A stretch of 64,000 nucleotides of DNA from Psammoneis japonica (taxonomy: Eukaryota): the NCBI GenBank assembly GCA_008632985.1, contig QPGO01000005.1, forward strand, positions 827,607 to 891,606, in the 5' to 3' direction. The notes beneath the pieces were generated by a model. The model had not been told where the DNA came from and searched no databases. It saw only the letters and a list, made by a program, of their open reading frames with translations. Made by a program: the position numbers and the translations under genes. Below, one piece after another: positions 1 through 64,000 of this stretch; within the stretch, counting starts at the first letter, position 1, and every line of letters begins with the position of its first letter.

Positions 1-1129
1 GACAAACGAAAAGGCTCCACGTGGAGTGAACAAAACGCAAGAAGCGACAGTTCTACAGTAGTTGGGGGGTCGATCCAACTCACTCTCTCCATTAGAGAGG
101 GTGGTGGCTGGCAGAGAGACCATCCTCAGGTTCAAGTTTTGCTCCTTTGTGTTGGCAAAGATGAGTGTCGCTCTCACAACGTTCCTCCTTCACATCCCCA
201 GTGCAAGCCAGAGTTTTGTGGCACCCCCAGGAGCAGAAGTGCGCTCTTGTCTCAAGGCCATGCTGGCTTGTCGATTGTCAGAAAGAAGCCCTTTTTGTTC
301 TTCATTTCTTTCTTGCTTTGGCTTTAAACAGATGAAAAATGATGTGAGATCCACTTTGTGCAATGATGGCTCCAGTGTGGCTGGAAGTTGTGTGGGAGAT
401 CTTTTGTGGCAAAAGCCCCCCCTCAATCTGGGCTCAAACAAAAAAGAGCCCAAATCTCTGGCTTGGTCATGGCAGTGGCATTGTTTGCAAACAGATCGTC
501 AATCTGCTTTGTTTGCTTCATTGCAGCAGCACCAGTTGAAGAAAGTGCATGGAAAAGACTGCGTTTGCAGTTGAAAGCAGACAACTCGCGCAAGCCACCG
601 CATCAGTGCGGCACATTTTCAGCACAACTTCTGTCAGGTTGCTCAACATTTGTGCTGCTTTGGCCCAACTGGGGTTTCAACACTTTGTGTCATCATTCTC
701 ACTTTGCTCCCAACACCTTTGACATGGTCACCGAGTGCTCTTTTTGCGGCTTGTGTGTCATGTCTTTGCTTTGGAGAAAAGCAGTTGATGCAACTCACTG
801 CATTGGCCTGGATCTGTTCTCAACAACCCCAGGTCTTCCGACATTGCTTCCATCTGAATGCAGACAAAGCAGCTCTTCAGCAAACATGACATGACACAAG
901 AAGCAGCGGTGCTCCTTCTTGCAGACTTGTTGCAGTGGGAGAAGCTTTTCCTGCACTCAACCAGAGCAATGTTGCTCTCTGTGTTCCCATGAAGCACTGC
1001 AAGGAATCTTGTGATTAAAATTTGATTGCTTTGTCAGCTTGAGCAGCAACCAGAAACTGCTTTTGCCTGCAAGTGGGAAAGGAGTCTTGAGTCTTGTTCA
1101 AGGATGGCAGCACAAACTTGCTCTCATGG

Positions 1130-2046
1130 CTTTTTGCAATCGTTCCCACAATCCGAAGGCTTCTCCCAAGGCTGCCCCCCAGCTCCTCCGTTCTCTGCCC
1201 TCATCCTCAGCGTCATCCTCAAGCAACTCAACGCTGAACTTTGCCAATGCCTTTCCTCATCTGACGTCAAATCCACTGCCTCTCTTGTCGATGACACCAG
1301 CATTTGGCTCCCGCGCACCAAACTCTCATGGTTCCTCCAATGCCTCGAGGAGCTGGGCCCGCAGCACGGCATGTGCCTCAACCACTCCAAAACACACATG
1401 CTCACCTCCATCTCTGGCACCAGCCCCTCACCCAACCTGCCCCCAGCAAGTGCCAGCAACACCCTTTGCCAAGCCCTGTCCTTCCTCAACCCTGCAAACG
1501 ACCCCGCTTTACACCCCGAAATCACCACTGGACTCCGCTTCCTTGGCCAACCCGTTGGCAGCCCTGCCTTCACCCGCACATGCCTCGAACAGAAAGCTTC
1601 CAACTTCCGCACCAAACTTGACCACCTTTCATCTTGCCTCTGCTGCACCCAAACCAAAAGCTCCCTGCACCACACCTGCGCCATCCCATTGCTCCCACAC
1701 CTTCTGGTGTCTGATGTCCACTTCAACTTCGACCCAGACAATCCACCACCACTTGCCTCCTGGACCTCACCCTTCCAACAAGATGTCCAGTGCCACTGTG
1801 ATGCTTGTCTGCAACATCTCACAGCACAGCAACAACCCCTGCCACCTCACACCATGCTTCTTGCTCACCTCCCTGCAGCCTCTGGAGGCGTCGGCGGCTG
1901 TCAGCCCACACCCACCTCCACCATCCCCTTCCTCGTCTCTCAATTTGCCCACTCTTTTTGACATGCCACTCACAGACCAACGACAGGCAACAATGACTCC
2001 CCAAAACTCCCTCCCTTCTGCGCCTGCTCTCTCCAAACCTGGATGT
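1130..2046 (+). mobile_element. Degenerate non-LTR retrotransposon (RLE/CRE-like), reverse transcriptase part
   Basis: ORF 1026-1961 contains QSEGFSQGCPPAPPFS (QG.PLSP motif), SLVDD (YxDD-like) and GMCLNHSKT, i.e. non-LTR RT domains 5-7. Interrupted at 2047 by a TIR element. Confidence 0.75.
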
Positions 2047-2115
2047 GTTCCAGCTCTGGGTGGGACCTTGCACCACTGAACTGTGACATCAACAGTTTTT
2101 TGGATCGCGTCGCAT

Positions 2116-2547
2116 TGCCCTGTGTGTGTGCCAGGCGCTGAAAAAGAAGATGTGTTACGACTTTGTCGTTGTGAAAATTGTGAGCTAGTTTAGAGCAGAG
2201 AAAATGGGATCGTGCAAATGGGGAATCTTGCCAAATCCCTGTTCGTTTGCATTTGGATCGCATTGAATCGATCGTGCGTTCGCATCATGGATCGTGCGAA
2301 TCAAGCCATCACGCGCCATGCACGAGTGATGTCATCGTGTGGAATCACGCTGCCATCGTGGGCCAGACGACGGGCCAGTGTGCTTCACACGGATGCTCTC
2401 TTGGCATCCTCAAGGAATTGCCTGAGACCCAGAGCCACGCCCTCCTGTGGTCGTGCTTCCCAGGCACGTGTCAACAACACTGCGTTGCCATGCACAAGAG
2501 GCTCATGCACGGTCTCGCCGTGTTGTCCAGTGGTGAGGCACACTGCA
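2116..2547 (-). repeat. Gypsy 3' LTR
   Basis: Aligns with 6900-7333 and lies next to the PPT. Confidence 0.9.
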
Positions 2548-2586
2548 CACTCCCCCATGATCAGGGCCGTCAAGTGACAGGATGTC

Positions 2587-5500
2587 TCACTGGTGATGGG
2601 GTGCAATCTGCCGTAGATTACACGTGTCTGTCAGCGCTCCGTTCTGGGTGCGCAACGTGCCGTTGTCATGTGCTCGGACAACTCTGGCGGGTCCTGCATG
2701 GATGTCAGAACTGCACTTAGAGGATTGTTCCTGCTTGACAAGCACCAATTGCCCTGCGGCACATTGATGCTCCTTGCGTTTCTGATTTTCACGCTTGTTG
2801 TTTGAGTGGACAAGCTTCTGCTTTCTGGTTTCTATGTGCTTCCACTCAGCACGATGGGCAACAGACAAAACCGCATCGCGTCCGAAGACCAATTGCGTGG
2901 GACTTGCACGCGTGGTCGTGTGTGCCGCAGCTCTGATGGTGAAGGCCACTGCGGAGAGGATGCCACTCCATGGGTCATCTTCGTCCAGTTCCATGTCCTG
3001 CACTGAAAAGGAACGCACCATGTCACCAAGTGTCTGGTGCACACGTTCCACCATGGCATTCGCCTGTGGATTCTGTTCACTTGTGGGTTTCTTCAAAATC
3101 CCACAGTCATTTTTAATCATCTGGCTGAATTCTGCCATAAATTCTGTCCCACGGTCATAAACTGCCTGGGTTGGCCACGGACATCTGCGTGGCCAAGTTT
3201 GTTCTACGATGTTTGCTGCGACGTCTGCGCATTTCGCAGACACTTCTTTAATCTCGAACCACCCGGTTGCTGGGTCAATCATTGTGACTGCCCACAATTG
3301 CAAGGTGTCCTTTCCGCGTCTTTGAATTTTATGTGGCCCCATCACATCCATGCACAGAGTCTCCCATGGAATTGTCTCTGCGACCTTTTCTGGCAGCTTC
3401 CCACAACGCTGCGTTCGGCGTTTTGTCTTCTGGCATCGATCGCACTTGACGCATGTAGAATGCACCGTAGACCTCACACCAGGCCAATGGAAGTGCTGGG
3501 CAATGGGCATTTCTGCACGTGTCTCACCTGGATGACACAGTGTCTCGTGGCACCATTCAGTTAGCGGAACCTGCAATGACTGTGGTGCTACGATTTTGTC
3601 CTTATGACAGATTAACTGTCGTGATGACCCTCCCCCACGATGCGCGCGAATGGAGCAGTCGGACAAGTCCTTGGCTCGTGAGAGCAGGCGCTTGTCCTTT
3701 TGTTGTGCTTTTTGAATGCGCTTGAAGCCAACAGGCAGAGATGGCTCATCTTGAGCATCTGCGTTAAAGGCTTCATGCAAAGGACGACTCAATGGAGTGT
3801 CTTTTACATCCGGATTGGCCTCGGAAGGCAAGCTGGGTGCCAGTCGAAGGCGACCAAGAGCGTCAGCGACTGGGTTGTGGGCACCCTTAACACAGCGTAA
3901 TTCGGGACTGCATTCTTCGCATGTCAGCCGCCAGCGCATGACGCACTCGGCATTGAATGCTTTGCACGTAAGATTTTTATGATCAGCATGCATGATCACA
4001 CGATGACCAAGGAGAATCGTTCAAAATTCTTTCAACGTCTCCACAATGGCGAGTGATTCTCTCTCCGTTGTTGTGTGATTTAATTGCGCACTGTTGAGCT
4101 TTCTGCTGCAAAAGGCGACAGGTTCATTGTCTTGGGACACAACTGCTCCCAATTGATGTTTAGAGGCATCGGCGCGCATCTCAAAGGGTTTGTTAAAATC
4201 AGGATGTGACAACAAAACATCATCCGACATTGCCCGTTTAACGGTTTCGAGTGCCTCATCTTCAACGGACGTCCACTCCCACTTGACAGTCTCGCTTGCG
4301 AGTCGTGTTGGTGGAGCCAAGACTTCAGAACGTCTAATCCACGTGTCGCGGCAGCAGTTCACCACACCAACAAATGAACGCAGGCCGCGTTCATTGGCTG
4401 GGGTCGCGATTCGCTCAATGGCGTCGACTTTGTCAGGCATTGGTCACATTCCATCTCTGTTGACCAGATGACCCAAGCACTCTAATTGGGTTTGACAGAA
4501 GTGAGATTTGGTTGCGTTGACTTTTGGTCCTGCTTTCTGGACCCTCAATGAAGCTTCTTCAAGTTTGTTGAGGTGATCTTCACAGGTGCCTTTCGTCACG
4601 ACGAGAAGGTCATCTGGTTCGAACGAACGACAGATCTTCAAATGAGCCTGACATGCGTTCTTGGAAAATGTCTGGCGAATTACATAATCCCATGGGCAAT
4701 GCCTGCATCTCATACTTGCCCCACGGGAAGATGAGCGTGCAGAGCTTCTTGCTATCAGCATCCAATCGGATGTGATAATAGCCCATGTTTAAATCCAGCG
4801 ATGTAGCCCACATAAAGCCTTCGAGCTTAAGTAGCATATCTTGGATATCAGGAATCGTATAAGGCAATCGCTTGATCCGTTTATTCAGCTCTCTGAAATC
4901 ATTAATAAAGCGTACCGTTAAATCTTTCTTCGGTATGATAAATGATGGAGCTGCCCAATTGGATCGGTTAACGCGTTTGAGAACACCGATACGTACTAGG
5001 CGTTCTACTTCTTTACGTAGCGTAGCTTCGTACGCACGAGGTACTTTATACGGACGAGCGTGGTATGGTTCTACACCCTCCTTGAGTTGGATATGGTAGG
5101 GTTCTCCCTTCCATTCTCCTAATGTCCCATCAAATAAGGACTCATGGCGTTTCAATAGTGCCAAAAGGTCATTTTGTTGAACTATAGAAAGTCCTATTGT
5201 CCCTCGCGTTATGTCCTCGAGGCAGGCCGGCGCGTACTTAGCGTCTAAAATACGCGAAATCCGGTCGGTTTCCGAAGATAAGGCTTCTGGATCTTTAAGA
5301 TAGAAGGAGGTTTCCACCGTAGCATCTACGTGCCTCATTGGTACTTCTCCATTGACTAATGGCCATTCTATCATCTGTTTAGAGAAGACAATATCAATGC
5401 CTTGTGTCTCCAGAATGTCACGTCCAATAATCATATCGTACTTGCCCAACTTTCCGTTGTGTACGTGGACGGTATGCTTAAGTTCTGCAGTTTCGGATAA

Positions 5501-6805
5501 TTCTGGTAACCAAAATTTAACGGTAAAGTCGTTAGACGTACTAAACGAGCCTGCTACCGTAGTCCAGTTTGTCTCAGCCGTTGAATGGCTTCGCAGACGT
5601 TTACAGTATCGACTATCGAGTAGAGTACTGCTGGCGCCACTATCTAGTAGTGCCTTAATGGTTTGAGTCTTGCCCTTGCCATGTTTAGTATTCATAGCTA
5701 TAAACAAGATTGGAGTAAGATGAGTCTTTTTAACTCGTTTACGGGATTGGCCTACAACATGTGTACGATGGTAATTCAGTTGTTCATTAATACATTCATC
5801 TAATGTATTAAAACTACCTGTATCGTGTCGGCAAGTGTCCGAGTCTTCGGAATCACTTAAGTTGAGGTCGCGGAAGTGATTAATTTCCTCCTCGCGGGCC
5901 TTGCGCTTTTTCTGAGCGTTGGCAAAGAACTCCTCGACCTTCGATCCGATGAGAGCATTAATGTCTTCCTCATTCCGAGGTTTTATGTTAGGCTTACTGC
6001 CTCCGTTACTGGAATGTCCAGTCTTGACACGTTTTACGTGGGTGTTCGGTTGGGTCGTGATCAACGACTCAGAATTGTCCGTTCTACGTCCCGGCTTGCG
6101 TGGAACCTTAGCATGTTGGTCGTGGTTACCTTCGGCAAGCTCGACCTGCTCGGTGCGCTCGCAGAACTGTACAAATTCGGCGATGGCATGCGCCAACGGG
6201 TCAAAATTCTGTAGCGTCATGAACTTCTGCCGTGCGTTCGGCACACCGCACTCGAACATGTCGCACAGTTCGTCGTCAGGCAATGGTGCCGGTGTTTCTC
6301 CATCCTCCATCACGGGTGGAAACTGAGAGATGCAGCCGTTAATTTCAACAGCCCTCGCGACGCAGTCACGAGTGGAAACCTCTGCGGGCTTGCGCATGAA
6401 GCGCCGCAGACAACGCTTCTGCAGCAGCGCCGCCCCATTTGGGAAGATGCTTTCCTTTAGCTTCGCGACGCATGCTGCGTGCGCAGCGTTGGTTTGGGAT
6501 GCCTGCTCATCAGTGGCATTGTCAAATGACGTCAGAGCATCGCCCTGCAGCAGGTCACGCATGAGGGCAAATTTCGCTGGCCCGGTCGTGATGTTTTGTC
6601 CTTCGTGCACGCGATCCACGTTGCGCAGAAAGATCAGGAGTGTCTCGCATGTAGCCGCAGAAAGGTGCGGGATGCCCATCTCGTGCATTGGACTGTCCGG
6701 ATCAGTGGGGTTGTTACGCAGCTTGAACGTCTGGCACTCGCCCTGCTGCAGCTCTTTCTTCTCCGGCCGTGCGAATGGAATCGGCGGCTCAATCCGCTTC
6801 TTCAT
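2587..6805 (-). pseudogene. Gypsy gag-pol, disrupted
   Basis: Protease ALLDSGAS; RT WAAPSFIIPKKD, DFRELN, LDLNMGYYHI; RNase H ADASKHQLG, SRKL; integrase HPG..C..C, DRGTEF, ANAMVER. Frameshift near YxDD (~4615) and TGA stops at ~4444 and ~4021. Confidence 0.92.
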
Positions 6806-6899
6806 GGTCGTTTTGAGATTTGTCGGTCCTGCCAACATTTCACAGTTTCATTTCTGTAGATTTCGTCACCTCGCACAACATGCGGGAGTGACATTGCTG

Positions 6900-7333
6900 T
6901 GCCCCATGCATGCACTGGGCGCTAAAAAAGAAGATGTGTTGCGACTTTGTCGTTGTGAAAATCATGAGCCAGTTTAGAGTGGAGAAAATGGGATCGTGCG
7001 AACAGGGAATCTTGCCAAATCCCTGTTCGTTCGCATTTGGATCGCGTTGGATCAATCGTGCGTTCGCATTGTGGATCGTGTGAATCAAGCCATCACGCGC
7101 CATGCACGAGTGATGTCATCGTGTGGAATCACGCTGCCATCGTGGGCCAGACGACGGGCTGGTGTGCTTCACACGGATGCTCTCTTAGCATCCTTCTGGA
7201 ATTGCCTGAGACCTAGAGCCACGCCCTCCTGTGGTCGTGCTTCCCAGGTGCGTGTCAACAATGCCACGTTGCCACGCACAAGAGGCTCATGCACGGGGTC
7301 TCGCCGTGTTGTCCAGCAGCGAGGCATGCTGCA
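6900..7333 (-). repeat. Gypsy 5' LTR
   Basis: Aligns with 2116-2547 and is followed by TSD GCAT. Confidence 0.9.
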
Positions 7334-7657
7334 GCATGTCGCACACACACATTTCTGCGTGTGTGATGTTCTGCGAAATTGTTTCATGCTCCCTGTTTTG
7401 CAAAGCCAAAGGCTTTCTATTTTCGACATTCATGAGAATGAAAATGCGCTGGGTGTGTTCTTCAATGTCTGCAGAATGCACCCGGGCAAACCATCAATGA
7501 TGTGCTCCAAGTGTGAAGGAGGAGATGTGTTCACAAAATTGCCTCTTTTTCTGTTGGCGACAACGTGTGTTTTTGTTGCTTGGTGCACTTGCTGCAGAGC
7601 TTGCACATGGAATTCTGCAGGTGAAATGTCACACAGAGTCCCACCTGGAACTGGAAC

Positions 7658-8770
7658 CCATCCCTGGGCCATGTCCTGCTGCCCTTTGCGCCTTTGCCAA
7701 GTCTTCCAACACTGCGGCACAGCAGCCATGCACAACCTTGACCCTCCTCCACGCTCCCTCAAAGCCCTTGTAAAAACACACCTGCTGCACAACCTCTCCC
7801 ATGACCTGCGCCATGCTCACTTCAAACAACAACTCAAGAATCTCCAACAACAAGGACCATCATGCGTTGCCCTTGTGCTCCCATTGCTCCTCTCCCCACT
7901 TGGTGCGAGCCTCCCTCTCCACTTTCTTGCCCGCTCCCTGCCCCAACAATGCTTCAAGAACCCTGAACAGTTCCTTCTCATGTTGCAATGCGCAAACTGC
8001 GGCTTCCCATCTCACCTCAACAGCCTCAATCCATCTCCTGCCCCTCTTGCACCGGCACCATTGACCCCTGTGGCAACCACGCTTTTTGCTGCTGCTCCCT
8101 GGGACACAAAACAACGGTGTCCAACGCCATCATCCGAGACGGCCTGTGTGCAACTCTCCAAACATTGGCCCCCCTGTCTGGCATCTGTGCTGACTCATCT
8201 GCCATCCACCACGAACCCGCCAACTTGGTGCCCCATTTGCCCCTCAAATGCCCTGCTGACGTGGGCATCCAGCTCACCCCAGCTGCCTCTCCTCTTGGAC
8301 ACTGCCATCTGGCAATCAATGTCACCATCCCCAAACCTCCTCCATTGCCTGCTCCTGGCTTGCCTGCCCCCACCCTTGACCCTCACACCAAGGCACACTG
8401 CATGAGCACCAAACGGAAGTTCAATGGCATCATCCACGAAACCCAACATGAAGCCACACTTGCATCTGCCCTTGACGATGCTGGCATCCACCTCATTCCT
8501 TTTGCTGTCGACCATCCAGGAGCCCCTGGATGCTTTGCTCACCACCTTCTTTTTGGTGCCAACCAAGAACACCCAATCCCTGCCCCACTGGCCCCTCCCT
8601 CCTGGACCACTGAAACCTCCTTCCAACACCCCACTGCCCATGCTGCATGATGTGCCTGCACCCAATCATCACCATCAGCCATTCTCCCCACTGCCGCCAC
8701 CGCTTGGCAAAATGTCACAGCCGAACAATTCAGCTTGACCCGCCATGCTTCTACTCCATCACAGTGGGGC
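7658..8770 (+). mobile_element. Continuation of the non-LTR element: zinc knuckle plus restriction-like endonuclease
   Basis: ORF 7988-8650 reads CPSCTGTIDPCGNHAFCC...SNAIIRDGL...EP...CPADVGI...LAINVTI, matching the C-x-C..D..G.H...C / RD / RPAD / AIDVT pattern of RLE-type LINEs. Same strand and C-rich composition as 1130-2046. Confidence 0.7.
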
Positions 8771-8776
8771 CTTCAA

Positions 8777-9121
8777 GTTCCAGCCCCAGGTGGGACTTTT
8801 TGTGACATTTGCCCTGCAGAATTCCACATGAGAGCTCTGTGTTTCGTGCTCTGGTCAATGAACACATTCATCTCTCACACAAAAAAAGGCCAAAGTTTTG
8901 GACAGTGCACCTGCCCTGTGCCATTTTTAAGACACTCAAGAATGGTGCAGAAGAAAAAAAACATTGAAAGTTGTTGAATGGATCGCCTGACAATTGCACT
9001 ATAAAATGACACAAAATTTTGCCAAACTCACGTAGAAATGTACGTGCGCGACATGCGACGCAATTCAAAAAACTGTCGATGTCACAGTTCAGCAGTGCAA
9101 GGTCCCACCTGGACCTGGAAC
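8777..9121. mobile_element. MITE-like TIR element, second family member, inverted relative to the first
   Basis: TIRs GTTCCAGCCCCAGGTGGGAC and GTCCCACCTGGACCTGGAAC. Both ends match 2047-2115/7334-7360 and 7595-7657 in reverse complement, while the middle is divergent. Confidence 0.7.
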
Positions 9122-11664
9122 ATGACGTTCAAAGCCTGAGCTTTGCAATCACCAAATCAATCGCTGCCCAATTGACCTGCTGCTCCACCAAACTGCAATC
9201 CCAACTCTCCAACCCCAGTTCAAAATCCATCGCTTTTCCCACCTGCATGACTCAATTTCACCCTTGCCCTGCATCTGCCCCTCCCCCCTTGCCACTGGGT
9301 GATGTTGCACGTGAACACTCCTCACGCGCGTGCACCACTGGGCAGCTCCCCTGACCAGCAACAAGTCCTCTGTCAAAGCTGACGCCCCAACCTCTGAGAC
9401 CATGGGTGATGCCTTTTTGACCTTTTTGTCATTGCTTTCTCACAGTGCAGCTCACTTTCAAATCTTGCATGGGTTGACTCTTCCACCAAGCAGTTTGGGA
9501 AAAAATGCAGCAGTCTTGGTGTTTGCACAAGAGCCAAACTGCTGCACAAGGCCAGTGAGTGAAGAAGTCAAGAAGAGTGCAGCAATCCAACCACCTTGAT
9601 GTTCCTCTCCTTTTGGCTGAAGTGACTCAACACCAAAATGTCACAAGGCAGAGTGTCTCCATCAGGTTGTCTGTCTCATTTTGACAAATGTTTGGGAGAG
9701 GCCAGACAATCTCAGCAGGGAACTTTCATTGAGGTTGCAGAGCTTGCTTGCAATGTCTGGCGGCACAATCTCAAACAATTGGCCCCTCATTTCAAGCAGC
9801 ATGTTTTGTGTGATGTGAAACAGCCATTCTCTCTTGCTGGCTGAAAAGTCAAAATGACATTGCCAGCCTTGCTTTGCAGCTGCATTGCAACAAGACTGAG
9901 GCCCAGCAGTTTCAAGAACAACTTCCCACTTGCACTTTTTGTGCTGCGTTCTTGTGTGTTGCTTGTCTGAGTTTGTTGAAAAGAAAGCAATGCCTTGGAC
10001 AAAGAAAGCAATGCCTTGGACAAATCATGCGACACTTCTCCACAATGAGGCTGGCTCTTGAAAAGAGCAGAAAGAATGTGTTTCTTTGTGTGTTGGGGCA
10101 GTTTTGCCAGCAGGGGCGAGTTCAGTCCAGCACAAACACAGCACATCACCTGGTCTTGCCCTTAAAAAGATTTGTCAACAAATCAGCTGCCAACTCTGGA
10201 ATGGACAATTTCAAAAGAGCTCCAAGGAATCTGCCTTTTGGAGGATTTGATGGTCTTTTGAGTGACAAATGGCCCAGCTGTTGTTGAAACAATGTGCTGA
10301 CTTCATTTGTTCTTGCAGAGAGCTCAATCATTCTTGAGTTTTGCAACAAGCCTGCTCAGCACCACCAGCAACAAACTTTCTAAGCTGAGCAATTCCAGGA
10401 GGGTCAACCACAGAGGAAATGAAGACATGGGTGCAGCAGCCACAACATTCAAGGTGGTGTCAATGGCTTCTCTCTGATGCAGGCAGCAAACCAGAGTGTG
10501 CCTTTTTGAAAGATCGCATCTCTGCAAAGGATGCTGAAGACTGTTCTGCCCATCATTGCCGCTCATTTTGTCAACAACTGCCGTGAGAACAAAATTGCCA
10601 AACAAGGGTCAACAACTGGTCCAACCCTCCTGATTGCCCACTGGTTCTCCTTGGCAGCTCCCAAAAGCTGATCTCCTTCACATGGGGCGGTGCAAGGCTT
10701 TTTCTGCTGCAGGTGTGAGACACATCTGATGCAAGTCAACTGTTTGCCCATGGCACCCATGAGGCACTGCACACTGCATGCCATCGAAGGTCTTTGTGCT
10801 CTTGTGCATGGAAAAGAGCTTTTTTTGCACTTGACCCATCCATGTGCAGCAGCCTGCCTTGTTTTTTTTTTTTGCTCTGAGCTTTTCTGCCATTCTGCCA
10901 ATGCAGGTTTTTCAGCACCCAGGCTGACTTTTGAGCACCATTCTGCCCCAGCCAAACAGCCAAGCCCACACCTTTGATGTCTGCCTCCTCGCATGGCTTC
11001 TGATCACCAAAGCAATCAGTGCCAAAGCCATCACCAGGCCAGGATGTCCAGAGTTTCTCCTTCATGGCAAGGTGATGAAGTTTGTCTGCAGGCATGTCTG
11101 GATGAAGCACTTTTGTTGGAGGCATGGGATGGACGTGGTTAAAGTCCTCCCTGGGGGATGTGGAAGTTGAATGTTTGAACATGGTCAAATTGTTCAATCG
11201 ATGAAAAACTGTTGAAACGAAGTTGGCAGCTGCAACAAGTTTGGGTTCCAGCTGGTGAAAGATGCTTTTTGCCAACGTCCCCAGTTGTTCCGTCGTTTTG
11301 AATGTGTGCGTTTGCCCTCGCGATCGGATAGTCCGAACCATCCTTTGTACCCGGTCGAATGAGTCGATGCCTTCGAAGCAAGCTATGCGATGCGACTCCC
11401 TCTACAGTGGACTATGACCATCTTACCGTAACAGAGTGGTAGGGCCCAGCAAAAAGAATCTATTTAGATACGAAGCTATTTGTCTGCTTTGCTGCGCGAT
11501 TCAGAAAAAAAACTGGGTCTATAATGACGAAGGACCAACTTTCAGTTCTCACACGTCCTCTCTAACAGGTAGCTAGTAGTAGAGAGTAGAGAGCTGAAAA
11601 GAAGCTCCTGCCCAGCATTTTTTCGAAACTTGGGATTAATTGATGTTGCCGACGAGGTGCTCTC

Positions 11665-13598
11665 TTATTTGCCCAGAAATTCACCAATCATTGCAAATGC
11701 AACAGATGTGATTGCCAAGCTCAGGAGTGCATACAATGCTATCGTTTCTGTGCGTTTTGCAGTAATAAACCCCATGTACACGGACATCGAGCCCTCGTAT
11801 TCGTATTCGAGTACCGTGTGGAGTGCAAGCAGTAGCGGAAGGATGAAAGCAATAATAATACTCCTCCCCATGACAACATTTCAGTCACGTCTTGATAGAG
11901 AATCCATGAACATCCCCATGGAAAGAACACGGCAAGCAAATTTCCGACACCTTGAGAGCAAAGGCCACTCCCTGTAAGATTCAACCTTGTGAGCACACTA
12001 CAGAAATTAGAGCCGTGCAATCATATGAGATTCACCTAGGTATAAAACAGCACAGCGTTAGAGCAAGGTGGAATAGACATACCTGAATAAAGGACTACCG
12101 AGACCGACGATGAAAAAGGCGAAGACGGAAGCACCTATTGCCATGGTTGTTCCAAACACGCCGCTCATCATGGACTCTAGCATGTTATCAGATACATTTG
12201 GAATAGATAAAGCTCCAGTGACTCCAATGACAATGTAAAGGAGTGCCGAGAGAATTGAAGAACCATGAACCACTATGTTTGAGAGTCAAGGAAGTTACAA
12301 CACTTTAGTCGAACACGAATAATCCAGAAGTCGGCACTCGGACAAAACCAACTACAACCCAATCTCTTACCTTTCGGAACGTCGACATCCGGCTTCTTCT
12401 CGTACAACCAAGCCGGGATCGCAATAACTAACGCGAAGTTGAACAAGACTACGCCAAAAAGTTCATCCCAGCTGTTACCCCAAAGTGGAAGTCTGCGAAA
12501 ATCTATTCCGTTCAATAGAAACTGAGCTGTGAACTGCACGATGTTGGCCAACAAAACAAGGAATGCGACTACTTGAAATGATGCATTCTCCTGTGACAAA
12601 GCATTAGTCACGGTTGAGGGGGTGGAATCGCTGATCATTCATTCGCAATTACTGGATACGAATTGAAGGATAAAACGCTTACCTTGAGATCCATCAGAGC
12701 CAAGGGAAGGAGAAGCGTCGCCGAAACGATGTAGCCAAGAGTCAAGATGAAACCACTCGTATTCTTGAAGGGGATACAATCTCCATTGATGATTTCTTCG
12801 TGTCGGCACATACCCGCGTCCCAATGCACTATATGAAACGCGTCGCTCCCAAATATCTGAACGCCAACCGAGCCTCCCGGAACATGATGCCCAAAAAAGG
12901 TATCGACAACTTGAGACGTGTCTATAATGGACGATATATTAAGACATGTGATGCAACAAAAGAAAAATATTTCCGTAATCACAAACCACTTCTCGCCCCA
13001 GAAAAGCTTAAACGCTTCGCTGTATTCAATCTAGTCATGAAGAATCGACACAAATTTATAGTTTTAGCCGTCCAGAACCACACAAGCAATCAACAAACAT
13101 AACGAAACAATATTACATGTACATCTAGTTTTCTCACCTCTCTGTGAAAGTTCTGGTTTCCGGGAACCTTTGAAATGACATCGGCCATGTTGAGGGAACA
13201 AAGCGCAGAAAGCACGCAGACAAAGAGTAGGGTAGCAACGGTGGGAATCAATCCGGAACGTTGAAACGTTGCGGGCAAACTCAGCATGGCAGGACCTGTT
13301 AATGAATTCACTGCTATTGCCATGCTTCCCCACATGCCAATGGTACCTTCTCGCAAAGAAATAGGGGACAAAAACAAGACGGAGTTTAGCAGGCTGGCTG
13401 GTTCTGGATTCAAACAGAGTATCGTCAGTACCTACCACGATGCTTTGAAACACTAGTAGAAGCGTGCTGAGTTTCAATGTCGAGACCATCAACTGGCTCT
13501 TGGCTCCCATAACCCCTTGCCCTGTGACAGGAGTGAAGGTGAAGCGGAGTAAGCTCTGTCGTCGAATCATCTACATCTCTTGGGTGCGGAGGAGACAT
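11665..13598 (-). CDS. Amino acid transporter (Aa_trans/APC-like), multi-exon; start inferred
   Basis: Hydrophobic exons GTIGMWGSMAIAVNSLTGPAMLSLPATFQRSG, LFGVVLFNFALVIAIPAW and VSDNMLESM, separated by GT-AG introns. First exon read as MSPPHPRDVDD... Confidence 0.85.
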
Positions 13599-13714
13599 TC
13601 TCTTTCCCCTGTTGTTGCTTCACATGCAGTAGCAAAACGGGACTTCCAATCAATGTGGGACTGCCCATGATAGATTTGCAGGAAAGACACCAACAGCTTG
13701 ACTGCAACGTGTTT

Positions 13715-13743
13715 CTGCTGTTGCTGCTGCTGCTGCTGCTGCT
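13715..13743. repeat. (CTG)n microsatellite upstream of the transporter
   Basis: Visible trinucleotide run. Confidence 0.8.
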
Positions 13744-13941
13744 TCAGGTTTCCCAAAGATTGAAAGATGCTCTGCGCCGCGCCAAGCGTTGGCGGGCGCG
13801 GAAGCACGAATGAAAGCGGGATTGGCCATCGATGCGAGTTACCATGGTACCGACGGCGGACAGAAGATCGTCATGCGTCAGCAGCCGAAAGTGAGACATT
13901 TCATTTATGCAGGCGACGCACCAATCGTAAGTCAGTAAAAT

Positions 13942-14130
13942 TGACGTGTCGCTCTGACACGTCACATTTTCTCATATGAAAACGGCAGTTTGTTGGGCGA
14001 AGGAAAAAACCAAGCGAAGGCGGGAAGGCAGGAAGGCGAAAGAACAACAACGTCAGTTGTGCGAGCCCGCAATAAAAACCATTGGGAGAAACAAGCCAGA
14101 GGAATGGCGGACGTGTCACATCTTACGTCA
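13942..14130. promoter_or_regulatory. Cluster of four TGACGT/ACGTCA (bZIP-type) motifs in a divergent promoter
   Basis: Motifs at 13942, 13959, 14050 and 14125; function is inferred only. Confidence 0.4.
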
Positions 14131-14261
14131 CGCGTCATGCAGGATTCAAAATTGCCGAATCTCACGTCGTTGATGCGATTTCTGCTATCATTTTCTTCGT
14201 TGTTCGCTCCAACATACGAATAAAACAAATCGTTGCGATTATTATTTGTGATACGAATGCA

Positions 14262-14894
14262 ATGGTCGAGGCACGCCAAGATAGCCGTGCATCTCCGATG
14301 CTGCCTTGCAGAGTGAACCACCGCGGTGATTCCGAACAGTTGTGTTTGGAAACTCTCATGATCCCGAGGAACATGCGGGGCGCAGATTGTCGTTTGTCCA
14401 AGGTTGCCCCTCGTTGCGAGCAACCGGTGTTTTCATTCAAGAAACGCCATAGAGAAGCAAACAACGTGATCATTGACCGACGTACAGGCACTGCCTCCGA
14501 TAAGATCCCCGTCTTTCGAGTGGGTCCACTTCCTCCAGCTCCCCGCCTGCCTTCCATGAAGCCCTGCCCGCACCGAATGCCACTCTTGTTCCCAAACCGA
14601 CCTGCGCATGACGAGACACATCAACATGCCAGAAAGAAGAGAAAGATGCGCCATAGAAGAGTGACCAGTACGACGTACACGAGCGCCGTACTCTGCGAAC
14701 GAGATGATTGCATGTCAGACGCAGCCGCCATTCTCGCGGAGATGGCTCTACTTGAGGAAGTGAAAAGCACGCAACGGACAACCAAACCAACTTTCCAGCC
14801 TTTACGTCACCCGTTTTGCCGCTTCTCAACAAAGCAAACAACAGCTTCCTTTCGCAAGTACAAGACAAAGGAACCTATGCATGGTTTCAAATAG
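14262..14894 (+). CDS. Hypothetical protein
   Basis: ORF of about 210 aa in a normal-composition island, divergent from the transporter; no domain recognised. Confidence 0.5.
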   Translation: MVEARQDSRASPMLPCRVNHRGDSEQLCLETLMIPRNMRGADCRLSKVAPRCEQPVFSFKKRHREANNVIIDRRTGTASDKIPVFRVGPLPPAPRLPSMKPCPHRMPLLFPNRPAHDETHQHARKKRKMRHRRVTSTTYTSAVLCERDDCMSDAAAILAEMALLEEVKSTQRTTKPTFQPLRHPFCRFSTKQTTASFRKYKTKEPMHGFK

Positions 14895-15077
14895 GATGTG
14901 AACTGAAAATATTAGGCCTATAGTTGTTGCAGTCAAGCTGCGTGATTGTCGTTACCCCTTACGAGTTCACCCCTTTTCATGTAATCGACAGTAGAGAGTG
15001 TAACCCACTGTCCCTTGTCCGCAATTATCGAACCGTCGAATACTTGGCTAACTCCAAAAATGCTCGTTTCTTGGACT

Positions 15078-16187
15078 TCATTCAAGATCCAGACTTACTC
15101 TCTTTGGTCGCTTCCTTCGTTTTGAGTTGTCCGAATCTGTTTCCAACAAACAGCCCCAGCCGTCATCATCTTGGGGCAGTTTATCTAGGTCATCCAGATT
15201 AAACGGTTTTCCAAGTAGGGCAAACATCTCTTGCAGTTTACCTGGATCATCTGAAATGATGTGGACTTCCTCTTGGTGAGAGAACGCCGGGCGAACCTCG
15301 GTCAGAACGGGGGTGTAGTCGAAGATGTCTTTTAGTGAGAGCTCATCCAGACCCAACAAAATAGCCTTCTTTTTCTTGTCTCCCTTTGATTCGGAACGCT
15401 TTGTCTTGTCATGACTCTCAGGAGGCGTACTCTCGATTGTCTTACGCATCGGAGAAGGGCTGCTCATTGGGGTTGATGGCACTTGTACCTCTTGGACTTC
15501 CTTTCGTCTACGATTTGGAGTTGCTGGTCCTTGTATCTCGTCTACACCCTTTTTCACAGATTCAATGCTATCATCCATGTTTGCGCAAACAATCTGAGAG
15601 CAGAAACTACCATCATCCAAGGACACACCCATCAAATGTGAAATTTCAGATTCAAGAAGTGTACCAAGCGATGATTCTTCGAGACTTATCAAAGGCTCGT
15701 CTAACGCCGGCATGTCGTAAAAGTTCGGCGTGGGGACATCCAAATCAGAAGTCGAAGCTTTCGATCCTTTCGCTTCGGTGCGCGCAATACCATCACTCAG
15801 CAATGGCTGTCCTCTAAGAAACAAATTGTGATAATATGCGCCCTTATCTGGGCCATCTTGAACTCTGTTGAATCCATAAAGATTCAGCTGCTTCTGAAAC
15901 GACGACCAACTGCATTGACGAAACACCTTGGGCATACAATTGAGAACAAACTCTCGGGCTTTATGCACGCGGAAGCATCGACCATGAGGCTGCCATGACA
16001 CCACATCAGTGTAATCCTTTTGTTCTGCGTCTTTGAGTAGCATGTGCAGAACTCGTGGGAATGCAATGGGTGGTTGTGATTCCGAAGAAATGTCGTCAAC
16101 AGCGACCTCTAGATCTTGAAGAATCTCAAGAGAAGAATCCGTGAGGTAGCCTGCTTCATCCGAGGAGGAAGTTTCCGTAGAAGACAT
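15078..16187 (-). CDS. Heat shock transcription factor (HSF DNA-binding domain)
   Basis: FPRVLHMLL...VVSWQPHGRCFRVH...SFQKQLNLYGFNR...YYHNLFLRG. Confidence 0.93.
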   Translation of the reverse strand: MSSTETSSSDEAGYLTDSSLEILQDLEVAVDDISSESQPPIAFPRVLHMLLKDAEQKDYTDVVSWQPHGRCFRVHKAREFVLNCMPKVFRQCSWSSFQKQLNLYGFNRVQDGPDKGAYYHNLFLRGQPLLSDGIARTEAKGSKASTSDLDVPTPNFYDMPALDEPLISLEESSLGTLLESEISHLMGVSLDDGSFCSQIVCANMDDSIESVKKGVDEIQGPATPNRRRKEVQEVQVPSTPMSSPSPMRKTIESTPPESHDKTKRSESKGDKKKKAILLGLDELSLKDIFDYTPVLTEVRPAFSHQEEVHIISDDPGKLQEMFALLGKPFNLDDLDKLPQDDDGWGCLLETDSDNSKRRKRPKRVSLDLE

Positions 16188-16659
16188 TATCTCTCCCCTG
16201 ATAAAGCTGTTGTTGTGACAAGGACCAGAGCTTACTCGAAGAGGGACAACACGAGAACTTGGTGATCGCTGAGATTGAGATATACGGTGCCCCGAGCCTT
16301 GTGGGCAAAGCTTGATGGACGATTCTCTATTTCGCGGGTTTCTTCTTGTTGGGATGTGCAGTGAAACATGCATGACATGTCGCTCGCCTTGCTCCGGACA
16401 ACTCGATAAAGAAATGACTTAATGTTCGAAATTATGTCCTGTTGAATACATAAAGGAGAACAATTATATGGACTTCTCTAAATATCCAAGTTGTTAAGTG
16501 ATGTTAGGAGGACTGCTGGTTTTCGATCTATCTGTTAATTAGCTCCGACATTTTATTTCGCAAAGACAGCCAATTTGGTTGATGGCTCACTTCTCATAAC
16601 CTACATAGTTATATATGATAATATTGACTTATAAACTTATTATGTATGCAGAAATAGCA

Positions 16660-19600
16660 TGTCAAGCAGCCTTGTTTCCGTTTCCAACGCATGCATGTTG
16701 GGAGTGATCTGGGTCCATCGGCTTACCCAGCCATGCTGCTTCCAGCACATGCACCATCTGGCATGCAGTCCATTGACGATGAGGAGGAGGATGGGGAGGA
16801 CCCTGAGAAGATTGAAGATTGCTGATGAGTGCTTCTTCTTTTGGCCAAAGATTCTGCCACTGCCTCGGGTGGGCCACACTCCAATGTCCAATGGCGGGTC
16901 GCTGTTGTGCTGCTGCCTCTCAATGATGCACAGACAAAGTGCAAAAATGTTCAGTGTCTCAGCACAAGAGTCCCAGGTTGTGGTTGCCAAGACCCCCAGG
17001 GCTCACACACTTGGACCCCAACTTGCTGAAATTTGTGCATTTTGGGGGGGGCTGGAGCAAGTTTTCTTTTTTTTTCACTCTCATGTCCCAAGTTGCAAGC
17101 AACTGCACTTCCTCCAGCAACAACTGCAAGCCTGTTGTTGACCAGCACAGATGACCTCATCAAGGCTCTGTGTGGTTTTTTGTCAGGCACTCTGCCTCTG
17201 CCTGTGGCCGCCTGTGCACATTCTGGGAGTGTGGTCTGCTGCACCCTGTCACATCACCGCGTGCTTGCTTCAGCCCCAGCAGCCAGGGTGTGTTTCAGCC
17301 TGGGCATCTTGCCTGCTGACATGTCTGTGGATGACATGATGCTCCACAGCCCAAAAGAAGGTGTCGCCCATGGAAGCTTGGCTGCTGTTGTCAACAACAA
17401 CTGTCCCTTGCACCACACGTCACCATTGACTTTGCTGGTTGCTTTGCTGCTCTTGCTGACGGCGCTCTTTTCTCATGGCTCTGACTCAAAAATGCCAGCT
17501 CACACTAAGATGCATCTTTGAGAACCAAATGTGTGGCAATGACTTGCCCAGCGCGTGCTTCTGATTCTGGATTCTGTGTCCATGCACTGCGGTGCTTCAC
17601 ACTGCTGCAAGACAATGGCAGCAAAATTGGGGCTCTCTGCCTGTTTGCAACGATGTGAGCAGTGATCTTCTGCAACAAGTGTGTGTTTGTTGCAAGGAAG
17701 CTCAGAGGGTGATCCACACAAGAGAGGACTTTTGCTGCAATCTGATGTGCTCCCCAAGAGCAGCAAGCTCCTTTGTGTTAAAATGTTGCTGTGCCCTGGT
17801 GTGCAGGATTGACCAACAGCTGCCCTGAGCATCAAGAGCATCAAGGACTTTCTGTGGCTGCATGCATGTGTTGTGTGTCTTTGACATCAGCTCCTCTCTT
17901 GATGACCCCAGAGAAGCTGACCATTTTCATCAAGAATGCTGAGCCCCCCTCCCAACTTTTTCTCTCAATCAAGTTGGTTTGCTCTGCCAGCATGCTGATG
18001 CCCAGATTGTTGAGGTGTCATTCTCTGCTCTCTTTTGCCAGGCAGACAGCTTGCAATTCCAGGGGCAATCAACCACTTTGTTCTTTTGGCTCTTGCTTCC
18101 AAAATTGGGGCTGATGCAACACAACAATGCCGGGCATCTTTGAACCTTGCCCCCTTGAACAGCTCTCTCACCACCATCCTTTGAGCATCCACCTCCTTTT
18201 CTGGCAAGGTCTCTGTTGATTTTTGAGACAGCAATGGTGGGTGGTGCACTCCCAGCTGGATGCTGCTGGCACACCTCTCTGTCTTGTGCACCAGCAAACA
18301 TGATCTTCTTTGCCACAAGGAGGCCGGGAGCTCACAGAGCAAGCAAACAAGACAAAACTGGCTCTCAAAGCAGAAGCCAACATTGTCACATCTCATGCAC
18401 AACAGGGTCAATCAATGTGCATCCCTGCTGAAACTCTCATGATTGTGTGTTTCTGTTTGGACTTGCTGCCATCCTCTGTTCCAAGCTGCCCTGATTGGTG
18501 AATGAGCTCCACTCCACAGCAACAGTGTTTGGCCCAAGGATTGCTCTGTGCACTGCATGCTCAAGTTTTGCAAGCTTTTGGCATCTGCAAGTTTGCTGTG
18601 TGACATTGCCCATGTTGTCATCTCTGCTTGTCAGCCAAGCCAAGGCATGACTGTGCGAGGCATGCTGTTCAGTGGAAAGTCTGTTTGTCTTGGACCTGCC
18701 CTTGATGCCCCCACAGCCACATGCATCTCTTGACAATTTGACTGCATGTGTTGGAAACAGGGTGAGTGCCCCCCCCCCTGTGGAAGAACAGTTGCTTGAT
18801 GGCCAGAACCTTGATGCATGCCAGGCTCATCAGCCTTCTGGACAGCATCACATTGGAAAAAGTTGAGGATTTCCACACGCACTGCACACACTCAAATGTC
18901 ATGTTTGGGTGTGAGATTCTGGCTGTGCTGGCACCCAAGCCAATTTAAAATTTCCTGGGGCCTGGGTTCTGCTGCAACTGCTCTTTGAATGTGGCATCTG
19001 TTGCACACACCGTTGTGCACTCAAATGTGTCTCCTGCTGTGAGAGCTTTTGTGGATTTGATGCAGAGAGCAAAAAAGATCAGCTGCAGCATCAAGTTTGC
19101 TGGCCCAGTGTGAGGCCCCCAACCTGTGCAGTGACACAAGTGCAGCAGCAGCAGCAGCAGCAGCACAATTTGCAGAGCAGCTCATCATGCTTTTCTTGTG
19201 ACAAGTGCAGCACCCCAAAATTTGTCTGTTGGGGTGGTTCATGTCAAATGCAGGGGCACAACCTTTTTTCTAAAAAAGATGTCCCCCTTGTCCATTCAAG
19301 CAATTTGCTCACTTGCCCAAAGCACCCATGTGACAACACAGAGAAAAGATGTCACAGCCTGCCAGCACAAGAGCATGCAAGACAAAAAATGTGTCAAATG
19401 CAAATTCAATGAAAACAACAGATTTTCCATCATTGAAGCCAACACCACCAGCAATGCATTTGGCACAATCATGCTGCTCTGCTGCAGCACCCTCATCACA
19501 AGCTTTGGTTTTGTAAAAGTGGGCTGCTGGTGAACAAGTTGACAGCCAAGTTCATTGTGCAGAAGCACAAGATCTTTGAGATCTTTGGGAAGGTCAGGCT

Positions 19601-21230
19601 TCTCATGATGCAGTTGACTGCTGTCACCCAGATCTTGCATGCTGCTGTTGATGATGGCCTCTTGCGGATTTGGCGCTGGGCTTTGCACGGCAATGATGCC
19701 CCCTTTCATCACAAACATCTGCCAGGGCATTGTCGCTGTGCAGAGCTTGCCACATCAGTTGGACACCTGGTCAGATGACACCAGGAGTGCTGCAGTGCTC
19801 CTTGATGGGCTCCCAAAGCTTTTGAGCAAGAAGTTGTTCTCAGAACAAAGAACACTGCTGGCCAACCATTGTTTTTTGAGCCTTGCTCTAGGTTGATCTC
19901 AGGTGGCTTGCTGTCAGCCCACACCACCCAAAAGCTGCAACAACAACGACCCAAAACACATCTGAGCCAAAGCAGCAATGGCACCAAGGGCTGGCTTGCT
20001 GGGCATGTGCAAAGCCAGGGCCAGCCCCAGAAGATTTTGGCTTGGCTCTGGAAGCTTCAGCCATCAAATGGAGCTGCCAAAGCAAAGAGAGCAGGTTGCA
20101 CCAATCTGCAATCTTTTTGCTTTTTGTGCAATGTGCATGTTTGCACAGCCTTGTTTTTCATGCAGCACACTCTTTTTAGCCCCGGCATGTGCTTGAATTT
20201 TGATCTTGGACAAGAAAAGAAGTTTGGCATTGACATGGTCCTGTTGGAAGATTTTGGGGAACTCCTGTTTTTTTTTCTAAAGAAAAATGACTTGTCATGG
20301 CTGGGAACCCCCACAAAAGCACAAGTTGATGGTGTTTCTTGCACCAGAACTGCAACATCGTGATGATGACAACAACCCAGAATTTCAAAAAAGTTGCACA
20401 GTGGAGCATTTTTCTTGCAATGAGCACCCTTTCACAGATGCCAGGAGCTTCCTCCTTTGGCTGTTGCACCCCCAATGAGGCTGATTGGCAGCTTGGGTCA
20501 GCAAGAGTGCATTGTGCTCAGAAGCACAAGCAGGTCCATGTCACATGTGAAGGTGTCATGTGGCAAAAACAGTGGAGCATTTTTTTGCAATGGGCACCCT
20601 TGCATGGATGCCAGAGCCCTCCTCTTTTGGTTGTTTCATGCCCCCAATGAGGCCGATTGGCAGCTGGGGTCAGCAAGCACACACCATGCTCAGGAGCACA
20701 GGTGTGGGTTCATGTCGTTGCAATGGGCACCCTTGCGCAGATGCCGGAGCCCTCTTCCTTTTGCACTCGGTCATTGGAAATGCTTGAGAGGAGCCACAAT
20801 GCCAGCCCGGCACCATCATCTTGTGTCAGTGGAAGACTCCCTGCCGCCATGGGATTTTGAGTGGTCTGCAAGGTTTGTCCGAGTCTCTGCATGCATTTCT
20901 GACATGGTGCTTCATTGGTCAAGGGTTCCCATGAGTCATCAGAACGCTGTTGTGCATCATGCAATTGAGGCCACTGTGCAAAATTCTGTCACAAGAGGAA
21001 GAAACTGCACACCAGGGTTCTTAGCGTCATCAGCCAAAACATTGGTTGTTGTTGTCACGGACATGCCAGCACCTGTGATTGTCCATCTTTTTCCCTCCTG
21101 CTTTACGAGCCATCAAATCCGCCACGGTCGCGGTTTGGCATGGTGCGAGTTTTGTTGGCTGTGTCACGTGATTTCTTGCTTGCGAGCTTTTGGGCCCTGT
21201 CAATCGGCATGTCAGGTTCAACAGAAGATG
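16660..21230. other. TpA- and CpG-depleted degenerate repeat domain, family unidentified
   Basis: Very few TA or CG dinucleotides and TG/CA-rich; many Tyr-free spurious ORFs; internal imperfect repeats of 150-170 bp at 20395-20760. Confidence 0.7.
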
Positions 21231-21681
21231 ACATAAATTCCCGATTGATGCTCGCGCTGAGATGTTGTGGTAAACGACCCACAGTGACAGGTGCTGGACC
21301 CAGCGGCCAGAGGTAGACTCATTATGAATATTCACATTCGGCACTAGCAATGACACGGGATCACATTTCTCTGAAGCCACTACCTGCCATCACGAACAGC
21401 CGTTTGGGTAACGAATCCGTCTTTCTGCAATTTTTCGCGACGACCATAAAAGCAGAAGGAGATGTAGAAACTGATCAGAAATACGGCAGAGACGTCTAAT
21501 TTCAACGACCACAGTTTTCTGGAATTATGCAGATGATAACATTGATTCTGTATGTTATGCAAGCAAACCAATACAAAACTGATTTGGTGTACGCTCGTCC
21601 ATCACTCCCCGCGCCACCAAAATCAGTGGCTGTTCTTCACGCAAAGCATGGCAGCACATGTTTACACTCCACCAGTCAACA

Positions 21682-23144
21682 CTAACTCGCAGCAACGGCG
21701 ACATCGTCATCACTGTCTTCCCCTTCGGCGTGTAGGTTGAGGGGATCCAGCTTTGTAGAAGCGTCTCCCATGACTTTCATTGAAGGCGCCGGCTCACCCG
21801 CTGTAAACTGCATCCAGTTCCTCCATTTGTCCCGAGAGGTTCCAATTTCCAAGTTCTCTTCCACACTTGTGTCATACACTTGCTTGTGATCTCTTTCCAA
21901 GATCTCGGCAACAGCTTTGTCTCCTCCGATCCATTGCCCGCGTAAAAAGCCCGTGGCTTCGTCGAGCTTTCCGTCTGGTCTATCCATGGGTTGGAGATTC
22001 TCATCGAGGCGATAAGCAAGTGGGACAGCGCGGGGGATACTGAGATTAATAATATCCTCTTTGGAAATGCCCTCGAGTCGCATAATTATGGATCGGAGGT
22101 TGTTTTCATGGCCAACTACGAGAAGAGTCTTGCCCTCCCGCAATGCAGGAGCAAGTACTTCATCCCAATATACGCTGCTGCGCTGCATGGTGCAGTGTAA
22201 TGACTCGCTTTTTGGGATCTGGTCCAGCATCTGCAGAAAGGAGAATGAAAGATATGAGATTCGTCAGGGAAGGTAAAACAACAAGTGACGAAACAAGGAC
22301 AGCAAAAACTGATCACCTACCATACGATACCGAGGATCACGAGCCGGGTGATAAGGATGATCGTCACTCATGGGAGGCTGAAAAGAAGTCGAAAGTTTGA
22401 CGTTAGCGCCGAAGAAACGGGTGTGACGGTTGCGTGGGAGGTGGGAGCACGTCAAACTTACTGGTGGTTCGTCGAAAGATCGTCTCCATCGCTTGACTTG
22501 ATCCGCGCCGTGTTCTCTGACCACTTCTTTTTTGTTTCTACCCACCAAGTCCCCGTAAGAACGTTCGTTAAGTCGCCACGACTTGACTACAGGAATGTAC
22601 TCTTGTCCCATCTCCATCAATACCATGTTAGTCGTTCGAATGCACCTTCTTAGCAACGAGGTATGCACTTCATCAAAGAGCATACCCGATTTCTGAAGCA
22701 TTTGTCCGGCGACTCGTGCTTCCAACACGCCATCATCGGTAAGAGGCGTGTCCGTCCAACCTATAAATATGTTCTGGCGGTTCCACTAAGATAAAGTAAA
22801 TGGGAGGGGTCAAACAAATAAATTGAACAGGGGATGAACACATCTGTGAGAAAACAAGTCTTGCATTTTCGAACATTAAAACAGAGCCAACTTCATCTTA
22901 CTGTGGACTGTCCGTGGCGAAGGAAACAGAGGTTGAAGGGGGTGCTTCCGTTGAGGCTGGTGAATTTACGCTGCTGGGGTTCTCCGCTCGCTTTCGAGAG
23001 GTGAGTGGCCTGAGAGTGAATTTCTCGTCGGCGAGAAGCACAATCACTACTGCATCCGATCGACGGTAGAACAGCACTGGGAGAGACTCTCTTGCCTCGC
23101 TTCAGCAGCGCTAATGCGTGCTTTCCTGACGATAAAGGGATCAT
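21682..23144 (-). CDS. gpmA: 2,3-bisphosphoglycerate-dependent phosphoglycerate mutase with N-terminal presequence, multi-exon
   Basis: LRHGQS, WRLNERSYGDLVG, QVKRWRRS..PP, SESL, VVGHENNLRS, IPRAVPLAYRLD. Confidence 0.92.
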
Positions 23145-23288
23145 TGGCTATCGATGGCTTTGTTCTTTCGATGTATCTGCAGCTGCTTCCATCGCAGTTG
23201 ACTTGCGAATGTGACCTTATGGAGGGATCGAAAAGAAGCGAGCCATCAACAAACATGTGGGAGAATCCAACTCCATAAGTAAATTGCC

Positions 23289-23459
23289 ACGTCACCTTAC
23301 GTCAGCTCGATGCCAGACTGGACCAACCATGCAAGATCCCAGTACGAAATCTACGGCAACATCTGCTTTTTGGTTCCTTCGCTTCCTGACGTGTGACATT
23401 ATTGATAAATATATAAGAATGAGGACGTTAATTGATATCTTTAGAACATCGAAACGTCA
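23289..23459. promoter_or_regulatory. Cluster of four TGACGT/ACGTCA motifs upstream of the mutase gene
   Basis: Motifs at 23289, 23299, 23387 and 23454. Confidence 0.4.
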
Positions 23460-24050
23460 CCGAACTTTGCTTAAGTGCCCATTTGGGCGACGATCACGCA
23501 CTTTTCACGATTAGAGCAACAGCCATCACACACCCGCTCTCAAAGGAAATCCAATCAGCATGGCTCAAAGTTGGTGCTGCACTCAGTGTGGACATTGCCA
23601 TCATTTGTAAAACATTTTTTGAAGAGAACATTGCCCTCTTGTTTAGAGCAAAACAACAACAACAACCGCGACCCTCTTGTTTGGAGCGCAAAACAACAAC
23701 GACCATGATGCAATCTCCAAAGTCAGAGCCCTGAGCGTCAAAAACAAAGCCAAAAAGCACTGTCATTTGCAATTCTCATGATGCCCACCCAAGAGTGAAA
23801 GCATTGGGGCAAAACATGCTGTTGCTCACAAATGGGGTCCACCCAAGCACAAAGCCAGCAGGCTGCTGCCTCTGTGAAGAAGCAAGATCATGCGGTGCTG
23901 GCCGGCACACTTTCCAGCTCTTTGAAGCCAATGGTGCCTCACTCTCACCACACCAACCACCACTGTGGTGTGATGTGCATCCACCCCAGGCAGGTGAAAA
24001 ACTTTTGAACAAATGACAAGGTTTTTTGTGCTTTTTTGCATGTCGTGTCA

Positions 24051-24325
24051 TGACAGAAAATGAAGGCAAATGGCAAGAATTCAAACAACAACTCCTTGCT
24101 GCTGTCTAAATGCAGATGAGTCTCCGCTCAGAGACTGTTGCAGGAGCCGAAAGACGTGCAAGTCGGTGTAATCGGGCTACTGTCATTGTTCTTGTGAGCC
24201 TTGTGGCTCGAAAGCAAACTACATCGTGCGTGAACGCGCGGAACCAAAGCACACAAAACTGTGCACGGCAAACTAAACAGCGCGCGATGCTTCGCGCGCA
24301 CCTAAATCCTGTTCAAATCCTGTCA
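24051..24325 (-). repeat. Copia 3' LTR
   Basis: Nine substitutions and one indel versus 30716-30991. Confidence 0.95.
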
Positions 24326-27300
24326 CTCCCCAGTTTGCTTGAGGAGCCACAGAAACAGATTCGACTTCGGATGGAATGAAGTTCCAGAACATGAGGGGGC
24401 GGAGAAGGTCCCAGATTTGGGAGCAACCCCAATGCTTGCTGAGAATGTCAGCAGGGTTGCGGGAGCCTTCGATGAAGTGGAACTCAAGGTAACCAGAGGC
24501 AATTGCCTCACGCACACGGTGGAACGACAGTGCGGTGTGTCGCTTGTGTAACTTGGAGTGCGGGATGGTGGCACTGTCTACAACCGACTTGTTGTCACCG
24601 AACATGTAACTAACGTTACAGATCGGGACGCCAAGGCAGCGCAGGGTGATGCGCAGGTCGACAATCTGCTCAACACAAGTCCTTGCGGCAACAAATTCAG
24701 ACCCGCAGGTCGCAGTCTCCACGGTGGCTTGTTTCTTAGAGAACCAATCAGCCGGGAATTTGTTGAGGAAGTGGAGCATTCCCATGACAGAGCGTCCGGT
24801 GAGCATGCAATGGTGCAAGTTTGCATCGACGTAGTGGGTGGCAGTGACGAACTTGCCAAGGGGCGGTGGAGCGTCCTTCGGGATCATCTCTTCTGCTTCA
24901 CCACACACGGAATGCATCCATTCACAGGCCGGAGCAGGGAGATCCGAACAGTCGGGCTCTTCCGTACGAACGCGGAGAGCACCGTGTCGCATCTTGGAGA
25001 GGTGCCCACAGACGCGTTTGGCACGATCCAAGTGGCCTTGACGGGGCGCAGCTCGGAAGCTAGAGAGTGACATGACAGCCGTGGCAATGTCAATTCGACC
25101 AAGGGACACTGCCCATTGGAGTGAACCAACAAGAGACTGGAACTTGTGAATGCCATCGGGTCCCAGCAGTTCGGAAGTGTCCAGTTCGGGGTGGTCACCC
25201 TTCTCTAGAGGTGACAGGGCGTTGGTGGCAGGTTTCTCCCCAAACAGTCGGGCATGGCTGTCGACCATGCGCTCGATGTACTTGCGCGGAGACAGGCACA
25301 AGGTTCCGTCGGGTTCCCGGGAAAAGTCGCAACCCAGATGGAACTCAATGGGTCCCGTGCCCTTGAGCTTGAACTTGTGCTTTTCCGTGAGAGTGTCGAC
25401 GAAAGATTGAGGGTCCTTCATGGCAATGGCGAGGTCATCCACATAAACGGCAATGTGTTCACAGTGGTCGCCGTTCCTGCGCATCCAAATGTCGGGTTCG
25501 GCGCGGCAGGGGAAGAAGCCTTCAGCTCGCAGGCAGTCGGCGAAGCGCTCGTGCCAGCGGAGACCGGAGCTGCGCAGTCCACACAGTGCCTTGTGGATGA
25601 CAAGGATGTGTCCTTCGAGTTTGCCGAACTCGGGTCCAGCTACAATGTAAAGCTTCTCCTTGGTGGTGGCTTCAAGGCAGGCATTGCCAATGTCGGTGGC
25701 CCATGTCTCCAACTCGTTGAGTTCGGCCAGGAAAATCATCAGCCGAAGGCCACGGAGGGAGACCACTCCGGAGCAGACACTGTCAACAGGTACGTCCGTG
25801 AGGTGCCCGTCGGCTACGAGTCGTGCCTTGTGGCGACCGTCGTGTTTCACATCGTACACCAGGTGCACTCGGATCTTCTTGTGTCCCGCAGGAGGAGTGG
25901 AAGACTTGAAGGGCCCGCAGTCATGGAAGACTTCACATTCGTCGAGTTGGTCCATCTCGAGATTGGTTGCGTCTCCCCACTTGCGGTTGCCGTTGCGTTC
26001 GTCCAGTGACATGGCGTGTTTGTAGTTCCGGGGAACTTCGCATCCATGCTTGTAGCAGGGTGCAGTGCGGAAGGAGCGAAGCTTGGCTTGGTTGGCCATG
26101 CGAAATAGCTTCTTTTGGCGCCTCGCGATGGTGCGGAACCGCTTCCAGCCATCCGTGTCGAGGAGTCCGTTCTCTCGTGCATGGATGGCACAGGTGACGG
26201 GGTCGTCCTTGGCGATGATGGCAAGAGGCTCGGACGTGATCTCCCCACTTTCCCATTCAAGCATGATGTTGTAGCTGGAGCCTTTCCAGGTTGGGTCGTG
26301 AGGCTTCAGAGGTCCTTCGTGTGACACGATGCGTCGAAATTTCCAAACAGTGGTGTCTTCGTCTTCTTGCTCAATGTGATTCATGATGTCATTGTGGGCA
26401 AGGACTTCCTCGTATTCGTCATTGTTGACAGAGCAGACGAACTCAGTGAGCTCGGGATTGCCGTTCACTTTCCATTCGTGGTCTTCGACGGCCTTGACGA
26501 TGCGAGCTCTGTGGCGTTGTCCGTCCTCTTGTGGCTGCATGAGGAAGGTGCGTCCAATGATGTCTTGCGGATCGAAAACTGGCATCTTGGGTGTCCTGAT
26601 CTCCCCATCAGGAGAGTCGACGGGGTTGTCGTCATGGCGAGATTTGATGATGGGTTCAGGTGGCTCCCCATCAGGAGGATCAAGACGCAGGTTTCGAACG
26701 GCAGGATCGGGGGTAGCGGAGCGGACGTTGGACCGGCAGAGGATCTTCTGAGTCTCGTCAGATAGAATCTTGAAGGTCATCTGGTGGCCGACGTGCTCAG
26801 CAATGCCAACGAAGCGTCCACGCAACTCACGGGATTCAGACGGCCAATCGGAGTCATCGAGGTGGAAGTACACGGGTTCCCACCAGTGAAAGCGAAGCAA
26901 TGGGCTGATGTCCGGGGTGGAGCCAGTGAGAGTCTCGAGGGGCGTGCGCCAGTGGAGACGTGGGGACGCTGCATGGTTGAGGATGAAGCACACGTGCATG
27001 AGCGCCAGCAGCCATGTGTGGGCGGGCGAACCAAAACGATCCATGACAGTGTTTGCCATGCGCTTCACGGTCTGGCATCGACGCTCGGCAAAGTTTTGGT
27101 GTTGCTGGTGAGGCTCACTTTGCCAGCTAGAGATGAAGAGGGCACGCAGGATCCCGAGCACTTTGTTGCTGATCTCAACTTGAGCACGGTCGCTAATGAG
27201 TTTGGATGGGGCACCACGTGCACGGATCTGATCCTCGAGTGTGTTGACAAACTCTTTGTCCGTCTTAGTGCCGCAGACGTCAGTGACGGCAGACTCGGTG

Positions 27301-29388
27301 CCAACAAACAGTTGGGCGCTGGTGCAACCAGAGTCGACGGCCGGGGTGTCGGCATAAACGGTGTCAGNNNNNNNNNNNNNNNNNNNNNNNNNNNNNNNNN
27401 NNNNNNNNNNNNNNNNNNNNNNNNNNNNNNNNNNNNNNNNNNNNNNNNNNNNNNNNNNNNNNNNNNNNNNNNNNNNNNNNNNNNNNNNNNNNNNNNNNNN
27501 NNNNNNNNNNNNNNNNNNNNNNNNNNNNNNNNNNNNNNNNNNNNNNNNNNNNNNNNNNNNNNNNNNNNNNNNNNNNNNNNNNNNNNNNNNNNNNNNNNNN
27601 NNNNNNNNNNNNNNNNNNNNNNNNNNNNNNNNNNNNNNNNNNNNNNNNNNNNNNNNNNNNNNNNNNNNNNNNNNNNNNNNNNNNNNNNNNNNNNNNNNNN
27701 NNNNNNNNNNNNNNNNNNNNNNNNNNNNNNNNNNTCGTCAAACAGGTTGGCAGTGGGATCGTCCTGCAGGTCAGAGATGCGTGCACCACTGGTCGTCGTC
27801 AGTGACAGAGTGATCGAGGACGGAAGGGTCCCATGTGTCATCACCGGTGAGGATGACATGGGGCAGGGTGTCCCATTCGGCGTCAGTGTAAGGTCGCATG
27901 GCAACATGAGGCAGGCCAGCCTTGATGTCAATGGGGATGACATAGCCATCAGGAGTGGCAATGCGTTGCAAGCCGTTGGGCACCTTGACAGAGCGATCGT
28001 TGACATCCTGTTTGCACCATTCGAGCTGGCCGCAGGAATGGATGGTCTTGCCCTTTCCCGTGTGTGCGCACTGATGGAGGATGGCGATGACGGGACCACG
28101 CTGGGTCTCAATGACGGCACCAGCGGTGACAATGGGGATGTCCACCAATTGATGATCGTCAATGCCCTGAACGTCGACTTGGCGAGAGGTGCGTGCAATG
28201 ACGCAAACGTCGTCGCCAGCAATGCCGCCGTTGGCCCCACGATCGACTAGAGCGCCAGTGCGTGTGGATCGATGAGCAGAGGCAGAGTGAATGACATTGT
28301 GGTTGTCAACGCGGCGGCAAGTGCGGCCGTTAAGTTCCATGTTATCTGCAGAAGCTGGCGGGGTAGAGGAAGCGGCGGATGGCCCCGGTCGACTGGCATT
28401 GGGGGCTTGGTTAGGAGACAACAGACGTTGCAGATCACCGGGTGGCAGTGGCTTGCGCTTGGTGAGGTGCGCCAGGATGGGATCATCCGAAGTGGCGTCC
28501 ACATGTGGGGCGGAGTCACCAGAGTCAGCAGGAGTCGTGTTGGACAAGTTGACATCACCGTCACTCCCAAGGCGTTGGTCGTGAAGGTTGGCCGTAACAG
28601 ACTCATGGCAGTTGCTGGCTCGCGGGTTGCGGGGAGGTGGACGAGAATGCTCAAGGATGATCGCCTTGGAGGAATCGGGCAACGAATCCCAGAGCCGTTG
28701 GTGGTCGGGAGGGAGACGTCTCCATTGGACACCGGTGAGGCTGGGACCGCGGGTGCAGGCAGCATTGGCTTGAAGGACGTCAACGTCGCTGTCAATGTCG
28801 TAGAACACATCGTCGGACGGTTCCTCGGAGCAGACGTCGTGTGCGCACATGGCGCGTCGGGGAGCTCGAGGTGTCGTCTTGGGTTGAAACGTGCTGTCGC
28901 ACTGAGCTGCCGCGGAGAGGAGCAAGCCACAGTGTTGATCGCATGTGAGGCTCTTGCCACTCTGCGTACGATGCTGATCAGCTTGGTTCTTGACAGCACG
29001 GAGTTCCTCGACAGGGTGCACGGCATTCTCGAGCATGACGCGCTTCTGTCCTTCAGAGAAGTGGTCACTGGCCGGGATGAGTGCCTCGCACTTGCGCAAC
29101 TGATCTTGCCAATGAAGGATGAACCCGTGGGTCGGACCTTTCCAAGTGCCATCACCAAGACGCGCGGTGGTGAGGTGCGTGAGCAGGGTGGAGGACTCGA
29201 CAGATGCGCGGGTGGAGGCAAGCGCGTGCTCAGACAAGGAGCGGCAGACGGTCTGTGCGTCAGAAGACTCCACATTTTCGCGAATGAGAGCCTTGCCCTT
29301 GTCGGTGAGAAGGATGCGTTCGAAGATGGCGAACATGTGCTTTTGCTGTTCAGCAAAGAGCAGTTTGTCTTCGGGGCTGGTCGGTTTG
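24273..29388 (-). pseudogene. Copia gag-pol, open where sequenced but heavily missense-mutated
   Basis: Protease LVDRGANGG; integrase QQHQNFAERR; RT HKARLVA, DIGNA, AVYVDD; RNase H VDAN, DNKSVV, NPADILSK. Gaps at 27368-27734 and 29389-30149. Confidence 0.9.
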
Positions 29389-30700
29389 NNNNNNNNNNNN
29401 NNNNNNNNNNNNNNNNNNNNNNNNNNNNNNNNNNNNNNNNNNNNNNNNNNNNNNNNNNNNNNNNNNNNNNNNNNNNNNNNNNNNNNNNNNNNNNNNNNNN
29501 NNNNNNNNNNNNNNNNNNNNNNNNNNNNNNNNNNNNNNNNNNNNNNNNNNNNNNNNNNNNNNNNNNNNNNNNNNNNNNNNNNNNNNNNNNNNNNNNNNNN
29601 NNNNNNNNNNNNNNNNNNNNNNNNNNNNNNNNNNNNNNNNNNNNNNNNNNNNNNNNNNNNNNNNNNNNNNNNNNNNNNNNNNNNNNNNNNNNNNNNNNNN
29701 NNNNNNNNNNNNNNNNNNNNNNNNNNNNNNNNNNNNNNNNNNNNNNNNNNNNNNNNNNNNNNNNNNNNNNNNNNNNNNNNNNNNNNNNNNNNNNNNNNNN
29801 NNNNNNNNNNNNNNNNNNNNNNNNNNNNNNNNNNNNNNNNNNNNNNNNNNNNNNNNNNNNNNNNNNNNNNNNNNNNNNNNNNNNNNNNNNNNNNNNNNNN
29901 NNNNNNNNNNNNNNNNNNNNNNNNNNNNNNNNNNNNNNNNNNNNNNNNNNNNNNNNNNNNNNNNNNNNNNNNNNNNNNNNNNNNNNNNNNNNNNNNNNNN
30001 NNNNNNNNNNNNNNNNNNNNNNNNNNNNNNNNNNNNNNNNNNNNNNNNNNNNNNNNNNNNNNNNNNNNNNNNNNNNNNNNNNNNNNNNNNNNNNNNNNNN
30101 NNNNNNNNNNNNNNNNNNNNNNNNNNNNNNNNNNNNNNNNNNNNNNNNNCTCACGAGCGGAGCAGCGGGTTGCAAACCCCTGCAGGTGAGCTGACTGGAG
30201 GTGGACAAGACCCCCGAACCGTTCTCATTTTATGTCGGTTGGATTTCCTGATCAGGCTGGCCAGTTGACGCAGGCGTTGGGCGCTGTGGACGAACGAACA
30301 AACGCGGGAAAGCACCCTCGCCCCAACGCAGGCTGCAACCACGGTCCTTGGCCGTGAAGATGTGTACACACGTGTGTCTTCAGCGACGAAGATCCTTGAA
30401 TGTGTGGGGTTCTTGACCGTCAACCGATGAACAGGCACATCAAGGGATGAGGATCAAGGATGGGCTTGGATATGACCGTTGAATGTATGTCTTCAGCGAT
30501 CAAAGGAGCACAATCAATCCAGATATCCAGCGGTAAGGAGACTTGACGGTGACGTTAACTTCCTGCCGATGCCCTGGCATTGAATGCGCGTAGACTTGCC
30601 GATGTATGTAGAATATACACGGAGGTCCACGTAGAATTAAAAATAGCGTCGTTGGTAAATCAACGACGACGATGGCGGTTGCTCAATGGGTTGACAATGA

Positions 30701-30715
30701 GCAAGACTGTTAATC
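30701..30715 (-). promoter_or_regulatory. Putative primer-binding site complementary to the tRNA-Asn anticodon arm
   Basis: GATTAACAGTC directly follows the 5' LTR on minus; the same sequence is at 32701 in the second element. Confidence 0.55.
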
Positions 30716-30991
30716 TGACAGAAAATGAAGGCAAATGGCAAGAATTCAAACAATAACTCCTTACTGCTGTCTAAATGGCAGATGAGTCTCCGCTCAGAGA
30801 CCGTTGCAGGAGCCGAAAGACGTGCAAGTCGGTATAATCGGGCTACTGTTATTATTCTTGTGAGCCTTGTGGCTCGAAAGCAAACTACATCGCGCGTGAA
30901 CGCGCGGAACTAAAGCACACAAAACTGTGCACGGTAAACTAAACAGCGCGCGATGCTTCGCGCGCACCTAAATCCTGTTCAAATCCTGTCA
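30716..30991 (-). repeat. Copia 5' LTR (least mutated copy)
   Basis: Keeps TA at sites where the other three copies have TG or CA. Confidence 0.95.
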
Positions 30992-33653
30992 TGTCAACTG
31001 CGCACACAAAGCCAAAGTCACAAGCTCTTTTGTTTCTGGACAAAGCACTCTGCGCAGCTGATGATGTCATGTCACACTCATCAGCTTGCCACCAGCTGTT
31101 GCTGTGATGTGTGCCCATCCCAGACAGGCAAGAAACTTTTCAACCAACAATCCAAAAAGCTTTTTTGTGAACTTCTGCACGTCATCATCGTGCGCATTTG
31201 GCACAAGGTCCATGTGAGGTGGTCAAGCTCTGAAACAAAGGCACTTTTTTATGTCTCACACCACAAATTGTGCACACCAAAAGCTGTGCCATGCCGCCAC
31301 CATGAGCTCTCTCACTCACAAACCAGTGAACACCTGAGCCAGGAGAAGGCAAGGGCACAGCAGCAATGGGCAAGCAAGCAAGACTGTGATTGATGCAACA
31401 GAGTTTGTGGCATGTTGATTTGTGCTGTTTGTGGGGCCTTGTGTCAAGCTGTTTGACTTGCAGCATTTGCTTTTTTTCTCTTCTTCTCAGATTTTGCAGC
31501 AGCATTTTTCACAACACTCACTGCTGCTGACTTGTTGCCAGTGCTGAAGTGATTTTCCAACAATGCAGCACTTTTGCTTGTGATGACTTTTCATGTTTGG
31601 TTGTGTGAGCACCAAAAGAGTGCCATTGCTCAGCTTTGAGGGTGTGTGCAATGCTCAGAATAAAACCAGTTGCCTGACAAAACATGGGACAATGACACAT
31701 TGGCAACATCTCAGGTTTGCAGCCACTTTGCTTCCTTGCAGGAGGGCAGGGGCAAGTTTCTCACTTGACAGCAGAAGTTTTGCCAACATTTTGTCGTGTC
31801 ATCTGTTTTTGCCTCCCCTGAAATCACTCGGATGCTCCACAGTTGTCAAACTTTGATGGCTCTGTCATTTCAAAGAGATGTGTTGCGCGCAACTTGCTTG
31901 AAACACCTCCTGTGTTTGTCAAGATGAACTCACCAATCTTTGAGGCAACTGACAACATGTGCAAAGCACAAGTGTGAAGTCAGCCCCCTCAATTTTTCTC
32001 ACACACAAGAAATGAACCAGAGCAGCAGCACCGCTCTCTTTTTGGAACAAGCTCTTTGTGCACAATGAAGAGTGCAATGAAAGAAACAGCAAAACAGCCT
32101 TCACAAATGCACCCAAAAAAACAACATGCACTGCAACATTGTTTTCTTGCCAAAAATTGCCTTCTGAAGATCTTCCTTTTGTTGCTTGCACTTTCCAGGC
32201 AATGAGCAGAATGAGGGCTGGCATTAAAAAAAAATGGATCTGAGGAAACAAGCAAAGAAAGATTGAGGAAAGTTTGTCTGATTTGCTCAAACAAAATGCA
32301 CTGTGATGGAAGAAGGATGGCACAAGAGTGCCTGACTTTGGCACATGTGTTTCTCACCTGGAGTGAAAACACACCCCACAAGAGGAGGGCAACATGAGAT
32401 TTGCCGGTGCCCCCCCATGCTCTCTGACAGGATTTGAACAGGATTCAGGTGCGCGCGAAATGTCGCGCGCTGTTTAGTTTGCCGCGCACAGTTTTGTGTG
32501 CCTTGGTTCCGTGCGTTCGTGCGCGATGCAGTTTGCTTTCGAGCCACAAGGCTCACAAGAACAACAACAGCAGCCCGATTGTGCCGACTCACACGTCTTT
32601 CGGCTCCTGCAACGGTCTCTGAGCGGAGACTCATCTGCCATTTAGACAGCAGTGAGGAGTCATTGTTTGAATTCTTGCCATTTGCCTTCAATTTCTGTCA
32701 GATTAACAGTCTTGCTCATTGTCAACCCATTGAGCAACCGCCATCATCGTCGTTGATTTGCCGACGACGCCACCTCAATTCTGCGTGGACCTCCGTGTGT
32801 GTTCTACATGCATCGGCAAGTCTGCGCGCATTCAATGCCAGGCATCGGCAGGAATTTAACGTCACCGTCAAGTTTCCTTGCCGCTGGACATCTGGATTGA
32901 TTGTGCTGCCTTGGATCACTGAAGACATGCACTCAACGGTCACATCCAAGTCTGTCCTTGATCCTCATCCCTTGACACACCCATTCAACGGTTAACGGTC
33001 AAGAACCCCACACATTCAAGGATCTCCGTCGCTGAAGACACACGTGTGTGCACATCTTCACGGCCAAGGACTTGAACCCACCCTTTGGACTGCGGCTTTG
33101 CTGCCACTCTACAAGCACGCCGAGTCTGTTGCACCTGATCTGCCCCGGACTGCTGGTGCTCCACAGTTCTGCCAGGTCCACGAGGACAACTGTGAGAGCA
33201 AGCAGCCGTGATTGCAGCCTGCGTTGGGGCGAGGGTGTTTTCCCGCGTTTGTTCGTTCGTCCACAGCGCCTGACGCCTGCGTCAACTGGCCAGCCTGATC
33301 GGGAAATCCAACCGACACAAAATGAGAACGGTTTGGGGGTCTTGCCCACCTCCAGTCAGCTTGCCTGCAGGGGTTTGCAACCCGCTGCTCCGCTCGTAAG
33401 CAACCCAAAGCGCCGCTGGCTGCGGGTTCGGATGTGCCGGCACAACTCTACGGACCGGATGGGAAGTTTAGCACTTGACAATGAATGGGGTGGCACAGCC
33501 CGGCGACTTCTGATTTTAAGACAGTCCAAGATTTCAAGTCAAGTCTAGCTCAAGTCAAGTCTTTTTCAAGCCAAGTTCCAAGTCAAAACTCCGAGTCAAG
33601 ATCGTGCTCTAGATTGGTTCCTGTCTTTTGTTTCTGCTGCACCGTCCTCCGTC

Positions 33654-35444
33654 ATGGTTCTCACGCAACAGCAACAAACCGAAAGCTTCAAATGCATTCT
33701 AGGCACTGTGCTCAATCAAGACGATGACAGCCCTCTTCGTTCTGCCCTGTCCATCAACGGGATTGAATCGTGCGAGGAATTGTTCACGTTCTTACCCACC
33801 CAAATTGATGCCCTCACTCACAGAGACGGCGCCAATGCAGTGCCTTTGCCACGGACCCACAGAAACCTCCTAGCAGCTTTGATCAGCTTCTACTTTGTCA
33901 AAGTTTGCAACGGTGATGATGTGACCAATGAACCCCAGTTGCTCACACCCGAGGAATTTCGCAACTGCCGCCTTGGTCCGGACTGCTTGACCTCTCTAGC
34001 CACTGGCACAGCACCCTCTGCACCTGTGCCCAGTCCCTTGCCATCCAAACCAGATGAACCCAGTGCCATTTTGACACCAGCCTTGCACTGTGCCACCACT
34101 CAGGTGTCCCCCAGAAGTGGTGTCAGTCGTGCCCCGCATGTCTTGACCAACCCGCCTGCAAGCAACCTCGGCCCAGTGCAGGATTGCAGCCCTTGCACAG
34201 GCCTGCACTTCAAGACCAGTTGGGACACTCCACCCATGGCTTCCAAAGCTGCAGTCTTTGCACCCCGCAAACCACGTGCTGCCAACCTCCACGTGTCGAC
34301 TTCTGTCGCTGTCACCCTTCACAGTCTTCGTTTGGGAAGTGATGGAGGTGACAACTTGCTTCTCGCATCTCCTGATGGGGAGCCTCCTTTTCCCGTCATT
34401 GAATCTGTTCACAACAGTTCAACTGGTTCATCAGATGGGGAGTTCAGGACATCCAAGCAGCTTCATTGTCTTCGGATCCTCCAAGCATTGCACCATGAGA
34501 CTGGGCCTCCTGATTGGATGCCCCAAGTCTCGCACCTCGAGACCAGGCCTCCTGATTGGATGCCTCAAGTCTCGCACCTCGAGACTGGGCCTCCTGATTG
34601 GATGCCCCAAGTCTCGTGCCTCGAGACCAGGTCTCCTGATTGGATGTCCCAAGTCTCGCACCTCGAGACCAGGCCTCCTGATTGGATGCCTCAAGTCTCG
34701 TGCCTCGAGACTGGGCCTCCTGATTGGATGCCCCAAGTCTCGTGCCTTGAGACCAGGCCTCCCAACTGGACTCTCCACGTCTCGTGCCTCAAGACCGGGC
34801 CTCCCAATTGGATCCTCCACGTCTCACACCTCAAGACTCGGCCTCCGGATTGGATCCCTCAAGTCTTGTGCCACGAGACTCGGCCTCCTGATTGGATCCC
34901 CCAAGTCTCGCACCTCAAGACTTGGCCTCCTGATTGGATCCCCGAAGACTCGTGTCACAACACTGGCAAGTCCTTTTGGATCCCAGAAGTCTTGCAGCAC
35001 GGGACTGGTTGCCCCAATCAGACATCTGCAGCCTTGCACCACAAGATGTCTTGCTCCAATCCGATCCCCGAAGGCTTGCACCTTGAGACTCTTTTCTCCA
35101 ATTGGATCAGTCTCTCAGGAGATGCAGTCGGATTGGTGGAACACAAGACCACCGCTTGTGCCTTTGAACTGATGCTTGCTCTGTTCCCCGAGTCGTGCAA
35201 ACGCCATGCCACCTGCAATGTTGCCCCACCGTTCAACATTGTCAACCAGACCAAGCTTTGCTCCTTCCATTGCAAGCGCGGATGTGGAATCCCACAAGAT
35301 CCCAAGTGTGCCTTGAGCTTTGAAAAGCACAACGGCATCTGCAATTGGGGAGACGCAGCTCATCTCAAGATGACCCACTTGGAGAATGCAACGTTGCTCT
35401 CGGATCTTGATCCTTTCTTGTCTCCTCATGTTTTGGTGCTTTGA
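33654..35444 (+). CDS. Gag-like mosaic protein with 14-aa tandem repeats (element-encoded, possibly non-functional)
   Basis: 596-aa ORF with short blocks homologous to the neighbouring gag-pol (RLGSDG, PDGEPP..I.S.H, KL.SF...NG...WGDA). Confidence 0.6.
   Translation: MVLTQQQQTESFKCILGTVLNQDDDSPLRSALSINGIESCEELFTFLPTQIDALTHRDGANAVPLPRTHRNLLAALISFYFVKVCNGDDVTNEPQLLTPEEFRNCRLGPDCLTSLATGTAPSAPVPSPLPSKPDEPSAILTPALHCATTQVSPRSGVSRAPHVLTNPPASNLGPVQDCSPCTGLHFKTSWDTPPMASKAAVFAPRKPRAANLHVSTSVAVTLHSLRLGSDGGDNLLLASPDGEPPFPVIESVHNSSTGSSDGEFRTSKQLHCLRILQALHHETGPPDWMPQVSHLETRPPDWMPQVSHLETGPPDWMPQVSCLETRSPDWMSQVSHLETRPPDWMPQVSCLETGPPDWMPQVSCLETRPPNWTLHVSCLKTGPPNWILHVSHLKTRPPDWIPQVLCHETRPPDWIPQVSHLKTWPPDWIPEDSCHNTGKSFWIPEVLQHGTGCPNQTSAALHHKMSCSNPIPEGLHLETLFSNWISLSGDAVGLVEHKTTACAFELMLALFPESCKRHATCNVAPPFNIVNQTKLCSFHCKRGCGIPQDPKCALSFEKHNGICNWGDAAHLKMTHLENATLLSDLDPFLSPHVLVL
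34497..34958 (+). repeat. 42-bp tandem repeat, about 11 units plus a degenerate tail to ~35110
   Basis: Unit GAGAC(TG/CA)GGCCTCCTGATTGGATGCCCCAAGTCTCG(CA/TG)CCTC, encoding ET(G/R)PPDWMPQVS(H/C)L. Confidence 0.95.
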
Positions 35445-37554
35445 CTCCAAAGTTCTTCAGTCAATCCAAAGTCGAATCTGTTTCTGTGGCTCCTCAAGCA
35501 AACTGGGGAGTGACAGGATTTGAACAGGATTTGGGTGCGCGCAAAACATCGCACGCTGTTTAGTTCACCGCGCACAGTTTTGTGTGCCTTAGTTCCGCGC
35601 GTTCGCGCGCGATGCAGTTTGCTTTCGAGCCACAAGGCTCACAAGAACAACAACAGCAGCCCAATTGTGCCGACTCACACGTCTTTCGGCTCCTGCAATG
35701 GTCTCTGAGCGGAGACTCATCTGCCATTTAGACAGCAGCAAGGAGTTGTTGTTTGAATTCTTGCCATTTGCCTTCAATTTCTGTCACTCTCCTTGTGGCT
35801 GAGATGGCTGTGTCATCTTTTGATCCAGAAGCAAAGCAGGCTAAATGACATGAGTCAAACCTCCAGGAGTGGAGAGAAAAAAGTCTTAAAAAGAGAGTTG
35901 CCCCCCCCCCCCCCCTTCAAAGCTGGCTCTGAAAAACAAGGAGGAGAGAGTGAGCTGTGAGAAGAGCTGCACCCGCTTGAGACATGCTCCACTCCACAGA
36001 AGGAATTTTTGAGACAAAGTGCCATGGAAGTCTGTGCATGAGCTTCTTTTGTGGGACAGTCTGCAACAACAGACACCAAATTGCAGTCACAACATGCACA
36101 AGAAGCAAAACAAGGAAAAAATGTCTTCTTTGTGTGCACGTGTGGTTTCTTGATGACACACGCACATCAACAACAAGCAAGGCTCACACCTGCTTGCAAG
36201 ATGTGTGAAATTTGGATTTTCTGGATGGCTTCTAGTCCCTTTTGACCATGCAAATCAGACAAATCAATGATGCGGAGCAGACACAGTGGCAGAGGGCAGA
36301 AAGACACACACAAAAGGCGGGGCAATTTCCGTGGTGATTGCTCTGCTGTGTTGTGTCAATGAGAAAATGAGCAACAATGTGCCTGAAACAATTCTGTGCT
36401 GCACAGTGCTGGCACATTTTGCAGATTGACACAAGTGTGGTTGATCTGCCTTCATTTGAACACATCTCACTCTGGCATGTTGAGGTCCCCGCCCAGAGCT
36501 GGAGCCCATTGTGAGAGCAAGAAATGACCAAGACAAATGAGGACAATGAGCAGGAGCTTTGTGCACAAAGCAACAAATGATGTTTGCTGTCTGCTGCAGC
36601 AGAAAACAAATGCTTTGCAGCACAGTGCAGATCAGCACCGAAAAAAGAACCCAGATGCTGGTGCAAATGCCTTGTGCACAATCTGGTGACAACAGCTCAT
36701 TGGTGTTGCACACACTGCAATTGAGCGACACAGATTCAAGCAAAAATGACAAGCAGCATGCAGAGCCATGTTGCAGTTGGCAAGCACACAACAGCCAGGC
36801 AACCCAAGCCAGGTGCAGAAGGTCCTGTGTTAGCTGGATTGGGGGTTTGTAGATCCCCCCTTTGATGACCCCTTGAAAACACAGAGCATGTCACAAGAGC
36901 AAGCAGCCTGGGTGTGCAGCTCTTGGAGGCTGCATCTCTTGCTCTCTCTCACACCACCACTAGACAACTCATCCACAGCATGAAAATTGCTTGTTTCTGC
37001 TGCTTTTGACCCAACAATGACACCAAGTCTCAGCCTTGCAACAACAAATTTTGTGCTGCTCTTCTCTCAAACATCAAAACATTGCTCAACACAACACTCT
37101 GAAAAATCTTTTGAGAGCAACAAATGGGCAACAAGAGAAAGAGAAATGATTTGCAGTGTGGTGCCACTGACAATAGAAGAGAATGACAAAAGAAAAATTT
37201 TTATGTTGTGGAAAATGTTGCCTGGGGTGATGTGTCATTTCGCTGCGCTACACACTGATGCACTCGTGAGATGAACCAAATCTTGGGTGCAGCAATTGAC
37301 GCAAGAAAGGAACGGATCGCACTGTAACTCATGTTACTGCAGTGATATTTGCCAATAATGTAGCGGTAAGTTTGCTTGCCAAAGTGGTTAAGACTAATCT
37401 TAAAATACACCAAAATTGTTATGTGGGTTCAGTAAAAGTGGCCGAGACACATGCGTCATGCTGTGGATTCGGTGGAATAAACAGGAACTTGCTTGGATTA
37501 TTCTGCTTCGACACCGTCAGCATCCTGACTCTGTGGCAGCTGGCTCGAACGCTT

Positions 37555-38652
37555 TTAATCCGATGAATTGGTGCCGCTTGTAGACTGATGACTGGAAGGC
37601 ACTCCACTGCTAGAATTAGGCAGTGCTGCGGGTTGCCACAGTCCACAAGTGAGCCATCTCAGCAACTTCCGTCGGGATGATGGACGTAGATAAAGGAATA
37701 TAAGGCAATTCCAGAACCCCTGGAGAGGCTCAAAGAGAGTCCAGAGATAGGAAACCCAGAAAGGGTAATCTATAAAAGCAGGAAATCAAAGACTGAGTAA
37801 GTGGATGCCAGACGAGAGTATTCTCTGTGGAAGCAGGGAATTACACTCACAATCAAAAAATTGAGCAACGCTCCAAATAGTAGATGCTGTCCAAGTTATT
37901 ACAAAGGCAACTGAATATAACACTGCTCGGGCTGCAACTTCGTTGACATTTCGAGATGATCGTCTCATAGAGTGGGTGTTGGAATTCCGGAAGGAGTATT
38001 TCGACATTCGCTTCACAGATGAGCGGACCGTCCAGTATATGTTAACGAGCGCGTAGATTGTCATGAGAATCGCGATCCATAGTGGCACACAGAAGAATGC
38101 AGTTGCAAAGTACTTGGCCCGGCCACAAGAGGAAGGAGGCGAGTCTCCGAAACATTCGTCGGGGTCGGCAACCCAGCACACCGGGCCAATAAAGTTCAAC
38201 AGGTTTAGCGCAAGTAGCACTATGGAAGTACCGATGCACCAGATCCCGATCAGGGCGTGAATATATGGCTCCAGCTTGAGAATTCGTTCGTTGGACCACT
38301 GATGCTTAATGACGAGAAGGTAGCTCAATACCAAAGCTCCGTTGTACATGGGGGCTCCAATTGCAACCTGCAGAAGGAAGCCCTGAAAAGAGCACGTTTT
38401 GTCATTTCCAGCGGCATACGGAGCACCGCTTTCCTTAGGAGCTGCCCAAGTTGATAAAAACCAGCCAATAGACGACAGAATGTCAATACAACTCATGCCG
38501 AGAAGAAACCGCTTCGAGCTAGACAATCCTTTTCCCTCACGATAGTCTTGAATTGTTTCATACACAATGAAAGACGAGCCTGGAATCGAAAGACTAGACG
38601 CGACTTTCGGCGAGAGCGCCATCGCATTGAGTTGCGTATCAGAATACGACAT
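37555..38652 (-). CDS. Seven-transmembrane GPCR-like protein, two exons
   Basis: SLSIPGSSFIV, LLGMSCID, CSFQGF, CWV, AVLYSVAF; intron ~37772-37850; exon 2 reads ...FEPLQGFWNCLIFLY. Confidence 0.85.
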
Positions 38653-38899
38653 GGTGGAGGTTACTCTGAGTTACAATGGAAAGACGAAACCACTGTAAGT
38701 TCGCACGACATCGTTTGCAAGAAGAGTAGCAAGTAGCAACACAAAACACAACAACGAAAGAGACAAAAAGAGAAGAAAGGTTGGAGTTCAGTGAGAGTAG
38801 TCACGCAGTCACGAGCGAGTCTGATTCACGGATGACTTCAACTGCGTCATCGGATTGGCTCATCTTCTTCCGGCAGAAACGTCGGTAATTTGTTCATGT

Positions 38900-41800
38900 T
38901 CGTGTGCAAGTTCGTGGCCGCTAAAAGGAAAAGGGGAAAAGGGAAGGGATTCACCATTCAACGCACACAAAACTTGACTGTGCCAGCAGGGCCAGAGATT
39001 CATTGGCTTCTTCTTTGTGGTCTGGGGTGGCTGCAGGTGCAAAAAGGAGGGGATGATTCAACCACTCCTCAGCAATGCACACAAAAACTGACCATGCAAG
39101 AAGGGCCGGAGATTCATTGGCTTGCTCTTCTTTGTGGTCTAGGGCGGTTTTGCTGCAGGTGCAAAAGCTGCATGCACGCCGAAGCTTCAGGGTGACCATG
39201 TGATGCCCTGAGGGTGTGCCACCAAGCTGAACACCCTGGCTTGGTTTTGAACCAAACCCCAGGCCAGCTGGCAGCTGCTGCCAACCAGGGGTCGAGGTGC
39301 TTTCCCCCCCCTCAGCATGGTTTGGCTGCTCAAGCTGGCACAGCCCACCCTGTTGCACTCACTCAAATGCTGCACTTGGGGAGGGCCAGGGAGAAAAAAA
39401 ACATGCAAGCTTGGCTCTGCTTTTTTCAGACCTTGTGTCAGTTGGTGTTGTGAGCATGCTCTTGAGAGAAGAGCGAGAGAGTTGCTGGCTGCAATGCTGT
39501 GCAGAGAGTCTTGTTGTTGGCACATCACACAGGTTGTGTGCTCAGCATGCTCAATGACTCTTGGGCCCAACCTCACTCAGAGCTTCTTCATGTGAATGAC
39601 AAATTGTCCTGCAGTGCTGACAAATGAGCTTGAAGAGACTTTTGTGTGCCGTTTTGCAAAAGCAGCATGGGGGGCACCAATGATGCTGCGAGCTCCTGCC
39701 AGCTCAAGCTTTGGCTCTTGCTCAATTGTCAGGGGTTGTGATGTGTGGGGTCAGGCAGCCCAGGAGCCAGGTTGCTTGTGCTCCTTGCAGATGGCACAAA
39801 GCACTGTTGCAACTGCAAGAAGAGCAACTCTTGTGCAGAGGTGCACAAATTGTCTTGTCATCCATGTGCATGCTTCCTTGCATGCAATCAATGGGCAAAT
39901 GACAAAATGATTCATGCAAAAAGATGAAGGTGCAAGTGCAAATGGCAAATTTTCTCCATTGCCCAGAGTGCTGCCAGTCTTTGCTTGTCATCATAAATGA
40001 AGCAGATGTTTTGGGGATTGGACAGGAAGCATTGGGTTGAGGTGTCACTGCTCTTCTTTGGACATGGAGCTGTCTGAAGTGCTGTCAATGCATTGTGCTG
40101 TTTTGGCAATCAAACCACTTTTTGCTCCACAAAAACTCCCACAGGTGCAGCACATTGTGACAGGCAGAAGCACCAGCATGATCCACCTTGTCATTTTGTC
40201 ATTTGTGCGTGTGCTGAGTGCCTGAGTGTGCAAATGTGCGTGTGCAAATGACAACAGACAGTTTGTGCACTTGAGGTTTTGTGGTTGTGCTGGCATTCTT
40301 GAGGCCTGGGTGCACCCCTGGGAAGCTGTGTCTGACAAAAACTCAGCATTGCTGCCAGTGCCAGAAATGTGTTGCCCTGTGTGTCTTGTTGCTCTGGCTC
40401 TGGGAGTTTGCAACCTCAAGTTTGATTTCTTGGCTGGCAGCTTGGCAGACCATCTTGATCACAGCCTGGTGTGTGGTGGGTGGAACTGTCGCCAAGAGCT
40501 GTTCTGTGGAGGAGGAGGGAAACAGGCAGAAAAGTTTTGCAGGAGCTGCTCTGTCAATGGCTGCAGCGGCCCAGACCATGGGCACTTTCTTTTGACAGAA
40601 GAAGCCAAGCAACAGCCACAGCAAGAGAAAATGCTTTTGTCATTGAGCATCTGATGGACTCCAGCTGTTCATGCATCAACATGCCTCTTGCTTCAGACCC
40701 TGTGTGCAGCATTGCTGTGTGGAGAAATTTGTTGCTGGCGCATCTCAGGGTCTCATGCCCAGTGTGTTCAATGACCATTGAACCCAACCTCACTTGCAGC
40801 TTCTCTTTGTGCCAACAACAAGTTGTTCTAAAGCACTGACAAATGAGCTTGAGGAGGCTTGCATGCCATTTTTTTGCAGCTCTGTGGTGGTGCAAGGAGC
40901 ACCAACAGGAGCTTGCAACAGCTTGGGGGGGGGGTCACAGCTGTCTCTCAAGCTGGTGCTCTCAATTGTGAGGGGTGGCTGTGATGTGTGGGGTTGGGCA
41001 CTCCAGCCAGCTTGTTTGTGTTCCTTGATCCTTGCTCATGGCACAAAGCACTGCTGCTGCTGCTGCTGTGAGGAGGGTGATTCTTGTGGAAGTTGGGCTG
41101 GCACTCCAGTTGGAGGTCTGGGTGCAGCACCCCTGGGAAGCTGAGGAAGGGATTGGTGCTGTGCGCTGCCAGGGCCAGAAACATGTGCTGCCCTGTGACT
41201 TGTGGCTCTGGAAGCTCACCACAACATCAAGTTTGACATCTCAGCTGGCAGCTCAACAAACAGTTGTGACTGCAGCTCAGTGTGTGGGCAGCACTCTGTT
41301 GCCAAGAGCTGCTCTGTGAGGGGGGGGGGGGGGGGGAATTGGCAGAAAAGTTTTGCAGGAGCTGTTTTCTGTCAGCAGCCAGGGCAGCCTGAGCTGCAGT
41401 GGATTTTCTTGATGGAAGCCAAGCAGCCACAGCAGGAGAAGACAATTTTGCAATCGAGTGTTGCGCTTGAGTGGACAAAGCCTGGACATCCACACTTCAG
41501 CTCTCCAGCAAACAGCACTCTCCAAAGGTGGCATTGCAAGAACAGCATGCTCCATGCACCAGCCAACCAGCCCAAAGCTGCAAGTCACAAAAAAGCCACC
41601 AACCTCCCAACCAGCTGCAAAGCAGCAGTCAAATCATGAACAGTGCTTGAGGGTCCAAGGTTCAAAGCAAGAGCGGCACATCAACTCTCTTCTTGTTTTG
41701 TGTGCTCAAGAGCACTTTGTGTTCTCCACAAGTCTTTGGTGTGTGCTCACCTCTGTTGAGTGCAGATTGAAAGAAGGCTGCAAATTTGGGATGGGTTGGT

Positions 41801-43400
41801 TCATCTTTGCTGCAAAAGGTGTGTGTTGTCCAATTTGATTGGGTGCCAATGCAGAGATCCTGAAAACCATGTGTTGACATTTTGCAACAAACACCTGAAG
41901 AATGCTGCAGTTGGCCAGCACAGAGGTGCAACGGCGATTTTTTGTTGGACATCCTGTTTTGCCTGTTCAATTTTGCTTGTGCCCCAAACTCTGCATTGCT
42001 GCCCATTCAGCTCGTTCTGCGCCGGAGTGAAAATGTCACTTGAGGCTTTTTGCTGCCCATTTGGCTGTCGTCACTGAGTGAAAATGATGATGATGTGTCA
42101 TGGAGGTTGTCATCAACTGGCCACCAACATGAGAACTTTGTTGAGATTTCTGTTGAGTCTTCTGCCATGCAGTTGGTGCTGTGCAAGCAGTGATGGCCAT
42201 TGGAGTGATGTCGTGGACCTTTGGTCTAATTTGTCATGCGCAATCCAGTGAGAAATCTTCTCAGAATTTGTGCCTTTAGAGCATCTCATTGTCTCCTGCT
42301 GCACCCTGTCATCCTCTGGGCCACATTCTTGCACACCCTCAAGAGAAGTGTCTGTTGTCATTTTCTGCAATTCTCTCTGCCACCACGTTGTGCAACCTCA
42401 AAAGAAGTGTCTGCAGCCATCTTCTTGCTTCTGTGCAAATCGTCGCACATGTCCCAGGCAGTTGTCACCCAAACAAACACACTGGCATTGACTTGCAGCA
42501 ACAGAGTTGTGTCCACCCAACAGCCTTTCTTTGATGACAGCTGATCCAGTGGCAATCTTTTGTGGTGCTGCAATCCTGTGACAATCACCTGTGCTCTGTG
42601 CTTTCCTGCCCCTCCAACCGATCTGGCAGTGCACCTCCACCTCTTTTGGGGCCTGCTCATGGTGGGGAAACATTTCCCCCCACAATGTTTGTCCTGTGAA
42701 AGATCTCTTTTGAACAACCAGCACAAGCAGATTGGTGCCCTCACACCTGCCACTTTGCATGTCAGCATTGCCATCCAAAGGCTGTCGACTCCATTGAGCA
42801 AACCCTTGTGACCAACTCACCTTGTTGACTGCTTCAAAGTTCAACTGTCAAATCAAACTGTCCAATGGTCCAAGTGCCAAGCTGGACATGGACCATTTCA
42901 TCAAGGCTGTCCAAGACCTTGTCAAGTCTCATGGGTGGGGATCCTTCTGCCATCTCAAGAAATCTGATGGTGCCAAGGTCGTGTGCCCGTGTTTGAGCAT
43001 CTTCATGCCTTTGCTGTCAAGGACCCTGAGAAGGAGCATCTTGCTCATCTGGGAGCTTCTGGTGGTGAAGCTTGTGATGAGTGTGAGATTGACAACATTG
43101 GCCTGTCCCAACTCATCGTCCAGGAGTCAAGCATCACTGCAGCATTTCGCAAAAAGATCGAGGTCAAGCTCAAACACATGAAGAGCTGCGAGGATCTTCT
43201 TCTGGGACTGGCATTGTTCATGATGGCCCTTGACACCCACTGTGCAAGTGCTCTCCTTGATGCAAAGTCTGCCAAGGAAAAGCCAACAACATTGTTGCTT
43301 GACTCCTGAACTGCGTGAAGATGTGTGACAATGTAGCCCCATGTCCGTGCGGCGCGGCCGCGCGGGTCGGCGGCGGCTGCTGTCTTGCCGGCTTCCAGCT
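38900..43400. other. TpA- and CpG-depleted degenerate repeat domain with internal duplications
   Basis: Blocks ~39520-39840 and ~40740-41090 are similar, as are ~40290-40640 and ~41110-41450, and ~38985-39050 and ~39100-39165. Confidence 0.65.
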
Positions 43401-43616
43401 TCGTGCTTCTTACGGATGGTTCCTCGCGCTCCTCTCGACTGCATCTCTCGCGCCAGAGTAGTTCTATATATCCTACATGTTAGTGCCTTTGAAAAGTTAA
43501 TTCTATCTCAGATAGACTAGTGTGGTACTTACTCTAGCAAAGAGAAGCGAGAGGAGAAGATAGATGTGCAAAGTACAAGAAGCTTGGTAGAATGTTGGAG
43601 AGCTAACTGCTTCGAT

Positions 43617-45930
43617 CTACAGACCATACGAAGCAAGGCGTGACGAGGATACGCCATCTATCGCTGCCTTCTTGTTCTTTTTTCGTTTCTTCTTCTTTTT
43701 CTTTTTGTCATTGGGGTCTAACTTTGATTCGACATCCTCCGTTTCTTCCTTATAGATTGGCTGAGGTGATGCGTCTTCGACCGCAATCTCGTTGGGAAGA
43801 TCCTCTGTGCTGTCGGATTGTTTCTTCTTTTTGCTACCCTTCTTCTTCCGCCTGAGATTCTTTTGCTTTTCCATAGAATCATCTTTGTTGCTAGAGTCCT
43901 TCTTATCTTCGGACGAAACCATATCACTGCTATCGCGAGCCTCCTCCTTGTCCAGTTTTTTCCCCTTTTTCTGCCGCCTTCTCTTTTTCTTGGGCTGTTG
44001 CTTCGTTTGCAGCTCGTGCTCCTCGTTAACAATGGAACCATCCTCTTCTCTATTTTTCCCTTCTGCCAAATCCATTTCCTCTTCCATCTCGTGTCTAAAC
44101 ACATCTCGAAAACGCTTTCTTCGTTTCCCGGTCACATGGAACTCTCCCTGAAACAAAAAGCGCACGCCAAATTAGTGAGAACCGCATGACCAAATGGGAT
44201 AACATTCCAAAGCAGTAGACAACTCACCTCCTCACGATAAGGGGCTAGCTTTTTCAAGCTGACATATTGCTTCAAAGTGCTATCACGGGCAAACAAAATC
44301 TCTTGTGTCGATAAACCGTAATTGTTGGCCTGAACCGTCTTGTACTTGAAACGCGTGGGCATTCCTGCAACAATATCTTCGTAGTCCAATTTGTATAGCT
44401 CGTCCATCATTTTTTGCTTGAGCTTGCGTTCTACTTGTGTTTCTTCTTCGTTTCCGTCCTCCTGTTGCTGCTCCCAGGCTTCAAAGTCGTCTTCGTCGTT
44501 AAAGGTATTTGTTTCCGCTTGTCCTTCTCCATTGCCGTCGTCTTGCTCTCCTTCATCATAATTGTCGTACATGTCACCATCTTCATTGTCTTCGCCTGGT
44601 ACAATAGCTTCATCCCCAGCATTATCCGCCATGAGTGACTCTCTCACATTGGCATCTGTTTTCCATTCGGCATCCTCTTGTTGATAAAAGTCATCATTGT
44701 AAGCTTTTCCCATAATTTCCTCGAATTGCTCCGGATCATAGTCACCCTCCATCAGTTTCATCATGGTTGCTTCATCTAAATCTTGGTCTTGTCCCAGTAC
44801 AGCCTTGATCTGTTGTAGCTTTGCTTGCATTTCCTGACGTTTCGCATTCTTCAATCGACGCAACTCCTCTTCCTTGGCTTTTCGTTCCGCAGCCTTTCGT
44901 TCCTTCGTTTTCAGTCGCTGCAAACGACGTGTTTCGTCCTTTCGACGTAAGAGCATGGAATCCGCAGCGCTACCACGAGCATAGGACACCATGCTGTACT
45001 GCGCACCAGACGTCTCCTCTTCACCGGCAGCCGCGACTGCATCTTCAAACCGAAAGTTATACTTTGACTCAAAGTCATCCGTTCTTTCCAACTGGTCCAA
45101 CGAGTCGTCGTCGTCATCATTATCATCTTGAACCTCGTCGTGGTCGTGATGCGTTTTGTCAATCCACTTTTTGTTTTTGATAAAGTCGAGCAAAAACTCT
45201 TGTCCGTCTTGCACTTCACCGCGAGGATCTACAAACAGTGTTGGATGCTTTTGGAAGCCTCCAATACTTTCAATTCTTCTTTTAACAGTCTATCAGCTTC
45301 CTTTGTCACCTTATCCTCTTCTGGAGCCGATTTTGTTTTACCACCATCCAATCATCATCGTCGTCATCTTCTTTTGTAGAATCCAGAAAGGCACTGCGCA
45401 ATTCCTTCTGTTCTTGGTCATACGCGAGCTTCGACATGGATTCTTCTTTCTGCTCTTGTACCGATTCTTTTCCACCACCATCCTCTTCTTCTTCTTTGAT
45501 TTGTTGCAAAATCTGTTCTCGAATAACATCCTTGTATCGCTTGGGTTTGTGTGTAGTTTCTTCTTCTCCCTCTTGTTCGCTACCACTCTCGGAAGAAGCA
45601 TCAGGTTGCTCGGGGAAGAACCGTGTCGATCCGTCGTAGATGCTTTTGTCTTTGGTACGCAGAGCATTGATTGTTTTGAGAATCGAAACGTCCATTGTCG
45701 GTGTCACGAGCAAATCTCCATCTTCGTCTTCGGTTTCTTCATCCTCGGAGGAACTCGACGACTCATTGTTCCATTGAGATTGTAAAAGCTCTTGTCGTTG
45801 TTTTCGAAGTTGGTAGTCGGACGCGTACTTTTTGTTGACTTTCAAAATAGAAGTCGGTTGTTGATCTACATTATCATCCTCTTCTTCTTCTTTCTCGTCA
45901 AACAGGGAAGCTTTGTTTGTGTCGTGCCAT
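43617..45930 (-). CDS. KRI1: KRI1-like ribosome biogenesis protein (one intron; frame breaks at A-runs)
   Basis: LKVNKKYA, FESKYNFRFE, KEEELRRLKNAKR, LYKLDYEDIVAGMPTRFKY, YGLSTQEIL, YVSLKKLAPYRE, and terminal SRLASYGL. Confidence 0.88.
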
Positions 45931-46212
45931 GGTTGATTTATATTGCTGTTTGTTGTGTGTGAAGAGGTATCGCGGTGTTGTCGTGCATCGTGCACAAAAA
46001 ATGAATGAGTGGATTTCCAAGTTGAAGTCTGTTCGTCAACTCCCATTTCATTCCCGCGTGAATGAACCATGAACCCCGCGCTTGCGCCGCAACCTCCCCA
46101 ACCAACCACGCCGCCAGCCAGCCATGATGACGGTTTTTGGCAGCACACCGCCTGTGCCAGCAACTACTAGTATGTGTCTGTCTCGAAACGATAAGCGGAG
46201 GATCCGAAAAAA

Positions 46213-47235
46213 ATGAAGAATGATGAACCCCATCAGGTTTTTGACAGCACAGACGAAATGGCAACCTCCATCTCGTATTATGTCATGTACACTTCATCCG
46301 ACATCAACATGGAAAAGAGAACTTTGAAACAAAACGGCGATAAAGTGAAAGAAGAGAATGTCTATTGGCAGGAGGATGAATGGACAGAACAAGATTTCTT
46401 GCATGCCGAATCAATCTTGGAAAATTCTAAAGACTTGTGTAACTTATCAACAGGCAGCTTTTCAACGAGCAACAAGGCTCTTGTTCATCACACGACAAAT
46501 GAAGGTTCTCATAAATCATGGGATCGCTTTTACAAAACACATGGCAACCGGTTCTTTAACGACCGACATTACTTGTCCAAAGATTATCCTGCCGAGTTTC
46601 CTCAAACAGATGATTCCAACAAGGTGGTGGCTGAAATTGGATCGGGCGTTGGCAATACTGTACTGCCTTTGTTGGAACAGTATCCTAATTACACGGTTTG
46701 GGGCTTTGATTACAGTGCAACAGCGATTGACTTGCTCAAACAAGATGATCGATACATTCAAGCACAAACCCGAGAGCCTCCTCGTGCGTATGTACATGTT
46801 TGGGATATTACGACTCCACCACCGTCTTGTATAACCAGCCAATCAGCAGACTTGTGCCTCTTGCTCTTTTGCTTGTCTGCTATTGTGCCACAAGAAATGG
46901 AAGCGGCAGCCAAGCATGTGGCGTCATTACTCAAGCCGGGCACTGGTACATTGGTCTTTCGGGATTACGGACGTTACGACCAAGCTCAATTGCAACTGGG
47001 AGCTTCTCGAGGAAAAGGCTTGGGGGATCATTGGTATGTCAAATACGATGGCACGAGATGTTACTACTTTGATTTGGACGATTTGAAAAGAATCTTTGTA
47101 GAGAGTGCGGGATTGGAGCTGCTGGAACTAAAGTACATTCGGCGCGTCTACCGAAACAGATCCAATGCCAATAATGAGGAAGAACTGCGCCGACGAGTGT
47201 GGGTTCAAGGGCGCTTTCGAAAACCAGCACGATAG
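46213..47235 (+). CDS. METTL2/METTL6/Trm140-family tRNA m3C methyltransferase
   Basis: WDRFY..H..RFFNDRHYL, EIGSGVGN, LFCLSAI, FRDYGRYD, DGTRCYYF, RRVWVQGRF. Confidence 0.9.
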   Translation: MKNDEPHQVFDSTDEMATSISYYVMYTSSDINMEKRTLKQNGDKVKEENVYWQEDEWTEQDFLHAESILENSKDLCNLSTGSFSTSNKALVHHTTNEGSHKSWDRFYKTHGNRFFNDRHYLSKDYPAEFPQTDDSNKVVAEIGSGVGNTVLPLLEQYPNYTVWGFDYSATAIDLLKQDDRYIQAQTREPPRAYVHVWDITTPPPSCITSQSADLCLLLFCLSAIVPQEMEAAAKHVASLLKPGTGTLVFRDYGRYDQAQLQLGASRGKGLGDHWYVKYDGTRCYYFDLDDLKRIFVESAGLELLELKYIRRVYRNRSNANNEEELRRRVWVQGRFRKPAR

Positions 47236-47303
47236 TGGAACCATTGCAGTTACATAACATTGAGGGTAGACAGAGCTATTAACCATTCTTTACTTCTTTC
47301 CTT

Positions 47304-47921
47304 TCAGTTTTTGGGCTTGCCTGCCACACTGACGAGATTGATGCAATATCTGTTACCCTTTGAGTCTGGGATGTTGTGTCCAAGATGAGTACCCGTCTCC
47401 GACACACATTCACCGTCCTTGAGGCATCGAACGCCACCGTCCCAGTTTACTTCTTCATCCCTGAACGACGGCCATCCATGGCTTTGACTTTCTTTCAAGA
47501 AATCCTCAAGCGATCGTCCAACGGGGGCGGTAAATAGTTTGACACCCGTGACGGAATCGTAAAAATCAATAGGCAATTCGTCCTTGTGCTCGGCCACATA
47601 CTTGAGAAAATCAGTTGTCGCCCAATAGCCAGCGAATTCAGCGTAATGGCGATTAAAGTTACAAATCCGATCTGCCGTATCGTAATCACAGCCCCACCGC
47701 AATTCCTTTTGAACGGGAGCCTCGCTCGTGCCGTGGGCCTTTTCCGACATGACGCTCTCGTCCGCCAAGATTGGTAGCTTTTGCGTGTCTGCTTGGAGTG
47801 CCTGTGTCGCTCGAGCAAACGATCTGGATCCACCAATAAAGGCAGTAGCTCCAGGTGGAGCACGTGCCGTTGCAGACGCAAAGAGCAACGAAAGTAGGGA
47901 AGATGCTTTGACAAGATTCAT
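47304..47921 (-). CDS. MsrB/SelR-like protein with an N-terminal targeting peptide
   Basis: ICNFNRHYAE, YDSVTG..LF, HGWPSF, GTHLGH, RYCIN; hydrophobic N-terminus followed by ATAF. Confidence 0.85.
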   Translation of the reverse strand: MNLVKASSLLSLLFASATARAPPGATAFIGGSRSFARATQALQADTQKLPILADESVMSEKAHGTSEAPVQKELRWGCDYDTADRICNFNRHYAEFAGYWATTDFLKYVAEHKDELPIDFYDSVTGVKLFTAPVGRSLEDFLKESQSHGWPSFRDEEVNWDGGVRCLKDGECVSETGTHLGHNIPDSKGNRYCINLVSVAGKPKN

Positions 47922-48326
47922 GGGTGGTGGACGGTAAGCTGTTATTTTATGCAACTTTGTGGAGCAACCTTTTCGTCAAACTTCAAAACTGAGGTGGCTT
48001 GGGTGGGGTGTGTTGTGTGTTGATCGATGAAGTGCGCTGAGTTGTTTTGGAGTTTGAGATTTCGATCGTCGCATGCAATCCGGCTACCGCCCGGTACCGT
48101 ACTCTCTAATACTCCCTCCGACACGGACTCATTCGATTGACTGAATGCAGATGTCACGGTGACGTAGCAAAGGAGACTTCGATCGAAGTTTTCGGTCTGG
48201 CTGTCATCCGGCAAATGCACACTCCGTACTAAACTAACGTGGAAGCTACGTGTACGTGTAATCGTGCGTGCGAATTTGAAAAACGCAGACAGGCATTCTG
48301 TTTTTGCTGATCACGCTCTTGTCACC

Positions 48327-49708
48327 ATGATGAACGGATGGGGCTTCACCGCCGGGAGAGCGGGTTTCCCACAACGCTTTGAAGAGCAATATCATTGTTA
48401 TAGTGTAGCTTATGCGGACAAGTCTCATTTAGAAGTGAGTATAAAGCGCAACAGTGCTAACGGAGGATGATTGTACGGCGGTGTGCTCTGTCCTGTTTCT
48501 CCGTAGACTTTGTACTGCATTCTACGCAACGGTATGTTTCTCATTTCAATTCTCACGGATTGCACCTCGATCTCTGTTATCAGAAAGGAGATAAGATCCT
48601 GCTTCCACCATCGGCATTTGACACTCTGGCGCGACTACAGGTAGACTATCCCATGTTGTTCAAGTTGCAGTCGCCCACCAAGGGCACCATGACGCACTCG
48701 GGCGTGTTGGAGTTCACGGCAGAGGAGGGCTCGTGTTATATTCCGTTCTGGATGATGCAGAACCTTCTCATCGAGGAAGGAGCTGTCATTACAGTCACCA
48801 ATGTCAGTTTACCAAAGGCCACGTTTGTCAAACTACAACCGCAGCATGTGGATTTCCTAGAAATGACCAATCCTCGGGCGGTTCTGGAGCACGCGCTCCG
48901 AAACTTTTCCTGCGTCACAAAGGGAGATGTCATTTGTGTTCCGTACAATAGTAAGAATTATCACTTTGAGCTCAAGGAGGTGGAACCGCAGGACGCAGCA
49001 TGTATTATCGAGACGGATTGTCAAGTGGACTTTGATGCGCCTGTGGGGTACAAGGAACCGAAATCAGAGGAAGCATCGGTTGCGTCCTCCATTAATAGTT
49101 CCTTGAGCAACTTGCCCAAGCAGAGTGCATATGGTGGAGAGGCAAGGTCTTCGGCGTGTCCCAGTCCAGCCTTGTCTTCAACATCGTCAGGAATGGCAGC
49201 ATTTGAGGCGGATCAGGACCAGGGGAAACGCCGTGCCTCATCAACCCGTATTGTAGATGGAAAGATTGTACGACCAGACGATGCCGCAGCAGCTGCAACA
49301 CCCTCCATGATGGCGGAGCAGACAGGCCAAACTGGTGTTCAAGCAAATGCTGCCATTCCGGTCAAGGCGCCCGATGTGGATTACTGGGCAGTCAGTGCCG
49401 GTGATGGTGCTCGATTGGACGGAAAAGCCCCGGCTGCGCTCAAGGACAAGGACGGAGCCGAAGTCGATATTCGGCGGCTTCGAGCCGAGGCGGCTGCCAA
49501 GCGGGCAGAAGCAGCCTCCCAACGAAGCAGGTCCAATAGTCTTTCGGGTGGTTTGACTCTGGATGGAGGTGCCGCTAAAGAGGATGAGGAAGCAAATAAG
49601 CAGCCCGAAGTTGCCGTGTCGAAACGCAAGAGTCGCACGGCGGGCAAGTATTCCCGTCTCAACAAATTCGCAAAGGCTTTTGAAGGATCTGCCAATTCTA
49701 TGAAGTGA
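48327..49708 (+). CDS. UFD1: Ubiquitin fusion degradation protein 1 (intron 48435-48583)
   Basis: FEEQYHCYS, KGDKILLPPSA, YPMLFKL, THSGVLEF.AEEG, PRAVLE.ALRNFS. Confidence 0.95.
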
Positions 49709-50229
49709 TACTTTATAATTCATTGACCGTAACAAACCGCCAATAGATGAATTAATCGCACTCATTCTGGACTGGACTTTACTAATTATGCTGTACTATA
49801 GTTGTTCCTTGTGCGTCTCTCCCTCTGATTCTCCAATCCCAAAATTGTCGAGTTCGGCTTTTCTGGTATGAGTACGGAGCCTCTCTGTGGACAGCATGGC
49901 CCAGTTGGAGAACGAGAAGCACAGACGAAACAGATGAACGTGATAGCAAGAGGGTTTTTCGCGTAGCTTTGCTTTGTAGATGGATCTGAATCCAGGACTC
50001 ACTCTCGTGACGCGAAAACCAAAGGTAGGGCCCTAATACTTTTAACGGCAGGTACGCTTTCACGGCTGTCGACGCAGCGTCTAGGCTCGATTCACTCTTC
50101 TCTAGCTAGAGCTCATTCAGAATACCAGTTTCTTCTTCCAAATCTGGCGTGGCCTTGTCCGAACTCTGTTGCGCATATCCGGATAGAAACGTCTTCTTTG
50201 TGTTGCTTTCGAATCATATGACACTTCTG

Positions 50230-53200
50230 CTACACAGTGGACCAGTCGATTTCATCCAATTCGGAAGACAGGGAACCCAACACATCCGTGAGTTGCTCCT
50301 CCTGAGGCTCCTCGCCGACTTTTCGATCTCGATAGGTATTCAGGACATTGAACACAGCCTCTGTGGGTAGCGCCGATCCTGCTCTTGTCTTGCTTTCTTC
50401 AACCAGTTCTAAGAAATCTTGGAGCATGGCATGAGCCATGGCGGATCCTTTCTCATCGTGCCGCTTCAACCATGCCTTGATGACACCGGAAAAAGTAATT
50501 TCATTTGGTCTCGCTGTCAAGTCACCACCTCGATACAGTTCATTCATTCGATCCAACAAGGCTTGTGCGCGATTAGCTGCATCTGGATCGTCCGAATCTG
50601 CTAGAGCCCCAATTGCACAGTTCTGAACGTAGTAGTAGCAATTGCAGTGTTAATTAGAATTTGACGGGCCAGGATGACGCATCCATCGTACGCCCCATAC
50701 AAAAAAACAAACTTACATAATCCACTACACAGGGATTGACGTCGTATACTCCATCAGCTGCCAATGTTTCCATTCGGTGTAGTATCTCCTCCGCCTTGTT
50801 GGCGTCACCGTCTTGTCGATAAGCAAGCATAACTGCAGCAAAACTTCGCCGCGATGGTTTCATAGGTTCGTGCCCGGCCTTGTACAGATCTTCCATCTCC
50901 AACAAAATCGCTTCCGCTCGTCGTCCACAACACACATCTCCGTGCTTTGCGGTACGAGCAATTGCATCCATGACGGCATTGTACACAATAGCATGAGGCT
51001 TGCAATGCTCCTTGCCTTCTTTCCACAGGAGCTCATTTCGTCGCAACAGCCGTTCCGCCTTATCAGCGCCATCCCGAGTATCAGAGTTCTTACTCCACGC
51101 CTGTTGTACCGCAGAATAAAACACGGCATTGGGACGTAACCGGTCGACGCCCTTGCTGTATTGCTCCTCGACAAACTCCAACAATTCCTCTGCTCGATCT
51201 GGAGGTTCTCCACTCTTTGTGTAACACGAAATGAGAGCCGAGTACGTCACCTGACGTTGAAACAATGGTAAAGACTAACGGTAAGATTGTGAAGGGAAGA
51301 AACAGTGACATTGTATGCAATGAACCGTATCGAGAAAGCAAAAGGCTTACGATATCTGGACGACACTCTTCATCAGCGGATGCATCCATTTGTGCTACAA
51401 TATCTTCGGCCTTTTGCGCAACGCCAACTTGCTGTGATTTGGCCAATGCGTTCAGAATTGAATTCCAAAAGTTTCGATTCTTTGATATGTTAGGAGCTCC
51501 GGCCTCCACTAGGTGATCCATGCGGGAAATCAATGCGTCGCACCTTTGTTGTGCGTCCATTACGTGGCTCTTCGCATACGTATCGCTCACGCTAAGAAAG
51601 GTGGTTGTATCCGGACATGCATTTCCACTACCACTCAAAAACTTTTCTGACAGCACCTCCAATAAATTATCCACATGACTGGGAGCCGCTCGATGGTCGA
51701 GACTTTTGGCCCATGCATGAATGACGGCATTGTACATGATTGTCAAATTCAACCCATGTTTGCGTGACGCTGGTAGCCTTTCAAGTTCATACAACAGCTG
51801 CTCTGCCCTGTATCCAGCATCTCGCAAGCCGCTACGAGACCACCCATGAATGAGCTCACCATAACTCGTCGAGTCCGGCTTGATCGATTTATGCTGATGC
51901 AACCGTTTCAGCAGTTGCATGGCTTGATTCAAGCTTTCTCTCGTCGCCAATTGTGCCCATATCTTGATCACCGTGTTAAAGGTTACTAGATTGGGAGCAA
52001 TCTTTGTTCGCCCAGCCGCATGTATTTGTTCCATGCGATTCAAAATGGCCAACGCATTCTCCGCGGCGTCCATCTGCTCTCTTCGTCCTTACTGTTGGCA
52101 TACGCCTTGATGACCGTGCTGTAAGTTATGGTGTCAGGCTCTAGTTCAGCCTCTCCTGTAAGGTATATCGATGTTCCAATTCCGCCAAGAGTTCTCGTAC
52201 TCGAGTTGTGTTTCCTGCGTGAGCATGAGCATTCATACAAGAGTTAAATGTAGTCGTGTCTGGTCGAACTGACGACTGACCAAGTTCATAAAGCCTTGCA
52301 TCTCGGCTAGGAGAGCATCTGCTCGTTCACCAGCCTCCGGTAGCTTGGATCGGGCCCAAGCGTTAATGACACAATTAAACCAAACTTGATTCGGCTTCAA
52401 ATCGGTTTGGCCGTTTCGATATCGGCGCCACACGTCCTCTAGTATTTGTTGAGCTTTATGAGCTTGGCCATGTCGAGCATACGCTGCTAGCAGGACACTG
52501 ATGGTTCGCCTATTCGGTTGTAAGTCAGGCGAGTCTTTCATTTCCTGGTGTATTCGCTCCATCTGCTCCAATGCTTCTTTGGCGTCCTGGGAGTAGTCAA
52601 AGGCATACACAGCCAAGACCAAATTGTAAGTGTACGTGTTGGTTCTATGGTTCGATGTTGCTTCAACTCATCAAATAATCTCATAACTTCATGTTGGCAC
52701 GTGATAAGCCACTTTTGGACCATGCCTCAATCACCGCATTGTATGAAAAGATCGAGGGTGTCACGCGTATATTTGTTTTGCTCAGTTTTTGCATTCGACG
52801 TAACAAGGCTTCCGCTTGGACTGGTGCGGAAGCATCTCCTCGTTCACTTCGTTTTGTAAACCCCATAATGACGGTATTGAAACTGACCTCGTCTACCTCT
52901 TTGCCCACAGATGACGCAGTGTCTGTCAGAGCTTGATCCAAACGTTCTTGCGCCCAAAACGCTGCATTCGAGTGCCGCTTTCGCGTTAAGCGTTTCAATT
53001 CCTGATTCAGCGGGAAATTCTTCTTCTGAGTGTTGTATTTGTGATTCTTGTGCTTATAATCTGAAGAATTAACACTTCCATTTGGGGAACCTCGAGATTG
53101 TTGGTAATTGTTGTGCACCTCAACTTGTCTGTTCTTTCTACGGTTGTACGGTGTCCTCGTAGTAGTAACAACAGCCCCAGGAACAAAAGCAGTGGAAACT

Positions 53201-53294
53201 GAATGTCTGGTAAGTGAAATACTCTGCTCCACAACAGGAAACAACAGCTCCAACTGCCGTGGCGACACCACGGACGAGGACGCAAAGACATCAT
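50230..53294 (-). CDS. Pentatricopeptide-repeat protein (introns and frame breaks; start approximate)
   Basis: Many PPR units: PSIFSYNAVIEAWSKS, PNQVWFNCVINAWARS, PDTITYSTVIKAY, PNLVTFNTVIKIW, PNEITFSGVIKAW. Confidence 0.88.
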
Positions 53295-54160
53295 GGTCGC
53301 TTCTGTTCTGTGCACAGAAAAATGTGAAACTAAAATTTTCGACGTGTGGCGCGCGTTCATTGGCTGAAGCGGGCGAAAGACGGACGGACTGAGCGCAGTC
53401 GCCATTTGTGTTCACATGTCGGACGCAATGGGGAAGCAAAGAGCTGTGGCGCAACGAGTTCGTTGAAGAGAATGTTTTGGCATGGCCTTGAAAGTGATTC
53501 TTTTCCACGGAATGATATTGAATTATGATGAATATGAATTGATGTGAAGAGAAGAAATTGCTGCTTCATTGACAGAAACGAGAAGTTATGGGGGTGAAGG
53601 AGGATAAAGGGGGGGGGGGGGGGGCGGCGAGAGGCGCAAGCGCCATCAAGCCTTGTTAAAAATTATAAACAAACACAGCGCTGAGCACTGTGTAATGTAG
53701 GATCACGTACAGTCTGGAGTGTTTCATCCGTGCATTGACCAGCTCCTCTACATGGACACAACCCTTCATGATCAGCTGCGTTCCTGTTTAAGGTAAGTAT
53801 GATGTCTTGTTGGAAGAGGTGATTTGGCATCATGGGAGCCCGTCGAAATGTTTTCGCCAAATCCGACATGACTTCCAATGCATGATTTAGTTGGTTATGA
53901 GTTGTCTGACTAGGCGCTGTCGTCAGAGGCTAGAAGCCCACCTTGAAATTGCACGTAGGAATCAGTACAAAATTTACACACATCATTTTCGCTCATTGAT
54001 TTCGCCAACAATCCGAACCACTCACAAAAACCTTGTTGGCATTGACCTTGTGTAAACGAAAAACCGAAAACATTCCATTTCTTGTTTGAGCAACGCTAAG
54101 TTCCGACAGCCAACAACACCTCTCTGTTATATCAACATTCAAACAAAACAGCTTTCCGCC

Positions 54161-54738
54161 ATGGCTGCTCGAAAAGGTCTCGCTGCTTGTACCCAACATA
54201 CCGTTCGGTTCTCTTCCTTTCTCAGGAATCGGGCGAGCCAATCGTTGTATCATCCTCAGCGCATGTGAGACAGTACTCGGACCAAGCAACCTCCTCATCC
54301 TCTTCGACGCCCTATGAATCTCCGTTTAAGGAATTTTTTAACATGATGGAAAGGGGAGAGACATCATTGGGAACGAAAGACATTGACGCTCCAGAAATTC
54401 GCTATCTGAAATGCGGCGTCCGTGAAGATGCACTGCGATTCAAAACTGTTCACTACGGACGATTGTTGCAAGCACCTCATGTACAGCCGGGCGAGCACTC
54501 GGTCACTCTCAAGGTGTTTCTCGGGGATTTGAATTTGAACGAGGTTGAATTGGAAGTATTGAAGCAAATTGTATCCACTCGAATCAGCGAAGAACGAAAT
54601 GAACTCAGACTCACGTCGGATCAATTTGGAAGCCGAATCGAAAACAAGAGGCACCTTGTGTCCATGTTGGATCGACTCGTTATGGCGTCGAAGCAACTTG
54701 CACAGGACGAGTCAACAACTGTCACTGCAGAGGCGTGA
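54161..54738 (+). CDS. Mitochondrial ribosomal protein mS35 (RSM24/MRP-S28 family)-like; frame break near the N-terminus
   Basis: HSVTLKV.L.DLNL...LKQIVSTR...ELRLTSDQFGSRIENKRHL..MLDRL. Confidence 0.75.
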
Positions 54739-54877
54739 GTGTGAAGAGCCTGTATCGTTGTATATAATATTTTTGTAACGTAACTCTTCATATTGCCGCA
54801 CACAAACCAATATTTTGGTCTTTAGCGTCTCGCAAGTGATAATAGTACTATTACAAATGTTGTAACTTAATCACGTC

Positions 54878-55210
54878 GATCAGTTGGACTATGTTCGGAA
54901 CGTTGGTTTCGCCGAAGCTATGTAAGCTGGCTCTAGAGAGGTATATTCAAAGATTGCCTCTCTACTAGTAGTCATACAATTCGAACTTGTTGCCTGGGGT
55001 ACCGGTATGCCCTTCTACTACTACTGTAGTGGGAGTAGTAGGCTGGATCCCGCTGATCAGTTGGGCTAAGTTCGCCGACGATGGTCTCGCCGAAGCTATA
55101 GGAAAAGCTGGCTCACTAGAGAATCAAAGATTGCCTCTCCAGTAGTCATACAATTCGAACTTGTTATGCCCTTCTACTTCACAGTCTCTAGTAGAGTAGC
55201 AGGCTGGATT
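54878..55210. repeat. Imperfect tandem duplication, unit about 177 bp
   Basis: CGCCGAAGCTAT...TCAAAGATTGCCTCTC...AGTAGTCATACAATTCGAACTTGTT...AGGCTGGAT occurs twice. Confidence 0.85.
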
Positions 55211-55692
55211 ATGTCCTATCGAAATAATAGACAAGAGGTTGTATGTTCTACCATATGACTTATTAGCTACAGGAAGAAAATGTCTGCGTTTCGGCTTCCT
55301 AATGTTTAGGAGACATCGTAATAAAGCGGGGAGCATCTCTGCACGGCGAGACCCGTCACACTAACGTAAACAAACCATAAGCAGCAACATTATAAGAGAA
55401 GAGAACACAGTTGCTAATGTGGCTGGTTTTTACACCTTTATGATACGTGAGTAACTATGCTCTTTTCTCTTACCCCAAAACACCTAAATTGTGCTATTCG
55501 TCCTTTCCCTTGAAAAGAAACATAAACAATGAATGGAATCCCTTTTGGCAGGCCAAGCCTTTGTATGAATGTAACTGTGTTCGTCAGTGTTGTGCTGCTA
55601 ATGTGTAGAATGTGGAAACCTCTTCCCAAACACCCCTTCACACGCACTACCCTCTCTCTAAAAATCTACACACCGCCGGCCCGCCAAAAGGA

Positions 55693-57495
55693 CTAGTCTC
55701 CCGTTGACGGCGGCGGTGCGCCATCTTCATATTGTCCGCCTCCACCTGCTCGCTGCTGTGCTCCCGGAGGTGGACCATGTTGAGATGGTGGCTGTTGTCC
55801 CATATACGAGTGTTGGACAGGATACGGAGGCACCCCGCCGGGAGGAGGAGGACCGCTCTGCTGGTCTGCATCCTTATCCCTCTCACCCGGCGACGCGCCT
55901 TCAGGAGCTTGTCCCGCACGAGTTGGTGATCCTTGAGGCCCTCCTGCTGCTGGCGGTGGTCCTCCACGGTGCGGAGGCGGCTGGCCGTAAGGAGGTGGAA
56001 GGCCGTGGTGGTAGTGTGGAGGTATGTGGCCACCATATTGTTGTGGTGGTGGATACATGTAGCCCGGTGGCGGACCTTCGGACGTCCCAGAACCTTGGGG
56101 TGGCAAATGGCCGTGCATCTGCTGAGGAGGCGGGGCACCATAGGCACCACCAGCTGCAGCTGCTGAAGGCTGCTGGTAGTACGGATGATGGTACGGGGGG
56201 GGCTGAGCTGTCGCCTGATTGTATGGACCAGGCCACGCACCAGGAGGCGGCTGCGGGGGAGGAGGAATACCTCCAATTCCGCCTTGCATCATTTGAACTT
56301 GCTGCATAGCAGCGGCGACAAGTTTCTGTTGGTGGATGAATGCAGAAACGGCACGGTTAAGCCATTGTCCTACGGAGATAGAGGTGGAGGAGAAGAGACA
56401 TATATTAAACGAGTCAGACTTACATCTTTCCCATGCTGCTGAAACTTTCTTTGGATTGTAGAATACCAGTGATTCTTGACGTCGTTATCTGAACGTCCCG
56501 GCAGCTGCTTTGCAATATTCGCCCATCGATTTCCGTGGTGTTCATGGAGCGCAATGAGTATTGCCTCTTCATCGTCGGTCCATTCCCCTTTCTTTAGCTC
56601 AGGATCCAGGTGATTCACAAATCGCTCTCGACATTGTTTTCCCTGTCGCCCTGGCAGATGCGCTGCAATCTTGGCCCACTTTCGGCCATAGAGTGCACGC
56701 TTATCTCGAAGGATGTTATCTTCTTCTTGGGTCCACGATCCCTTCCCTTTGATGACCGGTGGACTTGATAACGATTGCCATTTGGTGAGGCAGTCAATTG
56801 CTGTTCGGTTTGAAAAGTTACCAGCAATATCATTCCATCGTGGCGATGCTAAGCAGCGAGAAACAATACGAGACAAATTGTGAGAGCGCAGGCAGCGACA
56901 GATGGAGCAAGGTTCACTAGGTACAAAACTTACTGTCTTGATACTGATCCACGAGCTTCTTGAGTAGTTCTACTTCCTCTGCTGACCATTTCGATGAATC
57001 GGAATCTTTCTTAAGTTTCTTTGAAGGAGGCCCGTCATCTTCCTCTGCTTCAGAAGATTCAGATGCATCGTCCTTTTCGGAATCTGCCTTATCCTTGGGT
57101 GGCAAAGACGCAACAGCTGGAGCGGTGCTCTCCCGGGTTCCTTCCGTCGCGTTGAGATGCCCCATGTATCGTCTCAGACACTGAACCGCTGTCTTACCTG
57201 GAACCGAAGTCGCGATTTCGTCCCAATCCTCCTCGTCATCACCTTGATCTGACTCCTCCCGTTTCTTACGGTCAGCAATCACGGCAAACATGAGAGCTTC
57301 GTCCTCGGCAGCTGTCCAGGCGTTCTTGCTTTGCTTTTTCGGCGCAGAAGACTTCTCTTCATCATCTGAACTAGCCTTTCGCTCTGCGGGTGGCTTAGAA
57401 TCTGACTCCTCCTCGTCTTCACGGTTAATATCTCCTTCTGATTCAACTGCATCTTCAAACTTCTCGGCTTCTCGTTGTTTACCTGGTGAAGGCAT
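55693..57495 (-). CDS. Multi-repeat MYB transcription factor with a Pro/Gln/Gly-rich tail, three exons
   Basis: WTAAEDEAL; WSAEEVELL..; KGSWTQEED..WAKIAAHLPGRQGKQCRERF; WTDDEE..GNRWANIAKQLPGRSDNDVKNHW. Confidence 0.93.
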
Positions 57496-59771
57496 GATAA
57501 GAGCTCCGTCACACAAAAGGTGGCGATGCGCACCTCGGGAGTGGCAGTTATGTCCCAACGGTTACCAGAAAGCCGATGGAATAGACAATACGCCACTCGA
57601 AGCGATCTTTTTTTCAACAGAGAGAAACCTTGGTAAAGAATTCAAAAAATATAAAACTCCCTCCAACCAATCACGCGTAAGACTGAATCACAAGTCCGCT
57701 TTCCTTCGCGCTAAACAAGACACAACTGCCGAGCAAGTTGCCGCCGATAAAACAAAATTGCGCCAGTAATCAACTTAAATGTGCTTTCCTCCACCCGCTT
57801 CGCCCAAAGGGCACGGCTTGCAAAGTAGATGGGTCGTCACGCCAAAGAATAACGCCTTCGAGCGTTATTCTCTCCTGAATCGTAGCTGCGCCAGAATTTT
57901 GTCAACACAGAGCGCAGGGCGTGACGCGTTGTGGTACTATTCTACGTGAATTCTACGGCGAGAGAAGCGATTCCATCGATCCAATCTGCGAGAGGTAACG
58001 GACGAGAGGCGTATTCATTCCTCATTCATTTGGTTTCAACATTACGTAATTGTACAGCAATTATGAAGATTAAATAAAAAAGAAATCTTCATAATAAACA
58101 GTATCATTCTGTTATAGTATTTAACCTATGAAAAAGTGCATTGAGGATAAATATATGACCTCAACGGCCCTGAAGGGGTTAATAAAATGGTTATCCTTTC
58201 TTCAACGCATGAAACTACGTGCATACTTGAAGAAAATTAATACAGATTTTTATTCGTGTTTATCGCTATTTGTCCTTGAAGAAGATAAGCGATCCCAACT
58301 GAAACCTGCTTTAGGTTAACGGACATACTACTTAATATTCCAAAACCATGGAAAATTCTGTGACTTAATACAACTATTCAAGAGTTAATGTATCATATTA
58401 GTGGATTGAATTATTCGTGTGTGATTGTGTGTACTGCTTCATTTGATCGCATGCAGGAGCACGGTGCACCGCCGACCAGAACTACCGGTAACATACAACA
58501 TGATGTGCATGATGCGATTCGCCTCGCAGACGTCCAGGAACGTTCTTTTGAACTTCAATTAGACGAATGTCGAGCGTTTACTCGCAAATCCACCGTACAG
58601 TAAGATGTCGCAACGCCAAAATTGTAAAGGGCAGTCTTAATAAAGTAGTGTGCTCTGGCTGCTGGAGGATCTGCCAATCGCCAATCGATTTCTACTTTCG
58701 TTTCTAGCGGGGCTGTTCCATGTTGAAACAAGATGAAGCGAATGAATGCGAAGAACGAAGAAAATTAAGAAGAAATCCATACTCTGGAAAGAAGCTGACA
58801 AATCAACAAAAACTGTCGACAACACACACACACATGTAAAAGAAGGCGCACTCACAGCAACCGGGCAACCGGGGAGCACAGTTTCCATTTTCAATTTGAG
58901 ATGCACGTGTTTACAGAGGAGAAATACTGATCATGACCGTTGTCTTTGCCTTCCTTGCTTGGAGAAGTATATCGGCCTTCAAGAATATTATCACGCGACT
59001 TTTGTCCTTGTTTTGAGCTTTCGTCATTCTTGCAACGACTGAGAAACGTTATGTTCACAAACTGCCGTTAACTCAATCCACGTCTCAACTCTTGCGTTAC
59101 TTGGTTGCGAGTACATAAGACAGCCTCAGCGTTTTCTACAATCCCGTATCTTTGTCAGGTGAAACGAATGTTGGAAATGAATGGAAACCTGACATGATTC
59201 TTGTGCGGCGCGGCTAAATACTTTACGGTGGTAGAATGTCGGTAACGTTGTGCTGTTTCGTCTCAGGCTGCGGCGCTCTGTGCGTACAGAACTGCCACGA
59301 GCAAACTCTACTTGTACGCAGTTATCACGGGAAAGGTCAACACGTACGTGCAATAAATTTTGCAGACCATCAAGGACAAACAGTCCTGGATTTTAGGGCA
59401 AGATAATGCGTTCGAGACAGCTCGAGATGAGCACAACACACGTGTACATAACGGCGGAACCGGAAACAAACAACGACCTGGTCTAGCACGACGTGCAGAA
59501 ATATGGACCAGAGACGCCATTTGGAGTGGTATGGACGAAAATGCCATCGACAATCGATAAACAATCGCCACAAGCAAAAGCGCTTGAGCACATCTGCGAC
59601 GGCTATTCTTCATTCTGAGTCGTGTGAAACTCGCGATTAGGTCGCGTCCAAATAAATGATGTGACGTCATACTGACACCCATGTCACGAGTCAAATTGAC
59701 ATCATCGGCGGCAATTTCGCGTCGCGATCACAATTTCTCCCAAAAATCACATTGAACAAACACGAAACACA

Positions 59772-61201
59772 ATGAAAGCGGCAACGTTCCAGCGTTTTCT
59801 CCTTCTTCTAACAGGTATTACTCAAGGAACCTCTTTTGCAGTTACTCCGTTGGCTCGTTCGCAAGCTCCCCTCCATCCGAGACGACCATCAAGAGCCAGT
59901 CGATCGAGACTTGAAATGACCCTCGAGCCGCTGACAACTTTTCTGTCAGAACAACTTCTTGTTCCGGAAATGGCAAGTATGATGACATTCCCTTTGCTTG
60001 CGCGAGTCCAAATGGCTGGAGAGACTGCTTTGGCAGCATCTGTCGCCGTTGCAGCTGCGCAAGGCGCATTAATCGCACGCCAATATGCGACGAATCCTGC
60101 CGGCGAACTCATCGTGCCGCCGGACCAACGTTTGGTAGAGAACACGCGTCTCTGGAATCAGTGATGAGCAGAAGATGAAGATAAAGAGCCATCTGTCGTC
60201 GGCTAGACGACACGCTCTTGGCTCGCAAGGTCAAGAAAGGGTGGTACCAATGGCTTGCCCTTCTAATGCCCATCTTGGCCACACCGATAGGAGCAATACT
60301 ACGCTTCGAGCATCTTGCACATCTAGCCGTGGTATTGGGGCTTGCTCATATTTATGACTTCTTCCACAATATACCGACAATACATGAGACCGACACTAAC
60401 TCCCCCACCTTTGGGCATCAACCGCATATTGTCGTGTTGGGCGACTCCATGAGTGTGGGCATCGGCTGCGTCAACGAGTTTGATCCTGACAAAAACTCTG
60501 GAATCTTGCGACGAATAGAGCAGCTTGGCCCAGAAGATGGTGAAGGACCTGTCTTTCCCCGTGCTCTCGCTCAATCTCTCTCCAAGCAGCTCGGCCAACC
60601 CGTATCCTGGCGCTCTGCAGGTGTCGACGGTGGAGACACAAGCGAGATTCAAAAGTATCTTCTTCCAGTGATTAAGGAAGAGGTTGAGAACAACAGAGCT
60701 CCTGATTTAGTTGTGGTCTTGACTGGCTCCAACGATCTCAAGCATATTCTCAGCAATGGAGCAAGCATTCGCGGTTTCCAATCTAATTTGCTGAAACTCG
60801 CTCGAGATATAAGAGCAATTTCACCCCGCACAAAGGTGGTATTTCCGGCGCTTCCAACGTATCGACTAGACGAAAATTCTATTCTCAATGTCTTTCCATT
60901 GAATTTTTTCCTCGACGCCATTATTGGGTTCTGGGATGCTCAGAAGATTCAAGCTGCTAGTTCCTCGGAGGCAGTTCTTCATGTGGATTTGAAAGTGAAC
61001 GACGTCCGTGGATGGTACCAGGGCTCGGAAACACTCCTAGCTGCTGATGGAATTCACCCAAACAAAGATTGTTACGAGAAATGGGCGAGGCATGTAGGGG
61101 AAAGCTTGGCCGAGCAGCTGCTATCCCAACGAGACGAAACAAAGCTGACGCAAAAGCGAAAATTAGGGATGCCACAGCAAGCGTGGACCACCGTGACATA
61201 G
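59772..61201 (+). CDS. SGNH/GDSL hydrolase with signal peptide (frame breaks ~60120-60190)
   Basis: VVLGDSMSVG, AGVDGG, TGSNDL, DGIHPN; N-terminus ...GTSFAV. Confidence 0.85.
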
Positions 61202-61337
61202 AAACAAGAACGAAATAATGATAGAATAAAGAAAACACTACAATATCGTAGACTTAGATACCGTTGTTGTCGACCTCTTACAAATAAATGCGGATGTCAT
61301 TGTTTGTATGCAAGGAGGCGCAAGCACGGCTTCACCA

Positions 61338-62955
61338 TTAGCGCTTCATAATCTTAATGAAACCCCCGTTCTTGATTTTAGGGAGCATCTTGTTGATGGA
61401 ATACTTGTTCTTAAAGTGTGGAGCGGGAAATGGTTGGTCGTCGTCGGCTGCTACCTCCATTGCCACTTCCTCAAGAGCCTCAGTGCGTCCGTATTGTACC
61501 GGGCTAACTTCTCTCTTCTGCTTCTTTCCAGGCGGGGCTGTTTCGCGATTAAGCATTGTCCTCTTCATAAACTCGTATACACCAAACTGAATGCCAATCA
61601 TGGGGACCACACTAACAAGTCGGGGCGGAAGTCCTCTGTAAAGAGCACTGATGCCCTCTTCTCTACAGATTCGCACAGCACAATCTGCAATTCCCTTGTA
61701 AGGAATGGTTCCAGGCTTTGTCGCCTGCGTGACGAGTCTGGTTTTAATTGTATCCATGGGTATCATAATACAAACGGTGGTTGCACTAGCGATGCATCCC
61801 ATAACGGAGTTCTCAATATCCTTCGCCGGTCGTTTAAACACGCGACGGTGGCCACTCTTTAGCTCCTGGAAAAACGTCCATGTGAGCGCCTGCAATAACA
61901 TGAACAAAAACTAAATCAGTACTCAAGCTACAACAGTTTCCAAATCAAAGCAAGGATGACATTGAAATACTTACATAGCTCGGAATTTTGCCGGCAAGGC
62001 CCGGCCACCACCCAGCATAGTATCCCATAATGCCGCGCTCTCTTGCCAACCCGGTAATGGCCTTTGGAAGGTTCGGATAGTTTCCAGCCATAATGTTGTC
62101 CGTGATCATCATTTGCGGTGTCGATACAATAGAGCAGCAAATAGTGGAAATGGCCGAACTGAGAAAGTCAAGTCCTGGGCCAATCTTGTCGGCTCGTTTG
62201 GCAAGATTTGGATTGCGTTGCACAAGCTTGTCCATGCGGTCTCGTACCATTTCCAAAACAGCAAAATTGATTGCACCATGGGGAACACTCAACAAAAAAT
62301 TAGCACCGGCCCCACGGGTAAGCATACCAAAGTTTTCAGGCTTGGCAAGATTCGAAATTGTCGATTCAGTGTTGGATTGTAGGATGGTCTTCATGGTGTT
62401 GGCAGGATGCATGACAGTTTGAGCGACGCTCCGACTTACAGCACCCGCAACCATATTTTCCCAAAAGAACAAAGGACGAACGTCCAATACTGCACTCCCA
62501 CCTCGTGATGTTGATACTGCTTTTGTCGAATCATCCTGTCTTGAACCATGCTGCTTACTCTCTGACAGTTGCCGCTGATGTTTGCTATTTGTAGCGAAAG
62601 AGCACAGTTCCGCTTGCGTATAGTCATTGCCAGAACCTTCCGTTGATATTCTTCTTCTACCTGAGGCCGTCTCTGTTCGAGTTCCCGAGGTAGACCAGTC
62701 TTCTCCAAAATACTCTCGTCTCGCGTCTATCGCAAATGTCGACGCATGAGCAGCTGGAGGCCTTGTGAAAGGGGATCTGTTCTGTCGGTGCGCTAGAGCT
62801 GAACGGACCCCAACCCCAAAAGGTGCCGATACCTGCTTCCATAAGTCATGCCGTAATCCTGTTGACCCATGGATTACCAACAGGGTTGTCGATAGCCATA
62901 GCAGAACCCACGATCGAACATACTGTCGTTGTGATGGTGAATTGGTACAGAACAT
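61338..62955 (-). CDS. Mitochondrial carrier family protein (SAM-carrier-like), one intron ~61893-61975
   Basis: HPANTMKT, TPQMMITD, IPMDTIKTRL, Y.GI.DC..RI.REEG..ALYRG. Confidence 0.9.
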
Positions 62956-63379
62956 GCTGAAATATGAATCAATGAAAAAGCGGGACTCCTGTCTATCGCT
63001 GTAGTTCCTTTCCTAACTATAGCTGAACTCCGAAGGGACCCTTCTGAACGTCTCTCAAGCTGGTATGAGTGGTAGTTCGTGTGTTTGATGTGTTGCAGCA
63101 CAAGAAAATGTGCGCATCAAGAGCCAATGTCAAAAAAAGTGATGGCGAAGAGAGATCGCAAAAATCGACGAGCTTCGGTTTCTCTCGTGAAAAAGCGGCA
63201 ACGTGGAACCATCCTACGTCTCCTTCATACTGAAACCACGTAGAAATCACTACATAACCAGTTGGATCGTCAGGGTTCTCATGTGACACATTGTGACGTA
63301 CAGAGCAAATGATTGGCTCAATTGATTCACGAGCGTTAACATTTTAGTCTCACTCCACGATCATTGTGAGAACACGGTG

Positions 63380-64000
63380 AACCATGGTGAATGATGATGA
63401 TGGATGCAGGAAATGCATGGCGCCAACAAGAACTGATGGGAAGCAGAGCACTTTCATTGCCTTGGCTTGCTGTTCCACATTCCTTGGTTGCTTGTTTTCT
63501 CCTCTTCTGTGCCAAGAGCCTCGTCTCATGTTTGTTGAGACAGCCCCCTGGCTGAGTGGCTTGCAAATTTGCTGTGCGCCGTCTGACAGGAGCCAGGAAT
63601 TTCTCAAACAAACAAAAGGTCTTGTGGCTCAAAAAGAAGTGGCACAATTTGAAAATTAAAGTTTTTTTTTTGCCCAAGTGCTTGCCACTGAAGTTTTCTT
63701 TTTTTGTCTTTTTTTGTTCGCACATTTTGGGCATTGACCCCCAAGACAAAACAGCCGTGACCCTCGGTGATGGCCACAGCCCCTCAGTGGACCAGTCACA
63801 ACCTGTTTTGGGTCAGGGTCATTGAATCTCATTGCAAACGATGATGAGGTCACACGTGTGCACAAAAATTGCTTCCAAATCAATTGAAATGAAGCCAACA
63901 AAAAAAAACTGTGCAAGATTGTGCTGCTGAAGCTCCTCTTCCACCTGCTGGGCTGCACCCCAAGCTGCTGCTGCCACAACTCAGTCATCACAATGCAAAA
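63380..64000. other. Start of another TpA-depleted domain
   Basis: TA nearly absent (a survivor is in ATTAAA at ~63657); TG/CA-rich. Confidence 0.65.

Follow-up and report, generated by a model that had tools for sequence, protein, structure and literature searches.

TpA depletion with a TpG/CpA substitution signature in retrotransposons and relic domains of the diatom Psammoneis japonica

We analyzed a window of 64,000 nucleotides from Psammoneis japonica (contig QPGO01000005.1, positions 827,607 to 891,606), in which gene islands alternate with LTR retrotransposons and with domains that are nearly devoid of the dinucleotide TA. The gene island at 43460–63340, where Pfam identified Kri1, a methyltransferase, UFD1, PPR, GDSL lipase, a mitochondrial carrier and other genes, was taken as the unaffected control. 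It contains 818 TAs against 1367.7 expected (observed/expected, o/e, 0.60), and its CG o/e is 0.98. Three further islands with normal TA lie at 11.4–16.7, 21.2–23.5, and 37.2–38.8 kb. At 400-bp resolution, depleted domains were found at 1–2800, 6800–11400, 16800–21200, 23600–24200, 31000–32800, 33800–37200, 38800–43400, and 63400–64000. These match the coordinates of a preliminary description of this DNA, which had reported repeat domains almost without TA beside normal gene islands. Its treatment of 1–43440 as one interval holds for the depleted domains; the three gene islands, a patch of a Gypsy element (4681–6000) and the 3′ end of a Copia element within that interval are normal.

The affected DNA was divided into class A, in which TA and CpG are both depleted, and class B, in which TA is depleted and CpG retained. 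Pooled over eight class A domains (18,939 bp), 44 TAs were observed vs. 1,188.4 expected (0.037), whereas four gene islands (28,994 bp) gave 1,198 vs. 2,004 (0.60). In 1-kb windows, TA o/e was 0.02–0.06 in the depleted domains and about 0.5–0.7 in the gene islands. The pooled o/e values of TG and CA were 1.86 and 1.70 in class A and 1.17 and 1.14 in genes; for CG they were 0.21 (244/1,159) and 0.97, respectively. By simple arithmetic, the class A surplus of TG plus CA over gene-like levels (∼1,470) is roughly equal to the deficit of TA plus CG (∼1,550), and the affected domains are no poorer in G+C than the genes. The longest TA-free runs measured 1,564, 1,398, and 1,167 bp, compared with a maximum of 197 bp in the gene region at 43.5–63.3 kb. 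Domain edges are sharp (<100 bp). Up to 16655, for example, TAs are only a few bases apart; one more lies at 16724 and the next at 17506. The bordering unique intergenic DNA is rich in TA. We confirmed that the TA depletion is real and far beyond chance.

Class A sequence begins at 1–2101 (TA 6/120.6, o/e 0.05; CG 0.35), where both dinucleotides are nearly erased. It includes a degraded reverse-transcriptase remnant on the plus strand (1026–1958; RVT_1, E = 5.7e-6, under the Pfam cut-off), whose relatives carry RVT_1 only and whose ORF has no Tyr in 311 aa. The domain at 7334–11320 (11/246.3, 0.04; CG 0.28) includes a very high-copy repeat at approximately 8672–9338 and inverted-repeat matches to 2044–2132. 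The domain at 16730–21230 (10/276.7, 0.04; CG 0.17, TG 1.82, CA 1.87) is present at single-copy depth. A short domain, 23610–24050 (1/29.6, 0.03; CG 0.32), lies beside the Copia element; the spacer 30992–32424 (3/105.3, 0.03; CG 0.16) separates that element from a second LTR-bounded one, and a further domain lies at 35787–37170 (6/94.2, 0.06; CG 0.12). Diverged internal duplications and TA-free runs of 1,398 and 1,057 bp characterize 38890–43330 (6/269.2, 0.02; CG 0.14, TG 1.80, CA 1.86). Only the start of the last domain, 63350–64000 (1/46.5, 0.02; CG 0.31), falls in the window, and it runs past the window end. No Pfam match (ORFs of at least 90 aa) and no blastx match to 240 Copia/Gypsy proteins was found for 7334–11320, 16730–21230 or 38890–43330. 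The preliminary description had stated that LTR, non-LTR, and TIR elements are affected alike. For LTR elements of the Gypsy and Copia types this was borne out; the relatives of the remnant at 1026–1958 consist of reverse transcriptase alone, and the same Pfam (ORFs) and blastx searches detected no TIR element or transposase in the window.

The Gypsy-type retrotransposon (class B, 2102–7333, minus strand) is inserted within older class A sequence. It was recognized by Pfam matches to RVT_1, rve, Integrase_H2C2 and protease and by blastx to Gypsy pol. Its LTRs were placed at 2134–2547 and 6918–7333 and reach 2102 and 6886 when compared in the purine/pyrimidine alphabet. With an internal patch excluded, TA o/e was 0.22 and CG 0.94, and 17 of 17 conserved tyrosines were replaced by Cys or His. 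The frame-0 translation contains LECLGH, NCCRD, FCSRKL and NHTT, as the preliminary description had listed among its Tyr to Cys/His examples. The changes of Leu to Pro/Ser, Val to Ala and Thr to Ala that it had noted are also present, together with Ile to Val and Ile to Met. The patch itself (4681–6000, minus strand), covering gag, protease and the start of RT, is TA-normal (107/101.4, 1.06; CG 1.15), and none of its seven conserved tyrosines (counted over 4681–6100) is changed; the patch is in effect the element's own negative control. Its left edge is sharp, with TA at 4483, then at 4681, 4685, 4713 and onward. A frame break at 4614–4619 adjoins the patch, and other copies carry indels at 4614–4616. 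Such an untouched 1.3-kb patch is not predicted by a simple model of whole-element targeting.

The Copia-type retrotransposon (class B, 24051–30991, minus strand; RVT_2, E = 1.7e-26) has LTRs at 24051–24325 and 30716–30991 and is interrupted by assembly gaps at 27368–27734 and 29389–30149. TA and CG o/e were 0.27 and 0.93, and its identity to the best of 737 homologues was 68%. The depletion is absent from its 3′ end (30401–31000, TA 0.69). Sixteen of 23 conserved tyrosines were changed (10 to Cys and six to His), vs. zero or one in each of 60 homologues. Window residues 531, 563, and 595, where Tyr became Cys, fall in the consensus motifs SVYSG, GNAYL and KALYGL, also in line with the preliminary description. 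Among environmental Copia relatives, one of 79 (L077) carried the signature, a count biased against mutated copies by the Tyr-containing peptide patterns used. LTR-bounded element 2 (32425–35786, plus strand) is without recognizable pol. Its LTRs (32425–32700 and 35511–35786) belong to the LTR family of the Copia element in opposite orientation, and a tandem array lies inside the element at 34472–35108. It is mutated more than the Copia element (TA 0.12, CG 0.67).

We compared the window with DNA contigs from public run X1, which may be the assembly's own sample and thus not independent. The contigs showed 0 differences over 1–1421 and four over 9092–20000, and an X1 k-mer assembly gave the same TA-free sequence at a uniform depth of ∼61. 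At a likeness of at least 85%, the regions 9339–11339, 16676–20000, and 1–1334 had single-copy depth (∼61–91; 68–79 for the first and 61–65 for the second), and 8672–9338 reached 48,599. Summed contig depth for the Gypsy family was 13,000–33,000 vs. 61 for a single copy, equivalent to hundreds of copies. Repeat targeting, as named in the preliminary description, is therefore at most a possibility: the most extreme domains stand at single-copy depth, although their older copies may have drifted too far to be recognized. The same reservation applies to duplication as a trigger, given a multicopy Gypsy family beside class A DNA at single-copy depth. An artefact or ancestry explanation, that is, systematic errors in base calling or assembly where bases are modified, foreign DNA that was TA-poor before arrival, or selection against TA, is extremely unlikely in our estimate. 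The assembly does have gaps and collapsed repeats, a chimeric join could account for the TA-normal patch, and the possible identity of the X1 sample weakens the check. Against this, X1 reproduces the TA-free sequence at single-copy depth, the tyrosines lost from recognizable pol genes are kept in 120 relatives, the LTR pairs diverged in place, and selection is implausible on dead elements that contain stops or frame breaks.

The conserved Copia residues were used to examine sequence context. Changes of A to G at the second codon position occurred after T in 10 of 23 cases, after A in 1/40, after C in 0/30 and after G in 1/66, i.e., 10/23 at TpA vs. 2/136 in the other contexts, an enrichment that agrees with the earlier claim. 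Changes of T to C at the first codon position were found before A in 6/23 and before T, C or G in 0/69. The TC context was unaffected (conserved Ser to Pro 0/29, Phe to Leu 0/21), and CpG-type changes of Arg were 0/39. Conserved Tyr is replaced in pol while the relatives keep it, and TA was thus the ancestral state. These data support substitutions polarized from TA to TG or CA, as the preliminary description had proposed, with A to G and T to C restricted to TpA. In the Copia and Gypsy elements together, Tyr to Cys changes numbered 21 and Tyr to His 12; the two strands are about equally hit. Surviving TAs took the form YTAR in 57/144 cases in class B, 28/44 in class A, 141/818 in genes, and 3,787/22,004 at environmental Copia loci; the most depleted contexts were ATAT and ATAC/GTAT. 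This YTAR bias had gone unremarked in the preliminary description, as had the CpG loss of the oldest domains and their single-copy depth.

A to G changes at WA motifs, of which TA is one, could also be produced by a polymerase eta-like enzyme during error-prone repair in methylated heterochromatin, and CpG decay in the same domains would be a source of T:G mismatches. We consider this very unlikely. AA is spared (Lys to Arg plus Asn to Ser, 1/40, vs. Tyr to Cys, 10/23), and transversions are nearly absent. In addition, the young Copia and Gypsy elements lost most of their TA while CpG is still at 0.93–0.94, so the loss of TA does not derive from CpG deamination.

The LTR pairs within the three elements provide evidence on timing. 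Their identity was 90.9–96.4% in four letters vs. 98.4–100% in the purine/pyrimidine (RY) alphabet. The Gypsy pair (90.9%; RY 98.4%) differs by 10 doubles (one LTR reads TG, its partner CA), five single changes (TA vs. TG or CA), seven CpG-type differences, two other transitions and two transversions. In the Copia pair (96.4%; RY 99.6%), the nine differences are seven TA-type and two CpG-type. The pair of element 2 (93.8%; RY 100%) has five TG/CA doubles, one TA vs. TG difference, six of CpG type and no others. A 4-copy LTR alignment, in which 31 of 34 variable columns are YpR interconversions, has TA in a Copia LTR at four of the five doubles of element 2 and CG at none. Altogether, the 47 differences comprise 28 of TA type (13 single and 15 doubles), 15 of CpG type, two other transitions and two transversions; with the CpG type set aside, 28/32 are TA-type. 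Because the LTRs of one element differ nearly only at TA sites, often as TG vs. CA, the process acts on integrated double-stranded DNA and on both strands.

The same LTR data bear on editing before integration, in which an ADAR-like enzyme would act on element RNA, or a deaminase on the cDNA as it is reverse-transcribed, and mutated copies would then be inserted. Such editing would explain the sharp domain edges, which fall at element ends, and ADARs prefer a 5′ U, according to a preprint (10.64898/2026.01.13.699255). The hundreds of Gypsy copy-equivalents share TA-poor segments, and some mutated versions may have propagated. However, both LTRs are made from one template, and yet the three elements show 28 TA-type differences. 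The 15 doubles among them require independent post-integration hits on both strands and largely refute this explanation. The near equality of strands (21 vs. 12, above) also speaks against it. ADARs prefer a 3′ G, the opposite of the third-base preference seen here (T>C>purine). Moreover, ADARs are metazoan-specific (PMC3239186), and the strongest effect lies in domains without retroelement features. We regard editing before integration as exceedingly improbable.

The best reading is a dedicated, locally targeted A:T to G:C process. That a targeted mutational process specific for TpA operated in situ seems highly probable from these comparisons. In silenced mobile or foreign DNA, 5′-TA-3′ was converted locally to TG or CA after chromosomal integration; the process halts less than 100 bp from the element edge and continues until TA is almost extinct. 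The young elements lost TA but kept CpG, and hence the TA and CpG processes are separable, with TA the faster. In the young Gypsy element TA changes, very roughly, at 15–20 times the rate of CpG transitions and at hundreds of times that of other substitutions. A slower, ordinary decay of CpG to TpG/CpA, expected from cytosine methylation, proceeds in the same domains, so that old relics end up with neither TA nor CG but with abundant TG and CA. Through Tyr to Cys/His, Ile to Val/Met and Leu to Pro/Ser changes, elements are inactivated much as fungal repeats are by RIP. The result is a mirror image of fungal RIP in a diatom, with dead transposons and other silenced DNA stripped of TA.

TpA is self-complementary, so that A to G and T to C are one event, and the sequence cannot show which base was hit. 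Adenine deamination is our tentative choice for the chemistry. A candidate enzyme, TadA/ADAT2-like or another polynucleotide deaminase, may be recruited to silenced chromatin and deaminate DNA adenine within T-A-(T>C>purine); the following round of replication would read the inosine as G. The natural TadA/ADAT2 context has U preceding the edited A. We give the complete explanation, a targeted TpA process carried out by an adenine deaminase at silenced chromatin, a little under an even chance. Both an origin as a defence and one as a side-effect of a chromatin mark are compatible with the data.

The main rival places the hit on thymine. A TET/JBP-type dioxygenase or another enzyme would mark the T of 5′-(A)TA-3′ as 5hmU or 5fU, and occasional mispairing with G would give T to C; 5-formyluracil does mispair with G. 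An epigenetic mark would in this case slowly cost the DNA its TA, as 5mC costs it its CpG, and no dedicated mutator would be needed. By opposite-strand equivalence, all of the sequence evidence fits this explanation equally, and the preferred ATA/TAT context can be read as a 5′ A beside the target T. CpG decay in the same domains would also suit the side-effect of a chromatin mark. Two dinoflagellate studies describe 5hmU, produced by TET/JBP homologues, as enriched on repeats and transposons, and quote older Crypthecodinium work in which T in TA and TC was preferentially replaced (PMC11572971, PMC11071213). On the other hand, TC is spared here (Ser to Pro and Phe to Leu, above), and base-resolution mapping in Breviolum gave 5hmU without sequence preference (PMC11071213). 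The TA process far outpaces CpG decay and saturates in elements that have otherwise changed little, which is fast for a passive side-effect. To our knowledge, there is no report of 5hmU in diatoms. We consider a thymine-based origin possible but rather unlikely. Dinoflagellate 5hmU resembles the diatom case as a modification of A:T pairs in a SAR-group alga, enriched over transposons and with the older reports of TA/TC preference, and could be a chemical basis of T to C at TpA; it differs in the sparing of TC here and in that the available parts of those papers describe no mutational consequence (PMC11572971, PMC11071213).

Other known systems match in part. RIP in Neurospora and other fungi likewise strikes mobile DNA after integration, on both strands and at a particular dinucleotide; its mutations are dense and exclusively transitions, its edges are fairly sharp, and coding capacity is lost. 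However, its C to T changes, mainly at CpA, generate TpA and make the DNA AT-rich, whereas here TpA is destroyed and G+C goes up. RIP also depends on duplication of its target and on a premeiotic stage; here the domains with the strongest effect stand at single-copy depth. Decay of CpG through 5mC shares the domain-limited loss of a self-complementary YpR to TpG/CpA, and its mark is present here in the class A CG value (0.21) and in 15/47 LTR differences. It cannot remove TA and explains the CpG loss alone. In animals, the deaminases of ADAR hyper-editing and APOBEC3 mutation also leave clusters of transitions in mobile elements and have a defined neighbour preference, but their substrates are RNA or single-stranded cDNA, edited prior to integration and on a single strand, unlike the post-integration changes on both strands seen here; APOBEC gives C to T/G to A, and the change here is A to G.

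The closest precedent is in Bigelowiella natans. The preliminary description knew of no account of such a signature, and our literature search found no report of TpA hypermutation in diatoms, but the TpA to TG/CA signature itself is already described, in 2026, for that chlorarachniophyte. According to the preprint, mutation accumulation showed that integrated NCLDV and virophage DNA is hypermutated from TpA to TpG/CpA, with a de novo rate of ∼6e-7 per site per generation in integrated viral DNA, ∼1000-fold over background and in specific non-host regions only; single-copy DNA can be a target, and ADAT2 is an unproven candidate (Mettrop et al., bioRxiv 10.64898/2026.01.13.699255). The same text reports TpA-depleted clusters enriched in CpA and TpG elsewhere in that genome, and an enrichment of RT and DDE Pfam families among low-TpA coding sequences (10.64898/2026.01.13.699255). 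In both hosts, changes are nearly only A:T to G:C, only at TpA, to TpG or CpA by strand, and confined to discrete foreign or mobile regions, an origin proven here for the Gypsy, Copia and LTR-bounded elements only. B. natans belongs to the Rhizaria, a different supergroup lineage from the diatoms (Stramenopila). Its described targets are viral insertions, compared with LTR retrotransposons and unclassifiable relics here, and its NCLDV region has a Rho of 0.45, compared with near-total depletion (o/e 0.02–0.06). Accompanying CpG decay sets the diatom apart from B. natans as described in that text, as does a third-base preference; the words "trinucleotide" and "flanking" do not occur in the accessible preprint text. 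The B. natans evidence presented there is experimental (de novo mutations), and that for the diatom is comparative only. Between the X1 contig and the window, position 17386 differs, and 17507 shows A>G at a residual TA; the latter could be an allele and is only a hint that the activity may be ongoing.

TA dinucleotide counts, both windowed and pooled, bore out the claim that the repeat domains almost lack TA and that the gene islands do not. In 1-kb windows of this 64-kb eukaryotic nuclear DNA (two assembly gaps, 27368-27734 and 29389-30149), the observed/expected ratio (o/e) of TA was 0.00-0.06 in the domains of the preliminary description vs. ∼0.5-0.7 in gene-bearing stretches. The depleted domains, resolved to 400 bp, are located at 1-2800, 6800-11400, 16800-21200, 23600-24200, 31000-32800, 33800-37200, 38800-43400, and 63400-64000, and a milder depletion (0.1-0.3) was found across two LTR retrotransposons. 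The eight domains that are nearly TA-free and CpG-poor (class A, 18,939 bp pooled) contain 44 TAs vs. 1,188 expected (0.037) and 244 CGs vs. 1,159 expected (0.21), and TG and CA are elevated to o/e 1.86 and 1.70. Four pooled gene islands (28,994 bp) contain 1,198 TAs vs. 2,004 expected (0.60), with a CG o/e of 0.97. The longest TA-free run in the window is 1,564 bp; within the gene region at 43.5-63.3 kb no run exceeds 197 bp. The edges are sharp. At 16.7 kb, TAs occur every few bases up to 16655, followed by a single TA at 16724 and the next at 17506; comparable edges were found at 11.3, 21.2, 37.2, 38.9, 43.4, and 63.3 kb. Since TA-dense DNA continues up to these edges, the unique intergenic DNA adjoining the domains does not share the depletion. 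The depletion reported for 1-43440 is real but not uniform, as the interval encloses three normal gene islands, a TA-normal patch at 4681-6000, and the Copia 3' end (30401-31000, TA 0.69).

Long ORFs gave Pfam matches to ordinary genes (HSF, Kri1, methyltransferase, UFD1, PPR, GDSL lipase, mitochondrial carrier, and 7TM receptor), and all named best matches of the UFD1 protein are diatom proteins with 58-73% identity, which places the host among the diatoms and not in Bigelowiella. A spliced contig from the RNA-like sequencing run X3 covers 11505-13433 (minus strand) and reveals that one gene there has five introns, each 85-107 nt long and reading CT..AC on the plus strand; most other genes of the window are long single ORFs. 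Pfam matches on long ORFs also identified a Gypsy-type element (2102-7333, minus strand; LTRs 2134-2547 and 6918-7333) and a Copia-type element (24051-30991, minus strand; LTRs 24051-24325 and 30716-30991), the relatives of which include one from Nitzschia inconspicua. A third LTR-bounded element (element 2, 32425-35786) carries LTRs of the Copia family in the opposite orientation, and an 84-bp-period tandem array (34472-35108) is located within its 631-aa ORF. Inverted-repeat matches surround the Gypsy insertion site (2044-2132, 7562-7660, 8774-8872, and 9037-9124). In some contigs the Gypsy element is missing and 2106 is joined to 7361; insertion-free copies of the older host element therefore exist. 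The proposal that LTR, non-LTR, and TIR elements are affected alike was verified in part: it held for LTR elements (Gypsy and Copia), and no TIR element was found in the window.

The direction of change was read from conserved protein columns. Copia pol translated from 24273-27365 (minus strand) was compared with 60 homologues, the best of the 120 listed out of 737 that passed E ≤ 1e-20. It departs from 40 of 494 columns conserved in at least 80% of the homologues, and 16 of these departures are Tyr to Cys (10) or Tyr to His (6), affecting 16 of the 23 Tyr that are conserved; the 60 homologues, scored likewise, have 0 or 1 such change apiece. For the Gypsy element, blastx was compared with a conserved-column map built from 60 homologues (the best of 120 listed; 732 passed). 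The TA-poor part of the element has 17 conserved Tyr, and every one was changed (11 Cys and 6 His). In the TA-normal patch of the same element 7/7 conserved Tyr were retained, which provides an internal control. Besides the Tyr changes, the TA-poor part often showed Ile to Val (5), Thr to Ala (5), Ile to Met (4), Leu to Ser (2), Val to Ala (2), and Leu to Pro (2), each being the expected product of TA to TG/CA either inside one codon or at the junction of two. Of the transposon motif changes noted earlier, Tyr to Cys/His is present in the Copia and Gypsy alignments, and Leu to Pro/Ser, Val to Ala, and Thr to Ala in the Gypsy alignment. Because the homologues and the patch keep the conserved Tyr, TA is the ancestral state and TG/CA the derived one, and TA-poor ancestry was rejected.

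The 1.3-kb patch, TA-poor on both sides, has a TA o/e of 1.06. Next to it the frame is broken at 4614-4619, a place at which other genomic copies have small insertions. The patch could be a conversion tract, the outcome of a patchy process, or an assembly chimera.

At conserved Copia columns, second-position A to G changes occurred at 10/23 sites after T vs. 1/40 after A, 0/30 after C, and 1/66 after G, and first-position T to C changes at 6/23 sites before A vs. 0/69 before T, C, or G. CpG-type changes of Arg were found at 0/39 sites. The enrichment of A to G at TpA over other contexts was thereby confirmed, and the mutational process is TpA-specific. A WA signature of the polymerase-eta type is excluded by this specificity (1/40 in the AA context vs. 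10/23 after T).

Two LTRs of an element start out identical at integration. The Gypsy pair now differs by 10 double sites (TG in one LTR, CA in the other), 5 single TA-type changes, 7 CpG-type changes, 2 other transitions, and 2 transversions. The corresponding counts are 0, 7, 2, 0, and 0 for the Copia pair and 5, 1, 6, 0, and 0 for the element 2 pair. LTR identities in four letters are 90.9% (Gypsy), 96.4% (Copia), and 93.8% (element 2), and in the purine/pyrimidine alphabet 98.4, 99.6, and 100%. When four LTR copies were aligned, 34 columns varied, 31 of them by interconversion among TA, CG, TG, and CA, and TA and CG were not found together at any site. At four of the five element 2 double sites, TA persists in a Copia LTR; at none of them does a Copia LTR have CG. 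Each double site records the same ancestral TA struck independently after integration, once on either strand. The double sites rule out pre-insertion editing of RNA or cDNA as the main source of the changes. By rough arithmetic, ∼87% of some 26 ancestral TAs in the Gypsy LTRs have been mutated per copy, together with ∼11% of CpGs and ∼0.25% of other sites; very roughly, TA decay is estimated from these counts at 15-20 times CpG decay and hundreds of times background.

CpG loss in the most depleted domains is absent from the preliminary description. The TA and CG o/e values are 0.22 and 0.94 for Gypsy (patch excluded), 0.27 and 0.93 for Copia, 0.12 and 0.67 for element 2, and 0.02-0.06 and 0.12-0.35 for the class A relics. 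CpG has also been lost from the TA-free relics at 1-2101, 7334-11320, 16730-21230, 30992-32424, 35787-37170, and 38890-43330. Since the young elements are TA-poor yet have kept CpG, the two decays are separable, TA decay being the faster and the first. Both end in TG/CA, and the class A surplus of TG+CA over gene-like levels (∼1,470) is close to the deficit of TA+CG (∼1,550). Cytosine methylation of silenced DNA would be predicted to give such a CpG loss.

The TAs that survive are not a random sample. The YTAR set (TTAA, CTAA/TTAG, and CTAG) accounts for 28/44 surviving TAs in class A and 57/144 in the younger TA-depleted LTR elements (class B), compared with 141/818 TAs in genes and 3,787/22,004 in 78 environmental Copia loci. 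ATAT, ATAC/GTAT, and ATAG/CTAT are down 3- to 5-fold (chi-square p = 9e-14 vs. the environmental baseline), and ATAT and ATAC/GTAT are nearly absent among the surviving TAs of the TA-poor domains. This implies a preference on the mutated-A strand of T-A-T > T-A-C > T-A-purine or equivalently, for a mutated T, A-T-A as the favoured context. Tyr codons are invariably TAY, consistent with their near-total loss. The pooled Gypsy and Copia counts of Tyr to Cys and Tyr to His (21 and 12) are by eye not clearly different from 1:1, and the excess of Cys would in any case be accounted for by the TAY preference. ADARs prefer a 3' G, which is opposite to the order found here. Any candidate enzyme must reproduce the preference for TAT/ATA and the sparing of YTAR.

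Contigs from a public DNA sequencing run (X1) showed no difference from the window at 1-1421 and four differences at 9092-20000. An assembly artefact was rejected as the TA-free sequence was reproduced in these contigs, although X1 is possibly the assembly's own sample, in which case the read support is not independent. Among 24 classified best-supported variant places, 16 are transitions among TA, CG, TG, and CA (hand count from contexts, leaving out the cluster at 10991-11077, contributed by a single diverged contig). The four differences in 10.9 kb include a TG/CG at 17386. At 17507, X1 has an A to G change at one of the few surviving TAs of a single-copy class A stretch; an allele or a recent event could account for this, and it gives no more than a hint of ongoing activity.

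The summed X1 contig depth of the Gypsy family was 13,000-33,000 vs. ∼61 for single-copy DNA, and 8672-9338 is a very high-copy repeat (48,599). Class A DNA at 1-1334, 9339-11339, and 16676-20000 had a depth of 60-91, and the most heavily mutated DNA is thus single-copy at ≥85% likeness. The description of the process as repeat-targeted is accordingly not supported by these depths. Two readings are possible: old copies too diverged to be recognised at this likeness, or a recognised signal that is chromatin or foreignness rather than duplication. X3 gave no coverage at 16676-20000 and some over the Gypsy element at 5337-7337.

Pfam analysis of 123 ORFs of at least 90 aa in the TA-free domains gave only a sub-threshold RVT_1 match (1026-1958), and blastx of the window gave no class A similarity to 240 Copia and Gypsy proteins. 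Matches to PRP4 and AHL_synthase in TA-free ORFs were evident chance hits. Proteins related to the RVT_1 remnant are 840-1,320 aa long and carry RVT_1 alone (12 long proteins from the best 46 hits). The ORF of the remnant has 0 Tyr in 311 aa, and just three conserved Tyr columns could be compared, poorly aligned (Y>E, Y>Q, and Y>L). A self-comparison in the purine/pyrimidine alphabet revealed no hidden similarity among the large class A domains, which are therefore not copies of each other.

Scanning of metagenome contigs with the Copia alignment gave 79 loci with a median TA o/e of 0.70. The sole low-TA locus (L077:1-1800, TA o/e 0.33) has ∼62% protein identity to the window Copia element, and 12 of its 17 conserved Tyr are now Cys or His, vs. 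0-1 in each of the other 78. Because the search patterns contained Tyr and were biased against mutated copies, 1/79 is a lower bound and no evidence of rarity. In four loci (L053, L004, L025, and L009) CpG o/e is down to 0.20-0.23, TA being at 0.43-0.52; CpG decay without TA decay thus occurs in other hosts.

The preliminary description knew of no precedent, but one description of the signature was found in the full-text literature. Mettrop et al. (bioRxiv 10.64898/2026.01.13.699255) report mutation-accumulation lines of Bigelowiella natans in which two integrated viral regions had 231 mutations, 230 of them A to G or T to C, all at TpA, at ∼6e-7 per site per generation. Other TpA-poor clusters were enriched in RT and DDE domains, and an ADAT2 homologue was put forward as the candidate enzyme. 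The signature studied here is of the kind first described in 2026, now seen in another lineage of eukaryotes; full-text searches aimed at diatoms or TpA depletion, outside subscription journals, gave no report of TpA hypermutation in a diatom. Its features here are transposon targets, near-complete TA erasure, an accompanying CpG decay, and a defined third-base preference. On the chromatin or foreignness reading, the single-copy NCLDV region of B. natans would likewise be a target without duplication.

Our results demonstrate a TpA-specific, transition-only, post-integration, both-strand, and locally confined process that saturates mobile and silenced DNA. It is probably enzymatic and would be guided by chromatin or another mark of silenced DNA. 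As for its chemistry, deamination of adenine in DNA within a T-A-Y context is a real possibility, which we hold tentatively. Thymine oxidation at A-T-A, the main rival, seems unlikely. The two chemistries are inseparable from sequence because TpA is self-complementary. In dinoflagellates, 5hmU produced by TET/JBP enzymes marks repeats, and both reports cite an old TA/TC preference for 5hmU (PMC11572971, PMC11071213). For stramenopiles, Iyer et al. (PMC3239186) predict lineage-specific deaminases with fused SAM and Tudor domains, which serve as leads only. It is conceivable, if rather doubtful, that diatoms and chlorarachniophytes have in common an ancient chromatin-guided DNA base editor, an adenine deaminase or thymine oxidase reading 5'-TAT/ATA-3', which recognises silenced transposons and integrated viruses, repeated or not, and rewrites every TpA. 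If so, RIP and APOBEC would be joined by it as a second eukaryotic system of the "mutate the invader" type; it might extend widely across SAR and could be the first natural enzyme to edit A:T to G:C in double-stranded chromosomal DNA, of interest to base-editing research. If the signature is genome-wide, a major phytoplankton group disables its mobile DNA by A:T to G:C hypermutation, reported only in 2026 from one distant alga, and a curiosity of two viral insertions would become a general phenomenon of genome defence or chromatin, saturating on transposons. The enzyme hunt would then be tractable: diatoms are transformable, and young Gypsy and Copia copies with residual TAs are natural reporters.

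TA-free DNA also has practical effects, namely spurious ORFs, transposons hidden from homology-based annotation, and biased dating by LTR divergence. In the TA-free DNA (1-11400, 16800-21200, 24000-37000, and 38800-43400) TGA is the sole remaining stop codon. Long overlapping ORFs therefore occur in several frames on both strands, 123 of them at least 90 aa long and almost all without a family match, and such domains are a trap for gene prediction.

Follow-up and report, generated by a model that had tools for sequence, protein, structure and literature searches.

In all likelihood, the Ty3/gypsy insertion described here, which lies in a diatom-like nuclear genome, underwent TA-specific A:T to G:C hypermutation after it had integrated. 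The window, the whole 64,000-nucleotide stretch of DNA that was analysed, contains this insertion together with older repeats, a second LTR-like repeat family and host genes. A:T pairs were changed to G:C at TpA, a change on one strand giving TG and a change on the other giving CA. About 89% of TA dinucleotides were converted in each LTR, and half of the sites changed in both LTRs show TG in one copy and CA in the other, the arrangement that we call reciprocal. Decay of CpG to TG/CA runs alongside, about 17 times slower per site. The process leaves host genes alone, acts in blocks with sharp edges, a 1.3-kb central block being unconverted, and ends, in old repeats, with DNA devoid of both TA and CG. 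Such a process would presumably be driven by an enzyme, with silenced repeats or foreign DNA as its target. The most likely chemistry is deamination of DNA adenine that is preceded by a 5' T, the proposal already made for Bigelowiella natans, where the signature is the same. A thymine-side lesion and adenine deamination give an identical sequence product.

Structure of the element

Positions 2116-7333 hold exactly one LTR retrotransposon, the sense strand of which is the minus strand. Its 3' LTR (2116..2547, minus strand), from which TA is nearly gone, and its 5' LTR (6900..7333, minus strand) are direct repeats that end in TG...CA; their identity is about 90%, or about 91% over 416 bp, and they carry the reciprocal TG/CA sites discussed below. 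The element is flanked by a GCAT target-site duplication (2112..2115 on the left and 7334..7337 on the right), which is read directly in the sequence; paralogous empty-site contigs, free of the insertion, join 2112 to 7337. A likely polypurine tract (2548..2562, minus strand), purine-rich and reading GGGGGAG on the sense strand, abuts the 3' LTR.

Pfam domains on the minus strand follow the order RVP/RVT_1/RT_RNaseH_2/Integrase_H2C2/rve. An open frame of 745 aa (4610..6847, minus strand) encodes a gag-like region, the protease and the N-terminal part of the reverse transcriptase (RT), and the end of RT, RNase H and the integrase follow at 2587..4611 (minus strand). This second portion is fully converted, retains none of its conserved Tyr codons and has a frame broken by two in-frame TGA stops. 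The first stop (4021..4023, minus strand) stands where 91% of 34 homologues have Arg and represents a CpG-type change of CGA to TGA, and the second (4444..4446, minus strand) falls at a position of weak homologue consensus (Gln, 44%). There is also a frameshift (4614..4616, minus strand) at which other family contigs have 5 extra bases, the extra triplet at 4616 being TAC (depth 626), CAC (141) or TGC (128) among family copies. On the basis of its LTRs, its target-site duplication and the order protease-RT-RNase H-integrase, the element is a Ty3/gypsy LTR retrotransposon. Searching the window with the element by blastn returned the LTR pair and no other copy, and tblastn with 8 homologues did not find a second pol in the window. 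An open frame across LTR1, used as a protein query, gave 4 candidates, none of which was significant.

Reciprocal changes in the LTR pair

An earlier note on this DNA had pointed to reciprocal TG/CA at the same positions of the two LTRs, and the strings that it quoted are present at 2116-2141 and 6900-6925. Aligning 2116-2549 with 6900-7333 yields 432 columns and 44 differences, comprising 42 transitions and 2 transversions, and pyrimidine-purine dinucleotides hold 40 of these 44 differences. Fourteen sites (28 differences) are reciprocal, with LTR1 carrying TG at seven of them and CA at the other seven. Changes confined to one copy are found at 5 sites as TA versus TG/CA and at 7 sites as CG versus TG/CA; the three examples of retained TA given in the earlier note (gctag/gccag, ttggc/ttagc and cccag/cctag) are all present. 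The 4 differences located outside pyrimidine-purine pairs consist of one A/G difference and a 3-base cluster at 2411-2413. Dinucleotides common to both LTRs number 25 for CG/CG, 1 for TA/TA, 39 for TG/TG and 27 for CA/CA.

Adjacent double differences occur 16 times, whereas 10,000 random placements produced 4.3 on average and never more than 11; the pattern is therefore beyond chance. For 14 adjacent double transitions there is just one simple origin, the one suggested in the earlier note: mutation of a palindromic dinucleotide on opposite strands in the two copies. Moreover, a single template gives rise to both LTRs of an insertion; because these LTRs share a template and a common target-site duplication and yet differ through changes on both strands, the changes must have taken place after integration.

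Conversion of the pol coding region

We derived a homologue consensus from 34 of 120 listed homologues, namely those of at least 690 aa, and compared the translated element with it. At 424 conserved positions the converted part of pol shows 117 mismatches, of which 44 are explained by TA>TG/CA, 7 by CG>TG/CA and 10 by other transitions, while 56 are not single transitions; the reverse change, TG/CA>TA, accounts for 0 of the 117. The effect is most direct at the 22 conserved Tyr positions of converted pol, which now specify Cys (TGY) in 13 cases, His (CAY) in 6, Ala in 2, Phe in 1 and Tyr in none. Conserved Arg is kept at 23 of 29 positions. Within the central block, 4 of 6 conserved Tyr are kept, and none of the 12 mismatches to the consensus is a TA-type change. 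Other transitions per conserved position amount to 10/424 in the converted part versus 2/69 in the central block. The A:T>G:C changes are thus restricted to TpA, with no increase at other A/T sites.

The occurrence of both TG and CA products at Tyr codons and at the reciprocal LTR sites means that both strands are targeted. The 44 coding sites form 13 strand runs versus 20.8 expected, which suggests clustering, but the LTR sites form 8 runs versus 8 expected and the Tyr-only sites 12 versus about 10. Since these results conflict, we make no claim of processivity.

Block structure, sequence context and the rest of the window

The unconverted central block (4700..6050, minus strand) contains 13-22 TA per 200 bp and mostly keeps its conserved Tyr. 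Its left edge is sharp (4680-4750) and its right edge is graded (5830-6220); the block may just as well have been patched in later, by gene conversion with an intact copy as donor. When the central block is taken as a stand-in for the ancestral mix of contexts, purine-TA-pyrimidine makes up 1 of 47 surviving TA sites versus 29 of 107 sites in the block (p=1e-4), and TAG is over-represented among the survivors. We infer that the process prefers purine-TA-pyrimidine contexts. A comparison of converted with surviving contexts at protein-inferred sites was discarded, since in a Tyr codon the base 3' of TA is always a pyrimidine.

Elsewhere in the window, 68 segments of 500 bp, which contain the Pfam-identified host genes, have a TA o/e of 0.58; a further 21 such segments have TA o/e 0.17 and CG o/e 0.81, and another 34 have TA o/e 0.03 and CG o/e 0.20. 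Repeats in the window accordingly fall in two states, TA-less only or both TA-less and CG-less. Host genes are spared, with normal TA, and conversion is confined to foreign or repeated DNA. The left flank (1..2111) belongs to an older repeat that has lost its TA and is poor in CG; both dinucleotides persist in paralogues that have decayed less. The right flank (7338..11000) is in the same old TA-less, CG-poor repeat state as judged from dinucleotide content and contigs. A comparison of four copies of the second LTR-like repeat identifies one unconverted copy (30646..30991, minus strand) and partly to fully converted copies at 24112-24381, 32425-32770 and 35455-35786; in this family at least 6 sites have TA, TG and CA in different copies. 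Metagenome relatives show ordinary TA content in 78 of 79 loci and are usable as outgroups only, and one unrelated metagenome contig has the same signature in partial form.

With respect to the host, the best named matches of a UFD1 gene located in the window are from diatoms (58-73% identity), and a spliced-leader motif gave 0 matches. A dinoflagellate host with hydroxymethyluracil was dropped as a candidate on these two results.

These patterns bear on the idea that TpA sites were lost through untargeted or non-enzymatic damage, through biased repair where DNA replicates late or is heterochromatic, or through a thymine modification that miscodes as C. Any of these would leave the same sequence product and would suit the uniformly TA-less state of old non-coding DNA. 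We estimate, however, that the excess in rate over other sites is about 200-400 fold, and the changes are all-or-none by block, with a sharp edge inside one element and an unconverted LTR copy adjoining converted DNA. In addition, the process depends on tetranucleotide context and, according to the available part of the Bigelowiella natans study, is on in some lines only in that organism (10.64898/2026.01.13.699255). We consider these origins improbable.

Ancestral state of the reciprocal sites

We modelled the LTR pair with two classes of ancestral dinucleotide, TA and CG, assuming one uniform rate per class. The fit gives p(TA)=0.89 and q(CG)=0.12 per LTR copy and assigns a TA origin to 98% of the reciprocal sites under uniform per-class rates, a hot subset of CG sites in the LTRs being outside that assumption. 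The 33 ancestral TA per LTR implied by the model match the unconverted block, which has 40-41 TA per 500 bp. Contigs from other copies of the family lead in the same direction. Run X1 provides 7261 contigs on the element, and 524 of 553 variable places in the family are transitions; by depth, the family has hundreds of copies. TA is the majority state in family contigs among the variable places listed and readable, 40 of 558 being listed and the 14 reciprocal LTR sites not among these; at 7048-7049, other family copies mostly have TA, with CA and TG as minorities. All of this read support stems from a single sample, possibly the one from which the assembly was made; runs X2 and X3 give little coverage (30 and 2 contigs on the stretch, respectively). 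The likelihood, the polarity of changes in pol, the second, four-copy repeat and the family contigs all agree with the earlier proposal that TA rather than CG is the main ancestor, and they support TA as the ancestral state at nearly all reciprocal LTR sites.

Ordinary decay of methylated CpG would instead require the reciprocal sites to have once been CG, with deamination striking one strand in the first LTR and the other strand in the second. CG>TG/CA changes are present, at the 7 LTR sites with CG in one copy and among the coding changes (7, an Arg>TGA stop included); old repeats are at CG o/e 0.20, and family contigs read CG at 7081 and 7054, positions at which LTR2 shows TG and CA, respectively. 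Nevertheless, the 25 CG pairs intact in both LTRs put the loss at about 0.12 per copy, from which about 0.3 reciprocal sites would be expected. A CG-only source is worse by 16.4 lnL than the two-class model, and each LTR would have had to start with about 59 CG and about 6 TA, a composition that does not resemble the unconverted block. Neither the passage from Tyr codons to Cys/His nor the three-state sites that include TA can be reached from CG, and we consider CpG decay a very unlikely source of the reciprocal sites.

Timing of the changes and data quality

A similarly slight chance attaches to A-to-I editing of the retrotransposon transcript, by an ADAR/ADAT-like enzyme, before reverse transcription. 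ADAR editing is typically A-to-G with a 5' U preference, as stated in the available part of the Bigelowiella natans study (10.64898/2026.01.13.699255). Changes in the interior of the element could also, in principle, pre-date insertion. The single template of the two LTRs, however, means that their 19 TA-derived differences must be post-integration, and the changes on the two strands are interleaved. Moreover, the changes extend to a flank that is not a retroelement and to a second repeat family, and the excess of TAG among surviving sites is opposite to the preference of ADAR for a 3' G.

Least credible is an artefact of sequencing or assembly in which modified TA and CG bases are miscalled strand by strand. 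In its favour, such a miscall of a palindromic modified site would yield random TG/CA, the runs have no recorded library type and the scaffold contains gaps (1128 N). Against it, 1307 contigs of run X1 (possibly the assembly's own data) agree to at least 99%, at word depths near 60, as from accurate reads; the sequence of host genes and of one block of the element is normal; an unrelated metagenome contig has the same partial signature; and the available part of the Bigelowiella natans study describes the same signature from Illumina data (10.64898/2026.01.13.699255).

Implications

TpA-directed hypermutation after integration would have several consequences for genome analysis. Divergence between the LTRs is 10.2% overall and, by our estimate, about 1-2% outside pyrimidine-purine pairs. 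As the earlier note had warned, the concentration of differences at hypermutable dinucleotides inflates the age derived from LTR divergence; such dating fails here, with ages too high by an estimated factor of about 5-10. Homology signals in converted repeats are lost through the replacement of Tyr by Cys or His, and the loss of TAA and TAG stops opens long false ORFs in all six frames, by which gene prediction can be misled. The old repeats display the end state of the process, DNA without TA and CG.

A tentative reading, which we hold with less than even confidence, is that diatoms, or this lineage of them, possess a RIP-like defence in which a natural DNA adenine deaminase that prefers purine-TA-pyrimidine works block by block on integrated double-stranded repeats until no TpA is left. 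As a rhizarian bears the same signature, such a defence would be of ancient origin and common across the SAR supergroup (stramenopiles, alveolates, rhizarians). TpA-directed hypermutation of selfish DNA would then extend to a second lineage and, for the first time, to a stramenopile, and the question of a conserved eukaryotic 'editing immunity' would become testable in diatoms. A natural DNA adenine deaminase acting at TpA, if real, would also be of interest for base editing.

Comparison with known systems

The substrate of ADAR/ADAT and APOBEC3 enzymes is RNA or the cDNA that reverse transcription is producing, and their marks fall on one strand. The process seen here resembles them in its deaminase-type transitions, in the restraint of retroelements and, for the adenosine deaminases, in the 5' T/U preference; unlike them, it changed an integrated double-stranded copy on both strands after insertion. 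RNA hyperediting of the ADAR type was rejected, given that a single insertion here has unlike LTRs, with changes on both strands. Decay of methylated CpG in transposons, which turns CG into TG/CA on either strand, corresponds to the slower component here and covers 7 of 26 variable pyrimidine-purine LTR sites and about 0.3 of the 14 reciprocal ones.

RIP in fungi changes C to T, chiefly CpA to TpA, and so creates TA. Like RIP, the process described here is a transition-only hypermutation that kills repeats, spares genes, skews dinucleotides and inflates apparent age. Unlike RIP, it destroys TA and raises GC content, and RIP-type changes make up 0 of the 117 coding mismatches; fungal RIP was rejected on the loss of TA in place of a gain and on this lack of RIP-type coding changes. 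Diatom DNMT4 enzymes are related to the fungal RIP factor RID, and the available part of the source describes their function as uncharacterised (PMC9998398). Our literature search for diatom hypermutation, RIP or TpA found no diatom report.

The strongest resemblance is to Bigelowiella natans, in which, according to the available part of the source, integrated giant-virus and virophage DNA undergoes A/T>G/C hypermutation restricted to TpA, a signature measured directly in mutation-accumulation lines (bioRxiv preprint, 2026, 10.64898/2026.01.13.699255). As far as that part goes, the two systems have in common the conversion of TpA only, to TpG or CpA according to strand, the targeting of foreign DNA with ordinary genes spared, a rate excess of the order of 100-1000 fold, and a long-term trace in the form of clusters poor in TpA and rich in TpG/CpA, in which reverse-transcriptase and transposase domains are over-represented. 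On the same footing, they differ in host, Bigelowiella natans being a rhizarian and the host here a diatom-like stramenopile, and in target, which here comprises LTR retrotransposons and repeats in very many copies whereas the main Bigelowiella natans region is single-copy. Conversion here is near-complete (TA o/e 0.03, as against 0.45 in the virus region of Bigelowiella natans) and coupled in time with CpG loss, and tetranucleotide context and block edges are visible. The process is reconstructed here from fossils, whereas the de novo rate was measured in Bigelowiella natans. We file TpA-only hypermutation in Bigelowiella natans as the closest known case, of which the diatom element would be a further member.

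The element and its terminal repeats

The reciprocal TG/CA pattern between the long terminal repeats (LTRs) of the gypsy element at 2116-7333 is real, and all of the reciprocal strings and the three TA-retaining examples quoted in the earlier note are found in the window. A single Ty3/gypsy retrotransposon fills this interval on the minus strand, with Pfam domains in the order protease, reverse transcriptase, RNase H, integrase zinc-binding, and integrase core. Its LTRs (LTR1, 2116-2547; LTR2, 6900-7333) start with TG and end with CA, and are flanked by identical copies of a 4-bp target-site duplication, GCAT, at 2112-2115 and 7334-7337. This copy is dead because of two in-frame TGA codons (4021-4023 and 4444-4446, minus strand) and a frameshift near 4614-4616 (minus strand), where other family copies carry five extra bases. 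One contig (depth 161) from the public sequencing run X3 links 6134 to 6844, minus 709 bases of gag-like region, and this junction suggests an internally deleted family derivative.

Alignment of 2116-2549 with 6900-7333 gives 44 differences in 432 columns, of which 42 are transitions and 40 lie within pyrimidine-purine dinucleotides. The pair has 14 reciprocal sites, where TG faces CA, together with five sites at which TA, and seven at which CG, is opposed by TG or CA. Outside pyrimidine-purine pairs, the LTRs differ only by one A/G and a cluster of three bases (2411-2413). There are 16 adjacent double differences, where 10,000 random placements give 4.3 on average and 11 at most; the intact pairs common to both LTRs are 25 CG and one TA. 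At the reciprocal sites LTR1 carries seven TG and seven CA; the TA-derived differences arose on both strands.

TA is the main ancestral dinucleotide

We modeled the LTR counts with two site classes, TA and CG, each with one per-copy conversion probability and with half of the doubly converted sites invisible. Fitted values are p=0.89 (TA) and q=0.12 (CG), the weak point being the assumption of a single rate per class, and the expected numbers (0.4 TA/TA, 6.3 TA-single, 25 CG/CG, 7 CG-single, and 13.4 reciprocal) fit the counts. The model gives TA as the source of 98% of reciprocal sites, so that CG would account for about 0.3 of the 14, and forcing all of them to a CG origin costs 16.4 log-likelihood units. 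The implied pre-mutation content of about 33 TA per LTR agrees with the 40-41 TA per 500 bp in the unconverted part of the element.

Polarity was also read from homologues. A search with the integrase region gave 1031 relatives, of which the 120 listed have 44-62% identity and are nearly all metagenomic; we used the 34 of these 120 with a length of at least 690 aa, and called a position conserved if at least 60% of them agreed. The converted part of the element (coordinates below 4700) has 117 mismatches over 424 conserved positions: 44 are explained by one TA>TG or TA>CA change, seven by CG>TG/CA, and 10 by other transitions; the other 56 do not reduce to a single transition. None of the 117 runs in the reverse direction, from TG or CA to TA. 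The 22 conserved tyrosine positions in this part are occupied by 13 Cys (TGY), six His (CAY), one Phe, two Ala and no Tyr, and conserved Arg is retained at 23 of 29 positions. Within the unconverted central block (4700-6050), conserved Tyr is retained as TAT at four of six positions, and TA-type changes account for 0 of 12 mismatches. Alternative subsets give 10 Tyr>Cys and six Tyr>His (first 60 matches), and Cys or His at 13 of 13 integrase Tyr positions (another 30 homologues). Since Tyr codons cannot arise from CG, the direction is fixed as TA to TG/CA.

A second LTR-like repeat has four copies in the window (24112-24381, 30646-30991, 32425-32770, and 35455-35786). When these are aligned in one orientation, at least six sites have TA, TG, and CA in three different copies, and one site has CG, CA, and TG; copy 30646-30991 retains TA at sites that are converted in the others. 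The LTR model, the Tyr-codon polarity, and these three-state sites agree that TA was the main ancestral state. Copy 30646-30991, which has normal TA, is bordered directly by converted DNA (30001-30500) on one side and by fully decayed DNA (from 31001 onward) on the other, and its partner at 24112-24381 is only partially converted. Four N runs (1128 in total) at 27100-30150 leave the interior of the element bounded by these two repeats incomplete.

Contigs of the gypsy family come from one sample, and the runs may be the assembly's own data. In run X1, 7261 contigs align to the element with at least 80% identity, and transitions account for 524 of 553 variable places. At 7048-7049, where both window LTRs have TG, the second base is A in 1730, and the first base C in 720, of 1957 depth units of other copies, which implies a TA majority with CA and TG minorities. 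The extra triplet at 4616 is TAC (depth 626), CAC (141), or TGC (128), and the family state is CG at 7054 and 7081, where LTR2 has CA and TG, respectively. The variant places listed, 40 of 558, include none of the 14 reciprocal sites. Paralogous copies of the flank, on contig loose ends, retain TA and CG where the window flank has CA and TG.

Timing, blocks and sequence context

Both LTRs derive from one template and share a target-site duplication, and so the TA-derived differences arose in integrated DNA. By our count, about 196 LTR positions lie outside pyrimidine-purine pairs and carry four differences (two events), giving a divergence of about 1-2% versus 10.2% overall. LTR ages are therefore inflated, and the reading offered in the earlier note (ancestral TA, opposite-strand hits, inflated ages) is supported. 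The per-copy loss probability is two to three orders of magnitude higher for TA sites (0.89) than for other sites (about 0.005-0.01); CG decay, from p and q, is about 17 times slower than TA loss.

Conversion acts in blocks. TA per 200 bp rises from about 2 to 14-22 at a sharp edge near 4680-4750, and the other edge of the central block is graded, with TA density dropping between about 5830 and 6220. This block may have escaped targeting, or may be a later gene-conversion patch. Taking the central block to stand in for the ancestral context mix, surviving TA in converted parts is depleted in purine-TA-pyrimidine (1/47 versus 29/107, p=1e-4) and enriched in pyrimidine-TA-purine (22/47 versus 27/107, p=0.014). 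Four of the five LTR sites with TA kept in one copy are pyrimidine-TA-purine, as is the single TA common to both, and this bias points to a sequence-reading agent.

Dinucleotide classes across the window

Observed/expected ratios in 123 windows of 500 bp fall into three classes. Sixty-eight are normal (TA 0.58, CG 0.96, TG 1.19, CA 1.16) and include all recognized host genes; 21 are TA-less (TA 0.17, CG 0.81, TG 1.39, CA 1.47), comprising the converted parts of the element at 2116-7333 and the second repeat family; and 34 are TA-less and CG-less (TA 0.03, CG 0.20, TG 1.86, CA 1.73), comprising old repeats that include the element's flanks, themselves multi-copy. These classes imply that TA was lost first and CG later. 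The flanks at 1001-2000 and 8001-9000 have GC skews of -0.40 and -0.34 and more CA than TG (121 vs 73; 118 vs 95), which would fit deamination of adenine and cytosine mainly on one strand of an old repeat. A tandem array of 42-bp units, with 12 in-register, overlapping copies, occupies 34390-35092, inside a TA-less, CG-normal element.

The genes of the window are compact, and occur in intron-poor islands (11000-17000, 21000-23500, 37000-39000, and 43000-63500) that give way abruptly to decayed repeats. The genes found there include HSF, a rhodopsin-family 7TM protein, KRI1, a methyltransferase, UFD1, PPR proteins, MRP-S28, Myb, a GDSL lipase, and a mitochondrial carrier, among others; the best named relatives of UFD1 are from diatoms (58-73% identity). 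Open reading frames of 354-631 aa without a Pfam match lie at 6978-8402, 1015-2076, and 33549-35441 (all plus strand). Because TA-less DNA has no TAA or TAG stops, reading frames stay open in several frames, and gene finders would probably make false calls there.

Comparison with known systems

Repeats in this genome undergo TpA-specific hypermutation after integration, accompanied by slower CpG decay. The inferred agent is most likely an enzyme directed against silenced DNA, probably one that deaminates adenine. Our search of the accessible literature found no report of TpA hypermutation in diatoms. Among 79 metagenome loci with integrase relatives, one (L058:1-1518) has TA and CG observed/expected ratios of 0.19 and 0.04 and Cys or His at five of nine conserved Tyr positions; the other 78 look ordinary, and three control loci retain Tyr at 8/12, 11/11, and 12/13 positions. 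The signature is present in part in this locus, a hint from sequence that the TpA process may occur more widely.

Fungal RIP has a similar purpose but the chemistry runs the opposite way, and the change that defines it was sought among the homologue mismatches of the element and not found. Diatom DNMT4 enzymes, which have no known function, are relatives of RID, the RIP factor (PMC9998398), and could be relevant only to the CpG component. The closest parallel is in the chlorarachniophyte Bigelowiella natans. According to a 2026 preprint on its mutation-accumulation lines (10.64898/2026.01.13.699255), two integrated viral regions gained 231 new mutations, of which 230 are A>G or T>C, all on TpA. 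The rate there, about 6e-7 per site per generation, is a thousandfold that of the genome, and only some lines show it. TpA-poor coding sequences in that species are enriched in reverse-transcriptase and transposase domains, and its authors propose an ADAT2-like adenine deaminase (10.64898/2026.01.13.699255). The signature described there recurs here in a different supergroup branch, on a high-copy retrotransposon and with nearly complete conversion.

Follow-up and report, generated by a model that had tools for sequence, protein, structure and literature searches.

How do two LTRs of one retrotransposon come to differ almost only at TA dinucleotides? The question is raised by a Ty1/copia insertion, here called element A, in a stretch of 64,000 nucleotides (the window, analysed here as a whole) from the genome of the diatom Psammoneis japonica. 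An earlier note on this DNA had read the difference as TA loss that took place after integration and on both strands. All of the reading below is drawn from this single window of 64 kb and from a few elements.

Element A and its two LTRs

24051..30991, minus strand: element A, Ty1/copia LTR retrotransposon (6941 bp, of which 1128 are N; LTR pair, RVT_2, TSD)
24051..24325, minus strand: 3' LTR of A, the sister that mutated (6 TA remain; the two CG>TG changes and the indel are here too)
30716..30991, minus strand: 5' LTR of A, the sister that was spared (13 TA; its bin, 30501-31000, is TA-normal with rho TA 0.77)
24046..24050: TSD TGTCA of A, left copy
30992..30996: TSD TGTCA of A, right copy
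24276..27365, minus strand: reading frame of A, integrase-RT-RNaseH (open, 1030 aa, hypermutated)
27368..27734: assembly gap (N) within A
29389..30149: assembly gap (N) within A

Element A is a Ty1/copia retrotransposon by its RVT_2-type RT, its 5-bp TSD and its LTR ends of the TG...CA type (TGACAG...CTGTCA). RVT_2 is found at residues 491-703 of the 1030-aa frame (Pfam, E 1.4e-26), which has 743 Copia-type homologues with PF07727. Pfam detected no integrase domain in the mutated frame; the position of the RT points to an integrase upstream of it.

The sister LTRs (275 and 276 bp) were aligned with MAFFT (24040-24335 against 30705-31001) and their differences classed by script. There are nine substitutions and one one-base indel: four TA|CA, three TA|TG and two CG|TG, with no other type. 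The earlier note had listed the same seven TA sites, two CG sites and one indel by eye, as well as the TSD TGTCA on both sides, and both stand. The TA or CG state is always in 30716-30991, and the CA/TG state always in 24051-24325. The 13 TA dinucleotides of the LTR cover 26 of its 275 positions, and the probability that at least seven of nine substitutions fall there is 2.0e-6. Within the pair, 7 of 26 TA copies and 2 of 40 CG copies have been lost, and none of the other 418 positions has changed. The 7:0 count follows from where the two LTRs lie: the 3' LTR is inside a mutated tract that runs from 24051 to about 30500, and the 5' LTR inside about 490 bp that were spared. The pair is a snapshot of this TA loss.

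Two further insertions

32425..35786, plus strand: element B, non-autonomous relative of A (LTRs 32425-32700 and 35511-35786; TSD CTCTC at 32420-32424 and 35787-35791)
2117..7333, minus strand: element G, Ty3/gypsy-type (LTRs approximately 2117-2547 and 6901-7333)
4680..6000: spared tract inside G (rho TA 0.7-1.1)

The interior of B lacks pol and contains a tandem-repeat ORF. Its LTR pair has five CA|TG doubles, one TA|TG, six CG-type differences and no others, and that of G has 14 CA|TG doubles, five TA singles, seven CG-type differences, four others and one indel. Both pairs show the same decay as A, nearer saturation, with CA standing opposite TG at 5 and 14 sites. The 5' LTR of A keeps TA at four of the five doubles of B, and at the 30 TA sites of A in 30150-30991, B has CA at 14, TG at 10 and TA at 5. 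The LTRs of B also polarise the CG>TG changes and the indel of the 3' LTR of A. When every CA|TG double is counted as two TA hits, the three pairs together hold 51 events at TA, 15 at CG and 4 substitutions of other kinds, meaning that 51 of 55 polarised non-CpG events are TA>CA or TA>TG; A/T>G/C changes outside TpA number 0 in pairs A and B. In G, the integrase ORF (2587-3993) contains 1 Tyr in 469 aa, and ORF 4610-6838 has 13 Tyr, all but one of them within 4739-5938.

Repeats and genes along the window

1..2116: saturated domain; its ORF 1026-1958 is a weak remnant of a reverse transcriptase (RVT_1, E 5.7e-6, short of the Pfam cut-off)
7334..11000: saturated domain flanking G, from the dinucleotide map
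17001..21000: saturated domain (8 TA and 32 CG in 4 kb; CA+TG rho 1.7-2.0)
30997..32419: old saturated DNA between A and B, target of both insertions (rho TA 0.03-0.06, CG 0.16-0.39)
39001..43000: saturated domain (5 TA and 32 CG in 4 kb)
43001..63500: gene-dense unaffected domain (rho TA 0.3-1.2, CG about 1)

In bins of 500 bp the window is bimodal in TA, with sharp edges; for example, there are 0 TA across 16724-17300. The depleted bins are 1-4500, 6001-11000, 17001-21000, 23501-30500, 31001-37000 and 39001-43000, and the genes are normal. In repeat DNA, TA o/e falls to 0-0.1 and afterwards CG to about 0.1 (0.04-0.3 in old domains), against about 0.6 for TA and about 1 for CG in adjacent genes. 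Element A itself has TA at 0.14-0.33 while CG is about 0.9; its part adjoining the second N gap (30150-30500) is TA-poor, with 4 TA. The domain 17001-21000 is complex sequence, not microsatellite, and its ORFs gave no Pfam hit. Genes in 43001-63500 are Kri1, a methyltransferase, UFD1, PPR, a GDSL lipase and a mitochondrial carrier. Within the window, clusters in which TpA is scarce and CpA+TpG abundant are confined to repeat DNA and genes are spared. Hypermutation comes in sharp-edged tracts and leaves the genes beside them alone, and its end state is repeat DNA that is nearly TA-free, later CG-free, and built of CA/TG steps.

Direction and timing of the change

That TA is lost and not gained, as first proposed from the LTRs, is borne out by codons and by a tree. 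Codon polarity was judged on columns of the A frame that are conserved in 40 homologues. At 31 conserved Tyr columns, A has Cys (TGY) at 11 and His (CAY) at 8, that is, 19 replaced, while Tyr is found in A at 0 of 32 conserved His/Cys columns (19 against 0 reverse, Fisher p 2e-8); the Tyr content of the frame is 1.3%, against a homologue median of 3.96%. On the tree of four LTRs, with 13 variable TA/CA/TG sites, loss of TA/CG takes 27 steps and gain by C>T takes 33, and the gain model also requires 8 ancestral CG that are preserved in none of the four. Formally, C>T/G>A would describe each of the nine substitutions in the A pair, with the TA-rich 5' LTR as the mutated one and CA/TG as ancestral, and a DNMT4/RID-like family is present in many diatoms (PMC9998398). 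Such RIP-like deamination of C (CpA>TpA) is nevertheless scarcely credible in view of the codons and the tree; TA is also fewer in the older pairs (A 13/6, B 2/3, G 3/4), and repeat domains are TA-free, not TA-rich. Fungal RIP in the strict sense, with C>T at CpA and a TpA excess in repeats, was discarded on the same absence of TA from repeats and on the opposite polarity. The GC content of A is 56%, compared with 45-51% in most relatives. No sense codon can become a stop codon through TA loss, and therefore dead elements retain long open frames.

Both strands are hit, as the earlier note had claimed: the LTRs of A have four TA>CA and three TA>TG, the Tyr codons eight His and eleven Cys, and B has 14 CA and 10 TG. 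From the presence of both products it had argued against RNA editing or RT error, and the argument holds. Under the established scheme of LTR replication, one RNA template each supplies the U3 and the U5 of both LTRs, and a change made before integration should not make sisters differ. ADAR-like A-to-I editing of the element RNA, or RT errors, copied into DNA, would gain some appeal from metazoan ADARs, which favour a U ahead of the A that they edit and have repeat-derived dsRNA as a target (summarised by Mettrop et al., bioRxiv 10.64898/2026.01.13.699255). RNA editing, however, predicts TA>TG on the coding strand alone, and the opposite strand carries 8 of the 19 Tyr changes and 4 of the 7 in the LTR; repeat DNA that does not resemble retroelements is TA-free as well. 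In Bigelowiella natans, according to the same preprint, the mutations arise in resident chromosomal DNA. A pre-integration origin is accordingly highly improbable, and for the differences between sister LTRs it is contradicted outright; APOBEC/ADAR-type editing, which is single-stranded and leaves LTRs identical, was rejected given that sisters differ and both strands are hit. The placing of the process after integration, at the level of DNA, is upheld by the sister LTRs of three independent insertions, which all differ in this way, by the non-coding repeats without possible annotation that are affected too, and by the chromosomal origin of the B. natans signature. Chromosomal LTR retrotransposons and older repeats of the window have been hypermutated after integration from TA to TG or CA, far faster than by CpG decay or any other substitution.

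Sequence context and loss of CpG

In depleted domains R-T-A-Y is almost extinct, with a TA share of 0.011-0.057 of that in normal domains, and Y-T-A-R is the best survivor (0.24-0.35); the mixed contexts shift, in four of four cases, to the product of the strand with a pyrimidine after A. This composition suggests a T-A-Y preference, to which polarised events merely lean (5 of 7 in the LTR; Fisher p 0.18 for Tyr codons). Strand-coordinated runs were looked for and not found (7 runs against 10.3 expected, z -1.6, and 13 against 12.7), which leaves a processive single-strand mechanism unsupported.

The 15 CG-type events of the three LTR pairs are transitions, CG>TG/CA. Together with a CG o/e of about 0.1 in the oldest domains they would fit ordinary 5mC deamination, here about one fifth of events and several-fold slower per site than TA loss. 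In Phaeodactylum, CpG methylation of transposable elements is carried out by DNMT5a (PMC9998398).

Other copies and environmental relatives

Logan contigs (from one study, probably the source data) match the flank/LTR junctions of A at 23000-24077 and 30967-32452 with 0 differences. They leave the interior and the N gaps unbridged, being pieces of 100-700 bp inside A, and join unique flank to just 25-27 bp of each LTR. Summed contig depth, which is a depth figure and not a copy number, is 7.7e3-1.2e5 in bins inside A and 61-79 in the flanks. Of 209 differences in Logan contigs, the 40 with the best support come to 32 events: 8 CA|TG doubles, 16 CG-type, 3 other, and 5 in which the window has TA and other copies of the A family CA/TG.

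Among metagenomic Copia loci, 48 of 51 have rho TA of at least 0.52, compared with 0.21 for the pol of A. These 48 environmental loci lack the signature, and TA loss is therefore not general to diatoms. It is seen in other loci, with 13 of 17 conserved Tyr changed to Cys/His in L035 and 16 of 19 in L031; in four control loci the count is 0-1 of 26-31, and in the control pairs L001 and L012, 2 of 24 differences are of TA type.

Assembly, modified bases and selection

With two N gaps and a highly repeated family, parts of A could stem from other copies. The 'spared' tracts (30500-30991 and 4680-6000) could likewise be products of assembly or gene conversion, because copies that differ in their mutations, when merged base by base into one consensus, would give TA. 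The 7:0 contrast of the A pair would then be such an effect: the LTRs would not be true sisters, and the 842 bp from the second N gap to the right flank would come from another, less mutated copy or from a collapsed consensus, while TA loss in the family would still be real. The very high copy number, the contigs broken inside A and the comparable 'spared' block within G speak for this, but the TSD is identical on both sides, pairs B and G give the same spectrum without any N, and the TA-rich part adjoins unique flank and the TA-poor part the gap, the opposite of a collapse far from the anchor. On balance this is rather unlikely.

A somewhat better chance, though still a small one, belongs to a route to the same outcome that involves no adenine deaminase, in which TpA carries a modified base that pairs or is repaired wrongly, or repair or polymerase is biased in a chromatin-specific way. 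Candidate bases are thymine modified as in hydroxymethyl-uracil or base J, and N6-methyladenine. Hydroxymethyl-uracil of dinoflagellates is enriched at TpA; we know of no TpA-type base mark in diatoms. Of the pyrimidine-purine steps, TA and CG are the two that are palindromic, and the erasure of both in the same domains recalls a symmetric mark that can be maintained. Base excision of a modified thymine, however, should add transversions and indels, which are almost absent (0 in pairs A and B), and the losses of TA and CG are uncoupled in time, as the values within A show. Untargeted erosion is very unlikely. Under it a genome-wide TpA bias would wear down neutral DNA and selection would keep TA in genes, and genic bins too have a rho TA of just about 0.6. 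Yet spacers in the gene-dense half are at or above expected TA (the TA-rich intergenic spacer 55001-55500 is untouched, with 46 TA and rho 1.17; 58001-58500 has rho 0.89), the edges between TA-free and normal DNA are abrupt, and there are spared tracts inside dead elements.

Proposed process

Repeats in this diatom lose TA by targeted hypermutation after integration, and the reading as a whole, with the agent proposed here, is probable. 5'-TA-3' becomes TG by A>G, and CA by A>G on the opposite strand; this would be the process that acts in the mutation-accumulation lines of B. natans. An adenine deaminase is the likeliest agent, and would be a DNA deaminase of TadA/ADAT type converting A to inosine, read as G. 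Such an enzyme would prefer T-A-Y and might be brought, in defence of the genome, to chromatin that is silenced, repeated or foreign, with 5mC deamination presumably stripping CpG from the same domains more slowly.

Comparison with known systems

The process is not new to science: in a preprint of 2026, Mettrop et al. (bioRxiv 10.64898/2026.01.13.699255) report that NCLDV and virophage DNA integrated in the chlorarachniophyte B. natans undergoes TpA>TpG/CpA hypermutation. In two viral regions of mutation-accumulation lines, 230 of 231 mutations were A>G/T>C, all at TpA and on both strands; they arose de novo in resident chromosomal DNA, episodically, at about 1000 times the background rate. 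The authors put forward an ADAT2-like or TadA-like deaminase as a hypothesis, and RT and DDE domains were enriched among TpA-poor CDS. The signature in P. japonica matches this one: near-exclusive A>G/T>C, confined to TpA, on both strands, regional, and leaving TpA-poor clusters rich in CpA+TpG. The host, however, is a diatom and thereby a stramenopile, where the chlorarachniophyte is a rhizarian; the DNA hit here consists of LTR retrotransposons and anonymous repeats, and polarity comes from sister LTRs and conserved codons instead of mutation-accumulation lines. Depletion here reaches saturation (0-2 TA per 500 bp), compared with rho 0.45 in the NCLDV region of B. natans. CpG is co-depleted in the oldest domains and an extended T-A-Y preference is suggested; the available preprint text does not contain 'CpG', 'LTR', 'diatom', 'retrotransposon', 'trinucleotide' or 'context'. 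A literature search found no report of TpA hypermutation in diatoms or LTR elements.

RIP of ascomycete fungi is also a post-integration process at the level of DNA, transition-only and dinucleotide-specific, which degrades repeats, leaves genes and reshapes base composition by domain. It changes C>T at CpA, makes TpA and stop codons and lowers GC, whereas here TpA is destroyed, GC goes up and frames stay open. APOBEC3 on LTR retroelements and ADAR on repeat RNA in animals are likewise context-specific, deaminase-type defences against retroelements, but APOBEC works before integration, on C in the minus-strand cDNA, and leaves G>A on one strand, the substrate of ADAR is RNA, and neither gives both-strand differences between sister LTRs or mutates resident DNA. 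If the process is indeed that of B. natans, the same unusual mutation process would be common to distantly related algae, directed at viruses in one and at transposons and repeats in the diatom.

Sister LTRs of three elements

The two LTRs of element A, a Ty1/copia retrotransposon on the reverse strand (24051-30991), align over 275/276 bp with nine substitutions and one 1-bp indel. The earlier note had read these differences as seven TA losses (TA to CA or TG), two CG>TG changes, one indel and nothing else, and this is exactly what alignment and scripted classes return: four TA/CA, three TA/TG and two CG/TG, with no other class. Every TA or CG state is found in the 5' LTR (30716-30991) and every CA or TG state in the 3' LTR (24051-24325), which also carries both CG>TG changes and the indel when polarised by element B, a non-autonomous relative. 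Changes affect 7/26 TA copies, 2/40 CG copies and 0/418 other positions. Since the 13 TA dinucleotides make up 26/275 positions, the probability of at least seven of nine substitutions falling on TA is 2.0e-6. The target site duplication (TSD) proposed for A likewise matches on both sides.

Features of element A
24046-24050 and 30992-30996: TSD TGTCA (5 bp)
24276-27365, reverse strand: pol open frame of 1030 aa, with a Copia-type reverse transcriptase (PF07727 RVT_2, E 1.4e-26)
27368-27734 and 29389-30149: N gaps

The pol frame has 743 homologues with a best identity of 68%; the best named one among those listed is from Nitzschia inconspicua (56%). Two in-frame stops at 27738-27773, right beside the first N gap, part it from the gag-protease frame (27774-30224), and they may represent poor sequence at a contig end. 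Short stretches on either side of the element (23960-24020 and 31090-31150) are alike, so the target of A was apparently an older repeat array that was TA-free by then. The observed/expected ratio (rho) in A is 0.14-0.33 for TA and about 0.9 for CG; with most TA gone while CG is nearly intact, TA loss is the faster process. The mutated tract runs from 24051 to about 30500, and the last ~490 bp, including the 5' LTR, have normal TA (26 TA in 30501-31000), so that all seven TA losses fall in the 3' LTR.

A self-BLAST of the window gave two LTR pairs beyond that of A.

Further elements
32425-35786, forward strand: element B, with TSD CTCTC, and LTRs and 5' leader in common with A
~2117-7333, reverse strand: element G, Gypsy-type, with integrase, protease and RVT_1 matches; a TSD was looked for at its ends and none was made out

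In B, the sister LTRs differ by five doubles (CA in one LTR, TG in the other), one TA/TG and six CG-type changes, with no other differences. The LTRs of G differ by 14 doubles, five TA singles, seven CG-type changes, two other transitions, two transversions and one indel. As sister LTRs start out identical, a double means that one dinucleotide was hit twice, and because the 5' LTR of A has TA at 4/5 of the doubles in B, these are independent TA>CA and TA>TG events. When each double is counted as two TA hits, the three pairs together hold 51 TA events, 15 CG events and four other substitutions. The proposal that A lost TA after integration and on both strands is therefore supported, with B and G giving the same spectrum.

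The interior of B is unrelated to that of A and contains tandem repeats. It has an open frame at 33654-35444 (forward strand, 596 aa, no Pfam matches), in which roughly 84-bp tandem units at ~34460-34990 (self-BLAST offsets 84, 168 and 252) encode a repeated peptide with many P, D and W residues. This frame (TA o/e ~0.1) may be open only through the removal of stop codons by TA loss. In G, which is hypermutated elsewhere, a block of ~1.3 kb (~4680-6000) has normal TA (rho 0.7-1.1) and normal tyrosine content. Of the 13 Tyr in the gag-pol frame, 12 lie in this block, and the integrase frame has one Tyr in 469 aa. Escape from mutation, gene conversion or a mosaic assembly could each have produced the block. 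Spared stretches occur in A as well as in G, so patchiness comes either with the process itself or with gene conversion or assembly.

Assembly of element A

Parts of A may have been mis-joined, as its interior is gapped and the family has a very high copy number; a consensus called base by base from copies with different mutations would itself read TA. The TSD nevertheless matches on both sides, the TA-rich part is the part anchored to unique flank, and the spectrum is unchanged in the N-free pairs B and G. Logan contigs of one study, which contains 0.76 of the sampled words, have 0 differences from the window over the unique flanks and the outermost 25-27 bp of each LTR of A, and bridge neither the element nor its gaps; they are probably the source data, hence no independent confirmation. 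Inside A there are thousands of short Logan contigs (12491), with 54 A>G, 44 T>C, 46 C>T and 41 G>A differences and 15 for all transversions. The best-supported 40 of 209 difference rows amount to 32 events: eight CA/TG doubles, five sites with TA in the window and CA or TG elsewhere, 16 CG-type, two other transitions and one transversion.

Direction, strand and sequence context

The same LTR differences could in principle reflect a gain of TA from CA or TG, as in fungal RIP (C>T at CpA). This RIP-like reading is ruled out by three lines of evidence, all of which uphold the direction claimed earlier. In a comparison of A with 40 homologues (626 conserved columns, 554 of them in agreement), the 31 conserved Tyr columns contain Tyr 9 times, Cys (TGY) 11 times, His (CAY) 8 times, Phe twice and Trp once. 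Thus 19/31 have become Cys or His, and the reverse change to Tyr occurs 0 times in 32 columns (24 conserved His and 8 conserved Cys; Fisher p = 2.3e-8 for the asymmetry). On the tree ((A3',A5'),(B5',B3')), irreversible TA/CG loss explains the 13 variable TA/CA/TG sites in 27 steps and C>T gain in 33, and the gain model requires eight ancestral CpG with 0 surviving. Finally, the more diverged pairs hold fewer TA (13 and 6 in A, 2 and 3 in B, 3 and 4 in G, where 28 and 31 CG are left).

Both products, TA>CA and TA>TG, do occur, as had been claimed, and in about equal numbers: 4 CA versus 3 TG in the LTRs of A, 11 Cys versus 8 His at the conserved Tyr columns, and 10 TG versus 14 CA in B at sites where A keeps TA. 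Strand-coordinated tracts are not supported, with 7 runs versus 10.3 expected in the pol frame of A (z -1.6) and 13 versus 12.7 in B.

The share of TA among TA, CA and TG in depleted relative to normal domains is 0.011-0.057 for R-T-A-Y and 0.24-0.35 for Y-T-A-R, and in 4/4 mixed contexts the product shifts to the strand whose A precedes a pyrimidine. This lean fits 5/7 events in the LTRs of A. Tyr codons after a pyrimidine have become Cys 8 times and His 3 times, with 9 retained; after a purine the numbers are 3, 5 and 4 (Fisher p 0.18). Together, these sequence patterns are suggestive of a T-A-Y preference. TadA/ADAT enzymes act naturally on the anticodon loop at U33-A34 (UAC in bacterial tRNA-Arg); such a preference would therefore suit an enzyme of this kind.

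Depleted and spared domains

Over the whole window the o/e values are 0.38 for TA, 1.37 for CA, 1.40 for TG and 0.72 for CG, an average that masks two states.

Domains and genes
1-4500, 6001-11000, 17001-21000, 23501-30500, 31001-37000, 39001-43000 and 63501-end: repeat domains, mostly 0-10 TA per 500 bp
11001-17000, 21001-23500, 37001-39000 and 43001-63500: gene domains, TA ~0.35-1.2 (a range that includes TA-rich intergenic spacers), CG ~1
15078-16373, reverse strand: HSF-type transcription factor gene, a TA-normal island amid TA-free repeat domains
37786-38652, reverse strand: rhodopsin-family 7TM receptor gene, a second such island
48467-49705: UFD1, a host gene

The oldest repeat domains have CG o/e of 0.04-0.3 and CA+TG of ~1.8-2.0, and consist of complex sequence with no microsatellite. 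Domain edges are sharp (16724-17300 is without any TA), and with the HSF-type and 7TM genes TA-normal between TA-free domains, the process is tightly confined. Runs of G (up to ~17) are found at 41321-41337 and 40925-40933, within a TA/CG-free domain. The best homologue of UFD1 is 73% identical, and the named ones are from diatoms only (Attheya 68% and Cyclotella cryptica 57%, for example), which places the host among the diatoms, with no close sequenced relative in the collection searched. Five ORFs of the window had no exact-sequence match in the protein collection. A megablast of the LTR had no match either, but covered phage records only and is uninformative.

As TAA and TAG need TA, and TGA arises solely from TAA, a TA>CA or TA>TG change never turns a sense codon into a stop, so long ORFs persist or newly arise in every frame of hypermutated DNA. 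The pol frame of A is open despite the loss of 19 conserved Tyr. Some 16 kb of TA-free DNA (1-2116, 7334-11000, 17001-21000 and 39001-43000) has 40 ORFs that run for at least 120 aa without a stop, in many cases with overlaps on both strands; among 17 long ORFs of TA-free domains, Pfam gave a single sub-threshold RVT_1 match (ORF 1026-1958). DNA of this kind would mislead gene predictors. GC content rises with TA loss and is 56% in A versus 45-51% in most relatives.

Copies in other sequences

Related Copia polyproteins were found at 51 metagenomic loci, with rho TA of at least 0.52 in 48 of them. The other three are low (L035 0.13, L031 0.27, L014 0.31), with CG at 0.74-0.80. Conserved Tyr is now Cys or His at 13/17 positions in L035 and 16/19 in L031, compared with 0-1 of 26-31 in four control loci; L014 is frame-shifted and stands outside this count. 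With this signature in L035 and L031 and normal TA in 48/51 loci, the process is found beyond this assembly, though not in diatom Copia elements generally. Of 120 homologous proteins (median Tyr content 4.06%), the sole low one is P0077 (1.73%, on a 46.8-kb contig), which may be another copy with the low-Tyr signature. In the control repeat pairs L001 and L012, 2/24 differences are TA-type. These controls are thin: 16 loci reach at least 5.5 kb, eight have a terminal repeat, and six of these were set aside as they are 100% identical over 103-127 bp and look like assembly overlaps.

Implications and comparison with known systems

The whole finding is based on one window and three elements. One reading, which we put forward tentatively and hold to be somewhat less probable than its negation, is an 'inverse RIP' in diatoms, at least in this lineage and the hosts of L035 and L031: a chromatin- or small-RNA-guided T-A-Y DNA adenine deaminase that inactivates transposons through erasure of TpA on both strands, held in common with chlorarachniophytes and hence possibly ancestral to the SAR supergroup. 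Tyrosines and TATA-like signals would be silently abolished with the frames kept open. If so, many of the transposon ORFs that pass as 'intact' in algal genomes would be dead, and a natural deaminase competent on double-stranded DNA is still to be discovered; the T-A-Y context would be a mechanistic handle for the enzyme search, and a natural DNA adenine deaminase is of interest for base-editing research. Simple diagnostics are CA opposite TG in sister LTRs, conserved Tyr replaced by Cys or His, and a bimodal TA o/e. In such genomes, dating by LTR divergence and calls of 'intact ORFs' are unreliable, because TA sites saturate fast and TA loss yields no stops.

A full-text literature search did not find TpA hypermutation in diatoms or LTR elements. 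The available text of a Phaeodactylum mutation-accumulation study gives a GC>AT bias and 0 occurrences of 'TpA'. CpG methylation of diatom transposons is documented in PMC9998398, and would account for the slower CG loss.

The closest known case is that of the chlorarachniophyte Bigelowiella natans, as described in a preprint (10.64898/2026.01.13.699255). In its mutation-accumulation lines, two integrated viral regions account for 231/302 nuclear mutations, and 230 of these 231 are A>G/T>C, all at TpA. The rate is ~6e-7, with the mutations present in some lines only; 124 clusters poor in TpA and rich in CpA+TpG show an enrichment of RT and DDE domains, and an ADAT2-like deaminase is proposed as the agent. 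Each feature of that signature testable in this window is found here. The preprint text available is without diatoms, LTRs, retrotransposons or CpG, whereas the window has a diatom host, LTR elements and CG loss. It is also without extended context (its supplementary mutation tables may hold such data), for which a T-A-Y lean is seen here. If confirmed genome-wide, TpA hypermutation reaches beyond one chlorarachniophyte's viral inserts to diatoms, one of the dominant groups of phytoplankton, and to ordinary retrotransposons, which would point to a genome defence, widespread among eukaryotes, via A-to-G rather than C-to-T mutation. The process in this window is best filed with the TpA-targeted A:T>G:C hypermutation of B. 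natans, relative to which the diatom host, the LTR-retrotransposon targets and the saturating depletion are new.
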